Assembly: GCA_963921275.4 (NCBI GenBank)
Contig: OZ001293.3
Coordinates: 2,080,001-2,144,000, forward strand
Direction of reading: 5' to 3'
Source of the DNA: an uncultured Hormoscilla sp.
GTDB taxonomy: Bacteria > Cyanobacteriota > Cyanobacteriia > Cyanobacteriales > Desertifilaceae
Length of the DNA: 64,000 nucleotides
Below, one piece after another: positions 1 to 64,000 of the stretch (position 1 is its first letter; each line of letters starts with the position of its first letter). The translations under genes and the position numbers were made by a program. Below the pieces are notes generated by a model. The model was not told the origin of the DNA and did no database searches. It was given only the letters and a program-made list of their open reading frames with translations.

Positions 1-2222
1 GCTCTCGTCGGAGGCTTGAGAAAAGGTATCAGCAGCAGCCCGCACAATACCAATATTGTCACCAGAGCGCTGCGGGGAACTGACAGCAGCCGATCGTCTA
101 GCATCCATCCAGAGTGAGCAGAAGCCTGAAAAATTACAGCCACCAAGTAGCCCAGATATACCCCCAGAGCTACCAAGGTCAGGGTTAACATGGCTGGCAG
201 GGTAAAATGAAGCAGCGATCGCATCAGGCTGCGCTGGGGTAGATGTCCCGGCTTTGCCCAAAGGGGAATGCTGAAGCTAGGCCACGCCAAGCCCAAAATC
301 GTGACCACAGCGCTATGCTTGTTCAGCAGCGGAAAGGTGAAACTGACCAAACCCGTAGAAAAAATCAGCAGCGTCACAGAAAACACCCTCACCATGAACA
401 GCTTCATCACATCCTGAATGCCATTGCGGATGCGCTGTCCTTCCTGGAAAGTATAGGGTAAAGTCCCAAAGGAATCCTTCAGCAGGACAATATCAGCTAC
501 ATTCCGGGTAGCCTTACTGCCGCTTTCCATGGCAATGGCTAAGTTCGCCTGCTTGAGGGACAAGACATCGTTCACCCCATCCCCGATCATCGCCACGTAA
601 TTTCCCTGCTGGCGCAGAGTCTGTACTAGCTTAGCTTTTTGCTCGGGGAGGATCCGACCAAAGATCGTACCTCTAAGGGCCGCCTCGGCGAACTGGGCTT
701 CATCCATCTGGGCCAATTCCGGTCCCGAGATAATTTCGGTTGGTTGGTTTAGTCCCATCTGTCTCACCAATGCCGCCACCGTTTGCGGGTTGTCACCGGA
801 GATAATTTTCACCTCAATGCCTGCCTCAGCAAAGCGATCGAGAGTTTTGCGGGCTAAGGAGCGCAACTCGTCGCTGAAGCTGACTATCCCCAGGGGGGTG
901 AGGTGTTCCGGTAAGCAGGGTTGGTCGGCAACATTGCCTATAGAGGTAATCCCAGCGCTGTAAACAAACAGAAGTACGCGCCACCCCTGTTCGGCTAATG
1001 CCTCGATCTGTGCTGTCAGTTCTCGGCTCTCCGGGACAGCAGCAGCCAGCATTTCCGGAGCCCCCAGCACGTAAACGCCGCCGCAGTCAAAAGCCAGGGC
1101 ACTCCACTTGCGGGCGGAAGAGAAAGGAACCTCAGCTTCGACAACTCTGGTCCGTCCCGGACAAGCCTCACCAATAGCCTCAGTGGTGCGGTTTTTCGTG
1201 GTAGTGCTAGCGGCGTAATCACCCAAGAGTCCCCGCAGTTCCCTCTCGCTGATGCCAATAGGGTAAACAGCATCCAGCTTAATCCGGTTAGCAGTTAGGG
1301 TGCCAGTTTTGTCCAGACAGAGTACGTTCACATTGCTCAATGACTCCACTGCATTCGCCTGCTGGATTAGCACCTGCTGCCCTACCATCCGTAATGCCCC
1401 CAGGGTGTAGGCCATGATGATTGTCATGTACAGCCCGCTGGGCACTAACCCGGCGATCACTGCTGCTCTCTGTACGCCATCGGCAAAGGAGATGATATTG
1501 ATTGCTGTCGGAATGGCAACTAAAATCCACAGAAAGCAGGCCACTAAGAGAAAAACCCGAATTATCAGGTTAATTTCCTGCTGAAGCGGAGTATGCATCT
1601 GGCGAAAGGCCCGGGCCCCGACTGTCAATTGATAAGCCCGACTCTGGGTGCCCACTTTTTCAGCCTCGCAGTAGGCACTGCCATTGACACAGAAGCTGCC
1701 AGAATAAACTGGATCTTTAGCTTGTTTAGGAATCAGGTCCGACTCGCCAGTCAGTAGAGACTCGTCCACCTCCATGGGCCCGGAACCAATGACCTGTCCA
1801 TCCACCATAATCTGATCCCCCGGAGAGATATACAGTATATCTCCGAGTACAATTTCGCTCGGATCTATGCTTTGCTCTCGTCCAGAACGGATGACGGTCA
1901 CTTTGGGGCGGAAGAGCAAGGCGATCTGATCCAGTTTGCGTTTCGCTGCCATCTCCTGAACTACGTTGACCACTACACCCCCCAGGATGACCACCACTAC
2001 CAGGAATGCATCGCCGAATTGTTCCAGCTTAATCAGTACCAGGCCGATGGTCAGGAAAACCGCGTTGATGAAGGTAAACAGGTTCTCCCGCAGAATTTGG
2101 CAATAGGAACGGCTAGTTGATAACTTGACATTATTGCCCTGGCCCGCCGCACGGCGTGAGACTACCTCGCGATCGCTCAAACCTTGTAGACCCGACTTGT
2201 GCTTGACATCAGAGTTATTCAT
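1..2222 (-). CDS. Cation-transporting P-type ATPase (CtpE-like), runs off the left edge
   Basis: Minus-strand frame from ATG at 2222 (MNNSDVKHKSGLQGLSDREV...RENLFTFIN) with ESLLTGES, CLDKTGTLT, PFSSARKWS and MIGDGVND motifs; no stop seen in the parts read, which would explain its absence from the ORF track. Confidence 0.9.
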   Translation of the reverse strand, partial: MNNSDVKHKSGLQGLSDREVVSRRAAGQGNNVKLSTSRSYCQILRENLFTFINAVFLTIGLVLIKLEQFGDAFLVVVVILGGVVVNVVQEMAAKRKLDQIALLFRPKVTVIRSGREQSIDPSEIVLGDILYISPGDQIMVDGQVIGSGPMEVDESLLTGESDLIPKQAKDPVYSGSFCVNGSAYCEAEKVGTQSRAYQLTVGARAFRQMHTPLQQEINLIIRVFLLVACFLWILVAIPTAINIISFADGVQRAAVIAGLVPSGLYMTIIMAYTLGALRMVGQQVLIQQANAVESLSNVNVLCLDKTGTLTANRIKLDAVYPIGISERELRGLLGDYAASTTTKNRTTEAIGEACPGRTRVVEAEVPFSSARKWSALAFDCGGVYVLGAPEMLAAAVPESRELTAQIEALAEQGWRVLLFVYSAGITSIGNVADQPCLPEHLTPLGIVSFSDELRSLARKTLDRFAEAGIEVKIISGDNPQTVAALVRQMGLNQPTEIISGPELAQMDEAQFAEAALRGTIFGRILPEQKAKLVQTLRQQGNYVAMIGDGVNDVLSLKQANLAIAMESGSKATRNVADIVLLKDSFGTLPYTFQEGQRIRNGIQDVMKLFMVRVFSVTLLIFSTGLVSFTFPLLNKHSAVVTILGLAWPSFSIPLWAKPGHLPQRSLMRSLLHFTLPAMLTLTLVALGVYLGYLVAVIFQASAHSGWMLDDRLLSVPRSALVTILVLCGLLLIPFLKPPTR

Positions 2223-2907
2223 ATCTAATGTGTCTGGGTGACGATTTATGTTTGACTAGCTCCATGCCGTTTAACCCTGAGAACCATAATTCATTGTTCC
2301 TCAATTGTCCTAATCGCGCAGCGTGGCGCAGCCATTCGCTTCTTTCGTCCATACCCCACATCACAAGAAAAGGCACACCCAGCCCCAAGAGCAAGTTTAG
2401 TCCCAACCAAGCCAGGGAAGTAGACTGGTTCCAACCGTGAATGAAAAAGCCCTGTTTGGTCATCGAGTACAGTGCATCCCACAGCAAATGCGCAGACATG
2501 CCTACAGATAGACCAAATGCCCCATCTCGCAACCATTTCCAGGCTGGCGACCTGCTGGGATGCATCCTCCACAAGCTAGTGAAGAGCAAACTGACTGGCA
2601 GCAACACAGAGTGAAACATCCAACTGCGGTGCAGCAGGAATCTCCATCTGGTCCAGTTATACAAAGGAATATCCCAATCTGGCACTGCCATAAAAAAGAG
2701 GTCACCAGACAAAACCGGGACATGCAGCTTGCGAAAAATGAACAAGCCACTTGCTCCCCAAATTAACATAACGAAGAACCAGATGGGATTAACTCGGCGC
2801 ACCCCAGTTGGGGCGTAGCGTTCGGTCAGCTGCCAAAACCCCACAGCCACAGCTAGGCCAACCACAAAATGCATCAGCTTGTCGGTAGATAGGTACATAG
2901 GCCGCAA
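2215..2907 (-). CDS. Hypothetical multi-pass membrane protein
   Basis: 230-aa ORF with several hydrophobic segments and HRS.MFHS / SAHLLWD motifs; its stop overlaps the ATPase start. Confidence 0.65.
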   Translation of the reverse strand: MRPMYLSTDKLMHFVVGLAVAVGFWQLTERYAPTGVRRVNPIWFFVMLIWGASGLFIFRKLHVPVLSGDLFFMAVPDWDIPLYNWTRWRFLLHRSWMFHSVLLPVSLLFTSLWRMHPSRSPAWKWLRDGAFGLSVGMSAHLLWDALYSMTKQGFFIHGWNQSTSLAWLGLNLLLGLGVPFLVMWGMDERSEWLRHAARLGQLRNNELWFSGLNGMELVKHKSSPRHIRYE

Positions 2908-3063
2908 TTTGTCTTATGGATTCAAGCTTACTGTACCCTTTGCTGATGCTGGATGGGTTGCCTAGGAGCTGAAAATGCCATCTTTTATTATACTCTATTA
3001 TCAACTATTACTGTGACTTGTCCCACTATTATCAGTGTTTTCAGTCACATATAAGTTTTCCCC

Positions 3064-3640
3064 ACCAAAGCTGACCGATATGGACCCCTAGGCCTGCCCC
3101 GCAATCTTGTCAGATTCACTCTCCGAAGATGAGAAAGAGGCGATCGATCGGATGCTGCGGTCTGTACGCAAAGGACGGATCTTGCTGGTAGATGAACTCT
3201 CGGCAGTGAACAACTACACCCCCAGGTGGTCAGGTTCAGATCTATAGGGACCGGTATTTATATGTGGGGCTGGTGTCTTTTGTTTTAAGGTAGAGTTCAA
3301 GGCACAAGACGATGTTACCAGTTAAACTGCTTCGCTGCGGCCTGTCTGACCTCTTCGAGCAAGTCGTGAGAACCAGCAAGTCGTGAGAACCAGCTGCATC
3401 ACCAAAGCTGCTCGGGTCTCCTGTACTTATAGTGATAAGTACAACTTATATATACGCCAAATCAAGGGTTTCAGCCTTTTTCGACCACCTATTTTGTATC
3501 CGGCGATACATTTATCACCAAAAACCCAGGAGAGCCAGCTGCTCAATTTAGATGAGAAAGACACTACGAGACCCATGTGGCTTTCTGTACGCACAAAGGA
3601 CGGATCGCGCTGGTAGATGAACTCTCGGCAGTGAAGAACA
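3064..3640 (+). pseudogene. Two degraded tandem copies of a small cyanobacterial hypothetical gene (ADRYG...LSEDEKEAIDRMLRSVRKGRILLVDELSAV)
   Basis: Segment aaaggacggatc..gctggtagatgaactctcggcagtgaa occurs at ~3170 and ~3595; frames are broken. Confidence 0.5.
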
Positions 3641-3892
3641 ACCCCCACTGGGTGACCAGGTTGATCGCCATCAACTTAATCGGTTCAACCCACTATGATA
3701 TTGATTCCGGGTGCATTTGTTGGCTATTTGACAATTGTTAATTGAGCAATTGTTAATTGAAAATTGAGAAAGGTAGATTTCTTTACGACCAACTGAAAAT
3801 TGAAAATTGACAACTGACAACTGACCACCGACAACTGACCACTGAATTCATATCCATTCCCAAGAAGCCATTTGCCATTCGCTTCGCGGCCA

Positions 3893-4327
3893 TTACGTTG
3901 CTTTTACCCTCATATTGGTGGTCATAAACGTTCCATTGCCCGAATATTGGGGAGTAGAGTCGGGAATGGGTGGAGTCGGTCCCTTCGGCGGTTGCATTGC
4001 TGGCACCATGACTTGAAACTTGGCCTTGAAGGTACTACCCTTGAGCAAAACTGCCTTGCCGCCGGATTTGGTTTTCTTGGCTTTTTGATTCCCGGCTAGA
4101 GAGTCGATCGTCAGGGTGCCTACACCGGGAATGCTATACACTGGTGTCATGTAGGCGCAGCCGGGGACGATGACTTTTTTCTCATCCCCATCCACACAAA
4201 TCGGTTTCTTGTTAATTGTACCTTTGCCAGTGCCAGCAAGAATACCGGGTACTGGTACTACCGTTGCTGCTCCAAAGGTGGGGGTGAATAGGGCTTGGTC
4301 GCCCGTGGTTAAAATAAAATCAGCCAT
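3893..4327 (-). CDS. Afp10/Pvc10-like spike-tip (PAAR-like) protein of contractile injection systems
   Basis: 144 aa; GD..F.PTFG, GTG...I.KKP.C..GDEK, Y.TP....PG.GTLTI, LLKG..F.A.F, P.PD....SG.G.F pattern recalled from Pvc10/Afp10. Confidence 0.7.
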   Translation of the reverse strand: MADFILTTGDQALFTPTFGAATVVPVPGILAGTGKGTINKKPICVDGDEKKVIVPGCAYMTPVYSIPGVGTLTIDSLAGNQKAKKTKSGGKAVLLKGSTFKAKFQVMVPAMQPPKGPTPPIPDSTPQYSGNGTFMTTNMRVKAT

Positions 4328-4330
4328 TGT

Positions 4331-4417
4331 GTCAGTTCCGTAGGGCGGGCGGATCGCCTGCCAGTCAGTGGTCAGTTCCGTAGGGCGGGCGGATCGCCTG
4401 CCAGTCAGTGGTCAGTT
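4331..4417. repeat. 40-bp direct repeat x2 containing a GTAGGGCGGGC...GCCTGCC REP-like palindrome
   Basis: gtcagttccgtagggcgggcggatcgcctgccagtcagtg repeated exactly. Confidence 0.85.
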
Positions 4418-4586
4418 GTCAATGCCAGAATTTTCAGTTGGTCGTGAGTAGACTATAGCAAACGCGATCGCCCCATGTCAACCAAGCTGCCAGAGATGCA
4501 TGCGATCGGGCCCGAGGACGCCACTACTGGGGATTCCTACTCAAACCTTAATTCATTATTAAAATTGCTGATCAATCGCCAATTCG

Positions 4587-4629
4587 GTAACAAAGAATAC
4601 AGTTATTTCCTGGCTTAGCGTCATAAGAT
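4587..4629 (+). promoter_or_regulatory. NtcA-activated promoter of the urt operon
   Basis: GTA-ACAAAGAA-TAC (GTA-N8-TAC) at 4587-4600, then 23 nt to a TAAGAT -10 box, just upstream of urtA. Confidence 0.8.
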
Positions 4630-4664
4630 CGCCCTCTAGTCTCGAACAGGAGTAGAGTAGCAGG

Positions 4665-5930
4665 ATGATAAGTAGAGTTAGTCGGCGTAAATTTATCTTA
4701 TATAGTTCTGCCGCCCTGGGAACGAGCCTTCTCCTGAAAGCTTGCGGTGGTGATCTAAGTAGCAACTCAGATACTATCAAGGTGGGAATTCTGCACTCCC
4801 TCAGCGGCACGATGGCCATTAGCGAACAGAGTGTGGTGGATGCCGAACAGTTGGCAATTGAGGAGATCAACGCTGCTGGTGGGGTCTTGGGTAAGCAAAT
4901 TCAGCCAATTGTCGAAGATGGTGCTTCTGACTGGCCGACCTTTGCGGAGAAGGCCAGAAAGCTGATCGATCGGGATAAGGTGGTGGCGGTTTTCGGTTGC
5001 TGGACATCGGCCAGTCGCAAGGCGGTGCTGCCAGTGTTTGAAGAGAAAAAACACATGCTCTGGTATCCCGTACAGTACGAAGGGCAGGAATGTTCCAATA
5101 ACATCTTTTATACGGGGGCAGCACCAAATCAGCAAATTGAGCCTTCGGTGGATTGGTTGTTAGCAAATAAGGGCAAAAGGTTCTTTTTGGTGGGGTCGGA
5201 CTATGTTTTCCCCCGCACCGCTAATACGATCATTAAGGCACAGTTGAAGGCCAAGGGCGGTACAACGGTAGGGGAAGATTACCTCCCCCTGGGTAACACG
5301 GAAGTTACAGCGATCATTACTAAAATTAGACAGGCCCTTCCTAATGGCGGTGCGATCTACAATACTCTCAATGGTGACAGCAATGTGGCATTCTTCAAGC
5401 AGATGCAAGGGGCGGGTTTAGGACCGGATAAGTATCCGGTGATGTCCGTGAGTATTGCTGAAGAAGAAGTAAAGGCGATCGGGGTTACCTACCTGAAAGG
5501 TCACTACGCGGCCTGGAATTATTTCCAAACTGTGAATACCCCTGCGAATAAGAAGTTTGTGGAGGCGTTTAAGGCTAAGTACGGTCAAAACCGGGTGACG
5601 AATGACCCCATGGAAGCGGCTTACATTGGGGTTTATATGTGGAAGCAGGCGGTAGAAAAGGCGGGGACTGCTGAGGATCTAGAAGCGGTCCGCAAAGCAG
5701 CTTACGGTCTGACTTTTGACGCGCCGGAAGGGAAGGTGACGATGACACCAAATCATCACCTTGCTAAATGGGTGCGAATTGGTAAGATCCGTGATGATGG
5801 GATGTTTGAGATTGTTAATTCCACTAAATCAGCTGTCGATCCCATTCCCTGGAATCAATTTGTGGCGGAAACGAAGGGCTTTGCTTGTGACTGGTCCGAC
5901 CCGAATAAGGGCGGTAAGTATAAGGTTTGA
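4665..5930 (+). CDS. urtA: Urea ABC transporter substrate-binding protein
   Basis: RRKF..LLKAC signal; [44 protein letters not shown]. Confidence 0.97.
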
Positions 5931-5976
5931 ATTGGCGGGTGGGCACCTTATATGTTGTGACTTGATAGAGTTACTC

Positions 5977-6140
5977 AAACCCTTATTACCCTCGTTCCCA
6001 GGGTCTCCCTGGGAATGAGAAACCCTTATTACCCTCATTTCCAGGGTCTCCCTGGGAATGAGAAGTCTGAGGCTCTGCCTCCTGTCAATTATTGAGACCT
6101 TGAGGCTGAGCCTCAACCGGAAGTGACCAGGGAGATCCTG
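5977..6140. repeat. 43-bp direct repeat x2 plus TTCCCAGG...CCTGGGAA REP-like palindromes
   Basis: aaacccttattaccctc(g/a)ttcccagggtctccctgggaatgag duplicated. Confidence 0.7.
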
Positions 6141-6507
6141 GTCACTAGAGAAACCTTTATAAGGGAGGCAGGGGGGATCGGAATCTTGGCAACTGGTTCT
6201 GACCACGCCCGAATGGAGAATGGAGATGGGATGAAGCATTACTAAGATTAACAGCTAACAATTAATAGCATTTTTGTTAAATATATGATAGACTTGACTA
6301 GAGCATCGAGTAGAAACTAGAAACCGGGTTGGTTGTCAAGATGACAACGAGATATCAATGCTTTTATCAGAGAAAGCCGGTTTCTTGACCGACGTTATAG
6401 GCACGGGTTCTCTCGGAGGCAGGAGCCTCAGAAGACCGTTACCAGGTAGAACCTGGGAACAAGAAGGTAGCCGTTTTTTCTAGATCGCAATAACAGAGAG
6501 GAGGAAA

Positions 6508-7677
6508 GTGGAATTACTGTTAGAAGGAATATTTAATGGGATTAGTATTGGGGCGGTTTTGCTGATCGCGGCCCTGGGTTTGGCGATCGCATTCGGGCTG
6601 ATGGGGGTGATTAATTTAGCCCACGGGGAGTTGATGATGCTGGGGGCCTATACGACTTTTGTGGTGCAAAATGGCTTCAAGTTGCTGGGCGGTTCTCTGT
6701 TTGAAATTTACATTTTTGTGGCTTTACCGGCGGCTTTTCTCGTGGCAGCAGCAGTAGGTTTGCTGTTAGAAAGAGCGGTGATTAAATATCTTTACGGACG
6801 CCCTTTGGAGACCCTGTTAGCAACTTGGGGGGTGAGTCTGATTTTGCAGCAGTTTGTCCGCAGTGTCAGCTGGCAGATGGTGATTGGCATTCTGCTGTTT
6901 TGCTTGCTATTTTGGGGCGGGTTATGGATAATATCTCGCCAGCGGTCAGATTTCGCTCGCATTCGCAATTGGGTATTATCGATCGTGTTACCATTGTCGG
7001 CGGGAATAGCAGGGGCGACGGCGGCTTTGCTAGGGCAGGTTTTTAAGTTGGCAGTCACTCAACCTTGGTTTGGGGCCCAAAATGTGGACGTGACGGCACC
7101 GGAATGGTTGCGGGGTGGCTTGCTACTGCCCCTCGGAAATAATTTTCAACTGTCTTATGTGAGGCTGTTTATAATTGGGCTCACGGTCCTTTGTATTGTC
7201 GGCATTTATCTGTTCTTGCAGCGATCGTCCTGGGGTTTGCGGATCCGGGCGGTGACCCAAAACCGCAGCATGAGTGCCTGTTTGGGCATTCCGACTAATA
7301 AGGTTGACGCCCTGAGTTTTGCCTTGGGTTCGGGGTTGGCAGGGGTGGCGGGTTGCGCTATCAGTTTGCTGGGTTCTGTGGGACCAAATACGGGACAAAA
7401 TTATATCGTGGATGCTTTTATGGTGGTGGTTGTAGGGGGCGTGGGAAAACTGGTGGGCAGCATTGTGGCGGCGATCGCGATCGGGACGACTAGCTACTTG
7501 ATCGGTTCTGGTACAATTGCTTTAATGGTAACGGAGATTAAGCCTCTGACTGATTTCTTGACTTTCTTTGCTACAACCAGTATGGCCAGGGTGATGGTAT
7601 TTGCCCTGATAATTGCTTTTCTGCAAGTTCGCCCCGCTGGCATGTTTCCTCAGAAAGGTCGGACTGTTGATGCTTAG
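6508..7677 (+). CDS. urtB: Urea ABC transporter permease
   Basis: GLMGVINLAHGELMMLGAY, LYGRPLETLLATWG, RIRAVTQNR. Confidence 0.95.
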   Translation: MELLLEGIFNGISIGAVLLIAALGLAIAFGLMGVINLAHGELMMLGAYTTFVVQNGFKLLGGSLFEIYIFVALPAAFLVAAAVGLLLERAVIKYLYGRPLETLLATWGVSLILQQFVRSVSWQMVIGILLFCLLFWGGLWIISRQRSDFARIRNWVLSIVLPLSAGIAGATAALLGQVFKLAVTQPWFGAQNVDVTAPEWLRGGLLLPLGNNFQLSYVRLFIIGLTVLCIVGIYLFLQRSSWGLRIRAVTQNRSMSACLGIPTNKVDALSFALGSGLAGVAGCAISLLGSVGPNTGQNYIVDAFMVVVVGGVGKLVGSIVAAIAIGTTSYLIGSGTIALMVTEIKPLTDFLTFFATTSMARVMVFALIIAFLQVRPAGMFPQKGRTVDA

Positions 7678-7688
7678 AGCCTAATATA

Positions 7689-8876
7689 ATGCTAGATTTA
7701 GTTTTAGGGAAAGGGATTAGAAAAAAGGGCCAAGGCCGCAAGCTATTGCTGATGGAGATGGCAGTGGTGGCGGCGATCGCCTTGCTGCTAATCTTAATTA
7801 TGCCAGTGATGCTGTCGGAGTTTCGCCTGAACTTGCTGGGGCGTTTTCTGGCTTTGGCGATCTCCGCCCTGGGCATTGACCTGATTTGGGGCTATACTGG
7901 TATGCTAAGTCTGGGGCATGGGGTCTTCTTTGCCTTGGGCGGATATGCGATCGCTATGCACATCAAGCTGGAAATACCGGCGGATGCGGCCACGCAACTG
8001 CCAGAATTCATGAGTCTGTACGGAGTCACGGAATTACCCTGGTTTTGGCAACCATTTGACTCCTTTTTCTTTGCTACCGCTGCTGTGGTCATTATTCCAG
8101 CTATCCTGGGGGCAATTCTGGGCTATCTGGTATTCCGCAACCGCATCCGGGGAGTTTATTTTTCCATTCTCACCCAAGCGGCAACTATTGTGTTTTTTAA
8201 CTTCTTCAACGGTCAGCAAAAATTAATTAACGGCACTAATGGCTTAACTTCTTTCAAAACTCTTTTGGGTGCCACAGTCAATGACTCCAAAACTCAGTTA
8301 GCATTCTATGCTATCACAGTGCTGTTGCTGGCCGTAACCTATGCTTTATGTCGCTGGCTGACGAGTGGACGCTTTGGACGCTTACTGGTGGCAATTCGGG
8401 ATGATGAAAGTCGCGTGCGTTTTACTGGTTACAACCCGACTGGCTATAAGGTTCTGGTATTTGCGATCTCCGCTGGGTTGGCCGGACTAGCGGGGGCGAT
8501 GTTTACCCTGCAAACTGGGATTATTTCTCCGAAAGCAATGGATATTGCTTTCTCCATTGAAATGGTAATCTGGGTAGCAGTGGGGGGTCGCGCTAGCTTG
8601 GTGGGTGCGGTTCTGGGTACCCTGATTGTTAACTATGGTAAAAGCTTGTTGTCCGAACAGTTTCCCCAAGTGTGGCTGTTCTTTCAGGGGGCTTTATTTT
8701 TGCTGGTCGTGACTGTACTTCCTAATGGTGTCGTTGGTTGGTTGCGCTTTCAGGGCCTGGAGAAAGTGCGATGGCACCTTTTAGGGAAGCAAGTAGTAAC
8801 CTATCCCAGTTTAGAGTCAGACCCAGAAGTGCAGCGGGAACGGGAATTATTAGAAAATGATACAATAGATGATTGA
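7689..8876 (+). CDS. urtC: Urea ABC transporter permease
   Basis: GIDLIWGYTGMLSLGHG, IRGVYFSILTQA, AIRDDESRVRF, SIEMVIWVAVGGR. Confidence 0.95.
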   Translation: MLDLVLGKGIRKKGQGRKLLLMEMAVVAAIALLLILIMPVMLSEFRLNLLGRFLALAISALGIDLIWGYTGMLSLGHGVFFALGGYAIAMHIKLEIPADAATQLPEFMSLYGVTELPWFWQPFDSFFFATAAVVIIPAILGAILGYLVFRNRIRGVYFSILTQAATIVFFNFFNGQQKLINGTNGLTSFKTLLGATVNDSKTQLAFYAITVLLLAVTYALCRWLTSGRFGRLLVAIRDDESRVRFTGYNPTGYKVLVFAISAGLAGLAGAMFTLQTGIISPKAMDIAFSIEMVIWVAVGGRASLVGAVLGTLIVNYGKSLLSEQFPQVWLFFQGALFLLVVTVLPNGVVGWLRFQGLEKVRWHLLGKQVVTYPSLESDPEVQRERELLENDTIDD

Positions 8877-10182
8877 GAATGTCCAATTGTGAGTCGCGTG
8901 TGGGTTGAGAAACCGCAGGGGGTTCAAACCCCCTGCTAATAGCTTAAGTCGGTTAAAACCGACTAAAAACCATAAAGTCGGTTTGGGTTGAGAAACTGGA
9001 ATGGGGGAAAATTCATAGGGCGCACCCGCACTAACACCCCCACCGTTACTAACACTTGCTCCAAAGGCAGCTTCTCCAGCGACGGTGGCATTTATATCTC
9101 CGTGATTACTGAATAATGTTAAGTCTAAGGGGGCTAAGGTGGTTTTCGCTGGTTAGTGAGCTTATCCCATGAATAGACCAACCCTGTGGTGTGAGCGCAT
9201 TCCGACTGCATCGGACCGGGGCACAGGGTCGCGCGTGTCAATAACGCGATCGTCGGAACTGATAATCTGTCCTAGCCGTGCTTCTACATTATCGGGAGTG
9301 TCTGGTTCTGGTGGCATCAGCATCATCATCTGGGCGTGAGCTGTGCTTCCTGACGAGCACTTCTGTTGCTTGTTACCACGCTATTATCCTAGGGATAACC
9401 AGTTTGGTTATCCCGAATGAGTGATTATGGCACTTGAGGCGATCGGCTGTCAAGGGTTTGTTCGCGTTTGCCTGGACCGAGACAGTCGCAAAGCATTTTC
9501 ACACAAGGCTTTGCGGCTTTTGTAAAGTTTTATTAATGTTGTCAACTAGCACCGGTGCTAGCACCGGTGCTTGCTGCGCATCCAGAAAATTTCCCTATCA
9601 AAAACGATGTCGAGACCTTGCTTACACCAGGGCCGGAGGTGTGAGCCTATGCCTCAGAGACTCATCACCGGTGCATAGGCAAAGATTTACATGCTTATGG
9701 CTTGCTGGATACCTAATACCTCTACAAAATGCGAGTGCCTGCCGGTTCCTTCTACTTCAGTAACCGGCTAATTACTACTATTTACTGAGCAAAAATACTA
9801 ATGCTGTTTACTGCCGGTGAAACGCTTTCAGAAAAAAGGTTGATTTTTTTCGCCTGGATGAAGGGAACTTGACAAACGTGCATGGGTATGCAGTGCGGCA
9901 AAAATAGGTGGATGTTTTTTGCAAAAAGGTGGATAAAGGTGGATTGTCATTCAAAAATGAGCTGGGCTATATTGGGTACAAGCTCAAATAAGCGGGCTGC
10001 TAAGGGCAGTAAACAGGTCACAGCAATGATTTCAGCTTTTCGGCTGGATTGTATTCTGTGAGGAATTCGCACTCTCCAGTTCCGCATGGTTGAGTGTGGG
10101 AATACTAAAACGGTTAGCAAAGTAGTCAATCTCAGCGTGCCGGAGAATAAGTGCTTTCGAGTCCTTTCGGGCAACCATTACC

Positions 10183-12183
10183 ATGACTTATAGAGATGTT
10201 TTGCTCCCCTTAAACCTCAAAGGCGATCGCAATATCTGCGTCGCTGTCCTTGACGGTCCTGTCGATCTCGCTCACCCCTGTTTCCAAGGAGCCGATCTGA
10301 CCGTGCTTCCCACCTTGGCTCCTACGGCTGCCCGTAGTGACGGCTTTATGTCCGCGCACGGCACCCACGTTGCCAGTATTATTTTCGGTCAACCGGAAAC
10401 TAGCGTTCGAGGTATCGCTCCCCAGTGTCGGGGGCTCATCGTCCCCATATTTTCCGACGATCGCAGGAGGACAACCCAGCTCGATCTAGCTCGGGGTATC
10501 GAGCGGGCTGCCATTGCCGGAGCCCACGTTATCAACATCAGCGGCGGCGAACTCACCGATTTTGGCGAGGCGGACGGGTGGCTCGAAAATGCTGTTAGCC
10601 TGTGTCGGCAGAAAAATATTTTGATCGTAGCTGCGGCAGGGAACAACGGCTGCGACTGCCTGCACGTTCCCGCCACCTTACCCGCCGTATTGGCCGTAGG
10701 CGCAATGGACGAGCGCGGGCATCCCTTGGACTTTAGCAACTGGGGATCTTCCTACGAGCAGCAGGGCATTCTCGCTCCCGGTGAAAATATTTTGGGGGCC
10801 AAGCTCGGTGGCGGCACAGAACGCCTCAGCGGCACCAGCTTTGCAACCCCAATTGTTTCCGGCGTCGCCGCCTTACTGCTGAGCAAGCAAGTTCGCCGGG
10901 GCGAAACCCCCGATCCCCAAAAGGTGCGCCAAGTGTTGTTGCAGAGTGCTTTGCCCTGCGACCCCGAGGTGCCCGAAGCGACCCGCCGCTGTCTGGCCGG
11001 GAAATTGAACATCTCTGGAGCTTTCACTTTACTGACAGGAGGAAATATGTCTGAAGAAGTCACGAACGCTGCCGTTCCCAGCGTAGAAGCGTCGGGGAAC
11101 TGTGGATGCGGCGGTGGACTCGTCACTGCCGATACCACTACCGAGTCCGGTCTGGTGCCGGAGCGGTCGGTGTTCGCTGCGACGAGTCCCGCTGCTATCG
11201 AAGCTGCCGGCAGCCTCGACCCCCAGCCCGTTCCATCGCCCACCCAACCCCCCGTACAAATGCCAGTCCAATTCCCTACACAAACACTCTCTATGACAAC
11301 CAATCAAGTTACACCCAGCCAAGCCCCCAGCGAACTTGCTAACAGTCAGTTCGTCTATGTCCTAGGAACTTTGGGCTACGACTTCGGCACCGAAGCTCGC
11401 CGCGACACCTTCAAGCAACTCATGCCGCCCTTTGAGTTTGCTGGTAATATGGTTCCGGCCAACCCCTACGATGCCCGTCAGATGGTGGACTACTTGGCTG
11501 GCAATATCTCAGAAGCGCGATCGCTGATCTGGACCCTTAACATAGAACTGACCCCGGTCTATGCCATTGACCCAACCGGTCCTTTTGCTTCGGAAACCTA
11601 CCACGCCCTTCAGGAACTGCTCGAAGGTCAAATCCAAGCGGAAGATAATGAAGAATACGTTGAGCGTGTCAGCATTCCCGGTATCTTGACCGGGCGATCG
11701 GTTAAGCTCTACTCCGGTCAAGTTATCCCGGTTGTTGAACCCCAAAGCACCCGCGGTCTCTACGGTTGGAAGGTTAATAACTTGGTAAATGCTGCCATGG
11801 AGGCAGTTCGCGCTGAAGGAGGGGATGCAGGGGAAGAGCGCATTCGCCAAACCTTGGATGGCTTTCTCAACCGCATCTACTACGATCTGCGCAACTTGGC
11901 AACCACTTCCCAAGACCGGGCCCTCAACTTTGCCGTTACCAACGCCTTCCAAGCTGCCCAAACCTTTAGCCAAGCGGTGGCGGTGGGCATGGAACTCGAC
12001 AGCGTTACTGTGGAGAAAAGTCCCTTCTGTCGCCTAGATAGCGACTGCTGGGATGTAAAGTTAAAGTTCTTCGACCCAGAAAACAACCGTCGTGCCAAGA
12101 AGATTTACCGATTTACCATTGATGTGAGCGATCTGGTTCCAGTTACTATGGGAGAAGTTCGTTCTTGGTCTTCTCCTTACTAA
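10183..12183 (+). CDS. patA: Cyanobactin N-terminal maturation protease (subtilisin-like plus C-terminal DUF), intact
   Basis: VAVLDGPVD / HGTHVASII / SGTSFATP catalytic triad; C-terminal YDFGTEARRD...DSDCWDV...EVRSWS DUF. Confidence 0.95.
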   Translation: MTYRDVLLPLNLKGDRNICVAVLDGPVDLAHPCFQGADLTVLPTLAPTAARSDGFMSAHGTHVASIIFGQPETSVRGIAPQCRGLIVPIFSDDRRRTTQLDLARGIERAAIAGAHVINISGGELTDFGEADGWLENAVSLCRQKNILIVAAAGNNGCDCLHVPATLPAVLAVGAMDERGHPLDFSNWGSSYEQQGILAPGENILGAKLGGGTERLSGTSFATPIVSGVAALLLSKQVRRGETPDPQKVRQVLLQSALPCDPEVPEATRRCLAGKLNISGAFTLLTGGNMSEEVTNAAVPSVEASGNCGCGGGLVTADTTTESGLVPERSVFAATSPAAIEAAGSLDPQPVPSPTQPPVQMPVQFPTQTLSMTTNQVTPSQAPSELANSQFVYVLGTLGYDFGTEARRDTFKQLMPPFEFAGNMVPANPYDARQMVDYLAGNISEARSLIWTLNIELTPVYAIDPTGPFASETYHALQELLEGQIQAEDNEEYVERVSIPGILTGRSVKLYSGQVIPVVEPQSTRGLYGWKVNNLVNAAMEAVRAEGGDAGEERIRQTLDGFLNRIYYDLRNLATTSQDRALNFAVTNAFQAAQTFSQAVAVGMELDSVTVEKSPFCRLDSDCWDVKLKFFDPENNRRAKKIYRFTIDVSDLVPVTMGEVRSWSSPY

Positions 12184-12276
12184 GAAACAGCCAAATATTA
12201 GTGTAAGTAAAACAAACTGTGCTTTCACTAAAAAAGTTACTCAACTTATTTACTATATTGTGGAGAATCCCGAACT

Positions 12277-12516
12277 ATGCGACTTCCGCTACTGTCTGCC
12301 CCTGTAAAACGCCCTCATTTCATCCAGCCTGCTCTATGTGTAGATGTTGAGAATGGCCGTGTTAAAGATTTGCTACATATTCGCATAGATCTTATGCACG
12401 GTGCTAACTATAATGACCCGCCAGCCTTTGCCAACCGCAGTTTCAACCAAGTGATGCACTCAAGTGCCAGCAATGGCTGGGGCGGGTTTGCCAGTAGTAT
12501 GGGACGCTTATTATGA
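12277..12516 (+). CDS. patB: Cyanobactin PatB/AcyB/McaB family protein
   Basis: MRLPLLSAPVKRPHFIQP...DLMHGANYNDP signature. Confidence 0.92.
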   Translation: MRLPLLSAPVKRPHFIQPALCVDVENGRVKDLLHIRIDLMHGANYNDPPAFANRSFNQVMHSSASNGWGGFASSMGRLL

Positions 12517-14091
12517 CTCAAGAAACGGAAACTCTATGGCAAATAGGTAAACCTGGTAAAAGAGGTCAGGAGTTTGTGCAAGCAGGTGGCTGGCAAGCTG
12601 AATTTACTTATGTTGTTGGGTCTGATGAGGATGGGGTCGAGCCGGGAATCGCTTCCCGACCCTCCCTTGAGGAACCGGACTTGCGATTTTCACCGCATCC
12701 GGCTACTGGGTACTAGGCCCTTTTCATAGGTAGACTTAATAGGAATTACTTCCGTTAGCCCTTGCCGCCTGTCTTTTCTTCCCTTTCCTGGTTTAGCGAG
12801 TGGTTGTTCTGATAACCGTTAGTATCACCATTTTCAAGTCAGTTTTACCAGTTATCCATACCTTATCCTCCACTTGCGTTTCGGATTAGTTCCGTGGCTT
12901 TTTAGGATTACTCATTCCAGCAGCTTCCTAGTATCACCGACCCACGTCAGCGCTGGCTACCCAGCATCATCTACATTACTGTAGATGTTATCCCAGGAAT
13001 TACCCCGGGCATTCGCTTCTTGGGCCATCCCTCCCCCCGTGGCTTGCGCTTAACATCTAACTTGTCCTGATGGACAGCACACGAGAGGTTACTTCGTTCC
13101 CTAACAACATTTCGCGATACCTTTAGGTCCACACTATACCCCGGGAGCTATTTGAGTACTATATTAGCCAGAGTCTAAAACTAATACTAGCTACCATTTC
13201 CTTTTTAGGCCAGCGCATATAGCCTTATTTCGCTGGTTCCTTATAACGAGGCTTGCACATGTTTGCCTGCTCTAACCTTGGATATCTTTCCTAGCGGCGT
13301 CACCGGCTTAGGCTGCCAGTTATCCTACATTTGAGTCCTCGCTTAGCACCACGATGATGTCGCTTCGTAGCACCGAGGACCGGTGTCACCCCCGTACCTG
13401 GGGGGAGGGGAATTTAACCCCCATGCGGTCAGAGTTCCCGGCTAATGAAACCGGGCTAGCGTTCCGTGTTTGACCACGTTAGGCTAGAACGAATCGCACA
13501 GACTCAATAAACCTACCCCATATGCCGCCATTGCTGTTGGTTCCAGGTCGCAAGACGAAGCAAAAGCGATACGGGAAGCAGATTTTTGCTACAGATAAAC
13601 TAAACATCCAATTTACCCTAGCCCAGGATTATAATGCCGAGGAACTCACGCTTTTTTACGACTTTTTGGGCTCTGAAACTGACACCCTGTTTGTAGATGG
13701 CGAGCCAGTGACGAAACTCGTAGGAGTCGGTAAAGACAAGCTGAAGCAAACTCAGATTACTTTACCCGCTCTGAGCGCAGGGGAACATACCCTGACCATC
13801 ACCACCTCTGGTGGGAAGGGAGATGGCAGACATTGGATTGACTACCTGAAGCTCGAGGGGATTGTCGCTCCTCAGCAACCAGAAACATCAAAGGAGGAAA
13901 CTATGGTTAATAAAAAGCCTACCGCAAAATCTCAAACGGCTGAGAAGAAAAAGTCTTACGTCATGACTTCTACGACGGGTATGCAAGACTAATCTTATTG
14001 GTCGCTCCACGTCCGCGATCGCTACGGGGAAGAGGCGAAAAAATATGAACGCGATCCCAAACCTTTCCGACGAGGGCGGATTTGGGCTTAA
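12513..14091 (+). pseudogene. patC: PatC/TenC/TruC-family gene with an extra N-terminal beta-sandwich domain; split by an antisense intron and a nonsense codon
   Basis: Removing 12629-13499 restores one frame (VGSDE-DSINLPHMPP); C-terminus TTGMQD*SYW...KPFRRGRIWA with in-frame TAA at 13990-13992. Confidence 0.85.
12629..13499 (-). mobile_element. ORF-less group II intron, inserted antisense in patC
   Basis: Minus strand starts GTGCGATTCGTT; domain V AGCCGGATGCGGTGAAAATCGCAAGTCCGGTTC followed by a DVI hairpin; no RT ORF; colinear with the prfC intron. Confidence 0.9.
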
Positions 14092-15756
14092 CTCTAAGGC
14101 TACCTCTTTTTAGTGATTTTGTATAAACGTACATCCTCGCCCGATGACGAACGAAAGATTGCTTCCTTTGTCAAAACTTACTTAACTTATTAGTCACAAA
14201 CCTTCGCTTTATGCAAGCAACCACGCTCCAAATTAAGCCCCACTTTCACGTTGAGATAATTGAGCCAAAGCAAGTGTATCTTCTCGGCGAACAGGGCAAC
14301 CACGCTCTCACCGGGCAGCTCTACTGCCAAATTCTGCCTTTCTTAAACGGCGAATACACCCTAGAACAAATTGTTGAAAAGCTCGACGGGCAAGTTCCGC
14401 AGGAATATATCGACTTCGTACTCAATCGTCTGGCGGACAAAGGCTATATAACTGAGGTGGCTCCAGAACTATCCCTGGAAGTGGCAGCATTTTGGAGCGA
14501 ACTGGGAATTGCTCCTTCTGTGGTGGCAGAAGGGCTAAAGCAGCCAGTGGTGTTGGCAAGGGCGGGCAAGGGCATTAGTGACTGGGTTTTGGCTACGCTC
14601 GCGGCAGCTCTGGAGGAAGCTGGCATTCATGTGTCAGATCCAAAGGCAGGGGATTCTACTGCCCAGCTTAAGGTCGTGTTGACCGATGACTATTTACAGC
14701 CGGAACTTGCAGCGATCGACAAGCAGGCGTTAGAGCGCCAACAACCCTGGCTGCTGGTTAAGCCTGTGGGCAGTATCCTCTGGTTGGGACCGGTGTTCGT
14801 TCCTGGGGAAACCGGATGTTGGCACTGTCTTGTCCATCGATTGCGAGGCAACCGCGAAGTTGAAGCATCGGTATTGCAACAAAAACGAGCGCTGCAGGAG
14901 CGCAACGGTCAACATGGGAATGGTAGAGTGGGTTGTTTGCCCACAGCACGGGCAACCCTACCTTCTACCCTACAAACAGGGTTAAAGTGGGCTGCCACCG
15001 AGATTGCTAAGTGGACGGTCAAACGGTACGTCAACGCCAAAGCACCGGGAAAAGCTCGTTTTCCCACTCTAGATGGCAAGATATTTACATTCAACCAGAC
15101 GATTCTGGAGTTGAAAGCTCATCCTCTGAGCCGACGGCCGCAATGTCCGACCTGTGGAGATCGAGAAATTCTACAACGGCGTGGTTTTGAACCTCTGAGA
15201 CTAGAGTCGCGCCCCAAACACTTCACCTCCGATGGCGGTCATCGCGCCATGACCCCAGAACAAACGGTGCAGAAATACCAACACCTAATCGGGCCGATAA
15301 CTGGGGTGGTGACAGAACTGGTGCGAGTTTCTGACCCTGCCAATCCCTTGGTGCATAGCTACCGGGCGGGGCATAGCTTTGGTAGTGCTATGTCTCTGCG
15401 GGGGTTACGGAATACCCTACGCTACAAGAGTTCTGGTAAAGGCAAGACCGATAGCCAATCTCGGGCGAGTGGGCTTTGTGAGGCGATCGAGCGCTATTCG
15501 GGCATTTTTCAGGGAGACGAACCCCGCAAATGGGCAACTTTGGCTGAATTAGGAGACGTGGCGATTCATCCAGAACAATGTTTGCACTTTAGCAACAGGC
15601 AGTATGAAAACCGGGATGCGCTCAACGCTCGGCAGCAGCCTATCGGTGGATTCCCAATCGGTTTGATGCCAGTCAATCCATAGACTGGACGCCCGTATGG
15701 TCGCTGACGGAGCAGAAGCACAAATACGTGCCCACTGCTATCTGTTACTATAACTA

Positions 15757-16768
15757 ACTCAAGTTGCGACCTATAAAAATTGGATACAAAAAGCTATGAT
15801 AAAGAGAATTATTTTCAACTCTAATCCCTTAGATGTAACAGCATGAATTGACTTGGGAAACAAATTGGTGATTCGACTAAAACAGGTTTCAACTTGTTTT
15901 CTTGTTACTTTTTGTATATATTCAAAACAAGAAGATTCTTTTCTTTTTGAGTTCTTTTTTCGCAAAGGTTTTAACATTATACTTGACGACTCTTTTAGTA
16001 AATCCTCTAATTGATAATCATTATAAGCTTTATCTCCATAAACTATTGAATTTGATGGTAAGTCAAAGCCAAAAGATTGCAAAACTTTAACATCATTATA
16101 ACTACCAGGATCTAGATAAAATTCTATTGGCTTTCCATTTTTGTTTACCAACATATGAACTCTTAATCCATAAAAATAACGTTTTTTACTGGCAATATAC
16201 CCTCGATATTCTTCCTTGTTATAAATTTGGCATCTATCAATCCTAATATTATCACATACTGGCACCGGGAAACTATCAAGAATATATTCTTGACCCGGAT
16301 TGAGCTCTTTAAATGTTTGAGCTATAACTTGGAAGAAAAACATCCAAATTGGTTCCTCAATATTGTGTAATCGACGATTGAACCTACTTTTACTTAACAG
16401 ATTTTTTATATACTTGTGTTGGACCATAAATTGACAAGAGCGATCGTGGTGTCCTCCGAAAAAATATGCAGCAACTAATCCGACTGTCATCACTTCGGCA
16501 TTGTTCATTTTTACTTGTGGATCTTCTTTTATATTTAACGCTTTTAGTAGCTCGTCACAAAGAACAAAAATTGTTGTAATCATATCTTCCATCATCTACA
16601 TCCCCCAGCAATTAACTATTATTTTAGTACATTATAACCTATAAACAGCCAACCCGCCGTCTAGCACAAAAAAAATATAATTTTGTATCAAAAGCTACGA
16701 AATATCCCAAATATCTGTAAAGTCTAAGTGGGTAATTCATATTTTTTTTAATAGGTCGCAACTTAGGT
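15757..16768 (-). mobile_element. IS982-family insertion sequence (1012 bp)
   Basis: 18-bp IRs ACTCAAGTTGCGACCTAT / ACCTAAGTTGCGACCTAT; 8-bp target duplication TATAACTA at 15749-15756 and 16769-16776; AT-rich. Confidence 0.92.
15771..16595 (-). CDS. IS982-family DDE transposase
   Basis: SKSRFNRR, ILDSFPVPVC, YFYGLRVH, YGDKAY, RKQVETCFS. Confidence 0.9.
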   Translation of the reverse strand: MMEDMITTIFVLCDELLKALNIKEDPQVKMNNAEVMTVGLVAAYFFGGHHDRSCQFMVQHKYIKNLLSKSRFNRRLHNIEEPIWMFFFQVIAQTFKELNPGQEYILDSFPVPVCDNIRIDRCQIYNKEEYRGYIASKKRYFYGLRVHMLVNKNGKPIEFYLDPGSYNDVKVLQSFGFDLPSNSIVYGDKAYNDYQLEDLLKESSSIMLKPLRKKNSKRKESSCFEYIQKVTRKQVETCFSRITNLFPKSIHAVTSKGLELKIILFIIAFCIQFL

Positions 16769-17697
16769 TATAACTACCCGCTGCCTCCGGCAGATCGCTT
16801 CTGTAAGGCTGATTCCAACGGAAACGCAGCAGGGAACTCCCTGGAAGAGGCAATTTTGCAAGGGTTTATGGAACTGGTGGAGCGCGATAGCGTAGCCCTG
16901 TGGTGGTATAACTGCCTGCGCCGTCCGGAAGTGGACTTGAGCAGTTTTGAGGAGCCATATTTTCTCCAGTTACAGCAGTTCTACCGCACCAAAAATCGCA
17001 AGATGTGGGTGCTGGATTTGACGGCTGACTTAGGGATTCCCGCCTTTGCAGGTTTATCCCGGCGCACGGTGGGTAGCTCGGAGCGGGTCTCAATCGGTTT
17101 TGGAGCGCACCTAGATCCTCAAATTGCCATCCTCCGGGCTCTAACTGAGGTCAGTCAAGTTGGGCTAGAGCTTGATAAAGTCCCTGACGAGAAACTTGAT
17201 AGGGAGTCAAAGGACTGGATGTTGGAGGTGACTTTAGAGACTCATCCCTGTTTGGCTCCCGATCCCTCCCAGCCTCGGAAAACTGCCGACGATTACCCGA
17301 AGCGCTGGAGCGATGACATTTATAGAGATGTCATGGATTGTGTGGAGATGGCCAAAGTTGCCGGACTAGAAACCTTAGTGCTAGACCAGACGCGATCGGA
17401 CATCGGCTTGAACGTTGTCAAGGTAATTATACCGGGAATGCGAACGTTTTGGTCGCGGTTTGGTTTGGGGCGACTCTACGATGTCCCCGTGAAGCTTGGT
17501 TGGCTGAAGGAGCCTCTAGCTGAAGCACAGATGAACTCTACGAACATCCCATTTTAAGAATTTTCAAGTTTGGGGGCAACAGGCTTCCCTACGTGCCGGA
17601 TGTTGCCCCAGTAGGCTTCTTCTCAAATGAAGAAGGGGAATGACCCACCCGAACGGGTCAATAAAGCAAAAAAAGACAACCAATGAGGTTTTTTTCA

Positions 17698-17943
17698 ATG
17701 GACAAGAAAAACATTCTGCCCCAACAAGGCCAACCCGTCGTCCGCTTGACTGCTGGTAAACTCCCCAGCCACTTGGCCGAACTCTCTGAAGAAGCTCTCG
17801 GCGATGCTGGTGTTGGTGCATCTTCCAGCAGTTGTATCTGCGCCTATGATGGTGTTGATGCATCTTCCAGCAGTTGTATCTGCGCCTATGATGGTGTTGA
17901 TGCATCTTCCAGCAGTTGTATCTGCGCCTACGATGCTGAGTAA
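17698..17943 (+). CDS. patE: Cyanobactin precursor peptide with three SSCIC core cassettes
   Basis: MDKKNILPQQGQPV leader, LAELSEEAL (RSI), GVGAS/GVDAS-SSCIC-AYD x3; GAGG Shine-Dalgarno upstream; 39-bp DNA repeat. Confidence 0.95.
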   Translation: MDKKNILPQQGQPVVRLTAGKLPSHLAELSEEALGDAGVGASSSSCICAYDGVDASSSSCICAYDGVDASSSSCICAYDAE

Positions 17944-18193
17944 GCGTAAGGATATATGGCTAATACAAAGTCCGCCTCAAAAGATTAAAAGCCAATCCCA
18001 AAAGGGATGCAGCAGATCTGGGTAGTTAACCTACATAAGCCGGATTTGGTATTAGATAGCTATAGAAGACGAGGTTAAAGATAGCCAAGTCGCTGAAACG
18101 TTCTTTTGAGTTTTGTGGGTGCAGGCTGTTCTCCTCTACCCTCGTCTTCTTTTATTTCAGTTGTTAAATCCTTACTTACTAAGATTCAAGATT

Positions 18194-19150
18194 ATGAACC
18201 TAACTTCAATACTTAAACATAATCGTCTCGCAGACCGCCGTCTTCAGTTTATGCGTGCCCATCAAGATGCTTTTGATGTGGAGGCAGCTTTCCCTCTGCC
18301 TATCTTTGAAGAGGCAATGCTTGAGATAGAGGGCGCTTGTGGATTTGAATGCTCTTGCAAAGTTGAAGCTGGCCAACTGCTAGCAGGGCGTTTTGAGATT
18401 TGTAATGATGTGGTAAAACCTTGGCCGGGATCCCTAACCCATGCAGTTAAGCTATTGGATCGGATTGAAAATCGGTTGGGCGTCCGCCTTAATCGTGACC
18501 TGTTCGAGCAGTTTGTAGCAGTACATCTTGGCTCTGGCAAAATCGATACTAATAGTATCGGCATTCACTTGGGTTCAAAGCAGGAAGATAACAGTATAAT
18601 AATATATATCTATCTCAATTACGATCGAGATCCTGAAGAATTGGTAAGAACAGCGATCGCTCTCGATGGGGGTTACTACTCAGATGAATTGAGACAGGTT
18701 CTAATGAGAGATACCATGCTCATCGGCTTTAAACTTTTTTTTGATGGTCGCAGTCATGTGGAGCTATGTCCTTGTGCTTCAGCAAAGCCTGGAAAATTGG
18801 GAAACAGAGGGAAGTATCTCATACCCTACATCCAAAAGCACTTTTCAGCAAAGGTGAATTACCTGTTTAGAGTTTCATCTATGGTGATGACAGGCTTTTC
18901 TAAAGCCTGTGTAAAACCAGTATACTGGTTTTACTTCGCCAACATCAAAGACATCTTAAAATATGTTTCATTTAATAGCTTAGGAGATCGGATATATAAT
19001 TTTTGTCAGAGTCAAAGTTGCATTACATTGTCTGCTGTAGCAGTTGCAGAGCAAGAGTTAGAGAAGAATAGGTTAGAAAATTTTTGTTTTTACTACAATC
19101 AACGTGACGAATGCCAACCGCATCCAAGTCCAGATTGGGACTTTTCTTGA
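18194..19150 (+). CDS. patF: PatF/TruF/LynF-family protein (PatF-like, lacks the D/R/K motif residues)
   Basis: RRLQFMRAHQDAFDVE...FNSLGDRIY...ELEKNRLENFCFYY; IGIHLGSK..NSIII segment. Confidence 0.88.
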   Translation: MNLTSILKHNRLADRRLQFMRAHQDAFDVEAAFPLPIFEEAMLEIEGACGFECSCKVEAGQLLAGRFEICNDVVKPWPGSLTHAVKLLDRIENRLGVRLNRDLFEQFVAVHLGSGKIDTNSIGIHLGSKQEDNSIIIYIYLNYDRDPEELVRTAIALDGGYYSDELRQVLMRDTMLIGFKLFFDGRSHVELCPCASAKPGKLGNRGKYLIPYIQKHFSAKVNYLFRVSSMVMTGFSKACVKPVYWFYFANIKDILKYVSFNSLGDRIYNFCQSQSCITLSAVAVAEQELEKNRLENFCFYYNQRDECQPHPSPDWDFS

Positions 19151-19320
19151 AAACAAGATTCGGTAATTATATATTAATTATCTATTGCCATGATTGCTCA
19201 TCCCTTTGCAGTTTCCCTCAACCCCGATATCCAAGTTCTCGGAAACTGAAAATGCAATTGTATGAGCCGGTATTTTCAGATAAATTTGTAAATCACCTTA
19301 AGATTACATCTCTAACTTCT

Positions 19321-20303
19321 ATGTTTCAACATAATCGTCTCAAAGACCGCCGTCTCCAGTTTCTGCGTGCCCATCAAGATGCTTTCGATGTAGAGCCAAC
19401 TTTTATTCTTTCGCTCTTTGAAGAAGCAGTATTGGGAATAGAAGGGAATTGTAGTGTCGAACCCTTTTGTAATGTTGAAAAAAATCGGTTGTTTGCAGCA
19501 GACTTTCATGTTTCTAATGAAGGACATACATGGCCAAGATCTTTGACTGATGCTGTAAAGTTCTTGGATCGAGTTGAAACTAAAGTAGGCGTTAAACTCA
19601 ATCGCGATTTGCTCGATCGGTTTGTGGCGGTACACATTGACTCCCATAAAATAATAAACAACACGATTGGAATCGACCTAAGACAGAGAAACGAGGATTC
19701 TTGCATCAAGGTATTTATGCACCTTGATTATGAAGAAGAGGCTGGAGAATTAGTGAGGACAGCGCTCGCACTTGATGGAGGCAGCTATTCGTCTGAATTA
19801 CTACAGGTATTACTTAAAAGCACTATTGTCATTGGGTTAATATTTTCCTGAATGGCTACAGTGATGTAGAGCTGTGGCCAGCTTGTGTGGGAGAGCAATA
19901 TGAAGGTCGTAAATTGAATCGAGGCAGGTATTTGAAAGATTATGTTCAGAAATTCTTTTCTACTAAAGTCAATTCTCTGTTAAGAGAATCGGCTGTATTG
20001 GCAGTCATTTTTTCTAAAGCGAAGAAGGCAGAGCCAATTCTAGCATTTCATTATGAAGATATTAAAGACATACGAAAGTATTTCTCATTCAACAGTTTAA
20101 GCGATAGAATTTACAGCTTTTTTCAGACTCAAGATTGCATCAATGGTCCTGGTGTGAATGTGACGGAGTTGGAATTAGAAAAAGATCGATTGGAAAATTT
20201 TAGTTTGTTTTATAATAAACGCGATAACTGTCAGCCTATGCCTTTTCTTCAAATGCCGATTGATAATCAACGTTTCGTTAGGCTTATGCTTCAAGTGAAT
20301 TAA
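19321..20303 (+). pseudogene. Second PatF/TruF-family prenyltransferase, 1-nt deletion near 19838
   Basis: RRLQFLRAHQDAFDVE...IGIDLR...SCIKVF; GGG TT AAT ATT TTC CTG AAT GGC needs one more T to read IGFNIFLNGYSDVELWP and join ORF 19887-20303. Confidence 0.85.
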
Positions 20304-20434
20304 ATGAATAAAACTTTGTTATAACATCCTCTCAAGTCTTCTTAACGTCGAATTATGTGCTATTCTGAAAGCTTATCAGATAGCTACTACTATCAAAGTA
20401 CTCACCTAATTATCGCTTCCCATTATCCATAACC

Positions 20435-23400
20435 ATGAGCAGCCACCCCTTTGCTATTTCCCTCAACCCTGATATCCAAGTCACAAGCACCGGAAAACAT
20501 TACACTCTGCACTCGGCAGAGTCAGAGCCAACCGCTTTGCTAAGCTTGGCCACAACACCGGGAATGGATATGGCTCTCGATCGCCTCAAAGCAGGCAGCA
20601 CGACCACCGAATCGCTCGTGCAAACCTTAGCCGAACTTGATGGTCGCGCAGCCGGGGAACAGTTCGCACTGACGCTACAACAACTGGACGAGCAAGGTTG
20701 GTTGAGTTACGCCGTATTGCCCCTGGCAGAGGCGATCCCCATGGTAGAATCCGCCGAGTTGAATCTTCCGGGCACTCCCCACTGGATGGAAACGGGTGTC
20801 ACTCTCTCCCGCTTTGCCTACCAACATCCCTACGAAGGCACAATGGTGTTGGAGTCGCCCCTCTCCAAGTTTCGAGTAAAGCTCCTCGACTGGCGAGCGA
20901 GTGTGCTTCTAGCTCAACTCGCCCAGCCCCAAACTCTCAGGACAATTGCACCACCGCCCTACCTGGGACCGGAAACCGCCTATCAGTTCCTCAACCTGTT
21001 ATGGGCAACGGGGTTTCTGGCGAGCGATCGCGAACCGGCTTCACTTCAACTTTGGGATTTCCATAACCTGCTGTTCCACAGTCGCAGCCGCTTGGGTCGC
21101 CATGACTACCCAGTTATGGACTATGATATGGAACACTGGTCAGATTTCCCGGCAGTGAAGCCACCCACGAGTGACAAAATTGTGCCCCTGTCGCGTCCGA
21201 ACTTGGAGGCATTGAGGTGTAACGATGCCACCCTGACAGAAGCGATTGAAACGCGGAAATCGCTAAAAGGAGAATATGACGACAATAATCCGATCGCGAT
21301 CGAGCAACTGGGAGAACTTCTTTATCGCACTGCCCGTGTCAAGAAATTGCTTTCTCCACAGGAGTGTTTGGGCAAATTTTGGCAGAAAGAAAAGCTGTAT
21401 TTTGAAGAAGCAGGTATAGACTATGGCGAGTTGACCCGTCGCCCTTATCCAAGTGGCGGGGCAATGTATGAATTAGAAATTTATCTGATAGTACGGCTTT
21501 GTCAAGGGTTGACTCAAGGAGTGTATCACTACGACCCACTGAATCACCACTTAGAGCAGATTTTTGAATTTTCACCGGAGGATGATATCTTAGCTACATC
21601 AGGTTATGGGGTATGGCATAAATTTGGTCATCCACCACAGGCTATCTTAGTGATTACGGCACGGTTCGGTCGGCTATTTCGTAAATATCGCTCTATCGCT
21701 TATGCGCTAGTGCTTAGGCACGTTGGGGTATTGCAACAAAATCTTTACCTAGTAGCAACTAATATGGGTCTAGCTCCCTGTGCTGGAGGAACAGCAGATA
21801 GCGATGCTTTTGCTCAAGTGGCTGGTCTAGACTATCTGGAAGAATCGGCTGTCGGAGAGTTCGTACTGGGCTCGTTGCCCAATGTCAAAGCAAGTGGGAT
21901 TGAATCCATTGAGGTGGATGGCTTAGAAGGGTCTGCCGAGGCGAACTTATCAGCGAGTTCAACTGAAATTGATGGGGTTGAACCCGAGTCCCTGGAAGCA
22001 GAAATGTTGGCAAATGAGGTTGAACCCAACGGGTTCGTGGCGGAAAATCAGGGGGCGGAGGCGAGGGAGGTTCTGGGAAATACTTCGACACGAGTTGAGG
22101 AAACTGAGGCTGAGGCAGTTGCGTTGGATGTTTCAGAGGGGCTAACCGAGACTCTAGACGCATCAACTCATATAGCAGATTCGGTTGACTTATCTGGGTC
22201 AGCCCCATCTCCATTCGAACCAATAGCATCAGAGGTTTTGGCTAGCGAAGTGGAATCGGGTGTTGCAGAGGATGAAATCGAACCTGCGGATGCTTCGGCT
22301 GGCGAAGTCGAGAGTTCTGCAACCAAACAAAAGGTGGCACTCCACCCCCACGATCTCGACGATCGCATCCCTGGTCTGGCTGACCTCCACAACCAAACCC
22401 TGGGCGACCCTCAGATTACCATTGTGATTCTAGACGGCGACCCAGACCACACATTGTCCTGTTTTGAAGGAGCCGAAGTTTCTAAGGTTTTTCCCTACTG
22501 GCACGAATCCGCAGAACCGATCGCCCCAGAAGATTATGCAACCTTCCAAGGTATCCGGGACAAGGGACTGAAGGGCAAGGAGAAAGAAGAAGCTCTCGAA
22601 GCTGCTATCCCAGAGACCAAGAACCGCGTCGAACTCAATGACCATGCTTGTCATGTCACCAGCAATATCGTTGGTCAAGAACACAGCCCCGTGTTCGGTT
22701 TAGCTCCTCGCTGCCGGGTGATTAATATGCCCCACGATGCCGTAATCAAGCCAGACAATGGCATCGCTTTGAGTGGCTACAGTGAAATGTTGTCGCCTCT
22801 GAATATAGCCCGTGCTCAAGAGTTGGCGTTGGAGTTGGGCGCAAATATCATTCACTGTGCCTTTTGTCGCCCCACCCAAACCAGCGAAGGGGAAGAGATC
22901 CTCGTCCAAGCCATCAAAAAATGTCAGGACAACAACGTTTTAATTGTCTCGCCCGCAGGAAACAATGCAAACGAATGCTGGTGTCTGCCTGCTGTTCTAC
23001 CGGGAACCCTGGCGGTGGGGGCTGCAAAAGTCGATGGTACGCCTTGCCACTTCAGTAACTGGGGCGGCAACAACACAAAAGAAGGCATCCTTGCTCCGGG
23101 TGAAGATGTTCTAGGGGCGCAACCCTTTACCGAAGAACCCGTGCGCCTAACTGGAACCAGCATGGCGGCTCCGGTGATGACGGGCATTTCCGCCCTACTG
23201 ATGAGCCTGCAAGTACAACAAGGCAAGCCCGTCGATGCAGAAGCCGTCCGCGCTGCCCTACTCAATGCCGCTATTCCCTGCGACCCAGAGGTTGTAGAAG
23301 AACCGGAACGCTGTTTGCGGGGCTTTGTCAATCTTCCTGGCGCAATGAACGTGCTGTTTGGGCAGCCCTCCGTCACTATTTCCTTTGCAGGCGGTCAAGC

Positions 23401-24427
23401 GACCCGCACCGAACGCCCCGGTTATGCTGCGGTTGCTCCAGAAAGCATTCCAGACCCAATGGCACAGAGCGCTACCCCAGCAGTACAACCCGCCACACCA
23501 ACTCAGATGGCGATCGCGCCCTCCACAGAACCAGCCAACCCAGCGACAGTTGAGGCCAGCACCGCCTTTTCCGGTCACGTTTATACTCTGGGTACACTCG
23601 GCTACGACTTCGGGGACGAAGCCCGTCGGGACACCTTCAAGCAACTCATGGCTCCTGCAAATCTTGACGGCATTATGGTGCCACCAGACCCCTACGATGC
23701 TCGCCAGATGGTGGAACACCTCGACCGCAACCCCGACGAGGCTCGCTCTTTGATTTGGACGCTCAACCTGGATGGAGACACCATCTACGCCCTCGATCCC
23801 AAAGGGCCGTTTGCCACGGATGTTTACGAGATATTCCTACAGATGTTGGCAGGGCAACTGGAACCAGAAACCAGTGCGGAATGTATCGAGCGCATCAGCG
23901 TTCCTGCCCGACGGACAACTCGCACTGTGGAACTTTTTTCTGAAGAAGTCGTGCCCGTCGTCAACGTGTGGCATCCTCGGGGGATGTACGGTTGGAATGT
24001 GAATGCGTTAGTCAATGCAGCGTTGGCAACTGTAGAAGATGAAGAAGCTGACGAAGAGGAACTGCGGCAAGGACTCACCGCCTTTTTAAATCGGGTGTAT
24101 CACGACCTGCATAATCTGGGACAAACCTCTCGCGATCGCGCCCTCAACTTTACCGTTACCAATACGTTTCAGGCAGCATCTACTTTTGCCCGGGCGATCG
24201 CCTCGGGGCGGCAACTCGACACCATTGAGGTGAAGAAAAGTCCCTATTGTCGCATCAACAGCGATTGCTGGGACGTGCTATTAACCTTTTTCGACCCCGA
24301 GAACGGGCGGCGATCGCGCCGGGTCTTCCGTTTCACGTTAGACGTAGTAGATACTGTACCGGTAACGGTGGGCAGCATCAAGAGTTGGTCATTGCCTGGT
24401 AAAGGCACCGTCGCAAAAACCATATAA
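20435..24427 (+). CDS. patG: PatG: azoline oxidase, macrocyclising protease and DUF domains, intact
   Basis: WDFHNLLFHSRSRLGRHD and RPYPSGGAMYELE oxidase; ILDGD / HACHV / GTSMAAP triad with helical capping insertion PEDYATFQ...ELND; C-terminal DUF. Confidence 0.95.
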   Translation: MSSHPFAISLNPDIQVTSTGKHYTLHSAESEPTALLSLATTPGMDMALDRLKAGSTTTESLVQTLAELDGRAAGEQFALTLQQLDEQGWLSYAVLPLAEAIPMVESAELNLPGTPHWMETGVTLSRFAYQHPYEGTMVLESPLSKFRVKLLDWRASVLLAQLAQPQTLRTIAPPPYLGPETAYQFLNLLWATGFLASDREPASLQLWDFHNLLFHSRSRLGRHDYPVMDYDMEHWSDFPAVKPPTSDKIVPLSRPNLEALRCNDATLTEAIETRKSLKGEYDDNNPIAIEQLGELLYRTARVKKLLSPQECLGKFWQKEKLYFEEAGIDYGELTRRPYPSGGAMYELEIYLIVRLCQGLTQGVYHYDPLNHHLEQIFEFSPEDDILATSGYGVWHKFGHPPQAILVITARFGRLFRKYRSIAYALVLRHVGVLQQNLYLVATNMGLAPCAGGTADSDAFAQVAGLDYLEESAVGEFVLGSLPNVKASGIESIEVDGLEGSAEANLSASSTEIDGVEPESLEAEMLANEVEPNGFVAENQGAEAREVLGNTSTRVEETEAEAVALDVSEGLTETLDASTHIADSVDLSGSAPSPFEPIASEVLASEVESGVAEDEIEPADASAGEVESSATKQKVALHPHDLDDRIPGLADLHNQTLGDPQITIVILDGDPDHTLSCFEGAEVSKVFPYWHESAEPIAPEDYATFQGIRDKGLKGKEKEEALEAAIPETKNRVELNDHACHVTSNIVGQEHSPVFGLAPRCRVINMPHDAVIKPDNGIALSGYSEMLSPLNIARAQELALELGANIIHCAFCRPTQTSEGEEILVQAIKKCQDNNVLIVSPAGNNANECWCLPAVLPGTLAVGAAKVDGTPCHFSNWGGNNTKEGILAPGEDVLGAQPFTEEPVRLTGTSMAAPVMTGISALLMSLQVQQGKPVDAEAVRAALLNAAIPCDPEVVEEPERCLRGFVNLPGAMNVLFGQPSVTISFAGGQATRTERPGYAAVAPESIPDPMAQSATPAVQPATPTQMAIAPSTEPANPATVEASTAFSGHVYTLGTLGYDFGDEARRDTFKQLMAPANLDGIMVPPDPYDARQMVEHLDRNPDEARSLIWTLNLDGDTIYALDPKGPFATDVYEIFLQMLAGQLEPETSAECIERISVPARRTTRTVELFSEEVVPVVNVWHPRGMYGWNVNALVNAALATVEDEEADEEELRQGLTAFLNRVYHDLHNLGQTSRDRALNFTVTNTFQAASTFARAIASGRQLDTIEVKKSPYCRINSDCWDVLLTFFDPENGRRSRRVFRFTLDVVDTVPVTVGSIKSWSLPGKGTVAKTI

Positions 24428-24533
24428 TCGTCTCAAAGACCGCCGTCTCCGGTTTTTGCGTGCCCATCAAGATGCTTTCGATGTGGAACCAAATTTTATT
24501 CTTTCGCTCGAGGCAGTATTGGGGATAGAAGAG
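24423..24533 (+). pseudogene. 5' fragment of a third patF copy
   Basis: ataatcgtctcaaagaccgccgtctcc...gcccatcaagatgctttcgatgt nearly identical to 19331-19445. Confidence 0.8.
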
Positions 24534-24582
24534 GAGTTAGTGTCTAGAATTTTTCGCCACCTTTACCAATGGTGGTAATGTA

Positions 24583-24736
24583 AGTACATAGGCAAAATTA
24601 TTTTGATATTTTTATCGACCGTCAATTTCCGAGAAGTTAATTTCCTGAAAGCTTTATGGGATGAGGTTTGAGCGCTCTAACTTTCCTGCACGCTCGCCCC
24701 ATCGCATAAATATAAAAATAATTTTGCACAACTACT
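24583..24736. mobile_element. MITE-like element with TA flanks
   Basis: Imperfect terminal IRs AGTACATAGGCAAAATTATTTT / AAAATAATTTTGCACAACTACT, flanked by TA. Confidence 0.6.
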
Positions 24737-24819
24737 TAAATGTAAGATATTTATCCCATTGGGTTAGCAATTAGCAATAGGGCTACGCGCACTTCGTACA
24801 AGCAATCAGCAATTCTCAC

Positions 24820-25575
24820 ATGAATAGTAAAATATTAGAAATTGAGAACCTCACAGTTAGCTTTGATGGTTTTAAGGCCCTGAACCAGCTAAACTTTAGC
24901 ATGGATACGGGGGAACTGCGGGTCATCATTGGTCCTAATGGTGCGGGAAAAACCACCTTTCTAGATGTGATAACTGGGAAGGTGCAACCAACAACAGGAC
25001 AGGTGCTATTTAAGGGCCGGAATACCCGACGCTTATCGGAACATAAAATAGCCCGCCTGGGAATAGGTCGCAAGTTTCAGACGCAGAGAGTTTACCTAAA
25101 TTTGACAGTCCGGGAAAATCTCGACCTCTCCTGTAACCGCAATCAAAATGTTTTTGCTACTCTGTTCAAACCGACATCCGTAGCTGAAGGTCACACTGTC
25201 AAAAACTTGCTGGCCACGATCGGGCTAACAGGGAAAGCGGAAATGAAGGCAGAATTGCTTTCTCACGGGGAAAAGCAACGGTTAGAAATAGGCATGTTAG
25301 TGGCACAGTCACCGGACTTGCTGCTAGTTGACGAACCCGTTGCGGGGTTGACAGATGAGGAAACCGAACAAACGGGGGATCTGCTGTTGAATTTGGCCGA
25401 AAGTCATTCCATTATTGTCATCGAACATGATATGGAATTTGTCCGCCAAATTGCCCGCCAGGTGACCGTGTTACATCAAGGTGCAGTTTTGTGCGAGGGT
25501 AGCATTGAGGAGGTGCAAAATGACCCCCAGGTGATCGAAGTTTATCTGGGACAACCCTACAACCAAGATGAATGA
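24820..25575 (+). CDS. urtD: Urea ABC transporter ATP-binding protein
   Basis: VSFDGFKALN, GPNGAGKTT, GIGRKFQ, LSHGEKQRLEIGM, VIEHDM. Confidence 0.93.
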   Translation: MNSKILEIENLTVSFDGFKALNQLNFSMDTGELRVIIGPNGAGKTTFLDVITGKVQPTTGQVLFKGRNTRRLSEHKIARLGIGRKFQTQRVYLNLTVRENLDLSCNRNQNVFATLFKPTSVAEGHTVKNLLATIGLTGKAEMKAELLSHGEKQRLEIGMLVAQSPDLLLVDEPVAGLTDEETEQTGDLLLNLAESHSIIVIEHDMEFVRQIARQVTVLHQGAVLCEGSIEEVQNDPQVIEVYLGQPYNQDE

Positions 25576-25695
25576 ATCAGCAACTGTAGGTTGGGTTGAT
25601 GTCCCTTACCCAACCGCGCCCAATACTTCTCTGTTAAGACATTTTGAGATTACGATCCGATAGGATCTCATACCTGTCAAGGTAAACAGCAAGCA

Positions 25696-26214
25696 TTACG
25701 GAATAAACAACCGACCGACTCCCAGATAGTCTTGAATATCGAGCAGAATCTCTACAAGTCTTTCTACACAAGAGTCTCGATAATTATATTCCGATACTCG
25801 CGACCGATCGCCAATTGTAATAATGGGTAATGAGGTCGGCGTATTTTCTTCACGCATCACTCGTTCCAACGAGTCTTCACCGCAAAGCAATTGCGGTTGG
25901 CCGTAAGTAAAAGCATCTGATTAGCTTGAGCAAATTGCCACACAACCGGTGTCTCCTGGTCGCTCGATGTTCCTCGGTCGCTCGATATCTCTTGGTCGCT
26001 CGATGTATCCTGGGAGCGCTAAGCGCACTACCCGAGGAACATCGTACTCGCACTACCCAGGAGACACCGTCCGGTCATTACTATCTGCTGGTAGTCCTAT
26101 TTCCCTAAATGTCACTAACTGAATTAAAACGAGATTTAACCACCCTCTAGAAGCAATAGTTCCAGAAAGTAGAATAGCTTCCTGATTCAAATTGTAGTCA
26201 ACCAGAACAATCAT
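25696..26214 (-). pseudogene. DUF5615/PIN-like partner of DUF433, disrupted by a ~120-bp palindromic insertion and a frameshift
   Basis: MIVLVDYNLNQEA...GLPADSNDR[insert]VVWQFAQANQMLLLTANRN.../DSLERVMREENTPTSLPIITIG...YLGVGRLFIP. Confidence 0.7.
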
Positions 26215-26588
26215 TTCTTTTCTGCTTCCCGCTCCATTCTCTGTTTGATAATCTTGAGTCGAGCGGCTTCGTTCCCTGAACTGGGTGGTCTGGCGGTAAT
26301 GCGAGCAAAGTGCTCCCGGTTACGTTCTTCCCAATATTGTCGTGTCTCTTCCCCTTGACGCAATATTTCTTGATACTCGGCTTCTACTGCTATTGTATGG
26401 GTTTCAATATAGTGCATCGCCCCATCGATCTGCTCGGGAGTCAGGTTGAAAGCATCGCGAATGTACTTGCGTGGATACTCGGCTTTGAGATAATACATCA
26501 CATCGTATATGGTGCTCCGAGTGCCCGCGATCGCCAATCCCCGTTCGGTACGAATAATTGTCTCTTGTTCGCTAAGTTCTTTTGTCAT
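26211..26588 (-). CDS. DUF433 family putative antitoxin
   Basis: IIRTERGLAIAGTR.TIYDVM...FNLTPEQI..AM.YI; stop overlaps the partner's ATG. Confidence 0.8.
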   Translation of the reverse strand: MTKELSEQETIIRTERGLAIAGTRSTIYDVMYYLKAEYPRKYIRDAFNLTPEQIDGAMHYIETHTIAVEAEYQEILRQGEETRQYWEERNREHFARITARPPSSGNEAARLKIIKQRMEREAEKK

Positions 26589-26606
26589 CTCCTATCCCCT
26601 GTGGTA

Positions 26607-29004
26607 ATTAAACTAAGCCAGTCCGTCACCGGACCGACTCGTCTTCAAAACCGGACATGAGACTTTCGCCTCATCCGGCTCCTCGGTCACGCCACCCTTG
26701 TCATGGGTACGGCTACTACCATCGCTGGCAGTCTTTTTGTCGTGGCAGTGTTTGTGTAGCAACTGTAGGTTGTCATACCGGTCCTTACCTCCTAGTGAAA
26801 GGGGCATGATATGGTCAACTTCCCATTTGTCACTATCCATAAACGTTAGTCCGCACTGTTGGCATTTTCCCTTTTGCTGCTTGAGTAGCGTTGCTACCCT
26901 TTTACTCAGTTCGAGGCTTTTGCCTAATCTTGTGCTCCAATATGTGAGGTTCCCGTCGTATGGGCTTGCGGTCCCTTTCACTTTTACGTGTCTGATTATC
27001 TCAGTTTCGGAGTGTTTGCGTATCTTCATATCACCCTCTTTTGTCTTGCTTCGGAATCGCCATTTAGCATCCTGGTTTACAGACCAGTATTTATAGGTTA
27101 TCCAGTTACTTGACTTGTTAGGGTGCCTCCTTTTGGCCCATTGCCATAGGATGTTTTATAGGTAGTTGTCCATATCGCTGTAAGTTTCCTTGCTTACCAC
27201 TGTCCTAAAGTAGTTTGACCATCCCCTTATTATCGGGTTTAGCCTGCTTATTAGGGCCGCTTGTGGTGCTGTTATATGGCTAGTTACCATTTCTGATAAC
27301 CGTTCTTTATGCTTCCCTATGGACTTATTACTGGGTTTGATTAGGGTTTTGAATCCTAGGGGTGTTCCGTTTGTTGATTTGCCGGTTCTGTATTTTCCCT
27401 CTTTATATTGCCTTATATTGAATCCTAGGAAGTCGAATCCCGGGTTTTCTCCATTTAGCCTGTGGGCTATCTTTGTCTTTTCGGCCTTCAACTCAAGCCC
27501 TATTCTTCTTAGCCACTCTGCCACCACTGTTTGCGCTCTGTCTATCATCTCCCTGTCTTCATGCATGATCACAAAGTCGTCTGCGTATCTGACTACCGTC
27601 AGCTTTTGCTTTTCCCTTTGTGTCTTTGCTAATTCCATTACTGCTTCCTCTAACCCCTGTAGGGCTATATTGGCTAGCAGTGGGGATATGACACCCCCTT
27701 GTGGCGTTCCTGCCTCAGTTGTGTGCCATATCTTCTTGTCAATCACCCCGGCTTTTAACCATGCCCGTACTTGTTTACGGATTGGTGACGTAGTATTTAA
27801 TTTTTCGACTAGCGCTTTGTGGTCTATCCTGTCGAAACATTTCGCAATATCTGCATCTAATACCCATTTGGGTTTCTGTTTAATGCTGCTGAATATTGCC
27901 GCAATTGCATCGTGGCATCCCCGACCCGGTCTGAATCCGTATGAGTTCCCCTCCATATATGCTTCCCATTCGGGTTCGAGCGCAATCTTGAGGAGCCCTT
28001 GATTCGCGCGGTCGTGCATCGTGGGTATTCCTAAAGGACGTTTTTCTTCTCTCCCTGGCTTAGGAATCCATACACGACGTGTAGGCTTAGCCTTGTTTGA
28101 GATTTCAATCTGTCCTACCAGTTCTCGGCGTTGCTTTGGGGTTAGTGATTTCACACCATCCACACCGGCTGTCTTCTTTCCCTGGTTATCTTGTGTAACC
28201 CGTCGTACCGCTAGACATTTGGCAGCCCGGGAGCTTACCAGTAACCTTTGGAGCCTGCGAACTTTTTGCTTATTGCCTTCTTGTGCCGCTCTGTAAATTC
28301 GTTTTTGCAACTTAAAGACTACCCGTTCCAGCCGAGGCCAGGGGATATCCTTCCATTCATTCATCGATTTTGACATCGTGCTCATGACGTATGTATTGCT
28401 ACTTACAACTTTACAATTGACGTTACCGTGAGGGCGTCAGCATATCCCATCCATTACAGAAAGGCGTTAGCTTCTCCGCGAAATCTTTCCCAGATATAAC
28501 CTGCCGAATGTAAGCAGATGTTGCGCCTTTGGTGGCTGCTCAACCTATCGACCGGTGGTTGAGAGTATGTACCTGGTTTACTTCGTTCCTCTAGATGATT
28601 GGTCGTAGTTTTAGGTGGATTCCTTATGCCGGGTTTATTGTCGGTGCTTATTGGTCGGAAAAGGAACCGCCAATGACCATTATCCTTTCCCTTTTGGGCC
28701 AGCGTGTTTAGCCTTATTACGCTGGTTTGTCGTAACGACACTGTAAATCTTTGCTTTCGCTCACCGTAACTACTTGCACGCTGCGCGAAAAATCGGCGAT
28801 GACCGGTTTAGGCTACCAGCCAGGGCGCCTTTCGTACCCGCTTCACGGATTGATGCCATCGCTACCGTGGGGTAAGTGCTGTCACTCCTGCACCTGGAGG
28901 GGTGGGCTTTCACCACCATCATCTAAAAGTTATCAAGGCTAATGGAGCCTTGCCAGTGGTCCCCCTTCGGTTATCACCGGTGGTTTACACTGAACGAGTC
29001 GCAC
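26607..29004 (-). mobile_element. Group II intron (chloroplast-like class) encoding RT-maturase-HNH
   Basis: Starts GTGCGACTCGTT; domain V GAGCCGGATGAGGCGAAAGTCTCATGTCCGGTT; ends TTTAAT. Confidence 0.9.
26613..28385 (-). pseudogene. ltrA: Group II intron-encoded protein (RT/X/HNH) with one in-frame TAA at 27156-27158
   Basis: RPLGIPT, GFRPGR, DADIAKCFD, GTPQGGVISPLLANI, RYADDF; DNYL*NILWQWAKRRHPNKS continues in frame to CQQC...VDHI...NLQLLHKHCH. Confidence 0.9.
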
Positions 29005-29395
29005 TGGAATCTCCGATATTTCACTTCCCTTATCATTATAAAAGGTTAAAGGATAAATGGCATTCTCAGGCAGAGCCAGGGAACCATGAAGATCGCGATC
29101 GCCGCTCTGGTCCGAACTACACTGACGATGGTAACGGCATGGAGATTGCTAGCCCTCCTGGCGTCGGGCCGCTGCGCTAACGGGGGGAGTTACTCCTACT
29201 ATACAATGATATCTCAATTATCCGCCCCCCGAGCAATGACATTGTTTATGGTAACGGCGGCTCAGATGTAACGCTATTAGATAGCACGGGCATTACTTCT
29301 TCTGCCAATTCTGCAACACTTCCTTCCCGGTAGGACGCGATCGCTACTATCCCAGTCGCAAACCCCCCTTAGGCATTATAGAAGCTTACACCCGC

Positions 29396-29760
29396 TTGCT
29401 GCTGCCCTACAAGCCCCCGCTGGAAATGGCCGCAGTTAATGCCGAAAAGGGCGAGCGGGTGGGTTTCAATTTAGAAGCAATTGCTAAAATCCAGGAAATT
29501 ACAACTGTTGCTGGGGCGAAATTCCTCCTAGTCATGACCCCTCTCCTGCGGGAAGTTGGCGCACCCGAACCCCGCAATTATGAAATTAAAGCCCGATCGC
29601 GACTATTGGAACTTACTTCATCGCAGGGAATAGAATACATTGACTTTTTGCCGATTTTCAAGGATGCCGAAAACCTGAATCATTGTATCGCGATCATATT
29701 CATCTAAGTCCCGCAGGTAACCAGATGGTGAGTCAAACTATATGCTATGCTATTCGTAGG
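29396..29760 (+). pseudogene. C-terminal fragment of an SGNH/GDSL hydrolase
   Basis: ...IEYIDFLPIF then, frameshifted, LYRDHIHLSPAGNQMV (DxxH motif); N-terminus missing. Confidence 0.55.
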
Positions 29761-29792
29761 TTTGGTTGATGTTAGGAAACCAAACCAGCGAT

Positions 29793-30116
29793 AAACCAAG
29801 GACAAACCTGTTGGGTTTCTGGACGAAACCCAACGCAAGCGCTCTTACTACAAACCAAGGACAAACCTGTTGGGTTTCTGGACGAAACCCAACGCAAGCG
29901 CTAAAGCGCTTACTACAAACCAAGGACAAACCTGTTGGGTTTCTGGACGAAACCCAATGCAAGCGCTAAAGCGCTTACTGCAAACCAAGGACAAACCTGT
30001 TGAGTTTCTGGACGAAACCCAACGCAAGGGCTAAAGCGCTTACTACAAACCAAGGACAAACCTGTTGAGTTTCTGGACGAAACCCAACGCAAGGGCTAAA
30101 GCGCTTACTACAAACC
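29793..30116. repeat. Five tandem ~65-bp units built from REP-like palindromes
   Basis: aaaccaaggacaaacctgttgggtttctggacgaaacccaacgcaagcgctaaagcgcttactac repeated with few variants. Confidence 0.9.
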
Positions 30117-30124
30117 TATGGAAT

Positions 30125-31528
30125 ATGAAGAATCTGCGAGTTTTACTAATCGGCGGTTATGCAGCAATGCTGGCGTATTGCACCCATCTATTATCTCAAA
30201 ATTTGACTGGCAATTCCCAGGTGGCTAAAGCAGAAGCGACTAACAATTTACAAGTCTCCACGGCCTCTTATCTGGGAGGCCCGGAAGACGATCGGGGAAC
30301 CGCGATCGAAATTGCGTCGGACAAAACAATTGTCTTGAGTGGGAAAATTATTGGCAATGACTTTGGCAAGACTCCTGTAAATTTACTGGGGGGAGGTTCC
30401 GGAATTATTCTGCGGACAAATTCCACGGAGAAAAATATTTTGTCCCTTACCAGAATAGGTGTGATCGTGGACGACCTGGCGATTAACAGCAAGAATGGTA
30501 AAATAGCTGTAGTGGGTGATTTTGGCATCGCCTTATTAGACCCCAAGGCTAAAAATATTCTCTGGCACAAAGAGGTAGTCAAGAAAGGAGGTGCTACTAC
30601 TAGCAATGGCAGGCGCATAGCTGTGGGTAGGGATGGTAAAGTAGTAGCGCTGTTGAAAAAGAATGTAACCGTATTTGCGGAGAATGGTCGAGAAATAGGA
30701 GAATTTAGAGTTCCGGGCAAGTATGTAGAAGATGTCACGATTCACAGTCAGAGTAATTCCGTGTTGGTAACAGGGTATAGTCAGAAGAATAAAGGTGGCT
30801 GTAAGCAATTGCAAGTGGCTTTTATCAGAAGTTACGACTATGCTGGCAATCTTAACTGGACGAATTACGATTGGACTCACCCTCAAGCTTATGCCGGAAA
30901 TCGTTCCTGTGCAGATAGTAGAGGCGATCTCCTCACCATTGGGCGCGACGGAAAACTATATTTTGCCGGGGAAAGTGCTGGGGGAAACAGCATCTACCGC
31001 TATGACCCCAAAGACCTATCGGTAGCAGCACCGAATGTTAAATTTGACCCCTATAATCACGCCTACAATACCGCGTCTAACCACATCACCTACTACGCCA
31101 GATTTAATCCCGTGACGGGTGATATCGAAACAGGACAATTTTTATTATCTCGACTCAATAATGGCAAGGGTAATACCATTAAACCCAGATCCATTACCGC
31201 AGATGAGCAGGGAAATGTCTATATAGGCGGCAGTTCCGCAGCTAAGTTTGCAGGTCGCGATCGCTCACAGATTTCCGGTCAAACCGGTGCTTATGCAGAT
31301 GCTGATAATTTCGTCCTAGCTGTCCCCCCCAATTTTAACTCTAGAACCTTCATGGTGACATGGAACCAAGGCTGCAAAGGCAAAAATCGTGGGTATTGCC
31401 GCAGCTTATGGTCTGCGAGCCATGATTTCTGATACGGCGGGTTGTTCTATGATTACTGTCAACCCAGTCCAACCAAACCCCCAAGGAGGTACAGAAATCA
31501 TTTTCTCCGTCTGGGGCGATCGATAATA
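30125..31528 (+). CDS. Secreted beta-propeller-like hypothetical protein, probable frameshift near 31385
   Basis: Signal-like N-terminus; ASYLGG..DD, ITADEQGNVYIGG blade-like motifs; sensible coding continues in another frame after KG. Confidence 0.55.
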
Positions 31529-31644
31529 ACGAATTTCAATTTGATTCTGTCAGGCGGGAGTAATTTTGGCAGGATTTCCATAGTATTAGAGAAAGTCAAT
31601 AATTGTTAATTGAGGTAATTTTTTTGTAGCAGTAGGGTATTAGA

Positions 31645-32970
31645 ATGAGCAATCATCAATTAGCGATCGACAATATTCAAGTGCCAGAATGTTATAAACA
31701 AACAGAGGTTGGGGTGATTCCTGAAGATTGGGAGGTTACAACACTAGGAGAAATAGGGCAAAGTTTAATTGGGTTGACATATAAACCGGATGATATCCGT
31801 GAATAGGGAACGTTAGTGTTGCGTTCTTCCAATGTTCACAGTGATCGGCTAGCTTACGAAGATAACGTTTATGTAGATAGCTCGTTATCCTTACCCTTAA
31901 GGGTAATTGTAAAAGAAGGCGATATTTTAATCTGTGTTCGCAATGGTAGTCGGCAACTGATCGGAAAATGCGCTATGATAGATTCTGTAGCAGCAAGAAG
32001 CGCATTCGGTGCTTTTGTGTCAGTTTTCAGAACCAATATTTCTAGCTTTGTTTTCTATCAGTTTCAATCTGATGTTATCAAGAAGCAGATTAACGAAATT
32101 ATGGGCGCAACCATTAATCAGATAACCAACAAAGACATGGCGGCGTTCCAAATACCTCTGCCACCTTTAGAAGAAGAACAACGCGCGATCGCCCAAACCC
32201 TATCGGACGTGGATGGCCTGATTACCGCACTGGATCAGGTGATCGCCAAAAAGCGCAACATCAAAACCGCCACCATGCAGGAACTCCTCACCGGCAAGAA
32301 ACGTTTGCCGGGGTTTGGTGAGGGGAAAGGTTATAAAAACACTGAGGTTGGGGTGATTCCTGAAGATTGGGATGTTAAACATCTGAAAAATGCCCTAAAA
32401 ACGACTCCTCAATATGGAATTAATGCCCCTGCTGTCCCATATCGTGATAACTTGCCGGTTTATATCAGAATTACCGACATATCGGAATCTGGTTACTTTA
32501 CACCAGAAAAATTGGTTAGTGTTAACCAAGAAAATTCAGACCAATATTATCTCGAAGAAGGAGATTTGGTTTTTGCCAGAACTGGTAGTGTTGGGGAATC
32601 ATATCTTTATAATCCCGATGACGGCGAACTCGTTTTTGCAGGATTTCTAATTCGCATAAGACCTGACGAAAACATACTATTACCCCATTATTTAGCTCAG
32701 TATGTAAAAACAAAAATCTACTGGGATTGGGTTAAGTTAATGTCTATGCGTACTGTTCAACCTGGGATTAATGGGAATGAGTATGGTCAACTGCTAGTTC
32801 CGTTGCCAGCAATAGAAGAACAACGCGCGATCGCCTCTATTCTCTCAGACATGGATGCGGAAATAGCGGCTTTAGAAAAGCGCCGCGCCAAAACAAAAGC
32901 CATCAAGCAAGGTATGATGGAGCAACTCTTAACCGGAAAAACCAGACTCATCGTTCCAAGCAATGCTTAA
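31645..32970 (+). pseudogene. hsdS: Type I restriction-modification specificity subunit, in-frame TAG at 31804
   Basis: YKQTEVGVIPEDW x2, PLPPLEEEQRAIA, MQELLTGK.RL; ATG at 31645 is in frame with ORF 31816. Confidence 0.88.
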
Positions 32971-33073
32971 TTGCTTATAAGCAGTGCGCATAGCGCTATG
33001 GCGAATTGCTTATACGCAGTGCGCGTAGCGCTATGGCGAATTGCTTATACGCAGTCCGAGTAGCGCTATGGCG
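32969..33073. repeat. 35-bp tandem repeat x3
   Basis: aattgcttata(a/c)gcagtgcgc(a/g)tagcgctatggcg. Confidence 0.8.
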
Positions 33074-33150
33074 ATCGGGCAATCAACGGGTGCATCGGTT
33101 GGGTTTACGCTTCCCGGGCGGGCCAGCGGCCCGCCCTACGCGAATGACAA

Positions 33151-34212
33151 TTAACAATTAACCATTAATAATTCAACAGCGTCGCCCGCATGCCCATGCC
33201 AAGCATAACCGTCGAGAGCCATTTGTTCGATCGAACTCGCCAAGCGCAAAGCTTTAAGGGCCTGTTCGCCGCCGACAGAAGGTTGATTTCCCCCGCACAC
33301 GCAACTGACAAAATGCTCTAACTCAGCGTGCAGCGGTTCAATATTACTGGTGTAGACCTTCTCAATCAAACCATCCTGGCGGTAAAGCACCTGACCGTAT
33401 TCAGTCATGTAATTAGCAGTCGAAAGTCGGTGAATCAAAATCTCATTGTTAAGAAAATCTGCCTCCGTCAAAGAATTCTTACAATGGGCAGCAATGCGGC
33501 GAATCTTGCGATGGGTGACATTGCTGGATATGAGAGTAGCGACAATGCCATTCGCAAAGCCCAAAGTAGCAGTGACATAATCTAAATATCCCGAGTCAGA
33601 GGCCCGACTCCCACTAGCTGTTAATTTGACTACAGGTGCAGCGGCCAACTCTAAAAGCAGATCGATGTCATGGATCATCAGATCCAGAACCACAGACACA
33701 TCGTTGGCCCGATGGGAATAGGGACTCATCCGGTAGGCTTCCAAGGCTAGCAGTTCTTCTGTCTTCAGAACCTGACTGAGTTCTTGAAAAGCTGGGTTAA
33801 AGCGTTCGATGTGACCGACTTGCAAAATGCAGTTGCAATCAGCTGCTGCATTTACCAGAGATTCCGCCTCGGCAATGCTGGCCGCGATCGGCTTTTCGAT
33901 CAATATATGCACCCCAGCTTTCAGACAACTCATGCCCACATCGTAGTGCGATCGCGTAGGAACGGCAATGCAGACCGCGTCCACATGGGGCAGCATCTGG
34001 CGATAATCGGCAAAAAAACGGACTCGATACTTGCTGGCGATGTCTATACCCCGTTCCACATCAATGTCTGAAACACCGATCAGTTCGACATCCTTGAGTA
34101 AACTTAAAACCCGGGTATGGTGCTGTCCCATATTCCCCACTCCAATCACCCCAACTCGGATAGGTTTGGATTGGTGTCGCGGCACCAAAGCGTTCCGATG
34201 TCTCAATGACAT
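33151..34212 (-). CDS. Gfo/Idh/MocA family oxidoreductase
   Basis: IRVGVIGVGNMG, LIEKPIA, VGHIERFNPA, DLMIHDID. Confidence 0.92.
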   Translation of the reverse strand: MSLRHRNALVPRHQSKPIRVGVIGVGNMGQHHTRVLSLLKDVELIGVSDIDVERGIDIASKYRVRFFADYRQMLPHVDAVCIAVPTRSHYDVGMSCLKAGVHILIEKPIAASIAEAESLVNAAADCNCILQVGHIERFNPAFQELSQVLKTEELLALEAYRMSPYSHRANDVSVVLDLMIHDIDLLLELAAAPVVKLTASGSRASDSGYLDYVTATLGFANGIVATLISSNVTHRKIRRIAAHCKNSLTEADFLNNEILIHRLSTANYMTEYGQVLYRQDGLIEKVYTSNIEPLHAELEHFVSCVCGGNQPSVGGEQALKALRLASSIEQMALDGYAWHGHAGDAVELLMVNC

Positions 34213-34649
34213 GATCTGTACCTTCCTGTCTAATTCTCCTCCACCACTCTGGTCCAGGCTGAATCTTTCCGAGATACCTCTGAGGGTACTGCTTTTAGCG
34301 CTCCCGAGAGGCATCGAACCTCAGACTATCCAGATGGTAGCACAGTCCTATTCTTCCGGGCGGGGCGAAAACGGGCTGGCGGGACAAGTCCTACGCAATT
34401 GATGTTGGCAAGCGCTGTGTGCTGGCAATAGGCATGGGGATGATAACCGTGGGTCGTGTCCGTTCGCGTGGCAGCGTGGGCGTGCGCGGCGCTTCGCCTC
34501 CTCTTCCTGTGCCAGTTAAAATAGCGTCAGGTGTCCTCAAAGCAACCCACTCCGATTTTTCTGAGGTTTGTAGTGAGGACTTCCGTCCTCACTACAAACC
34601 TCAGTACAAATCTATGATTGAAGCAAAGGAAAAAAAGGAGAGAGAAAAA

Positions 34650-35582
34650 ATGCTTGCCAAATTTCCCAAGCTTCCGGTCTTAGCGAGTTTATGTTTGTCC
34701 CTGCTACTGATCTCGGCCTGCGATGAGAATAATCCTCCGGCTACATCTAAGATTGTCTTCACTTCCGACCGCGACGGCAACGATGAAATCTATGTGATGA
34801 ACGGCGACGGTTCGGACGTGACCAGACTGACTGATAATCAGGCGATCGATTATGTACCGGTCTGGTCGCCGGACGGAACCAAGATTGCTTTCACCTCCGA
34901 ACGGGATAGCAATAGTGAAATCTACGTAATGAACGCTGATGGTTCCAGTCCTACCAGGCTGACCTACAATCAGGCTAACGATATTTTGCCAGACTGGTCC
35001 CCGGACGGGAGTCAGATAGCCTTCGCCTCTAACCGCCACGGTAACTATGAAATCTACGTGATGAATGCCAATGGTTCCAATCTGATTAGGCTGACCAACA
35101 ATCGGGCCATAGATGGGAGCCCAGCTTGGTCCCCCGACGGGAGACAGATCGCTTTCTATTCTAACCGCGATGGCAACCGGGAAGTCTATGTGATGAATGC
35201 CAACGGTTCCGGTCAGACCAATCTGACTAACAATTCTAAGACCGATGATGGCGTGCCAGCCTGGTTTCCCGATGGGAAGCAGATTGCCTTTATCTCTAGT
35301 AGCAATGGTAACAATGAGATCTACGTGATGAATGCGGATGGGTCCAATCAGATTAATATCACCAAAAATCGCGACCAGGATGGGGTGCCAGCCTGGTCGC
35401 CGGACGGGGGGTGGATTAGCTTCCATTCCGATCGTGATGGTAACTTTGAAATCTATGCCCTCGACGCTGACGGTTCTAGTCTGACCAATCTGACTGACAA
35501 TCCTGCCAAGGATCTCTACCCCGATTGGCAACCCGATCGCTCAATCCCCAGCAGTAAATTGTATCATCAACGAAAGCCATAA
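34650..35582 (+). CDS. TolB-like (PD40 repeat) beta-propeller lipoprotein
   Basis: LLLISAC lipobox; repeats [24 protein letters not shown]. Confidence 0.88.
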
Positions 35583-35771
35583 AACCAAATACCCAGAAAA
35601 CCCGGTTTCTCAAAGAAACCGGGTTTCTTTTGCGATAGCAGCTTGGCGACATTTCACCTACTGCTGACGAATAAGGGGTATAACCCATAGTAGGATCGGC
35701 TGAAAGCATCAAGCGGACAAATTCTCGTTGCCAGAGTTGGGAACGAAAATTTCAGCTATTAGCTCACAATA

Positions 35772-36698
35772 ATGGCAATAACTTTTGGGAGCCAAAAAAT
35801 GCGTACCAAGAAATTAAAACCCTTTGTGTTGATGGGCTTATGCGTGCTACTGTCGATCTTGACTTGGAGTAGCTTAGATCCGGGAACTGCTCAAACCCCC
35901 ACCCCCACAGAATCTCTGATTGCCTTCAGAACTTTCCGCGACGGCAATCGAGAAATCTATGTGATGAATGCCGATGGGTCCAATCCAAGAAATGTAACAA
36001 AAAATGCAGCTAATGATAACGACCCAGTATGGTCGCCAGATGGGAGTCGCATTGCCTTCTCCTCCGATCCCGATGGCAACCGGGAAGTCTATATAATGAA
36101 TGCCGATGGTTCCAATCAGGCGAGACTGACTGACTTGCCAGAGGGCGCCCGTTCTCCTGCCTGGTCTCCTGATGGCAGGCGAGTGGCTTTTGTGGAGACG
36201 CGCCAGGGAAACGAACAAGTCTGGGCGATCGACGTTGACGGTTCCAACCTGTCCAATCTAACTGGTAATGATGCGAGGAATTTTTCCCCCTCCTGGTCGC
36301 CTGATGGCAGTATGGTTGCTTTCCACTCTAACCTGAACGGAGCTGACACGGAAGTCTATGTGATTAATGCTGACGGTTCTAATCCGATTAATCTGACCAA
36401 CTCTCCAGGTTTTGATGGGGGTCCTAGCTGGTCTCCTGATGGTAACAAGATTGCCTTCCATTCTACGCGGGATGGAGAACCGGATATCTACGTGATGAAC
36501 GCGGATGGTTCCAATCAAACCAGGTTGACTAGTTCTTTAGGGTTGGATCTTTTCCCTAAATGGTCGCCTGATGGCGGTATGATTGCTTTCCACTCTGACC
36601 GCGATCGCAATTTTGAAATCTACGTGATGAATGCGGACGGGTCAAATCAGACCAATATCACCAACAATATCGCTCTGGATCAGTCTCCTGATTGGTAA
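35772..36698 (+). CDS. TolB-like (PD40 repeat) secreted beta-propeller protein
   Basis: Signal peptide; six or more WSPDG repeats; paralog of the upstream gene. Confidence 0.88.
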   Translation: MAITFGSQKMRTKKLKPFVLMGLCVLLSILTWSSLDPGTAQTPTPTESLIAFRTFRDGNREIYVMNADGSNPRNVTKNAANDNDPVWSPDGSRIAFSSDPDGNREVYIMNADGSNQARLTDLPEGARSPAWSPDGRRVAFVETRQGNEQVWAIDVDGSNLSNLTGNDARNFSPSWSPDGSMVAFHSNLNGADTEVYVINADGSNPINLTNSPGFDGGPSWSPDGNKIAFHSTRDGEPDIYVMNADGSNQTRLTSSLGLDLFPKWSPDGGMIAFHSDRDRNFEIYVMNADGSNQTNITNNIALDQSPDW

Positions 36699-36752
36699 AC
36701 GGTGGTTACTTCCGCGCGGTGTAATATTGTGGCGGTAAGGAAAATTGCTCTG

Positions 36753-36980
36753 GTGTCACGAGTGGAAGCAATCTTAGGCTTTTGGTTTGGTCAGCCAGGA
36801 ACCTGTGAGTATGGCAAATCCCGTCAGGTTTGGTTTACAAAAAATGCGATCGTTTGACCGGGAAATTCGCAGCCAGTTTATGTCAGACTACGAATAAGCT
36901 GCGGCTGGGAAGCTGAACCTTTGGCAAGAATCACCTCTCAGTTGTCTGGCGGAGATCGTTATATTGGATCTGTTTTCGGT
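36753..36980 (+). pseudogene. DUF924 family remnant
   Basis: ILGFWFG...RQVWFTK..FDREIRSQF..YE*AAAGKL..WQESPLSCLA.IVILD.FS with stop and frameshift, truncated. Confidence 0.7.
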
Positions 36981-37029
36981 ATACGCGATTCGCCCCGACC
37001 GGGCACATAGGATGTAATCATGAGGGTTT

Positions 37030-37163
37030 GAGGTTCCGCAGCACCGAGAACCGGTGTTACTCCCGTACTTGGGGAGGGGGAATCCAACCCCATGAATGCC
37101 AGTGTTCCTAATTTCTTAGGCTAGCTTTCCGCGTTTGACTAAGTTATGGAAAACGAATCGCAT
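37030..37163 (-). mobile_element. 5' fragment of a related group II intron
   Basis: Minus strand ATGCGATTCGTT...GTCAAACGCGGAAAGCTAG...CATGGGGTTGGATTCCCCCTCCCCAAGTACGGGAGTAACACCGG aligns with the 5' ends of both ORF-less introns. Confidence 0.75.
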
Positions 37164-37864
37164 GTCACCCCTCAGGTCACACCCAGACCGCACTGGTCCT
37201 GGGGAGGGTACTTTTACCTCGACCGGCACCTACTAGCTGCTAACCGATGCCCCACTGTTGGGGTTTAAAACCTCTCTGTTGGGGTTTAAAACGGGTGTAG
37301 TTTTGCGGCCGTTGGCAACCGTTCGCCGTTCCCTGTGAGCCGTTTGCCGTTCCCTGGGAGGGAATTCTCCGTTTTTGTTCCCCGTTCTCCGTTAATAGTT
37401 CTCCACTAAATACAACTACTTTTGACCACACCCGTTCTGTCCTAGGGATAATAGAAAGAATACACAGTCAACCTCACAGAAACGCGACGCAGATCAGAAC
37501 GAGAAGTGGCTCAACTGCGAGAGGCGTTAGCTGAGATAGCACGGACTCAAGCACGTGCTTGGGCTAATGTGAATGGTTCTGTAACTCAGATGAGCAGTTA
37601 CGTTGCACATATAAGCAATTCGGTAGCTCATTTAGCAGAGAATAAAAGAGAAACTCGCACGGAGATGTATTATAGGCTAGTAGACGGATTGGACGGCCGT
37701 CAAGCGGAGATGACGGGGTTATCTATGTGCTTGTGGAAAAAACGGCTGGATATCAAGGCTAGCATCTATTGCAGGATTCGTAGCTTGGCTGTCGCCATAC
37801 AGTAAAATGGCATGGCACGGGCTTAAGCAAAAGAATATTGTCAATTTTGAATTTTGAATTGCTT

Positions 37865-39099
37865 ATGACTTCCCCATTACCGAATCTCCTATTCGGCAGA
37901 CACCAATGTCAGTAGCCGGATTAACCTCCTATATCCAGACATTGCTAGAACAAGATGACCAACTCAGACAAATATGTGTAATAGGTGAAGTATCCAGTGC
38001 CAATCGCCACTCTAGCGGGCTATTCTTTACCCTAGGTGCTCCAGGCGCTAAGACAATAGTTAGTTGCGTGATCTGGAATGGCTATCTCCACCAATTCTTT
38101 AATATGCCGGTAAAAGGAGAACTGATAGTTATTTTAGGCCATATGCGCCTTTATCCCTTTAGGGGACAATATCTGCTATTGGTCGCTCAGGCGTTACCCG
38201 CAGGAGAGGGTTTGCAAGCTTTGCGTTACCGCTAACTGCGCGATCGCCTAGCAGCGGAAGGTTTATTCTACCCCCAAAGAAAGCGGACTCTCCCGCCTCA
38301 TCCCCAAACCATCGCAGTAGTCACCTCACCCCAAGCAGCAGCCTGGGGTGATATCCAACGCACCCTCAGACGCTGCTATCCGGGTTTGCAAGTTTTATTC
38401 TCGCTCGCCCTCATCCAGGGAACCCAAGCCGCTGCAGCCATTGTAGCAGCCATTAAGCGAGTAGAATCCGATGGCAGAGCCGAAGTGCTGATTCTCTCCC
38501 GGGGAAGAGGCGCAGTTGAAGATCTCGCCTGCTTTAATGACGAACGAGTCGTGAAGGCGATCGCCCCATTGTCCCATCCCAGTCATTGCTGGCATTGGTC
38601 ATCAGCGAGACGAGACCCTGGCCGACTTAGCAGCGGATGTTTACGTCTCCACTCCCACCGCCGTCGCCATTCAAGCGGTACCAGAACTTGCTACCTTAGA
38701 AATAGAACATCTCGATAGGACTAACGCCTTAAAAAATGCCGTCAAACATCAGCTAGAACAGCGTCAAAGTAAACTGCAACAGTTCCGTTCCCGACTGCGG
38801 CGCCTACAACTCGATCGACTCTTGCAGCAAGAAACTGAAGCCCTGACCTGGAAGCGTCGGCAGCTTGTACAACTAAGTTACCAGAAAATCCAGCAAGAAA
38901 GCCAACACTGCCAGCACCTGGGGCAAAAACTAGCAACCCTCGACCCACACAACGTGCTGCAAAGAGGTTATGCTGTAGTCAGGCAACCCCCAGCCTGCCC
39001 ACTATTATCCGTTCATCCGCCCGCTTAACAGTTGGCGAGGAATTACAGATTCAGTTAGGTCAAGGTCAGGTTAAAGTCAAAATCACCGAAATCCTTAAC
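37865..39099 (+). pseudogene. xseA: Exodeoxyribonuclease VII large subunit, several stops and frameshifts
   Basis: SVAGLTSYIQ..LE, GEVSS, IAVVTSP.AAAWGDI, RG.G.VEDLACFNDE, GIGHQRD, LDP.NVLQRGYAVV. Confidence 0.88.
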
Positions 39100-39109
39100 T
39101 CAACTACAG

Positions 39110-39370
39110 ATGTCTAAAGATATTCCCCAGGTTCTATCGTCCCAACCCGATGCAATGCAACTCCCTCCAGAATGGAATTCTGAGGCAACAGTTGCTCAAG
39201 TTGAAACAATTATCTCGCAAATCGAAGTAGGTAAGCTAGAATTAGCAGAAGTCTTCGATCGATTTGCCGATGCCATTGAATATCTGCATCAATGCAAGCA
39301 ATTTCTTGCAGAACGACGGCAGCAAATGGATTTACTCATTGAAACCCTAGCAGATGAACCACAATTTTAA
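39110..39370 (+). CDS. xseB: Exodeoxyribonuclease VII small subunit
   Basis: [27 protein letters not shown]; follows xseA. Confidence 0.85.
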
Positions 39371-39477
39371 TCCTTTGAAAATTGAGAATTGAAAATTGGG
39401 AATTGAAAGTAAAAAACAGACATCTGACGGGCAGGCGAGACTGAGCCCTACGCATCTGACAACTGGGATTAGCAATT

Positions 39478-40662
39478 CTAGGCTATACTACTACGTTTGC
39501 GAGTTTCTTTGTAAGAAGTTCCCACATTTTTTAAGCCGGCTTTAATCATCTCTTGTTCCAGCAGGGCAAAGAAACGAGCCCGATCGCCCCCCCGCACCAC
39601 CGCCTGATTATGCGCTTCCGCCAAAACTACCGGATAACCATAACCCTTTTGCACCTGCGAGATCGTCAGACTCAAAGCGTTATCCAGCAATGTGGAATTT
39701 TCCGCTACCCAAGCCGGAAAATCAATCCTAGCAATTTCATGACCGACATGAAGATAGCAAAAATAAATTTTCTGGGAACCATAATGATCTAAAATCCGGG
39801 CGGAACTTTGCCACAAACAGCTGCGTTGTCCCGGTTGCAGAAACACCCCCCAGAAAGTGGTATCTCGTAGAGGATTAAAAACCTGGCAAGGCGCTTTGTC
39901 AGCATTGTTATTGCAATTTTTTACACAGTTAGGTTCCGGATAAGGACAACTTTGCAAGCGCAGAAAATTCAGCGCTTCACTACTACGAGAGGAACTCAGA
40001 TAGCCGATGATCGGGATCCCCGCCTCTTGTAGCTGACTCCAAGCATTCAGGATCGGCGGTAGCAGGCGATCGCGTGCCGGAGTTGTCAACTGTTCCAGAA
40101 ACCAGTAAATCAGGGAACTATCCACCATCGCCAAATTGGGGATATGCGATGCCGAAGTTGCTAGCATTGAACCTAATTCAGCAAGCATTACCGCCTCAGA
40201 CACTGTGCGAACATAGCCCATCCACTCTTCGGTTCTAATGCCCCACTGACGAGAAATATAAAGCTCTTCCGGGCGGTAGAACACCTCTGGTAAGCTATCT
40301 AAGAGAGGTTGTCGGTTCTGTCCATAGTACAATAGTACCCTACCGACATTAATCAGATAGCAATAGGCAATTTCATGGTGAGAAGGAGCTATCTGGGAGC
40401 CATCCGTAGCCATTACTGTCTGCACTTCTGGCGGGACATTCACTTCGACGCAAGTATCCAAGGGTTCGACTGGTAAGGCCGCGTTAAATTCCAGGGCCTT
40501 GTGCCAATTCTGATGTTGCTGCTCTAACAAGTCCTGTTCAACGGTGGCTTGCTCCCAGAGTTGATGGGCGATATCTAAGCGTTTGCGACTTGCAGCGGCT
40601 TCCTGAGTAAGGTGCTGACTGATGTTTTGCATTTGCTGCGCTAGTTTCGTTAAATCCAGCAT
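39478..40662 (-). CDS. NurA-domain nuclease family protein
   Basis: ATDGSQ, KGYGYPVVLAEAHNQAVV; note MVDSSL where DGSL is usual. Confidence 0.88.
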   Translation of the reverse strand: MLDLTKLAQQMQNISQHLTQEAAASRKRLDIAHQLWEQATVEQDLLEQQHQNWHKALEFNAALPVEPLDTCVEVNVPPEVQTVMATDGSQIAPSHHEIAYCYLINVGRVLLYYGQNRQPLLDSLPEVFYRPEELYISRQWGIRTEEWMGYVRTVSEAVMLAELGSMLATSASHIPNLAMVDSSLIYWFLEQLTTPARDRLLPPILNAWSQLQEAGIPIIGYLSSSRSSEALNFLRLQSCPYPEPNCVKNCNNNADKAPCQVFNPLRDTTFWGVFLQPGQRSCLWQSSARILDHYGSQKIYFCYLHVGHEIARIDFPAWVAENSTLLDNALSLTISQVQKGYGYPVVLAEAHNQAVVRGGDRARFFALLEQEMIKAGLKNVGTSYKETRKRSSIA

Positions 40663-40788
40663 ATACTGAGCTCTTGCACTTTTGTCAATGGGCTACGCTT
40701 GTTACCAGGGTCGGCCTGGGAATGAGCGACCCGAGGCAGAGCCTTCTTTTTCTAATACAAACTGGTCTCTGATAATTGATAACTGACT

Positions 40789-41571
40789 CTAGGGCCATGC
40801 TGAGAAATCTTGCACGAACTGTTCTAGTGACAGTAGCTGAATGCGCTCCTGATTGCGGACTGATTCTCGTTCCGAGGAGGTATTATAGCCCCAATTCGCT
40901 AGATACAGCCTCACTGGCTCTAGGTCTGGCTGCTGTTGCACCTGTTGTAAGGTCTTCAGCCGGTCTTCTATAAACCAGATGTTCTGGACCGATCTTCTTA
41001 ATTTCCGCAGAGTTTCGTACTTAGGATTTTTGCGGCCTTTGCCGTAAATCTTCCCTTTGGAAAATTCTATTCCTTGTTGCTGCAATAGCTTTCTGACAAA
41101 GCGTTCTTCTTTGGTGGTGATAATTACTGGTTCTACCGGGCTCTCAAGGAGTGATCGCACTCTTTGGACTACTCCCGGATAGAACCGATGGTACTCCAGC
41201 CAGCTTGCTAGATCTGTAGATATCCATTGGTCGCGCTGTTTGTCCAGTAGCTGTCCCAACTCTGCGGTTTGGAGATTTTCTGTCTTCAACAGTTGCTGGG
41301 CGATCGCCAGCCAGCCGAGCAAAATCTCCTCTTCCGGAACACCTTGGAGAATGGCCCGTAGCAGCAAAGGCATTTCCCATCCCGTTTCGATTACTGGTCG
41401 CATGCGATAAAACACCGGCGCTATCTGCTCGGGAGGATCCTGATTAGCTGGCTGCCATATTTGACAATATGTGCGCCAAGTTGTCAGGAAATATTCTTCC
41501 AGCCCGTCACAGAGGACACCGTCAAAATCAAGGGCGAGGATGGTAGAGGCGGTTTTGGGCATGGTTTTCAC
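40789..41571 (-). CDS. HAD-like hydrolase
   Basis: LALDFDGVLCD, IITTKE, FIEDRL, LANWGYN. Confidence 0.88.
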   Translation of the reverse strand: MKTMPKTASTILALDFDGVLCDGLEEYFLTTWRTYCQIWQPANQDPPEQIAPVFYRMRPVIETGWEMPLLLRAILQGVPEEEILLGWLAIAQQLLKTENLQTAELGQLLDKQRDQWISTDLASWLEYHRFYPGVVQRVRSLLESPVEPVIITTKEERFVRKLLQQQGIEFSKGKIYGKGRKNPKYETLRKLRRSVQNIWFIEDRLKTLQQVQQQPDLEPVRLYLANWGYNTSSERESVRNQERIQLLSLEQFVQDFSAWP

Positions 41572-41607
41572 ATTGCTACTGGATCGTTATGGTATCCGGA
41601 GGACCGT

Positions 41608-41919
41608 GCCGGCCTTTACCTGTTCAACTGGGGTGCTAGGATTCGAACCTAGGAATGGCGGGACCAAATCCCGCTGCCTTACCGCGCCAGCCTTTACCTG
41701 TTCAACTGGGGTGCTAGGATTCGAACCTAGGTATGGCGGGACCAAATCCCGTTGCCTTACCGCGCCAGCCTTTACCTGTTCAACTGGGGTGCTAGGATTC
41801 GAACCTAGGTATGGCGGGACCAAATCCCGTTGCCTTACCGCGCCAGCCTTTACCTGTTCAACTGGGGTGCTAGGATTCGAACCTAGGTATGGCGGGACCA
41901 AAACCCGCTGCCTTACCGC
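41608..41919 (-). repeat. 78-bp tandem repeat (4 units): 3' 58 nt of tRNA-Gln plus 20 nt of downstream flank
   Basis: ctggggtgctaggattcgaacc starts at 41628, 41706, 41784 and 41862. Confidence 0.93.
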
Positions 41920-41933
41920 TTGGCTACACCCCA
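41862..41933 (-). tRNA. trnQ: tRNA-Gln(UUG)
   Basis: TGGGGTGTAGCCAAGCGGTAAGGCAGCGGGTTTTGGTCCCGCCATACCTAGGTTCGAATCCTAGCACCCCAG; cloverleaf, TTG anticodon. Confidence 0.95.
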
Positions 41934-42291
41934 ATTCGCTTCTTTTGATATCATAACCTTAAGAGCCTGGTAATTGTCAAGTCTAATTTCCATTTTTTTT
42001 GAAAAAATTTTTCCGACATCTGCCAAACCCTTACCCTATGGGCGTTATAGAGAATTTGTTTTTTTGTTTACCTCCGGGGCATCTGTCCTTTTCGGCGGTG
42101 GCCTAGATCGACCAGAGCGTTGGTACGGTACTCTTGACTCGCACTTGCGAGCGTTGACTAACCCGGCCTTGAACAAGTATAAACTGTCGAAGCCATTGGT
42201 TATGGGTCAACAGCGCTTACCTGGCTGCCCCATCCTAGCCCGCAAATCTGAGATCCACTTTCCCATTTACACTTGTTCAAAAGGGCCAGCA

Positions 42292-42823
42292 ATGTCCATC
42301 CCAAATCCGATGGAGGAAAAGATATCTTCCAGTTTGACTGATGTACCGACAATCCTGACTGTCGATGACAGCGAGATCGTGCAAAAGTCGATCAAACGCT
42401 ATTTAGGAACTCCGATTAAACAAGATGGAAGCCCTAAAGTCCTGTCAGCTAGGGCGTAAGGAGCGAATTTGTCACGTTATTACATCCTCGTTCCTTAGGC
42501 AGCGACTATCGGGTGCTAGTGGCTAGCCATGCTGTCGATGCTCTGGCCTTAATTTACCATGAATCTATCGACCTTGTCCTGCTAGACGTTTCTATGCCAG
42601 AAATTGATGGGTCTGAACTTTGCGCGGTGGCAGCATCCCGCAGTTTCAGCATCTGGCGATTATAATGGTCACAGCCCGAGATAGCCTCCTTGATAAAGTG
42701 CAAGGGCGTCTTGCTGGTGCCACCGAATATTTAACCAAGCCCTTTGAAGCTGAACAACTGATCGCGGTTGTAGGCAAATTTGCCCCGCCAGATCACACTG
42801 CCACCGAGGGGGTTGATAACTGA
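42292..42823 (+). pseudogene. Single-domain response regulator, interrupted and frameshifted
   Basis: TILTVDDSEIVQ.. [insert] ..VLLDVSMPEIDG..LC / IIMVTARD...GATEYLTKPF. Confidence 0.8.
42406..42494. mobile_element. 89-bp miniature insertion with TTA target duplication
   Basis: TTA|GGAAC...GTTCC|TTA; excision restores KRYLGSDYRVLVA. Confidence 0.7.
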
Positions 42824-42841
42824 ATCACCGATTGCATATAC

Positions 42842-43306
42842 TAGACCTGTCCAAGAATAAAACCTTTGCCAGATCTGGGTTTCAATCTCCACCTCACTCG
42901 ATGGCATATGTTACTTACACGAATAAATCAGGGTTTGATGTATTTACTGTCAACAAAGCAAAGGTAGTATTGATTAAACTCAATTTTTTAAAAGCAATCG
43001 CCAAATTATAATATATCTGAAACCCAGACACCATACACAATTAGTTCTAGCCAACAACTTAGAGCAATAACTGACTCCAATAGATGTAGTAATTCGAGAA
43101 TAAATGCGCCATAAAAAAGCTGAAACATTTGCGGTGATTACCATTTATTCAGCTTATTTACTCAATTGAGCGTTATTACGAGCTGATAATAAGCATTGAT
43201 TTCGATTATTGGCAATTTTAACTGCAAATATAACTCATATTTATCGACTCATCAATAAAATTTTTACCTCCAATTCTAGCAAAAAATTATATTTTGGACA
43301 TGTCTA
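42842..43306. mobile_element. AT-rich MITE-like element
   Basis: Terminal IRs TAGACCTGTCCAA / TTGGACATGTCTA; no transposase recognised. Confidence 0.5.
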
Positions 43307-43430
43307 CTTCAAATCGGTATCTGTAATCCACCGATCGAGGAGTGGTGAGCAAGTTTACTTTATCTTACCACTCCCCAACTTGGGTGATGCCAATTTGGGC
43401 TGCCAATTTGGGCTGCCAATTTGGGCCGCT

Positions 43431-43952
43431 CTAAGTAGAGGCTGTTTGTGCTGCCAACAGTTCTTTGAGTTTCGCCAGATCCTTTGCCCAGCGAGGATCC
43501 GGCTGAATGTCATTGGCACTAGAAGCAGCAGCAGGGCTTGTGTTAGCTGGGCGACGAGACTTATTTTTGTTTTTACGCCCGCCACCGCTAGGAGCCGGAC
43601 GGCTGCTGGCGGTTGCCGTTCCTACCGTTCCGGAAAAATCGGACGGCTCGCCGCCATCTTTAGCTTCTTTGCCTTCTTTGCCTTCTTTACCTTCTTTACC
43701 TTTTTGACGCGGCAATGCCTTTTCAATCTTCAGGGTGCTGTCTTTGAACACATAGCCGTTGAACTTCTCAATAATTTCGTCAGCCTTTTCGTCGGTTTTG
43801 ACTGTGACAAAACCGAAACCACGACATTTCCCTGTTTTCCGATCGGTGATCACCTTCGTAGTCACAGAGTCACCCTCTTCAGCAAATACCTCTGCGAGCT
43901 GTTTGCGCTCTATTTCCTTGGGCAGATTCCCTACATACAGACGAATGGACAT
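43431..43952 (-). CDS. RRM RNA-binding protein, Rbp3/RbpG-like class
   Basis: IRLYVGNLP, CRGFGFVTV, C-terminal PDPRWA..LAKLKE. Confidence 0.9.
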   Translation of the reverse strand: MSIRLYVGNLPKEIERKQLAEVFAEEGDSVTTKVITDRKTGKCRGFGFVTVKTDEKADEIIEKFNGYVFKDSTLKIEKALPRQKGKEGKEGKEGKEAKDGGEPSDFSGTVGTATASSRPAPSGGGRKNKNKSRRPANTSPAAASSANDIQPDPRWAKDLAKLKELLAAQTAST

Positions 43953-44632
43953 AATACCTCCAGACTTTGATTTGACATTTTCAAGCTAGGCACTGCTTTG
44001 CTACCCAGTCAAATGGGTAGCAACTTTGACAATGCCTCATATTTCATGAACTCGACAAATAAGACACCTCTATCTTTTTTTACCAAGACAATCCCGCTTT
44101 TGGTTTACGAGGCCCGAACTTCACCCCGATGTCTCTGGAGTAGTGCGAGTATGATGTCCCCCGGGTTTTCGCCGTGCGTCCGGGGGACATCATACTCTCC
44201 AGAGACATCTAAGTACCGGACTCTGTGCCCGGGGCGATCGCACAACACCTAACTGCCCATTTCTAATACCAACCATGCTTTCAGTTATCATGTTCTACTT
44301 CATTAGCTCGCCGATCCTACCGAATACCTGTCTTTAAACCTTTTTTAACATCTTCTCTACTATTTACAAAAACTCCTGTTCATCTGTTCAATACTTACAG
44401 CTCCACAAAAAAACCGCCGCAGTCAGGGGCTGGTAGCTTTGGGGGTATTGGCAGTCAGAAAACATGAGTTGCACCATCCATCGGGCAGTAAGGGACAGAA
44501 ATGGGAAAAACGAATGTGCTGCGCGCCCAGCGCAGCGCCATCGGCCTGGTCTTCACTGCACAGAGATTATGTAATGAAACTTAACATATTTTTCTCCATT
44601 GAGCAACTTTTCTTTACATTTTTCCTCAGACC

Positions 44633-46947
44633 CTAAGTTTGCCAGATCAGGTAGGCGGACCACACCCCAGCCGCAAAAGCCACAATGGTCAGCCAGATGG
44701 GTAGATAACTGTGACTGGTTCTGTTCGGGCTGGTGCCTAGGGTTTCCAGGTCGAGCCAGACAATGGCCCCCCGGCGCAACCAGCCCGTTGCGATGACTGA
44801 TTGACCGATTAAATCCCGGGGACGGAGTCCACTACCATCCCATAAATCCCCAATGGGACCCAGGGGGGAGATGTAGTGTAACTTCACTAAACCACTGCCC
44901 GTTTGCAGATAAAAATCCTGTCCTAACCCGTTACTGAGGCCGCGACGCCCCAATAGTTTGCCTTGTAAGCAGCAGGTTTTGCTATCTGCCGGTAGGGCTT
45001 GGCTATTGGCGATCGCCTCGGTTAAATTCACTTCGGTTAAAGCGGTGCGTCGTTTGACATTTGGGAAATAGCGATTGAGCAGTATCAAGATGTTGATGTT
45101 GAAACTAATCAGCAGGCAAGCGGCCATCAGGTCGCCTCTTTGATCTTGAGACAGCCACACTAAATTACCAATATACATGAAATAGGCTATTTTTCCAATT
45201 AGCCACAGAAAAATTCTGAATCCTAGACCCAGCACTAAGCTAATTATCAGGGCCGTTTGCAGCAGGGGCAAGCCTTGTAGCTGTTCAATAGTAATGATAC
45301 AGCCATATCAATGGTATCCCTGATGTACGATCGCTTCGTTCGCGTAGCATGCGCGCAGCGCATTCTTTTCCGCTCTGGCGCGATCGCCGGTAAATCCAGT
45401 TCTGTTTCTAGACCCCAGTAGCGGGCGTAGTGAGCGAGTCGTTGCAGTCTTACTCCCATCAGGGGATGTCCGGTACCCCACGTCAACCACCGACTGTAAG
45501 GATTAAGGATATCCCACGACCAATTAGCATAAGCTTGCCAGTTACAGATAGCCTGACTATACCCTACAGGCTTGAGTAAATCAAAACTTTCTGTTAAAAA
45601 GCTGGTTGACTTGGTTTTCTGGATATCATCAGTAATGCCGCGAGCAATTTTCAGCAAGGCGCGGGTAAGAGCATTGGGGTTGCCCGTCGTTGCCACAGAG
45701 CCAGCGTCGCTATAAAGTAGCCGCTGCCGCGACAACCACAGCAGGGGCAAGCGCAGTAGCCAATAGTAGCCGTAACTGAGATTAGCCACCAGTGCCGCTA
45801 CCGTTCGGAATAAAGATTCTAGCAATGGTCTGTCTATTCGGTCTGAGGCATACTCTCCCCATTTTCCCACTTGCCAATAGAGGATGTAAGGAATTTGCAG
45901 TACCAATACCCCTACGGACATGACCATAAAATCCCAGTTGACGATTTGCGCTAACTGTGCTGCATAGATAGTGGCAATTTCGTCATCTCCTAGTTGCTCC
46001 AATAGTCCCTCACTAACTACAATCCGGGCAGTCATCGATAAATTTCCGTATGTAATTGCCACGGGTGTGGATGTGGGTAAAATGCCTAACTGGGGCACTC
46101 TCATTCGTCGCTGACGGCAAAATCTTTGCATCACTTTGGCTGCATCTGGACTGCGATCGCGCAGCTGGGCGTGAGTCATTGGTTTGAGACCATGAAAGAA
46201 TCTCAGCAGCCCATCCATTAACCAAGGAGACAAGACTAGCATGATTGCCAAGGTGAGAAAGACCAACTGGGTGGGATCGCGATCGAACGAGTCAATGGGT
46301 CGCAACAACGGCAGTAAGGCTAAGATTTTGTTAATTGTAACCTCAGCGAATCTGAGTATAGCACGACTCCACCAAAAGAAGGCGATCGCAGTTACCCCCT
46401 GTAGCACCCACAGCAACCTGATATCAGAGACCAAACCTGGCCCGACAGGCAATGGTCCCCACTGCTTTGCCCTTGGTGCCTGACGCCACTCACGATCTTC
46501 TACTATCTTCCTAGTTGGTTCTGCAGTTGGAGCCTGGGTTAAGGCTGCTGGCTTAGGAGCCAAGGGCGCAAAACCGGTGGGATCTCCGGATAAAGGAACG
46601 AAACCTGTGGGGTCTGTTACTGGGGTTGATGGTAACGCAGTGGGATGCTGACGTGCGCGTAGCGTGCGCGCAGCGCATTCGCTCAAATCCGCTAGAGTTT
46701 TTACAGCCCAGTTTTTCACTTTCCGATTACTGCTTTGGCGGAGGAGCTGACAGAGGGCGATCGCCTTTTCGGGCTGACCTGTGTCACGATAAGCCAATAC
46801 CAGACCTGTCTGGGCTTTGGTGAGGGTTTTATCGTCCAGTTCCAACTCGCTGACAGCTGCTAGGTGGGCGATCGCGTTTTGATAATCTGATTGCTTGAGG
46901 GCGGCTAAACCCGCCTCTAGAGATGGGTTGTCCGGGATAGATGTCAT
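44633..46947 (-). pseudogene. M48/HtpX-like membrane protein with N-terminal TPR; frameshift near 45265
   Basis: ARIVVSEGLLEQL.DDEIA.IYA, NPNALTRALLKI, HPLMGVRL; continues in ORF 44633-45271 (GKLLGRRG..N.LGQD). Confidence 0.75.
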
Positions 46948-47045
46948 AAGTTTCTTAACCCGCGCTTTCTTCCAAGATAGCTTATAAACACTCTCTCTGC
47001 TACCGCGATATCTTGGTCGCCTTGGTATATCAGTAATAACTACTA

Positions 47046-47470
47046 TGTTTAGACGTAATTTTCTTTAGGATTTTCTCCTCTTTGTCCCTGGCTGTAATTC
47101 AGCCACAAATAATCGTCATAGCAGTTCTGACAACTCTCCCCTCAAGGATAAACCGAAACTGCGATTTTCCGTGAGCGATGTTCAATGTATGGCATATTTG
47201 CAGCGGTATTATAGCGCATTAAAACTGCTTTTTCCGAAGTGTTAGAGGCATAAATTTAGTTTTTTCCCGTTGATTACTTTGTGGAAGCGGCTGCCGCATT
47301 ACAGCTAAATATGGTAGATATAGTTATGGCAGGTTTCGCAGAATATGTGCTCCTTAGAGTAAGGAAGAATGCTGTGCAGATTATAGCCCTAACACAACTA
47401 CCGTGCCGCCATTGCTGTCCGTTCAGACAGCAATATCAAGTCATTAGCTGACTTGAAAGGTAAAACAATT
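47046..47470 (+). pseudogene. Phosphonate/phosphite-type ABC substrate-binding protein remnant
   Basis: MFRRNFL*..LLF..GC signal; FFPVDY..AAAALQL..VD.V.AG.AEYV; IAVRSDSNIKSLADLKGKTI. Confidence 0.65.
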
Positions 47471-47618
47471 TCGGGAGGTGTATAAAGCAATGAAACAAGA
47501 GAATTTTATTAAGTAATGCAGACCTGTTTGTAGTAAGCTGGAAGCGTGCTTTCAGAGGGCAAAGACTAAAGTTTTTACTACGAACGGCAAGGACTAAAGT
47601 CCTTACTACGAACGGCAT

Positions 47619-49427
47619 TTAATTGAACACCTGGGACAATGGCACTCCTAACCACCCAGCAAAGTTTTGTGCCTGAATATGAGTTGGACGATCTACTGGC
47701 ACCACCTGATAACAGTTGGGTTGTGGTTCTCCCAGGGTCACTAACTCCGTGCGCAATTGCTCTTCATGGAAAACGCTCAACTTAATGGTATCCCCAGGAC
47801 TGTAGTCTTTCAAACGCTCATTCAACTCTTCTGCCTTTACCCGAATGCCATCAATAGCTAACAGTTCGTCACCATTATCAATCCCCGCCTGATGTGCTGG
47901 CGAACCAGAGGCGACAAATTTGATTAACTCCCGTCCATTTTCGCCTTTTGCTCTTACACCTAAGTAGGGAAATGACTCGCCAACTTTATCTACACAATCG
48001 CTTTTTAGCTGCAAACCAAAAGGTGACAAGTATTCGTCAAAAGGCAATTCCTCTGTACCGTCAATGTAGCGCGCCCAGAAATCTCCGAGTTCTACACCCG
48101 CAACGGACTCGATCACCTGCTGCAACTGGGCCTCTGTAAAGCCAATTTCTTTTTTGCCGAATTGCTGCCACATTTGACCCATGACATCATCGAGCGATCG
48201 CCCATTTTCATGCCGGGCCCGAATCAGCAAATCCAGCAGCAGGGACACCAATTCTCCTTTTAAGTAATAAGAAATCTGAGAATTGTCACTATTAGCATGG
48301 CGTCGATACAACTTAATCCAGGCATCCCAGCTCGACTCGCTCGCCGGTTGTACCAGACGGCCCGGAGTCGTCTGGAGGCGGGTAATTTCCTTACCCAGTT
48401 CCTGCAAAAAAGTCCGAACGTCATAAATTCCCGCCCGCATGGGAATCACCAGATCGTAGTAGCTAGTCGTTCCTTCACAAAACCACAAACAAGGGGTGTA
48501 ATTTTCCCGATCGTAGTCAAATACCTGCAACCCTTGGGGACGGAGACGCTTCACATTCCAGAGGTGAAAGAACTCGTGGGCCACCAACTGCATAAACTCC
48601 TGATACTTTGAGCGATCGCGGAACCCAAAGCGATTGTAAATCAACGAGCAGCCATGCTTATGTTCCAGTCCTCCCCTACCCTGGGATACCAGATGTAGCA
48701 GAAACACATAGCGATCGTATGGCAATTCCCCAAATAGCTGAGCCTCCACCTGAATAATTTTCTCGATATCAAGAATCATCTGCTCTGGTTTAGCATTTCC
48801 CTCTCCCCAGATAGCCAGTTCGTGGGGTTTGGCCAGGACCTCAAAGTGATAGAGGCGGTGGGTGCCAATTTCAAACGGACTATCTACCACAGTATCAAAA
48901 TCCTCTGCCCAGAAAGTATCAGCTTTGCCCGACACAGCAGGCAACATTGTTGTTACTTTCCATTCTGATTTGGGAGTCAAAATTTTCACCTGTATAGGGA
49001 TCTGCTCCCATCCGACTACCCTCAAGAATAAAGCCGCCCCGTTGAAATAGCCGTGACTAGCATCCAAGTGATTTGTCCGCACCGTCAATTCCGCAGCAAA
49101 TATCCGGTAGTGAACCACAATCTCTGAAATTTCCGACGTCTCAATTTGCCAGTGATTTTTGCTTAACTTGCGCCAACCTAAGGCACTCTCATCACCAGCA
49201 GCAGCGGCAAACTCCTGTAAATGTCTGACATATTCCCGCACCAGGTAAGAACCTGGAGTCCAGACTGGCATTTTCAGATCTAGTACAGGCTCTGACCAAC
49301 CAGATAGCAGCAGAGTCACCTCAAACAGATGAGAACTCGGCTGAGGCATTGCTACCTGGTAGTTAATTCCTGGAGCATTTTGCGAACCGCTGGTAGGTTT
49401 AGTCTCAGTCAGAATTGCTTCAGTCAT
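47619..49427 (-). CDS. M61 family glycyl aminopeptidase with PDZ domain
   Basis: MPVWTPGSYLVRE, GGLEH, AHEFFHLWNVKR, EGTTSYY, ISYYLKG, GSPA. Confidence 0.93.
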   Translation of the reverse strand: MTEAILTETKPTSGSQNAPGINYQVAMPQPSSHLFEVTLLLSGWSEPVLDLKMPVWTPGSYLVREYVRHLQEFAAAAGDESALGWRKLSKNHWQIETSEISEIVVHYRIFAAELTVRTNHLDASHGYFNGAALFLRVVGWEQIPIQVKILTPKSEWKVTTMLPAVSGKADTFWAEDFDTVVDSPFEIGTHRLYHFEVLAKPHELAIWGEGNAKPEQMILDIEKIIQVEAQLFGELPYDRYVFLLHLVSQGRGGLEHKHGCSLIYNRFGFRDRSKYQEFMQLVAHEFFHLWNVKRLRPQGLQVFDYDRENYTPCLWFCEGTTSYYDLVIPMRAGIYDVRTFLQELGKEITRLQTTPGRLVQPASESSWDAWIKLYRRHANSDNSQISYYLKGELVSLLLDLLIRARHENGRSLDDVMGQMWQQFGKKEIGFTEAQLQQVIESVAGVELGDFWARYIDGTEELPFDEYLSPFGLQLKSDCVDKVGESFPYLGVRAKGENGRELIKFVASGSPAHQAGIDNGDELLAIDGIRVKAEELNERLKDYSPGDTIKLSVFHEEQLRTELVTLGEPQPNCYQVVPVDRPTHIQAQNFAGWLGVPLSQVFN

Positions 49428-49474
49428 TTTGCTCCCAGTTTGACACTTCTCAATTAATTCGTCTCAATTCTCAA

Positions 49475-50158
49475 TTAAACCTTTCCTGCTAGATGAGTCA
49501 GCTGTTTCAAGTTGATCAGATAGATTACCTGCTTGGCTGGAACAATTTTAATCCAACCCTTTTCATTCAGCTTTTCCATTATTTTCTTAGTTTCTTGCTC
49601 GCCGATATCCGCCACATTTGCCAGGTCTTTGAAAGGAATGTTATAGATTTCCGTGCCATTTTCGGTCGCCCGACCGTAATTTTCTCCCAAGCTAACTAAG
49701 GTATTAGCTAGTTTCACCGCTGGGGGCTGGTTGCGCAGTTGAAAGCGGTAATTAATCAGGCGCAGGCGTCGTACCATCAGTTGTAGCATCCGGTGGTGCA
49801 ACTGGGAATCTTTGAATAGGGTTTGGATAAATCGCTGAGCTGAGACGCTGAGCAAATCCACCGACGAGAGCGCAATCACATCGGTGGAACGGGGAGATTC
49901 ATCCAAAATCGCCATTTCACCAAAAAAGTCACCCTTGCCCAGGATAGCGAGGGTAACGCCATCTTCTCCAGAGAGGCGTCGGACTTTCACCCAGCCCGAA
50001 ACAATGAAGAACACGGCGTTGCCCCAAGCATCTTCCATCAAAACTGCTCTGGAAGGTGGATACTCATGCTCTTGGGCAATAGACAACAGCCATTCCAAGG
50101 TTTCTGGGCTGGCGGCATTAAACAGGGGAAAAAGCTCACTAAACTCTTCGGTCTGCAT
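49475..50158 (-). CDS. Crp/Fnr family transcriptional regulator
   Basis: GDFFGEMAILDESPRSTDV cNMP domain plus C-terminal HTH. Confidence 0.9.
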   Translation of the reverse strand: MQTEEFSELFPLFNAASPETLEWLLSIAQEHEYPPSRAVLMEDAWGNAVFFIVSGWVKVRRLSGEDGVTLAILGKGDFFGEMAILDESPRSTDVIALSSVDLLSVSAQRFIQTLFKDSQLHHRMLQLMVRRLRLINYRFQLRNQPPAVKLANTLVSLGENYGRATENGTEIYNIPFKDLANVADIGEQETKKIMEKLNEKGWIKIVPAKQVIYLINLKQLTHLAGKV

Positions 50159-50689
50159 GAGGTGGTTTTGGCAATAGGGAGATTGATAGCACTTTCGGAT
50201 CTCTGCTTGCGGGCATCTCGGGGATCCCCAACAAGCATCTATCCCTATATGATGACAGGGACAGTAGATTGCGTTCGGTCTCATATCTATTAATTTTGGA
50301 CTCTAGACCGGACGGAATGGGGATAGGGGGCGGATATCCGGTCATCGCCGGCGGTAGATTAAAAAATCGTAACATTCTGCGCCCGAGGGGTTGGTGGGAG
50401 CAAAATCCCGCTCTGCTGGGGGTTTGAGCTTAATCCCATGTAGGGAAAACCGATTGGGACCCCATCGCTCGGTCGAATTATTGTATAGTAATGTTGAGAG
50501 ATGAAAATTTGCGCTAAGATGATGATTGATGTCGCCGCTAGGTTGCCAGTGGTCGCAATCAGTGGAGTAAAAGCCACAGGTGCGGTAAAACTATTAGTTG
50601 TGACGTCAAGTATGCTCTTCGGCGCGATCGTCCGATAGCCTCCCGGCCCCAGGCTGGGAAAAACACGCCGTCCACCGATAGATTACCAC

Positions 50690-52031
50690 ATGGGCAAAAA
50701 GCCAACAATTGCGCTCTATCACTTGGGATGCGAAAAAAATCGCATAGATACCGAACATATGCTAGGCCTATTGGCACAAGCAGGATATCAGGTAGACTCG
50801 AATGCAGAGTTAGCAGATTATGTTATAGTCAATACCTGTAGCTTTATCGAAGCAGCACGGGCAGAATCAGTACGGACCCTGGTAGAACTGGCAGAAGCAA
50901 ACAAAAAAATAGTGGTGACGGGCTGCATGGCCCAACACTTCCAAGCCGAGTTGCTAGCAGAACTGCCAGAGGCAGTAGCTGTAGTCGGGACGGGAAGTTA
51001 TAACAAAATTGTAGACGTGATTCAACGGGTAGAAACTGGAGAGCGCGTACAGGAAATATCCGCCGAACCGACTTATATTGCTGATGAAACAACGCCCCGC
51101 TACCGGACAACGACGGAGGCGGTAGCCTACCTGCGCATAGCAGAAGGCTGTGACTATCGCTGTGCTTTCTGCATTATTCCTCATTTACGCGGTCAGATGC
51201 GATCGCGCCCCATAGAATCGATTGTGGCAGAGGCGCAGCAGTTGGCAGCGGAAGGGGTCGAGGAAATAATTTTGATCTCGCAGATAACAACGGCTTACGG
51301 CATAGATATTTACGGCGAACCAAAATTAGCAGAACTGCTGCGGGCCTTGGGAAAAGTGGAGATCCCCTGGATAAGAATTCACTATGCTTATCCGACAGGT
51401 CAGACGGCCCCAGTGCTAGCGGCAATGAAAGAAACGGCCAATGTGCTGCCCTACCTGGATTTACCTTTACAACATTCCCATCCGGAAATCCTCCGGGCGA
51501 TGAACCGCCCCCTGGCAAGGGCGGGTGAATGACGAGATTATTGACAAGCTCAAGGCAGCAATGCCTGCTGCGGTGTTGCGAACGACTTTGATCGTTGGGT
51601 TTCCCGGGGAGACGGAGTCCCATTTTGCCCATCTTTATGAGTTTGTGCAGCGTCATGAATTCGATCATGTCGGAGTGTTTACCTTTTCTCCAGAAGAGGG
51701 AACTCCTGCCTATAATTTGCCCAATCAACTGCCAGAAGCGGTGAAGGAAGATCGACGTTCTAGGTTGATGGCTTTGCAACAACCAATATCCCTGAAAAAA
51801 AATCAAGGGGAACTGGGCAAGGTAGTTGATGTGCTCCTAGAACAAGAAAACCCTGCCACAGGGGAGTATATCGGTCGATCAGGCCGATTATCGCCAGAGG
51901 TGGATGGGTTGGTTTACGTCCAGGGAAAGGCGAGGTTGTCGGGAATAGTGCCTGTGAAAATCACGGCGGCAGATGTTTATGACCTTTACGGTCAAGTTGT
52001 TGGTCATTCTTCATCAGGTCAGGATTATTGA
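50690..52031 (+). CDS. rimO: Ribosomal protein S12 methylthiotransferase; +1 C in a homopolymer at ~51510 splits the ORF
   Basis: [34 protein letters not shown] frameshift; [15 protein letters not shown] tail. Confidence 0.9.
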
Positions 52032-52075
52032 CAAGTGAGGAAAATGACAATTGCATTATGTTTGAAGGAGAATTA

Positions 52076-53470
52076 ATGACTCTATCATTCCAAAGTTTAG
52101 GAATTTCAGAAGCTCGGACTCGACATCTAGAAAAAGAAGGTTTTACAGAGCCGACAGAAATTCAAGCTCAAGCAATACCGCACCTGCTGTCAGGTCGGGA
52201 TGTAGTAGGTCAAGCCCAAACGGGAACTGGGAAAACGGCAGCTTTTGCCCTACCGATTATAGAAGGGATCGATATAAAAACAGCAGCACCTCAAGCTCTG
52301 ATTTTGACTCCTACTCGCGAATTGGCTATACAGGTTTGCCAAGCCATTAGAAATATCACCGGTGATAGGCGGGTGCGAGTGCTGGCAATCTACGGCGGTC
52401 AAGCGATCGATCGCCAGATCGATCGTTTGGAAAGGGGGGTCCAGATTGTGGTGGGAACCCCCGGACGAGTGATAGATTTGCTCGATCGGGGCTTCCTGAG
52501 GCTGGAGTCCGTCAACTGGGTGGTGTTGGATGAAGCAGATGAAATGCTGAATATGGGCTTTATCCAGGATGTGGAAACAATCCTGAAACAGGCCCCAGTA
52601 GAGCGGCAAACCGCTTGTTTCTCGGCGACGATGCCCTATTCAATTCGGGAGTTGGTGACTAAGTTTTTGCGATCGCCGGTGACGGTGACGATCAAGCAAC
52701 CGAAAGCCGCACCCAACCGGATCAATCAAGTGGCCTATATGGTGCCGCGCGGGTGGACAAAGGCCAGGGCGTTGCAGCCGATCTTGGAAGTAGAAGAACC
52801 AGAATCAGCTCTCATATTTGTCCGTACCCGTCATCAAGCGGCAGAACTGACGAGCCAACTGCAAGCTGCTGGTCATAATGTGGATGAGTACCACGGAGAC
52901 CTGAGCCAATCTCAACGGGAACGGCTGATGCTGCGGTTTCGCCATCGGCAGGTGCGGATGGTGGTGGCTACGGATATCGCGGCCCGGGGATTACATGTGG
53001 ATGACCTGACTCACGTGATCAACTACGACCTGCCCGATAGCGTCGAAAGCTATGTCCACCGTATTGGTCGTACCGGTCGGGCGGGCAAAGAAGGTACCGC
53101 GATTTCTTTGATTCAACCATTTGACCGGCGGAAACTGTATCAAATTGAACGGCACGTGCGCCAAAGGCTAGAAATAACGAAGGTGCCGACCCGTTCTCAA
53201 ATCGAGGCCCGGCATCTGGAAAAACTGCAAAAGGAAGTGCTCGAAGCTCTCACGGGCGAGCGGATGGCTTCTTTCTTGCCGATTGTGGCGAAAATGTCTG
53301 AGGAAGAATACGACCCTCATGCGATCGCGGCTGCTACTCTGCAAATGGCCTACGACAAAACCCGTCCGGCCTGGATGCAATCGGATTATAACGATGATGA
53401 GATCCCACCAGCGACTCCCAAGCCGAAGCTGGTGAAGCGTCAGAAGACACAGGCGCCGTCCCGAAGTTAG
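52076..53470 (+). CDS. crhR: DEAD-box RNA helicase, CrhR-like
   Basis: AQTGTGKT, PTRELA, LDEADEM, SAT, HRIGRTGR; rimO-crhR order known from Synechocystis. Confidence 0.9.
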   Translation: MTLSFQSLGISEARTRHLEKEGFTEPTEIQAQAIPHLLSGRDVVGQAQTGTGKTAAFALPIIEGIDIKTAAPQALILTPTRELAIQVCQAIRNITGDRRVRVLAIYGGQAIDRQIDRLERGVQIVVGTPGRVIDLLDRGFLRLESVNWVVLDEADEMLNMGFIQDVETILKQAPVERQTACFSATMPYSIRELVTKFLRSPVTVTIKQPKAAPNRINQVAYMVPRGWTKARALQPILEVEEPESALIFVRTRHQAAELTSQLQAAGHNVDEYHGDLSQSQRERLMLRFRHRQVRMVVATDIAARGLHVDDLTHVINYDLPDSVESYVHRIGRTGRAGKEGTAISLIQPFDRRKLYQIERHVRQRLEITKVPTRSQIEARHLEKLQKEVLEALTGERMASFLPIVAKMSEEEYDPHAIAAATLQMAYDKTRPAWMQSDYNDDEIPPATPKPKLVKRQKTQAPSRS

Positions 53471-53707
53471 GGTGGGGCGACAATATCTGCCCGGGACGTA
53501 GGGCGGGCGTCTCGCCTGCCCGGGTTTCGTGCCTCAACCCAACCTACAAAGGGAAGGCGATCGGCAATTCAAAATTCAAAATTCAAAATTCAAAATTGGG
53601 AAAGTCCGTGAGAACAAGGATCTCGGCGGATCGGCCGTAGCAATGTAAATGCACGACAGCTTATGGGGAATTGCAACAATTGACAATGGGCAATTCCGGA
53701 GTGGAAA

Positions 53708-54154
53708 GTGAAAAAACTTCCTTGGCCCTCTCTTGCCATCCTCCTAGTTACATATACGACTTTTGGCTGTACTTTGCCATCTGTAAAACTCTCGGAGATG
53801 GTTGAGTACCCTGGTAATTTCTCTCAGCTAGCGTGGGCGTTGGCAGCAGTATTAGCTTTGCTGCTGTCGGCGGCGCTGACGGTACCGTTGCGCAAGACTA
53901 AGCGATGGCTGATCCGTTGGTTGAAAACGGATGTGGGTATGTTTACTGGCGTGGTTACGATCGCCTTTTTCGCGGCTTTGATGCTGTCAAGAATACACCT
54001 GTTTGGCAGTCCGATGGTACTGCTTTTAGCTGGCTCATTAGCAAGATTGGACATTCAGACGGCTGGTTTTAGCGAACGACAAGCTTTTTGGATTTTGACA
54101 GTCGCTTCTTTGGCTGGTTTGGTGCAGGGTTGGATAGTAAATCATTTAATGTAG
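53708..54154 (+). CDS. Hypothetical membrane protein
   Basis: 148 aa hydrophobic ORF; LARLDIQTAGFSERQAF motif. Confidence 0.7.
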   Translation: MKKLPWPSLAILLVTYTTFGCTLPSVKLSEMVEYPGNFSQLAWALAAVLALLLSAALTVPLRKTKRWLIRWLKTDVGMFTGVVTIAFFAALMLSRIHLFGSPMVLLLAGSLARLDIQTAGFSERQAFWILTVASLAGLVQGWIVNHLM

Positions 54155-54239
54155 AACAATAGGATATTGTCAGCCCGGTTTTCAGTAAAAGCCGGGTTTA
54201 TTATTGCATGATTAACGGATGTTGTGTATTCTAGGATTT

Positions 54240-56713
54240 ATGTCTACGGAACTGGAAACGGAATTACAAACAGAAGTCGATCGCAGGCGCAATTTTGCGA
54301 TAATTTCTCACCCGGACGCGGGGAAGACCACCCTGACAGAAAAGCTGCTACTTTATGGAGGTGCGATCCACGAGGCGGGGGCGGTGAAGGCGAGGGCCCA
54401 ACAGCGCCGCGCTACTTCTGACTGGATGGCGATGGAACAACAACGGGGTATTTCGATCACTTCGACGGTGTTGCAGTTGTGCGATTCGTTCTAGTCTAAC
54501 GTAGTCAAATACGGAACACTAGGCCAGGTCCAAACTGGTAACTCTGGTATTCATGGGGGTTAAATTCCCTCTCCCCAGGTACGGGGGTAACACCGGTCCT
54601 TAGTGCTATAGAGTCACATCGCTGTGGTGCGAAGCAAGGACTTAAATGTAGGATAGCTGGCAGCCTAAGCCAGTGACGCCGCTAGGAAAGATGCTCAAGG
54701 TTAGAGCAGGCAAACCTGTGTAAACTTCGTTACACCGAACCAGCGGAATAAGGCTTATACGCTGGCCCAAAAGGGAAATGGTAGTTAGTGCTGGTAGTAT
54801 CTGCTTGCCAGCATCGTGCTCAAAGAACTCCCGGAGGAAAGCAGGAACCTAAAAGCATCGCGAAATGATACCAGGGAACGAAGTAACCTCTCGTGTGCTG
54901 TCCTCATTTGGACTAGTTAGATGTAAAGCGTAAGCCACGGGGGGAGAGATAGCCCGAGAAGCTAATGCCTAGGGTAATGCCTATGGATACGTTGAGGAAT
55001 AGGTAAGGATGCCTCAACATGCAGACGCGGGTTGGTGAAAGTAGGAAATCTTGGGCAAAAGTATCTCTAACAAGCCCCAATACCTCGCGTAGCTGAGGTG
55101 GGATGACTGGTAAAACAGACTTGAAAATGGTAATACTAAAGGTTATCTGGCAGCGCCACTTACCAACCAGGAAAGGGGAGAAATCACACGAGATGAGGGA
55201 CAACGGGAGTAATCCCCAGTAATCCTAGCAATGACAAGGCCCTACTTCCCAGTAGCCGGATGCGGTGAAAGTCGCATGTCCGGTTCCGAATGGGAGGGTT
55301 GGGGGGTGACCCCCAGTTCGACCCCTAATTGCTTATCTTAACTGTCAGATTAATCTCCTGGATACTCCCGGTCACCAGGATTTTAGTGAAGATACTTATC
55401 GAACTCTGGCGGCGGCGGATAATGCGGTGATGCTGGAGGATGCTGCTAAGGGTTTGGAACCTCAGACTCGCAAGCTGTTTGAAGTTTGCCGCATGCGCAA
55501 AATCCAGATTTTTACTTTCTTTAATAAGCTCGATCGCCCTACCCGCGAACCCCTGGAACTCCTGGATGAAATCGAGCAGGAACTGGGTCTGCAAACTTAC
55601 CCGACTAATTGGCCGATCGGGACGGGCGATCGCTTTAAGGGGGTGTTCGATCGCCGTCGGAGGCAAATCCACTTATTTGAGCGCAACCCCCACGGTAGGC
55701 GGGAAGCTAAAGATACGGTAGTGGATTTGGGGGATCCCCGCGTGGAGGATTTGTTAGAGCAAGACCTCTATTACCAACTGAAAGAGGATTTAGAACTCTT
55801 GGAAGGGTTGGGGGCAGAATTTGACTTGGAGGCCATCCATGCAGGTCAAATGACTCCCGTTTTCTGGGGTAGCGCTATGACTAATTTCGGGGTCCGGCTT
55901 TTCCTGGATGCTTTCCTGGAATATGCTCTCAAACCCGGCGATCGCAAGAGTAGCGCGGGGATGATGCCACCCAGTTATCCTGAGTTTACGGGTTTTGTGT
56001 TTAAGCTGCAAGCGAATATGGACCCGAAACATCGCGATCGGGTAGCGTTTGTGCGGGTTTGTACGGGCAAGTTTGAGAAGGACATGACGGTCAATCATGC
56101 CCGCACTGGCAAGACGGTGCGTCTCTCCCGACCGCAGAAATTGTTTGCCCAGGACCGGGAATCTGTAGAGGTAGCTTATCCCGGGGATGTGATCGGTTTG
56201 AATAATCCGGGGGTGTTTGCCATTGGGGACAGTATCTACACCGGGAAGAGGATAGAGTACGAAGGGATTCCCTGTTTTTCTCCGGAACTGTTTGCTTACT
56301 TGAAAAATCCCAATCCTTCTAAGTTCAAGCGATTTCACAAAGGGATTTCCGAATTGCGAGAGGAAGGGGCCGTACAAATTATGTATTCGGCGGATGAATC
56401 TAAGCGCGACCCCATTCTGGCGGCGGTGGGACAATTGCAATTTGAAGTGGTGCAGTTCCGGATGCGGAGCGAGTATGGGGTGGAAACTTTGCTGGATATG
56501 TTACCCTATTCTGTTGCTCGTTGGGTTGTTGGTGGTTGGGATGCTTTAGAAAAGGTCGGGCGTTTGTTTAATACCGTTACGGTAAAAGATAACTGGGAAC
56601 GTCCGGTATTGTTGTTTAAGAATCAGTGGAATTTGGACCAGATCCAATCAGAATATAAGGATTTGCTTCTGAATGCGATCGCCCCTGTGGTGTCGGGTCA
56701 GGAACCTACATAG
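54240..56713 (+). CDS. prfC: Peptide chain release factor 3 (exons 54240-54478 and 55330-56713)
   Basis: [17 protein letters not shown]...[33 protein letters not shown] after splicing; [10 protein letters not shown]. Confidence 0.95.
54479..55329 (+). mobile_element. ORF-less group II intron (851 nt) in prfC, sense orientation
   Basis: GTGCG start; domain V AGCCGGATGCGGTGAAAGTCGCATGTCCGGTTC; ends CCCCTAAT; precise excision restores the frame. Confidence 0.95.
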
Positions 56714-56859
56714 CGACCAGGCCCGAACCCGTTCCCAGGCGGGGGCCAGGGAACGGGGGGTCCGGCTATAAGAACAAAGCCCGCTTGCGCGGGCTGAATT
56801 GCATTCTTGATATACACCCGCAACAACGAAACAAAGAACAAACCAAAGAATTGTGAAAT

Positions 56860-57150
56860 ATGATGTCTACACAAACTCAAACTAAGTCACCTAGCATTAC
56901 TCTAACGCTGAGTCAGGAACACAAACAAAAGCTAGAGAAAGCTGCTGCCATGCGGTGTTTGACTCTAAGTGAGTACTTACTTCAGCTTGCCTTGGATGCT
57001 GCAACAGAGGAAATCCCCGAACCAGAACCAATAGTTTTGAGCGATCGGGGCTGGGAAATATTTGAGTCAGCACTTTTAAGTCCGCCTGCTGCTAACGAAG
57101 CCTTGAAAGCGGCGATTAAAGAGCATCAGGAAGAATATGGGAAGTGGTAA
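56860..57150 (+). CDS. DUF1778 family antitoxin
   Basis: KLEKAAA....TLSEYLL..AL.AA...I.LSDR..E.F..ALL.PP..N.AL. Confidence 0.85.
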   Translation: MMSTQTQTKSPSITLTLSQEHKQKLEKAAAMRCLTLSEYLLQLALDAATEEIPEPEPIVLSDRGWEIFESALLSPPAANEALKAAIKEHQEEYGKW

Positions 57151-57153
57151 ACT

Positions 57154-57657
57154 ATGAAATGGATTTTTATTCCTATAGATGGCGGTATCAACAGGGATAA
57201 TTTTGACTGCGGTGTTTCCGAACTGAATGAATATCTGAAAATCTACGCTAAACAGAACTATAGGAAAGGAATAGCTACGACTTTTGTGGCTATTCCAGAA
57301 ACTGGAAACTGCGAGGTCGGAGGTTATTATTCTGTCAGTATGTCTGAATTTCAACGCGAACAATTACCCCAAGTTTACCGCTGAGGATTGCCCCGCTATC
57401 CTGTTCCAGCTATGCGTATAGGTAAATTGGCTGTAGATAGAGCGATGCAGGGTGAAGGATTGGGCAAAATATTATTGATGGAGTGCTTTCGCAAAGCTGT
57501 TCGTCTTTCCTCAGAGGTGGGGATATTTGCAATTGCAGTTGATGCTTTGAATGAAGAGGTAAAGGCATTTTATTTGAAATATGGCTTCACTCCCTTAGAA
57601 GATAATCAACTCTCTCTTTTTATTCCCGTGAGAACGGTATTAGCAGTTGTTGAATAG
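57154..57657 (+). pseudogene. GNAT acetyltransferase toxin with in-frame TGA at 57382
   Basis: FDCGVSELNEYL...R*GLPRYPVPA.RIGKLAVD...QG.GLG..LL...AFYLKYGF. Confidence 0.85.
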
Positions 57658-57836
57658 ATGAGCGTTCCTGCTTCCGGCAAAGTAAATAAATGTAGGGCAG
57701 GCGATCGGCACTGTATATACGTTATAATAATTAACAAGCGTTAGTTATACTGAAGGAAAAATTTGGCAAAAAATATGCTCGGCAGAATGCTAGATTAGAT
57801 AATATTATCTGGTAAAGTAAGAAGGGGAGGTAGCAA

Positions 57837-58166
57837 TTGTATATACCTGGTAAAGATATCATAATTCCGAAACTAGAGGTAGATGGAAACGCGATCGCGG
57901 ATTTCTGCTGCAAGTGGAAAGTCACCGAATTCGCCCTATTTGGATCTATTCTCCGGGATGATTTTCGCCCAGACAGTGACGTAGACGTGCTAGTGAGTTT
58001 TTCCCAGGATGCAAAATGGAGTCTCTTTGATATAGTTAGGATGCAACGAGAACTCAAAACTTTATTTGGTCGCGAGGTAGATTTGGTCCAAAAGTCTGGT
58101 TTAAGCAATCCTTCCGACGTTATGAAATCCTCAGAACTAAAAAGGCGATATATACCACTCAGTAAC
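57837..58166 (+). pseudogene. Minimal nucleotidyltransferase (MNT) antitoxin, frameshifted near its 3' end
   Basis: ALFGSILRDDFRPDSDVDVLV...LFGREVDLV; NP(F)RR end frameshifted; no HEPN partner follows. Confidence 0.7.
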
Positions 58167-58498
58167 GGGTGTGGTCAAAAGTGGTTGATAGAACGGATTT
58201 TGCGATCCTATTGTAGGGGCGAAGCATTGCGGCAATAAAATTTGATCCCCACCCACAATTAATGTTCCGCAATGCTTCGCCCGGTCCCCACCCGAGATCA
58301 TAACGAACAGTCCCCACCAGATCGCCCTTAATTTGTGTCATAGCATTGTACGGTGGGCTTGTCGCACTCGGTATCGCCGTGTGCATTTTCCGAATATAAA
58401 TTATCGGTTTGTTGACTCTTGTATCGCTCCTTAGCTTCGCCCCTACAGGTGGGTAATCTGTATGCAAATTCATTTCCCAACGGGTTTTGACCACACCC
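58167..58498. mobile_element. 332-bp MITE
   Basis: 14-bp perfect IRs GGGTGTGGTCAAAA / TTTTGACCACACCC; 9-bp target duplication CTCAGTAAC. Confidence 0.88.
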
Positions 58499-58605
58499 CT
58501 CAGTAACCGATAAGATAAAAATGAGATCGCCCTTTCATGAATATGCTTGACAAAATTGAGTCATATGTGTAGATTAGTAATTGGCAGCTATGCAAAAGGT
58601 AAAGC

Positions 58606-58847
58606 ATGAACAAAGTTGTGACCCTAGAGGAAGTTATGGAAGTGGCGCAGCAGCTTTCCCTGGTGGACAAGGTGCGCTTGATTGAGAAAATTGCTCCTCA
58701 GATAGAACGGGAGTTGCAGGTAGTAGGTACTGAGTCTCAACCGCGTAAATCTCTGCGTGGTTATGGCGAGGACTTGATATAACCGAGGAAGATATTGCTG
58801 AGGCGCGACAGCAAATGTGGGGAAATTTCTCAAGAGAGGATATCTGA
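58606..58847 (+). pseudogene. Putative antitoxin of the downstream VapC, frameshifted
   Basis: TLEEV...QLSLVDKVRLIE...PRKSLRG / DITEEDIAEARQQMWGNF; TGA overlaps the vapC ATG. Confidence 0.65.
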
Positions 58848-59248
58848 TGCTAGATGCTGTAACTGATACTCATGCTTTAATTTGGTATTTGGAAGATAGT
58901 TCACGCCTTGGTGATGTAGCGAATCAGACTTTTGCCGCTTGCGATCGAGGAGAGATTGTCATTTACGTTCCTACAATATGCCTGGAGGAAATAGTATATT
59001 TACAAGAGAAAAATCGCATCCCGGCTGATTTTAAGGATCACCTAGATGCTGAGTTGCAGAGTGGAACTAGCGGTTTAGTTATAGCCAATCTAACGGCTGA
59101 AATAGTTGAGGTGATGGCGACAATTCCACGTTCCATTGTTCCTGATATGCCTGACCGAATTATTGCTGCCACTGCCACTCATCTTGGTTTGCCACTCATC
59201 AGCAGGGATGGCAGAATTCAATTGTCTGCTGTGAATACTATCTGGTAA
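58847..59248 (+). CDS. VapC-like PIN domain toxin
   Basis: DTHALIWYL, E, PDMPDRIIAATA..LGLPLISRD. Confidence 0.88.
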   Translation: MLDAVTDTHALIWYLEDSSRLGDVANQTFAACDRGEIVIYVPTICLEEIVYLQEKNRIPADFKDHLDAELQSGTSGLVIANLTAEIVEVMATIPRSIVPDMPDRIIAATATHLGLPLISRDGRIQLSAVNTIW

Positions 59249-59680
59249 GGTCCGGTGGGAAAAGCCCGATCGCCCCTGTGCTTTCAGGTCAAGAACCGAC
59301 ATACTGATTTTAGATGGATTTTCATAGAGTAGTATTTTGGACCTCGATTCCCTAGCTGCGCGATCGCTATTATCAGTGTAGCAGATTTAGGGAAGATGCA
59401 GAGGGTTTCCGTGTATCGTCAAATCCCGGGGTGGAGAGAAGGCGATCGCCTATCCCGTGCGATCGATTGGAACCGAAATGTTACTCGCCGCCCTAGGACA
59501 TCAAGTATAAGCTAGAAACCGGGTTTCCTGTGCTGCTATCAATGATATCTCTATGCTCTGAGCAGAGAAACCCGGTTTCTTCACCGACTCTCTCGCCCTC
59601 GCCTCTGGGCAGTTATTGGGCAGATGGGGGCGCTTCAGAAGAGCGATCAGCACTTCTATAGTGACCCCAGTGCTGTTACT

Positions 59681-62463
59681 CTAATTGTCAGCCTCACTCT
59701 TTGCGCTAATTCCCTGATCGAAAATTGTCAAATCAATATTTTCTACATTAACCCAATGACAGCCATCAATCTTCGCACCTTTAAGTTTGGCATTATTAAA
59801 ATTTACATCGTTAATTGTTGTATATTCAAAAACCGCTTCTTGAAGATTAGCCTTCTCGAAATTGGCGTGTTGAATTATGGCATAGTCAAAACTTGCATCT
59901 TGAAGATTAGCCTTCTCGAAATTGGCGTGTTGAATTATGGCATAGTCAAAACTTGCATCTTGAAGATTAGCCCCCTCGAAATTGGCGTGTTGAATCAAGA
60001 CATAGTCAAAACTTGCTCCTTGAAGACTTGCGCCGTCAAAATTTGTGCTCTTAAGAATCCCATTATCTAGAATCGCACCCTCAATATTTACCATTGCCAA
60101 ATCTGCTCCATAAAAATCGCTGTGTTCGAGGATGCATTCTTGTAGGTCTAAAAAACTAAGGCACTTTAGGAAAAACGGCTTTAAAAAGCTGTGTTTTCCC
60201 CTTGGAGCCTTGCCATCCAAGCTCCAAACGCAGCACTATCGGGCCATTGAATCTGAGAAATTGTTTCAGCCACCTGGGCACAGGCATTGAGTACCGCCAA
60301 TAAAGCTTCCTCGGCATTGCGAGCTTGGCGGCTTTCTTCCCGGTAAGCTGGTCTGGGGTCTAAGCGTTCCGTCGGCATCCCATGATGCAACATAAATCCC
60401 GTCAACTGACTGAGATCCTGCTGCCATTTGCTCACCTCCGAGATATCCTGCAACCGGATTTCATCGACAATAAAGGCAAACAAGTATTCGTCCATAATTG
60501 AGGGACCGCACAAGGTTGCCCAGCGCGTTAAGGCTTGTCGCTCGTCCCAGCCATCGTCGGGCTCCTGCTGCCGACGGTCTAGCTGCCTATGGATGCGCCG
60601 AACTGCCCGCTCTATCCGTTTGGCGGTCAGATATTCGCCGAAACTCTTGTGGGTAAATTCAAAAGTTTTCTCCCCTTCCGTAGAAGCTCCGCTCTCTCGA
60701 AAATAAAAAACGATTAACAGGCGCGTGACTCCGACCTTCGCTTCCTCTTGAACTTTTTTTAAAGGGTCTTTCAGACCACTGCGATCGCAATGGGTTTCAA
60801 TTTCTTTAACCGTCGTAGTGCGTCCGTCCCCATGCCAGGATGCCAGACCGATTTCTTCGAGAATGCGGACAAAGTCATTTTCTTCCACCCCCTTCAGGGC
60901 CGGATGTTGATCGCTAGCCCAGCCCCGTTCGTACACTGCTTTCAGCAAGTCTTCATAAATGCTGTTAAGATTGCTCTCATCGGAGAACTGTATTTTTTCG
61001 CGCACAAAACTCAGAGCTACCAAGTAATTCAACAGCGGTTGCTTCGTAATTTCTACCAGATTTTCCCGGTCTAAATCTGGAGGCATTCCATCATATCCCC
61101 GACCGCTGGCTTCGCTGTAGTTTGCCCACCAATGCTGGCGATCGTCCCGCTCCAATAACTTCTCGGGGTCGAGATAATCTTTCTGTTCTTGCTTGGGTAT
61201 AAAATAGGGCAGGACATGCAATATTTGCTCGGTCTTGCGCAAGTTGCTAGTATTAGCCTGAATCGCTAGCTCCCGACCGGAGATTAAGACTTGCAGGCAA
61301 GTTTCGCGCCCATTAAAGCGATCCACTTTTTTCTGGACTTCCGACACAAAGTCGCGAGCAACTTCAGCGGCAATCTTGCCGGACATGGCTAATTCATCTA
61401 AACCGTCAAAGATAATCAGCAAGCGGGACTCGCCCTTTTCCCAGTCCAGAGGGTTCTGGGGCAGAAATCGGTCCTCACGGACAAATTTACCGATCGCATC
61501 TACCAAATCATCGGAGGGATCGAACAGGTGCAAGGGGACAAACAAGACCGGAATCGCACCAGTTTCGGCATGTTTGGCGGCCAACATTTTGGCAAAGGAA
61601 GATTTACCCGAGCCCGGTCCGCCACTAATAATGCGGATGGCATCCTTGCGATCCTTTTTCTCTAACCAAGCGTCGATTTCTTGGTGCAAGTCAACCACCA
61701 CCAGCTCGTATTTTTTGTCTGGGGCCAGTCCGGATTCAAAATCGTCCTCTTTTTGATTCTCGGGCTTGCGCTTGTAGTAGGCTCGCAGGGGCACGTACAC
61801 CTGCTTGAGGCTGAAGGCTTCGGCAAACATCGGTTCGTCCACCTGTTGTTGCAGCCAGGCTCCATAGCGCCGCCATCCCCGTTCCCGATCGCTCGCTTCA
61901 GTAAAAGGAGTCTGGAGGGCTTGTTGGAGGGAAGCGTAATCCTTAGATCCCCATTCCTCGTGGAGCGCAAAGACAAAATAACTCGGCAGGCGATCTGCGA
62001 TCGATCTAGCTTGGGCTTGGTTGAGACCAAAACCTTGCAACCACTGGGCCAAAGGTGTTTTAATGGGTTCCAGAATCGGTAAATCTTTCGGTCGCTGAAA
62101 GAACTCTGAGGTCAGGGTTAGCTCCATATCTTCCCAAGACAGGTTTAGGTCATTGCACAACTCCTTAAGTGCCCGATCGTCCAGTTTCTTTACCAGCAAA
62201 TCTTCATTAGACTGCACCAAAGCAAATATCGCCCGCTTCAGAGAGCTATAGATAAGCAGCCATGCAACTTGTCCCGGTTCGTTCTGCAACCCTAATGCCT
62301 TTAAGGCATCCATCAGACTTGTTTCAGCTACTAGCAAATTTCCCGAAAAGCCACCGAGTGCCCCCTTGCCTAGGGACCAAAACAAATCCTTGAAATTAAC
62401 CTGGATATTTTTATTCCAGACCTTCACCGGTTTGCTAACGGACAATTCTCCTTGATTGTTCAT
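59681..62463 (-). CDS. NACHT-type NTPase with C-terminal pentapeptide repeats; apparent frameshift near 60200
   Basis: GGPGSGKSS, LIIFDGLDEL, QPLLNYL, FEFTHKSFGEYL; second ORF with A(N/S)(F/L)xx repeats and a 60-bp DNA repeat overlaps in another frame. Confidence 0.8.
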
Positions 62464-62852
62464 CTTTCTCTAGCATTCCTCAATCAGTTGTCAAATCCTG
62501 TCAGAGTTCCCCAGCAAAAGCCCCGTGGGGTTAGCTCCCGGGTAGCCCTTACAGCTTGTATAAATTTTATCATAATCTAGAGCATCGGTCCAGTAGAAGC
62601 TAGAAACCGGGTAATGAGTGCCGCTATCAACTCCAGATCAATGGGTATGACTTCAGAAACCCGGTTTCTTGACCGACTAAAAGCCAGTTGCAGCGGAACA
62701 ATTGCGATCGGATATGCAGCTATCGTCCGAGAAATTACTCCAACTTCTGGAATCTCTGGTGAGGCGATCGCTCATTAACATCATTAAGCCAGCAAGCGAA
62801 ACCCTCTGTACCATTCCACCTGTGGTCAGGAAATATCTTAGAGAAGACGCCA

Positions 62853-63283
62853 CTAACTACTAGGCGAAATCAAAGCCATTGCTTGACTCATCACAACTTC
62901 AGGGTTGACCATCTGTGCCAATTCCTCGGCATCGTAGCGACCTGACGCCACCTCCAAAGAAGCTTTATCAAGGGCATCTTGGTAAACTTCTTCTAGAGTT
63001 AGGCGCAACTCTTCTGGTTTCAAGTAATAACCGCCTGTTTGGCGACGCTTATTCTTTCTCTGAATAGCCCTCGCTGAGTTTCTGATGGACAAATCCCAAG
63101 AACGAGTTGTACGATTTTCAGCTTGCTGCTTAATTAAATATAATAGCATAATGATGGCATAATCGCCAATAGCAGTAATTTTATCGTCGCGACTCATCTC
63201 TTCTAGTTCTGATGCGATCGCCAGGGCCCCTCTTTTATATCTCATTGTATCAGTAGGTCTTTGAGTTCCAGTAACTCTTCCAT
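62853..63283 (-). pseudogene. DUF29 family protein with stop and frameshift at the N-terminus
   Basis: MEELLELKDLLIQ*...ELEEMSRDDKI...LIKQQAENRTTRSWD.SIRNS. Confidence 0.7.
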
Positions 63284-63426
63284 AGTCAGTGCCAAATCTG
63301 GGTTCACTTATATTGTACCCTTCGTAGTAAGCGCTTTAGCGCTTGCCTGGGGATGCTCAAAATATAATTATCACAAAAAGCGATCGCGCCTCACTCTTCT
63401 CCTTCCCGTTCCAGCAAATCCTGTAA

Positions 63427-63741
63427 TTATGGCAATAGCAGAGGAATATCATTTTGGATAGTTTCCCACACTCTATCCAATTTTACTTGAAAATATTCGT
63501 GAGCTATCACATTCCGCATATCCCCCATTAAACGCCAAGGAATATTGGGATAGCGTGATTTAATCTCATGAGGAACGTTTAGGGCAGCTTCACCGATAAT
63601 CATCAAGTCGTACAGAACAGATTTCGCTATTGTATCATCTGCTTGGAATTCCTCAAATGTCATGTCAATTGTACTGCGCTGAATTCCGGACACAGATTGG
63701 ATAATATCTTGAATGCGTTGCTTCCAGTCTCTAGATGGCAT
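63427..63741 (-). CDS. HepT/DUF86 HEPN toxin
   Basis: IIGEAA, IPWRLM.DMRNVIAHEYF (RX4HXY). Confidence 0.88.
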   Translation of the reverse strand: MPSRDWKQRIQDIIQSVSGIQRSTIDMTFEEFQADDTIAKSVLYDLMIIGEAALNVPHEIKSRYPNIPWRLMGDMRNVIAHEYFQVKLDRVWETIQNDIPLLLP

Positions 63742-64000
63742 GAATTACGTCCTCCAAAACCGGTTCTCGCAAATGTTCCTTCAAAGCCTTCTTCGTTCCT
63801 AAATCCACAGGACAATCTAGGATATCCTCTAAATAATATTGTATCTCCAATAATCTCAAATATCCAACTGAGTCATCGAACTCCGCTAAAAAGTCTATAT
63901 CGCTATCGGGAGTCGCTTCATTCCGCGCCACTGAACCAAACAAGTCTAAAGATTTTACTCCCATTGCTTGCAACTTTTCCCGATGGGCTGCTATAATAGC
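63731..64000 (-). CDS. MNT antitoxin, 5' end off the window
   Basis: LFGSVARNEATPDSDIDFL...VDLGT; overlaps the HEPN gene. Confidence 0.88.
   Translation of the reverse strand, partial: AIIAAHREKLQAMGVKSLDLFGSVARNEATPDSDIDFLAEFDDSVGYLRLLEIQYYLEDILDCPVDLGTKKALKEHLREPVLEDVIHAI

Follow-up and report, generated by a model that had tools for sequence, protein, structure and literature searches.

The locus at positions 10183-24427 of the window (the whole 64-kb stretch of DNA analysed) raises two questions: which peptide its cyanobactin genes were built to make, and whether they can still make it. The results showed a real patellamide-type cluster, running from patA to patG and in decay, whose precursor carries an ordinary six-residue core, SSSCIC. 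It is very probably a pat/bis-type island whose SSSCIC precursor once fed the production of an azole hexapeptide and which is now being lost as pseudogenes.

A patA-to-patG cluster within the urt operon

The genes lie on the plus strand in the order patA, patB, patC, patD, precursor, two patF copies and patG (Table 1), with unambiguous Pfam, NCBIfam and PDB matches that bear out the pat-type cluster and patA-G order of the original prediction. The pat cluster of Prochloron didemni has the same A-B-C-D-E-F-G order, and the Pat enzymes here are about 89-93% identical to their Prochloron counterparts. The island splits a urea-transporter operon, with urtA-urtC (4665..8876) on its left flank and urtD on its right; a repeat search found no convincing att-like direct repeats at its borders.

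Table 1. Features of the island and its flanks, in window positions
Feature	Position	Strand	State and evidence
urtA	4665-5930	+	NCBIfam equivalog UrtA, above cut-off
urtB	6508-7677	+	NCBIfam equivalog UrtB, above cut-off
urtC	7689-8876	+	NCBIfam equivalog UrtC, above cut-off
patA	10183..12183	+	Intact, 666 aa; N-terminal (RSII) subtilisin-like protease and DUF domains; Pfam Peptidase_S8, PatG_D, PatG_C
patB	12277..12516	+	Intact, 79 aa; NCBIfam TIGR04220 PatB/AcyB/McaB, 120.7 bits (cut-off 55)
patC, 5' part	12513..12630	+	About 39-40 codons; tblastn to residues 1-43 of intact C proteins (L007, L001)
Group II intron	12631..13499	-	ORF-less, about 869 nt, antisense in patC; Rfam RF00029
patC, 3' part	13500..14088	+	tblastn to residues 40-231 of the L007 C protein; match continues past the stop
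patD, 5' part	14211..15756	+	Winged helix and start of YcaO; 89% (425/480) to Prochloron PatD (P0122)
IS982-family element	15757..16768	-	1012 bp; NCBIfam NF033520, 198.7 bits; transposase ORF 15771-16595
patD, 3' part	16769..17557	+	C-terminal portion of YcaO (Pfam); 93% (243/262) to PatD (P0122)
Precursor (patE-like)	17698..17943	+	81 aa; Pfam DUF5837, E 1.9e-23; 78% identity to BisE
patF1	18194..19150	+	Intact, PatF-like; 420.9 bits to PatF (PDB 4bg2)
patG 5'-end-like remnant	19177..19236	+	Between patF1 and patF2; 60-nt direct repeat, 80% identical to 20422-20481
patF2	19252..20303	+	Frameshifted: 1 nt lost near 19839, with tblastn HSPs going from frame 1 to 3 at 19839
patG	20435..24427	+	Intact, 1330 aa; oxidase, long acidic linker, macrocyclase, DUF domains; Pfam, PDB
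patF2-like 5'-end remnant	24424..24530	+	Just past the patG stop; 86-nt repeat, 94% identical to 19331-19416
urtD	24820..25575	+	NCBIfam TIGR03411, 371.9 bits (cut-off 304.1)

The A and G proteins are homologous subtilisin-like proteases, both built from Peptidase_S8, PatG_D and PatG_C domains (Pfam; PDB PatA and PatG chains). Both closely match the solved Pat chains and show few mismatches to them. The PatA protease scored 592.9 bits against the 4h6v chain, and in 11 loci among the matches listed, residues 13-666 of PatA aligned to a homologue 657-673 aa long. PatG matched PDB entries 4h6x, 4aks, 4uvq and 5lq4, and it had been proposed to keep both oxidase and capping helices. The oxidase domain is fused to G as HTH_57 (the ThcOx HTH), ThcOx and Nitroreductase, and scored 349 bits against CyaGox (chains of 5lq4). 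The macrocyclase scored 723.7 bits against 4h6x and showed no loss relative to it: it carries a 7-residue insertion and is gap-free across ...PYWHE...KGKEKEEALEA..., a segment that we take to be the capping-helix insertion of the PatG structures. The acidic linker appears extended compared with the length of Prochloron PatG. In 10 of the 11 loci among the matches listed, the PatG homologue is 1280-1387 aa long and gave a full-length alignment; the 1057-aa homologue in L002 is without the middle of the oxidase region.

The D enzyme scored 448.7 bits against TruD (PDB 4bs9), and its C-terminal part agrees with the PatD-like rather than TruD-like character that had been assigned to it, being closer to PatD than to TrfD (P0183; 75%, 197/262). 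The patF1 product carries His/Gly/Ile at the PatF positions His125/Gly127/Met136, which is the inactive type and shares PatF's His/Gly. When aligned to PatF, OcyF and PirF, the patF2 product has Asp/Arg/Lys there, the type of active prenyltransferases; the active enzymes TruF1, LynF and PagF have Asp and Lys/Arg at the His125 and Met136 positions, as given in the accessible part of PMC3668578. OcyF, which ranked second among the structural matches of each F protein, drew no relevant paper from the searchable literature. By tblastn, 37 residues of the patF2-like remnant beyond patG matched residues 10-46 of an F protein.

Length of the precursor core

The precursor, for which an ATG at 17683 offers an alternative start, contains the leader motif LAELSEEAL and three GV(G/D)AS-SSSCIC-AYD cassettes, with cores at 17824-17841, 17866-17883 and 17908-17925 that are identical also at the nucleotide level. 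The leader signal RSI, the protease signal RSII (GV(G/D)AS) and the macrocyclase signal RSIII (AYD) are all present, and 41 columns are invariant in an alignment with BisE, TenE, TruE3 and two other precursors. The leader and three identical cores of the original prediction were thus recovered; its register, GV(G/D)AS-SSCIC-AYD, was not. The cassette translation reads ...GVGASSSSCICAYDGVDASSSSCICAYDGVDASSSSCICAYDAE and the DNA reads GCA TCT TCC AGC AGT TGT ATC TGC, so that the alanine of RSII is followed by four serines (TCT TCC AGC AGT) and the five-residue core was a miscount. Tandem Repeats Finder reported a unit of 42 nt, or 14 aa (3.1 copies, 96% matches), and 14 residues less five of RSII and three of AYD leave six; a five-residue core requires a period of 39 nt, or 13 aa.

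The run of four serines does make the cut site look ambiguous by eye, and a mature SSCIC core could be imagined through cleavage after GV(G/D)ASS, which would lead to a cyclic pentapeptide under strain, to a cyclodimer or to a linear product. We regard this as very improbable. The RSII motif G-x-x-A-S is complete ahead of the second serine, the core of BisE begins right after AS between the same flanks, and heterocyclisable residues fall at positions 2, 4 and 6 only with six residues, not with five. The canonical cut on the actual sequence yields SSSCIC, so a shifted cut is unneeded; by homology, PatA would cleave this serine-rich junction as AS|SSS. The ordinary SSSCIC hexapeptide had itself been named as the outcome that would overturn the prediction of a pentapeptide, cyclodimer or linear product, and with a core of six residues the premise of those three products is gone.

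Cassettes were then parsed from the best 120 of 185 homologous precursors, the window's own included. Six-residue cores, and hence the 14-aa period of the SSSCIC cassettes, accounted for 313 of the 369 cassettes, the others being of five (8), seven (35), eight (12) and eleven (1) residues; the five-residue cases, such as GVDAS-FVPCC-SYD in P0119, give the SSCIC reading some precedent. Among the 142 distinct six-residue cores from these best 120 of 185 precursors, Cys, Ser or Thr stood at position 2 in 116, at 4 in 140 and at 6 in all 142, and at positions 1, 3 and 5 in 28, 14 and 4. SSSCIC fits this pattern with Ser2, Cys4 and Cys6, and both its length and its alternating heterocyclisable residues agree with the hexapeptide azole cyanobactins of the bistratamide, tenuecyclamide and aerucyclamide type. 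The core had originally been put forward as undescribed, and the material searched agreed with this: SSSCIC occurred in no other precursor among the best 120 of 185, and neither SSCIC nor SSSCIC was found in a contig scan of 12 loci among the matches listed (at least 595 stretches, from genomes other than the window's own). Full-text search of the searchable literature found neither SSSCIC in a peptide context nor SSCIC together with cyanobactin.

Every residue of SSSCIC falls in the same alignment column as its counterpart in the BisE and TenE hexapeptide cores. BisE, from the bis cluster of the ascidian symbiont Prochloron sp. LV5, has the same length (81 aa), leader, three-cassette layout and flanks (GVGAS/GVDAS...AYD, C-terminal AYDAE), a comparison made on the BisE protein alone. 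In both precursors the cores follow the pattern X-(S/T)-X-C-X-C, with VTVCVC and VTACFC in BisE and SSSCIC three times here; the accessible part of PMC2854353 lists VTVCVC for bistratamides E, H and J. The ten cluster of Nostoc spongiaeforme has cores in the same register (ATGCMC, ATACAC), and TenD is 78% identical to the C-terminal part of D here. The ten cluster differs from the present one in its four cassettes, its GAGAS flanks and its free-living host, and in being intact and producing. The two cores encoded by pat have eight residues each (ITVCISVC and VTACITFC, as given in the accessible part of PMC4663559), whereas the core here has six residues; the present cluster also differs from pat in its second F gene, its three broken genes and a C gene that is 231-253 aa in its relatives. 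These results show that SSSCIC is a further hexapeptide core sequence within a well-understood cyanobactin family.

Lesions in patC, patD and patF2

Two lesions interrupt patD: a 7-nt deletion near 15620, seen as a 7-column gap against four homologous loci and as a switch of tblastn HSPs from frame 3 to frame 2, and the IS982 element. This element, present as a single copy within the window, is bounded by 25-nt terminal inverted repeats and by an 8-bp target duplication, TATAACTA, at 15749-15756 and 16769-16776. The locus consequently holds no intact YcaO cyclodehydratase. Split and frameshifted matches, together with reading of the sequence, confirmed the expectation that patD and patF2 are broken. 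An assembly error could account for the 1-nt loss in patF2, which falls within a short A run; the other lesions (the IS, the intron, the 7-nt deletion and the nonsense codon) are of a different type.

In patC, domains V/VI of the intron were placed at 12631-12707 on the minus strand (RF00029, 44.4 bits, gathering score 40), which reads GTGCG from 13499, and the element is 76% identical over 873 nt to an intron in prfC. A MITE or IS as the cause of the patC gap was ruled out by the Rfam match and the prfC intron homology. An in-frame TAA lies at 13990-13992, where the single homologue compared (L007) has Tyr. With the intron removed at the boundaries inferred from prfC, the two halves are out of frame, with a 2-nt excess over an L007-like junction on hand reading. 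The accessible part of PMC4663559 reports transposases or silence for the cyanobactin clusters mae (Microcystis NIES-843) and art (Arthrospira). Here, by comparison, an IS splits the cyclodehydratase gene itself and a group II intron lies antisense in the C gene.

Because the cyclodehydratase gene is destroyed, the locus alone should make no azole peptide, and from the patD lesions we judge the production of any cyclic peptide from it unlikely. A cluster that is still productive, for which a different cyanobactin or YcaO cyclodehydratase elsewhere in the genome provides the D function in trans and in which the small frameshifts are assembly errors, appears improbable. The nucleotide-identical cores speak for it, as do the intact patA, patB, precursor, patF1 and 1330-codon patG and the B and C genes reported as non-essential in the accessible part of PMC4663559. 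However, an IS982 with its target duplication and a 7-nt deletion are atypical of sequencing artefacts, the three genes together carry five lesions, which are of four or five kinds and form a pattern of decay, and no second D gene lies within the 64-kb window of the roughly 6.9-Mb contig. Speaking against the reading of decay, the reading frames of patA, patE, patF1 and patG are still open, which could reflect very recent inactivation or some residual use.

Ancestral product and origin of the island

By analogy with the characterised enzymes, the PatD-type YcaO would have heterocyclised Cys4, Cys6 and probably Ser2 of SSSCIC on the leader-bearing precursor, after which PatA would cleave at the end of each GV(G/D)AS and the PatG macrocyclase would cleave ahead of AYD and close the ring. 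The PatG oxidase would then aromatise the thiazolines and perhaps the oxazoline. The expected product, three copies per precursor, is cyclo[Ser-oxazol(in)e-Ser-thiazole-Ile-thiazole]. Such a cyclic hexapeptide would belong to the bistratamide/tenuecyclamide type and contain two thiazoles and either one oxazoline or one oxazole (calculated [M+H]+ 523.14 or 521.13, respectively); which serines were cyclised and the oxidation state are inferred. One oxazole and two thiazoles also define the ten product class in the accessible part of PMC2854353.

A more heavily modified ancestor, in which the second F protein O-prenylated Ser1 and Ser3 or in which these two serines were cyclised as well and the azol(in)es became contiguous, is rather unlikely. 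PatD-type enzymes, which D resembles, also act on Ser/Thr (accessible part of PMC4663559), and the broken patF2 retains Asp/Arg/Lys where the inactive PatF has His125/Gly127/Met136, free Ser/Thr being the residues prenylated in the tru pathway (accessible part of PMC3668578). Against this, the scarcity of Cys, Ser or Thr at positions 1 and 3 among the relatives leaves little precedent, the patF1 residues are of the inactive type and the patF2 gene is broken.

The host resembles Hormoscilla, a sponge symbiont. The accessible parts of the Hormoscilla genome papers PMC6520454 and PMC7313196, supplementary files included, describe no cyanobactin cluster, and PMC6520454 mentions only two uncharacterised RiPP clusters as shared. 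We tentatively suggest, as a doubtful reading, that the island reflects a fairly recent transfer between invertebrate-symbiont cyanobacteria, from a Prochloron-type pat/bis source into the urt operon of a Hormoscilla-like host, and that its product before decay was perhaps an undescribed Ser-rich azole hexapeptide with one serine cyclised by a PatD-type enzyme and the other, free serines O-prenylated by a second F protein of the active type.

The six-residue core removes a false lead, leaving no five-residue core to challenge the ring-size limits of PatG-type macrocyclases, and the SSSCIC compound should be readily makeable with existing PatA/D/G tools. If the transfer and prenylated-hexapeptide reading is true, pat and tru chemistry would be united in one molecule. 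Independently of that reading, the cluster adds Hormoscilla-like sponge symbionts as a host lineage to which those two genome papers, in their accessible parts, assign no such cluster, and the roughly 90% enzyme identity to Prochloron together with the urt-operon site makes the island a tidy case of a pathway that was transferred to a symbiont and then decayed there.

Composition and genomic site of the cluster

The cyanobactin cluster comprises a complete patellamide-type gene set (see the table for its genes and surroundings). In PDB sequence searches, the PatA protease matched 4h6v (592.9 bits), both fragments of the cyclodehydratase D matched the TruD and LynD chains, the patF1 product matched PatF 4bg2 (420.9 bits), and PatG matched chains of the macrocyclase (4h6x, 4aks), DUF (4uvq) and oxidase (5lq4) parts. 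Since these searches, together with the domain matches, connect each enzyme with solved cyanobactin proteins, the cluster identification made in the original prediction is correct and stands well above chance. Compared with homologues in related loci, patA, patB, the precursor gene, patF1 and patG were full length and open.

Features of the cluster and of the remainder of the window (window positions)
Feature	Position	Strand	Details
urtABC	4665-8876
urtC	7689-8876		left neighbour of the island
Cyanobactin cluster	10183-24427	+
patA		+	Pfam Peptidase_S8, PatG_D, PatG_C
patB		+	NCBIfam TIGR04220
patC		+	split
Group II intron in patC	12631-13499	-	869 nt, ORF-less
RF00029 match, patC intron	12631-12707	-
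TAA in patC	13990-13992
patD		+	YcaO cyclodehydratase; split
7-nt deletion in patD	near 15620
IS982-family element in patD	15757-16768		1012 bp
Precursor gene		+	Pfam DUF5837; downstream of patD
patF1, patF2		+	both DUF5838 (PatF family)
Copy of patG's first codons	19177-19236
1-nt deletion in patF2	near 19839
patG		+	1330 codons; HTH_57, ThcOx, Nitroreductase, Peptidase_S8, PatG_D, PatG_C
PatG linker, oxidase to macrocyclase	21880-22270		residues about 482-611; long, acidic, Ser/Glu/Ala-rich
7-residue insertion, PatG macrocyclase domain	about 22790-22830		relative to 4h6x
Copy of patF2 5' end	24424-24530
urtD	24820-25575		right neighbour of the island
Third group II intron	about 26600-29000	-
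Domains V/VI, third intron	26607-26684
Reverse transcriptase/maturase ORF, third intron	27156-28385		TIGR04416, 332.5 bits
Short repeat array	29750-30100
Specificity subunit-like ORF	31816-32970	+	NF007278, E 1e-23
prfC (release factor 3)	54243-56713	+
Group II intron in prfC	about 54478-55335	+	about 860 nt, ORF-less
RF00029 match, prfC intron	55251-55329

The urea transporter genes urtABCDE are usually contiguous in cyanobacteria. Here, the island (about 16 kb including non-coding flanks) splits this ABC transporter operon, with urtABC on one side and urtD on the other, and no urtE-like ORF was seen in roughly 5 kb downstream of urtD, where a group II intron that encodes a reverse transcriptase lies instead. 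UrtA was 94-98% identical to proteins of six Hormoscilla metagenome-assembled genomes, and the next named cyanobacteria reached at most 84%. The host is therefore a filamentous, Hormoscilla-like cyanobacterium, from a lineage known to live as sponge symbionts. The closest counterparts of the Pat enzymes were those of the ascidian symbiont Prochloron. The available part of PMC7313196 reports a Prochloron genome bin from the type of sponge in which Hormoscilla lives; such a sponge is a plausible meeting place of the two.

The G+C content of the island was uneven (patA, 0.56; patG, 0.53; patF1, 0.42; patF2, 0.38; insertion sequence, 0.31; window, 0.48). A copy of patG's first codons lies between patF1 and patF2, and a copy of the patF2 5' end (94% identical) directly follows the patG stop codon. 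Judged from the sequence, these fragments look like scars left where F and G genes were once duplicated or recombined; comparable patG-start pieces occur downstream of F genes in two related loci (L001 and L007).

Core length of the precursor

The precursor translates as MDKKNILPQQGQPVVRLTAGKLPSHLAELSEEALGDAGVGASSSSCICAYDGVDASSSSCICAYDGVDASSSSCICAYDAE. In each cassette, the alanine of the N-terminal protease signal GV(G/D)AS is followed by four serine codons (TCT TCC AGC AGT) and then by TGT ATC TGC. Tandem Repeats Finder returned a unit of 42 nt (3.1 copies, 96% matches), equal to 14 residues: GV(G/D)AS (five), SSSCIC (six) and the macrocyclase signal AYD (three). The nucleotide sequence of all three cores was identical. 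The original prediction had proposed three GV(G/D)AS-SSCIC-AYD cassettes with a five-residue core; the three identical cores were confirmed, but the reading was one serine short, as the four serine codons and the 42-nt period give six residues. The ordinary SSSCIC hexapeptide, which that prediction had named as the outcome contrary to its own, is what the canonical cut yields from the true sequence. With a predicted core of six residues, the question of an unusual ring size falls away.

Of 185 homologous precursors retrieved by a protein search, 120, the window's own included, were listed and parsed with the pattern G-[AVLI]-[EDG]-[AP]-[SA] / core / [AS]-[YFHSC]-[DEN]. The 369 cassettes in these 120 of 185 precursors contained cores of six (313), seven (35), eight (12), five (8) and eleven (1) residues. 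Across the distinct six-residue cores among the matches listed, Cys, Ser or Thr occupied the even positions (position 2, 116/142; position 4, 140/142; position 6, 142/142) far more often than the odd ones (position 1, 28/142; position 3, 14/142; position 5, 4/142), and SSSCIC (Ser2, Cys4, Cys6) agrees fully with this 2/4/6 pattern.

The nearest named precursor among the matches listed was the bistratamide precursor BisE of Prochloron sp. LV5 (78% identity), whose GVGAS, GVDAS, AYD and terminal AYDAE are all identical to those of the window precursor. Its cores VTVCVC and VTACFC occupy the alignment columns of SSSCIC, as do ATGCMC and ATACAC of the tenuecyclamide precursor TenE. The available part of PMC2854353 assigns VTVCVC to bistratamides E, H and J and ATGCMC/ATACAC to tenuecyclamides, all of them cyclic hexapeptides. 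Because BisE, with the same flanks, encodes bistratamide hexapeptides, flanks identical to those of the window precursor release six-residue products.

Among the relatives, a precursor of Planktothricoides sp. SR001 (P0119) parsed three times as GVDAS-FVPCC-SYD and is the best candidate to examine for five-residue cyanobactin cores. In two others (P0078 and P0102), the five-residue parse comes after an ...AA signal, and a six-residue reading is equally possible there.

Enzyme types and proposed chemistry

The D enzyme was expected to resemble PatD rather than TruD, and this held: its fragments shared 89% (425/480) and 93% (243/262) identity with PatD of Prochloron didemni, whereas the C-terminal YcaO part was only 75% identical to the cyclodehydratase TrfD, and the weaker matches of this part to the TruD (448.7 bits) and LynD (448.2 bits) PDB chains were in keeping with the TrfD value. 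PatG likewise retains the oxidase, as its Pfam domains indicate, and the stretch taken as the helical (capping) insertion, which was kept whole in an alignment to 4h6x with one 7-residue insertion. According to the available part of PMC3668578, PatF owes its inactivity to His125 and Met136, together with Gly127, which stand where active relatives have Asp, Lys/Arg and Arg. At the His125/Gly127/Met136 positions, patF1 encodes His/Gly/Ile and patF2 encodes Asp/Arg/Lys, the latter as in the F-family relatives OcyF and PirF. The F protein of locus L005 is an intact natural homologue of patF2, at 75% identity.

When intact, the pathway would start with a PatD-type enzyme cyclodehydrating Cys6, Cys4 and probably Ser2 while the precursor still carries its leader. 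PatA would then cut behind every GV(G/D)AS, PatG would cut ahead of AYD and macrocyclise, and the thiazolines would be oxidised to thiazoles. For a product with one oxazoline and two thiazoles, [M+H]+ is calculated as 523.143; the oxazole form would give 521.127, and each prenyl group would shift the mass by +68.06. It is possible that Ser1 and Ser3 would additionally be cyclised, or prenylated by the active-type patF2.

Decay of the locus and novelty of the core

Lesions were located by tblastn with intact homologues from related loci as probes. The patD deletion shows as a gap of seven columns in alignment with four homologous loci. The IS982-family element interrupting the gene ends in 25-nt inverted repeats, carries an intact transposase ORF and is flanked by an 8-bp target duplication (TATAACTA). 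The C gene, 231-253 aa long in relatives, contains an intron recognised by its Rfam match and GTGCG 5' end; it shares 76% identity over 873 nt with the prfC intron, the second in the window, and, being antisense, cannot be removed from patC mRNA by splicing. The TAA in patC stands where the intact C protein of L007 has Tyr. By hand reading, intron removal at the prfC-derived boundaries left the patC halves out of frame, with 2 nt more than an L007-like junction, which points either to a boundary misplaced by one or two bases or to an extra small lesion. A single-nucleotide deletion affects patF2. In the available part of PMC4663559, the B and C genes are non-essential in cyanobactin pathways and the D gene is confined to pathways with heterocyclised residues in their products; it is therefore the damage to patD that is decisive, and an azole peptide should no longer be made by the locus alone.

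Elsewhere in the window, prfC is seemingly interrupted by a sense intron, with exon 1 ending in ...ISITSTVLQ and reading resuming in exon 2. The maturase of the third group II intron, whose ORF is intact, could mobilise ORF-less copies in trans. The repeat array, immediately upstream of a 455-aa ORF without family match, contains the peptide-like motif …KPRTNLLGFWTKPNA…, which recurs on either strand in several reading frames that overlap, and a further ORF weakly resembles type I restriction-modification specificity subunits, far under the cut-off.

Apart from the window's own precursor, SSSCIC did not occur in any of the 120 precursors listed out of 185, in 12 related genome loci among the matches listed or in the literature covered by full-text searching; the search is incomplete, covering 120 of 185 homologues. 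The available parts of the Hormoscilla genome papers PMC6520454 and PMC7313196 describe no cyanobactin cluster. On present evidence, the locus is a decayed example of a well-known pathway type, with a new core sequence, SSSCIC, and a new host lineage, which is Hormoscilla-like.

Follow-up and report, generated by a model that had tools for sequence, protein, structure and literature searches.

ORF-less group II introns of a cyanobacterial family carry guide loops matched to their insertion sites

In the 64-kb stretch of Hormoscilla DNA analysed here (the window), prfC and a homologue of patC are each split by an insert, raising the question of what these inserts are and how elements without an ORF of their own could have reached two different sites. 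They were originally predicted to belong to a family of RNA-guided retroelements mobilised in trans. Introns explain both splits, which gene callers would otherwise report as gene fragments.

Results

Two ORF-less introns in prfC and a patC homologue

Both inserts were identified by matches to the group II intron domain 5/6 model RF00029 (Rfam; gathering score 40). The features of the two loci are as follows.

12513-12628, plus strand: patC homologue, first part (38 codons and 2 bases)
12629-13499, minus strand: I1, ORF-less group II intron of 871 nt, antisense in the patC homologue (basis RF00029)
13176-13171, minus strand: I1 EBS1, AGACTC, 6/6 pairs with the last six 5'-exon bases (13505-13500)
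13244-13239, minus strand: I1 EBS2, ATAAGG, 5/6 pairs including one G-U with GTTTAT (13512-13507)
13500-13512, minus strand: I1 target, with IBS1 at 13500-13505 and IBS2 at 13507-13512
13500-13992, plus strand: patC homologue, second part, stopping ~29 residues short of the ends of its homologues
54240-54478, plus strand: prfC exon 1, TIGR00503 profile positions 4-74, with IBS2 at 54466-54471 and IBS1 at 54473-54478
54479-55329, plus strand: I2, ORF-less group II intron of 851 nt, in sense in prfC (basis RF00029)
54732-54737, plus strand: I2 EBS2, ACACCG, 6/6 pairs with CGGTGT (54466-54471)
54799-54804, plus strand: I2 EBS1, ATCTGC, 5/6 pairs with GCAGTT (54473-54478), the exception being U-U at -2
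55330-56713, plus strand: prfC exon 2, TIGR00503 profile positions 77-525 of 527, 668.9 bits

The RF00029 matches lie at 12631-12707(-) in I1 (44.4 bits) and 55251-55329(+) in I2 (44.5 bits), and both introns begin with GTGCG. The longest sense ORF is 58 aa in I1 and 44 aa in I2, and RT similarity is absent from both. The introns are colinear homologues from end to end, of about the 860 nt expected, with about 75-76% identity over 872-873 columns; a difference of 24% means that neither was recently copied from the other. In each, 11 of the 12 EBS positions pair with the intron's own 5' flank. The I1 pairings are as originally described, and the prfC copy does carry loops of its own that match prfC.

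The 3' end of I1 was set at 12629, as originally placed, rather than at the 12631 given by Rfam, because family 3' ends lie four bases past CTCGACCCC (ending ATCC in 5 copies) and because 12629 alone restores the patC frame. The family 3' ends, ...CC, ...AC or ...AT, are unusual; the usual group II consensus is AY.

When the two parts of the patC homologue were joined, the junction was free of gaps against eight full-length PatC/TenC/TruC-family proteins; a ninth homologue, P0036, begins downstream of the junction. The gene has 43 homologues at E <= 0.001, several of them named PatC/TenC/TruC family at source, and the best matches show 57-77% identity across 100% of the query. Neither half matched any NCBIfam or Pfam model. 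Neighbouring genes encode a PatA/PatG-family protease, PatB, a YcaO heterocyclase and PatG-like proteins. From homology and gene context, the host gene of I1 is confidently assigned to the PatC/TenC/TruC proteins of a cyanobactin cluster. Removal of I1 yields a seamless reading frame, which bears out the suggestion that patC was disrupted by antisense insertion. The function of patC may have been lost through I1; other lesions are present in the cluster. The broken genes of the region include patD, which is split by a transposase, the shortened patC and xseA, which is in pieces, and I1 is 2.3 kb away from a DDE transposase gene.

The two prfC exons abut on the RF3 profile (TIGR00503) once I2 is removed. 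I2 thus sits in sense in an otherwise intact prfC, in keeping with the proposal that sense insertions can be tolerated, and it is presumably spliced.

Guide loops covary with target sites

I1, I2 and the RT-bearing relative I3 described below all have a domain 6 preceded by a domain 5 hairpin that carries the catalytic AGC and a bulge of 2 nt. The bulged branch-point A of domain 6 is unpaired and has 8 nt after it in I1 and I2, and likewise in each of the 24 family 3' ends that were aligned. RNAalifold of I1 and I2 gave a six-domain fold of 230 pairs, 42 of them preserved through changes on both sides. The fold of I2 as a single sequence was not significantly more stable than that of shuffled sequences (z -1.18; 3/20 shuffles at least as stable), and it placed two of the six bases of each EBS hexamer in local pairs.

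A comparative fold was obtained for domain I of eight family copies, two from the window and six from Hormoscilla MAGs; copies from outside the window are among the matches listed in a scan of genome contigs, and the loci obtained come from genomes other than that of the window. The consensus holds 122 pairs, 58 of them preserved through changes on both sides; it leaves EBS2 in a stretch free of pairs and places EBS1 in the 9-nt loop of a hairpin. The hexamers are therefore unpaired in the comparative fold and do not fall outside the EBS loops.

Across the eight copies, 82.3% of 96 EBS/IBS cells were paired, compared with 46.5% after shuffling (0/500 shuffles as high) and 32-47% when the positions were slid; the covariation score was 0.961 against 0.251. 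Matched combinations formed 10-12 of 12 pairs in six copies, while 132 mismatched combinations of intron and exon averaged 4.5/12 (sd 1.7). Chance is excluded as the source of the guide pairing because mismatched combinations reach at most 8/12. Two of the eight copies fit poorly at one pairing (L031, EBS1 2/6; L032, EBS2 2/6), and a single base lies between IBS2 and IBS1 in every one of the eight. The covariation anticipated between loops and sites is thus present in the family.

Taking domain 5/6, the GTGCG start, the covarying fold and the EBS/IBS pairing together, I1 and I2 are confidently predicted to be group II intron ribozymes. Their architecture appears IIB-like and domain 5 chloroplast-like. 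Indirect hints of membership of subgroup IIB/CL are the one-base spacing of IBS2 and IBS1, the plastid likeness of domain 5 and the solved structure nearest to the I3 IEP (6ME0 chain C, see below). The plastid domain 5 model RF04356 scored 34.0 bits on I2 and 30.8 bits on I1, both under its gathering score, and the Rfam D1-D4 families gave no match at E <= 0.05.

An RT-bearing relative and a 5' fragment

Two further family-related features were confirmed in the window, at or within one base of the places originally given.

26607-29004, minus strand: I3, RT-bearing group II intron of 2398 nt (RF00029, 55.4 bits)
37031-37163, minus strand: fragment F, 5' piece of a family member (nhmmer E 2.8e-21; profile positions about 1-140)

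I3 begins with GTGCG and its domain 5/6 match lies at 26607-26683(-); the plastid domain 5 model RF04357 scores 61.1 bits on it. Its IEP frame (28385-26613; TIGR04416, 332.5 bits, cut-off 300) is interrupted by an in-frame TAA (27156-27158) where 28 of 31 aligned homologues have W, Y or F; RVT_N, RVT_1 and GIIM domains precede this stop and an HNH domain follows it. Among solved structures, 6ME0 chain C (E 8.8e-87; named 'Maturase reverse transcriptase'), which we take to be the TeI4h protein, matches the IEP best. The I3 EBS hexamers form only 2/6 and 1/6 pairs with its own flank. Likeness to I1 and I2 is confined to domain 5 and one domain I block, the latter 86.8% identical to I2 over 53 nt and among those originally quoted as common. 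I3 is thus only a distant relative and therefore need not be the driver of I1 and I2.

No other RT was found in the 64-kb window, where the 37 other ORFs carry no RT domain, so that its sole IEP is the stop-interrupted one of I3. None of the three introns is an autonomous mobile group II intron, as I1 and I2 have no IEP and I3 has a stop between its maturase and HNH parts. Related genomes hold intact I3-type IEP frames (L059 and L004, one tblastn stretch each, residues 3-590).

Fragment F is 74.6% identical to I1 and 76.6% to I2. It keeps no EBS region and starts ATGCG rather than GTGCG, the first base being A for G.

Mobility in relatives and an empty site

An intron present in a sister genome is absent from the window at the following place.

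44334-44364, minus strand: unoccupied target site, with the junction 44346|44347 at the insertion point of the L002 intron

In Hormoscilla sp. GM7CHS1pb, L002 1722-3076 is a 1355-nt ORF-less intron of the family. When joined, its flanks match the window sequence continuously, with no intron between them, in surroundings that are 88-95% identical. In Hormoscilla GUM202 two different sites (L032 and L043) share 1003 nt at 100% identity, a stretch that includes an ORF-less intron; the flanks are unrelated on both sides, and identity is lost no more than 2 bases from the ends of the intron. Hormoscilla SP12CHS1 has at least 8 sites with the same last 72 nt of intron and differing 3' flanks. The proposed mobility is thus supported in relatives, by the empty site and by the identical GUM202 copies.

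These data suggest, with a probability that we put at about 80%, that I1 and I2 are members of an old, non-autonomous, ORF-less lineage that is RNA-guided and mobilised by the RT of another intron. The excised intron RNA would be bound by an RT/maturase encoded by another intron, probably supplied in trans in the source genome too, and the EBS1 and EBS2 loops would locate a DNA target by pairing with 12-13 bases. The RNA would then reverse-splice into the target and be copied to DNA, and changes in the two loops would have directed individual copies to sites of their own. Splicing of I2 from the sense strand of prfC would require a trans-supplied maturase if RF3 is to be made. I1, on the strand antisense to patC, would not be removable from that mRNA and patC would for this reason be split.

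The principal alternative is that the window copies are old fossils, passed down vertically and now immobile, I2 surviving for splicing only, I1 and F as debris, and the matches between loops and sites as ancient leftovers. The divergence of I1 from I2, the interrupted IEP, the truncation and changed first base of F and the many broken genes nearby (patD, patC and xseA) would all fit. However, I1 retains an intact domain 5/6 and a fully paired EBS1 that patC gives no selection for, the compensatory changes show that the ribozyme fold was under selection once I1 and I2 had diverged, and near relatives moved very recently in sister genomes. We therefore consider this reading rather unlikely; moreover, it bears on present activity and not on how the copies arrived. 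Under the preferred reading of an RNA-guided lineage mobilised in trans, the family may still be active in the source genome.

Loss of the ORF

An ORF-less family can also arise if each copy loses its ORF at its own site after insertion, and the presence in the same window of the ORF-bearing I3, with domain I blocks in common, is compatible with this. Such deletions would be expected to give differing break-points and remnants. However, domain 4 of I1 and I2 is colinear, with 68% identity over 217 aligned columns and 14 gap columns, and four copies from three Hormoscilla MAGs (L049, L034, L071 and L024) match one domain 4 profile. A tblastn search with the I3 protein found no RT remnant outside the domain 5 overlap in any of ten ORF-less copies, and with no detectable remnant no ORF break-point can be defined. 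The colinearity of domain 4 between copies fits a single origin and, with the lack of remnants, supports the ORF-less family as predicted. Independent deletion is already disfavoured and we regard it as very improbable.

Spread without RT, whether through a DNA-acting transposase, segmental duplication or homologous recombination, is scarcely credible: the DDE transposase gene lies close to I1 and intron-flanking Hormoscilla sequences recur near that gene (window 15753-16770 against L032 and L067), but the L032/L043 identity stops at the intron ends, the boundaries at patC, prfC and the empty site are base-exact, and DNA-level copying does not predict covariation of loops with sites.

Discussion

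The mechanism that we favour has been shown experimentally for the ORF-less TeI3 and ORF-bearing TeI4 introns of Thermosynechococcus elongatus (Mohr, Ghanem and Lambowitz, 2010, PMC2882425). As far as the available text of that paper goes, our interpretation is right but its biology is already in print for Thermosynechococcus. The likenesses, on the same text, are a cyanobacterial host with many related copies, the ORF-less ones at well-paired EBS/IBS sites; families told apart by diverged EBS sequences; descent of the ORF-less copies from one ORF-less ancestor, mobilised by the IEPs of other introns; and introns within introns, to which correspond, in relatives of the window family, L031, nested antisense, and L076, in an I3-type ORF. 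A further likeness lies in 6ME0 chain C as the solved structure nearest to the I3 IEP.

The differences, within the same portion of that account (PMC2882425), are several. The T. elongatus ORF-less copies keep N- and C-terminal ORF remnants with a common deletion break-point, whereas none is detectable in the window family. Divergence is much deeper here, the window copies having about 60-70% identity to Hormoscilla copies and ~49% to ORF-less copies in Okeania and a cyanobacterial MAG. Few T. elongatus introns lie within genes, while one copy of the window family is in a housekeeping gene. The T. elongatus driver IEPs are found among its other introns, whereas the sole candidate in the window, I3, is stop-interrupted. 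The host is presumably a relative of a mesophilic sponge symbiont, in contrast to the thermophile T. elongatus.

In the portion of a group II intron review available to us, introns resident in housekeeping genes are said to occur above all in cyanobacteria and among the CL and ML lineages; such introns are there called rare in bacteria, and those without an IEP are treated mostly as splicing-only, unlike the window family, whose relatives moved recently. A second, much more diverged ORF-less family, in cyanobacteria of a mesophilic symbiont type, would provide an independent system for the persistence of non-autonomous introns, the relaxedness of driver RTs and the dependence of hosts on trans-splicing factors. 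Its assets are natural presence/absence polymorphisms, identical ectopic copies and one copy in a housekeeping gene.

More tentatively, and with real doubt on our part, the family might be an ancient, obligately non-autonomous (SINE-like) lineage that lost all trace of its ORF long ago and yet goes on retargeting and moving on the RT of distant introns, in filamentous marine cyanobacteria of several genera (relatives of Hormoscilla, Okeania and MAGs), with an organelle-like dependence of RF3 on a trans maturase. If true, this would be a bacterial snapshot of a step towards a common splicing apparatus. I2 resembles the plastid case in being an ORF-less intron of a conserved translation gene and in its presumed need for a factor encoded elsewhere, and its domain 5 is ndhA/ndhB-like. 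Unlike that plastid-type case, I2 sits in a bacterial chromosome, its ribozyme is seemingly complete and its relatives are still mobile.

Group II introns of the window

Group II intron domain 5/6 was detected three times in the window at Rfam gathering thresholds (12631-12707, minus strand; 55251-55329, plus strand; 26607-26683, minus strand), and the sole extra piece found by searching the window with a profile of the two ORF-less introns was a 5' fragment. Sequence reading and alignment delimited four elements, as follows.

Group II intron elements of the window
I1: 12629-13499, minus strand, 871 nt; ORF-less intron, antisense in a patC homologue
I2: 54479-55329, plus strand, 851 nt; ORF-less intron, sense in prfC
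I3: 26607-29004, minus strand, 2398 nt; intron carrying a reverse-transcriptase (RT) frame
F: 37031-37162, minus strand, ~133 nt of the 5' end of an ORF-less family member; first base A, not G

I1 and I2 are colinear with 75-76% identity by alignment, distributed over the domains as 79% (D1), 91% (D2), 58% (D3), 68% (D4, over 217 columns) and 94% (D5). Neither contains a sense ORF of more than 58 aa, and neither resembles the I3 protein except where that protein overlaps domain 5. The observation of ORF-less introns is confirmed. The 3' end of the family lies four bases past CTCGACCCC, where ATCC is found in five copies. The family 3' ends and the patC reading frame agree in placing the 3' end of I1 at 12629; the coordinates of I1 in the original prediction were therefore exact, and better than the boundary of 12631 given by Rfam. 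The third 5' fragment that it had proposed is F, located on the minus strand by the profile. No Rfam D1-D4 subclass family was matched at E ≤ 0.05 with permissive thresholds, hence no subclass was assigned.

Relatives and the origin of the ORF-less state

Relatives were collected from genome contigs with a degenerate, over-broad domain 5 pattern, which yielded at least 94 stretches from at least 93 loci (L-numbers below). Three Hormoscilla metagenome-assembled genomes (MAGs) supplied copies of the family, and the pattern matches listed also included Chloroflexi, Actinomycetes and others, all of them from genomes other than that of the window. A distant-mode search of a plasmid collection with I2 gave two records, each matching in domain 5 only. 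The closest relative of I1 is I2 and vice versa (75%). L016 and L049 come next (68-71%), then L010, L032 and L002 (60-63%), and after these the ORF-less copies of two more MAGs, one from Okeania and one from another cyanobacterium (~49%).

Domain 4 of I1 and I2 also aligns with that of L049, L034, L071 and L024. Ten ORF-less copies were searched for RT remnants by tblastn with the I3 protein and none was found, the only matches at E < 1 being to residues 553-581 of the intron-encoded protein (IEP), which overlap domain 5. Independent deletion of the ORF from each copy after insertion, the outcome that would have counted against a family of ORF-less elements, is not supported, as domain 4 is colinear and alignable and holds no RT remnant. 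On the same two grounds the ORF-less state would be older than the splits among these copies, with the lineage having spread as an ORF-less element.

Guide loops and their target sites

The guide-loop hexamers of the introns (EBS1 and EBS2) were compared with their partners in the 5' exon (IBS1 and IBS2). I1 forms 6/6 pairs with its 5' flank through EBS1 and 5/6, including one G-U, through EBS2, the same counts as originally reported; I2 forms 6/6 through EBS2 and 5/6 through EBS1. Pairing was assessed formally in eight copies for which both domain I and the 5' flank were available (I1, I2, L016, L049, L031, L010, L032 and L002, each with 15 exon bases). Standard pairs filled 82.3% of the 96 cells generated by the 12 proposed EBS/IBS pairs, compared with 46.5% in shuffled controls (0/500 shuffles as high as the real set) and 32-47% when the partner was slid by 1-3 columns. 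Both sides change in 11 of the 12 pairs, and the EBS/IBS covariation score was 0.961 compared with 0.251. Six copies (I1, I2, L016, L049, L010 and L002) scored 10-12 of 12 at their own sites, L031 scored 7/12 (EBS1 2/6) and L032 7/12 (EBS2 2/6), while mismatched combinations of intron and exon gave a mean of 4.5 of 12. L045, L025, L059 and I3 are more distant, with EBS1 loops out of register, and were kept outside the formal count; by eye, a match to the flank is present in the first three and absent in I3. Any EBS3/IBS3 covariation would be confounded by relatedness, since the copies divide by subfamily in the base that opens the 3' exon.

A consensus fold of domain I from the eight copies contained 122 pairs, 58 of which are kept with changes on both sides. 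At the consensus positions EBS1 occupies a 9-nt hairpin loop and EBS2 an unpaired stretch; the fold thus does not place the hexamers outside the EBS loops. In single-sequence folds both hexamers of I1 were wholly unpaired, and two of the six bases of each hexamer of I2 were paired locally. The stability of the I2 single fold could not be told apart from that of its shuffles (z -1.18) and is not informative, so the weight is carried by the comparative fold. These data support the reading of an ORF-less intron family with guide loops matched to each site.

Evidence for movement

A locus from Hormoscilla sp. GM7CHS1pb (L002) is 88-95% identical to window 40540-46113, which makes the source of the window a relative of Hormoscilla. 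It carries a 1355-nt ORF-less family intron (L002 1722-3076) at a site that is uninterrupted in the window (44346|44347). In Hormoscilla GUM202, two contigs with unrelated sequence on either side (L032 2955-3957 and L043 2955-3957) are 100% identical over 1003 nt holding an ORF-less intron. The loop fit of these identical copies is partial, 7/12 in L032 and ~8/12 in L043 (counted by hand from the flank), and identity at unrelated, partly fitting sites is as expected of ectopic retrotransposition. Eight sites in Hormoscilla SP12CHS1 have the final 72 nt of the intron in common but not their 3' flanks; most of these sites lie at contig ends. Introns are also nested: L031 (2396-3034) holds an antisense copy within another copy, and in L076 (152-561) an ORF-less-type 3' end adjoins an I3-type ORF at its C-terminal part. 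A further copy (L071 2957-5376) is broken by inserts of ~0.3 and ~1.2 kb holding a 171-aa ORF.

The RT-bearing intron I3

The frame of I3 (26613-28385, minus strand) encodes RVT_N, RVT_1 and maturase domains and, past a TAA codon, reads on without a frame change into an HNH domain; its protein scores 332.5 bits against TIGR04416 (cut-off 300). I3 had been proposed as an RT-bearing relative of I1 and I2, and this holds in that the RT domains are present and a domain I block is common to all three; the likeness is confined to that block and domain 5. The in-frame TAA (27156-27158) is the single stop, at a position occupied by W, Y or F in 28/31 aligned homologues from the genome-contig loci. The EBS hexamers of I3 form 2/6 and 1/6 pairs with its own 5' flank, and visual inspection of the 76 upstream nucleotides showed no matching target. 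None of the 37 other ORFs of the window contains an RT domain. Given the stop, the poor EBS fit, the distant kinship and the lack of RT in those ORFs, no driver can be seen in the window. Hormoscilla GM7CHS1pb does possess I3-type frames that are intact (L059 and L004). A stretch of 47-51 nt located ~130 nt upstream of I3 (29136-29187) is 94-98% identical in L004 and L059, at non-corresponding positions, and may be a small dispersed repeat.

Host genes and the cyanobactin cluster

I2 is a sense insertion in prfC, the exons of which rejoin in frame; the upstream piece covers positions 4-74 and the downstream piece positions 77-525 of the 527 in the RF3 model TIGR00503. Among the best 120 of 7319 prfC matches, the only N-terminal fragment with an intron-derived tail was the window's own protein, the other fragments being contig-end or frameshift fragments.

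I1 lies on the opposite strand to a gene placed after a PatA/PatG-family protease (TIGR03895, 940.7 bits) and PatB (TIGR04220). Neither half of this gene matched a Pfam or NCBIfam model above cut-off, the one match being CBM_35 at 16.7 bits (cut-off 28). The second half matches 43 database proteins, several of them named as PatC/TenC/TruC family. Excision of 12629-13499 yields a protein that aligns gap-free over the junction to eight full-length members of this family, and the frame is lost if 12631-13499 is excised instead. The patC homologue ends at 13990-13992, ~29 residues short of its homologues, and lacks their conserved ...YSYWW...FRRGRIW tail. Within 14211-17557 a DDE transposase gene interrupts the neighbouring gene for a PatD-like YcaO heterocyclase.

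The split heterocyclase gene
14211-15683: PatD-like heterocyclase part 1, YcaO profile positions 1-65
15771-16595: DDE transposase gene, on the strand opposite to the heterocyclase, between its two parts
16856-17557: PatD-like heterocyclase part 2, YcaO profile positions 130-325

The intron in patC, its early stop and the transposase-split heterocyclase show that the cyanobactin cluster is decaying by several routes. The sequence around the transposase gene is repeated beside introns in two Hormoscilla loci (L032 and L067). The cluster also contains three DUF5838 ORFs (18113-20303), the second and third of which match the profile at positions 2-169 and 193-289, add up to its full length once and so represent a split copy.

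Comparison with published introns

In Thermosynechococcus elongatus, 17 of 28 introns are ORF-less, these are mobilised in trans by certain IEPs and some sit within other introns (Mohr, Ghanem and Lambowitz, 2010; PMC2882425). A review describes ORF-less introns as rare in bacteria and nearly always alongside related IEP-bearing introns, and residence in housekeeping genes as a feature of cyanobacteria in particular (Zimmerly and Semper, 2015; PMC4424553). The family in the window fits this picture and differs in having no ORF remnant, a much deeper divergence, one member within prfC and another host lineage. The literature search found no paper pairing Hormoscilla with a group II intron, and the literature pairing prfC with one concerned mobile elements of Shewanella and Vibrio.

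Other features of the window

A 78-nt unit is repeated in tandem at 41603-41919 (4.1 copies, 97% match). The repeats overlap most of a tRNA-Gln gene (41861-41934), the one intact tRNA called there, and the unit is single copy in the syntenic L002. The exonuclease VII large subunit (37906-38718) is present as two short pieces, a 109-aa OB fold followed by profile positions 43-105 of 315. The gene is probably a pseudogene and is separated from F by ~750 nt. A MiaB/RimO-type methylthiotransferase (50690-52031) consists of two overlapping ORFs, the first with UPF0004 and part of the radical SAM domain and the second with TRAM, which suggests a frameshift. In other systems, helicases of the DEAD-box type aid the splicing of group II introns. 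A gene for a DEAD-box RNA helicase (52028-53470), which nothing here connects with the intron, lies ~0.8 kb upstream of the intron-bearing prfC.
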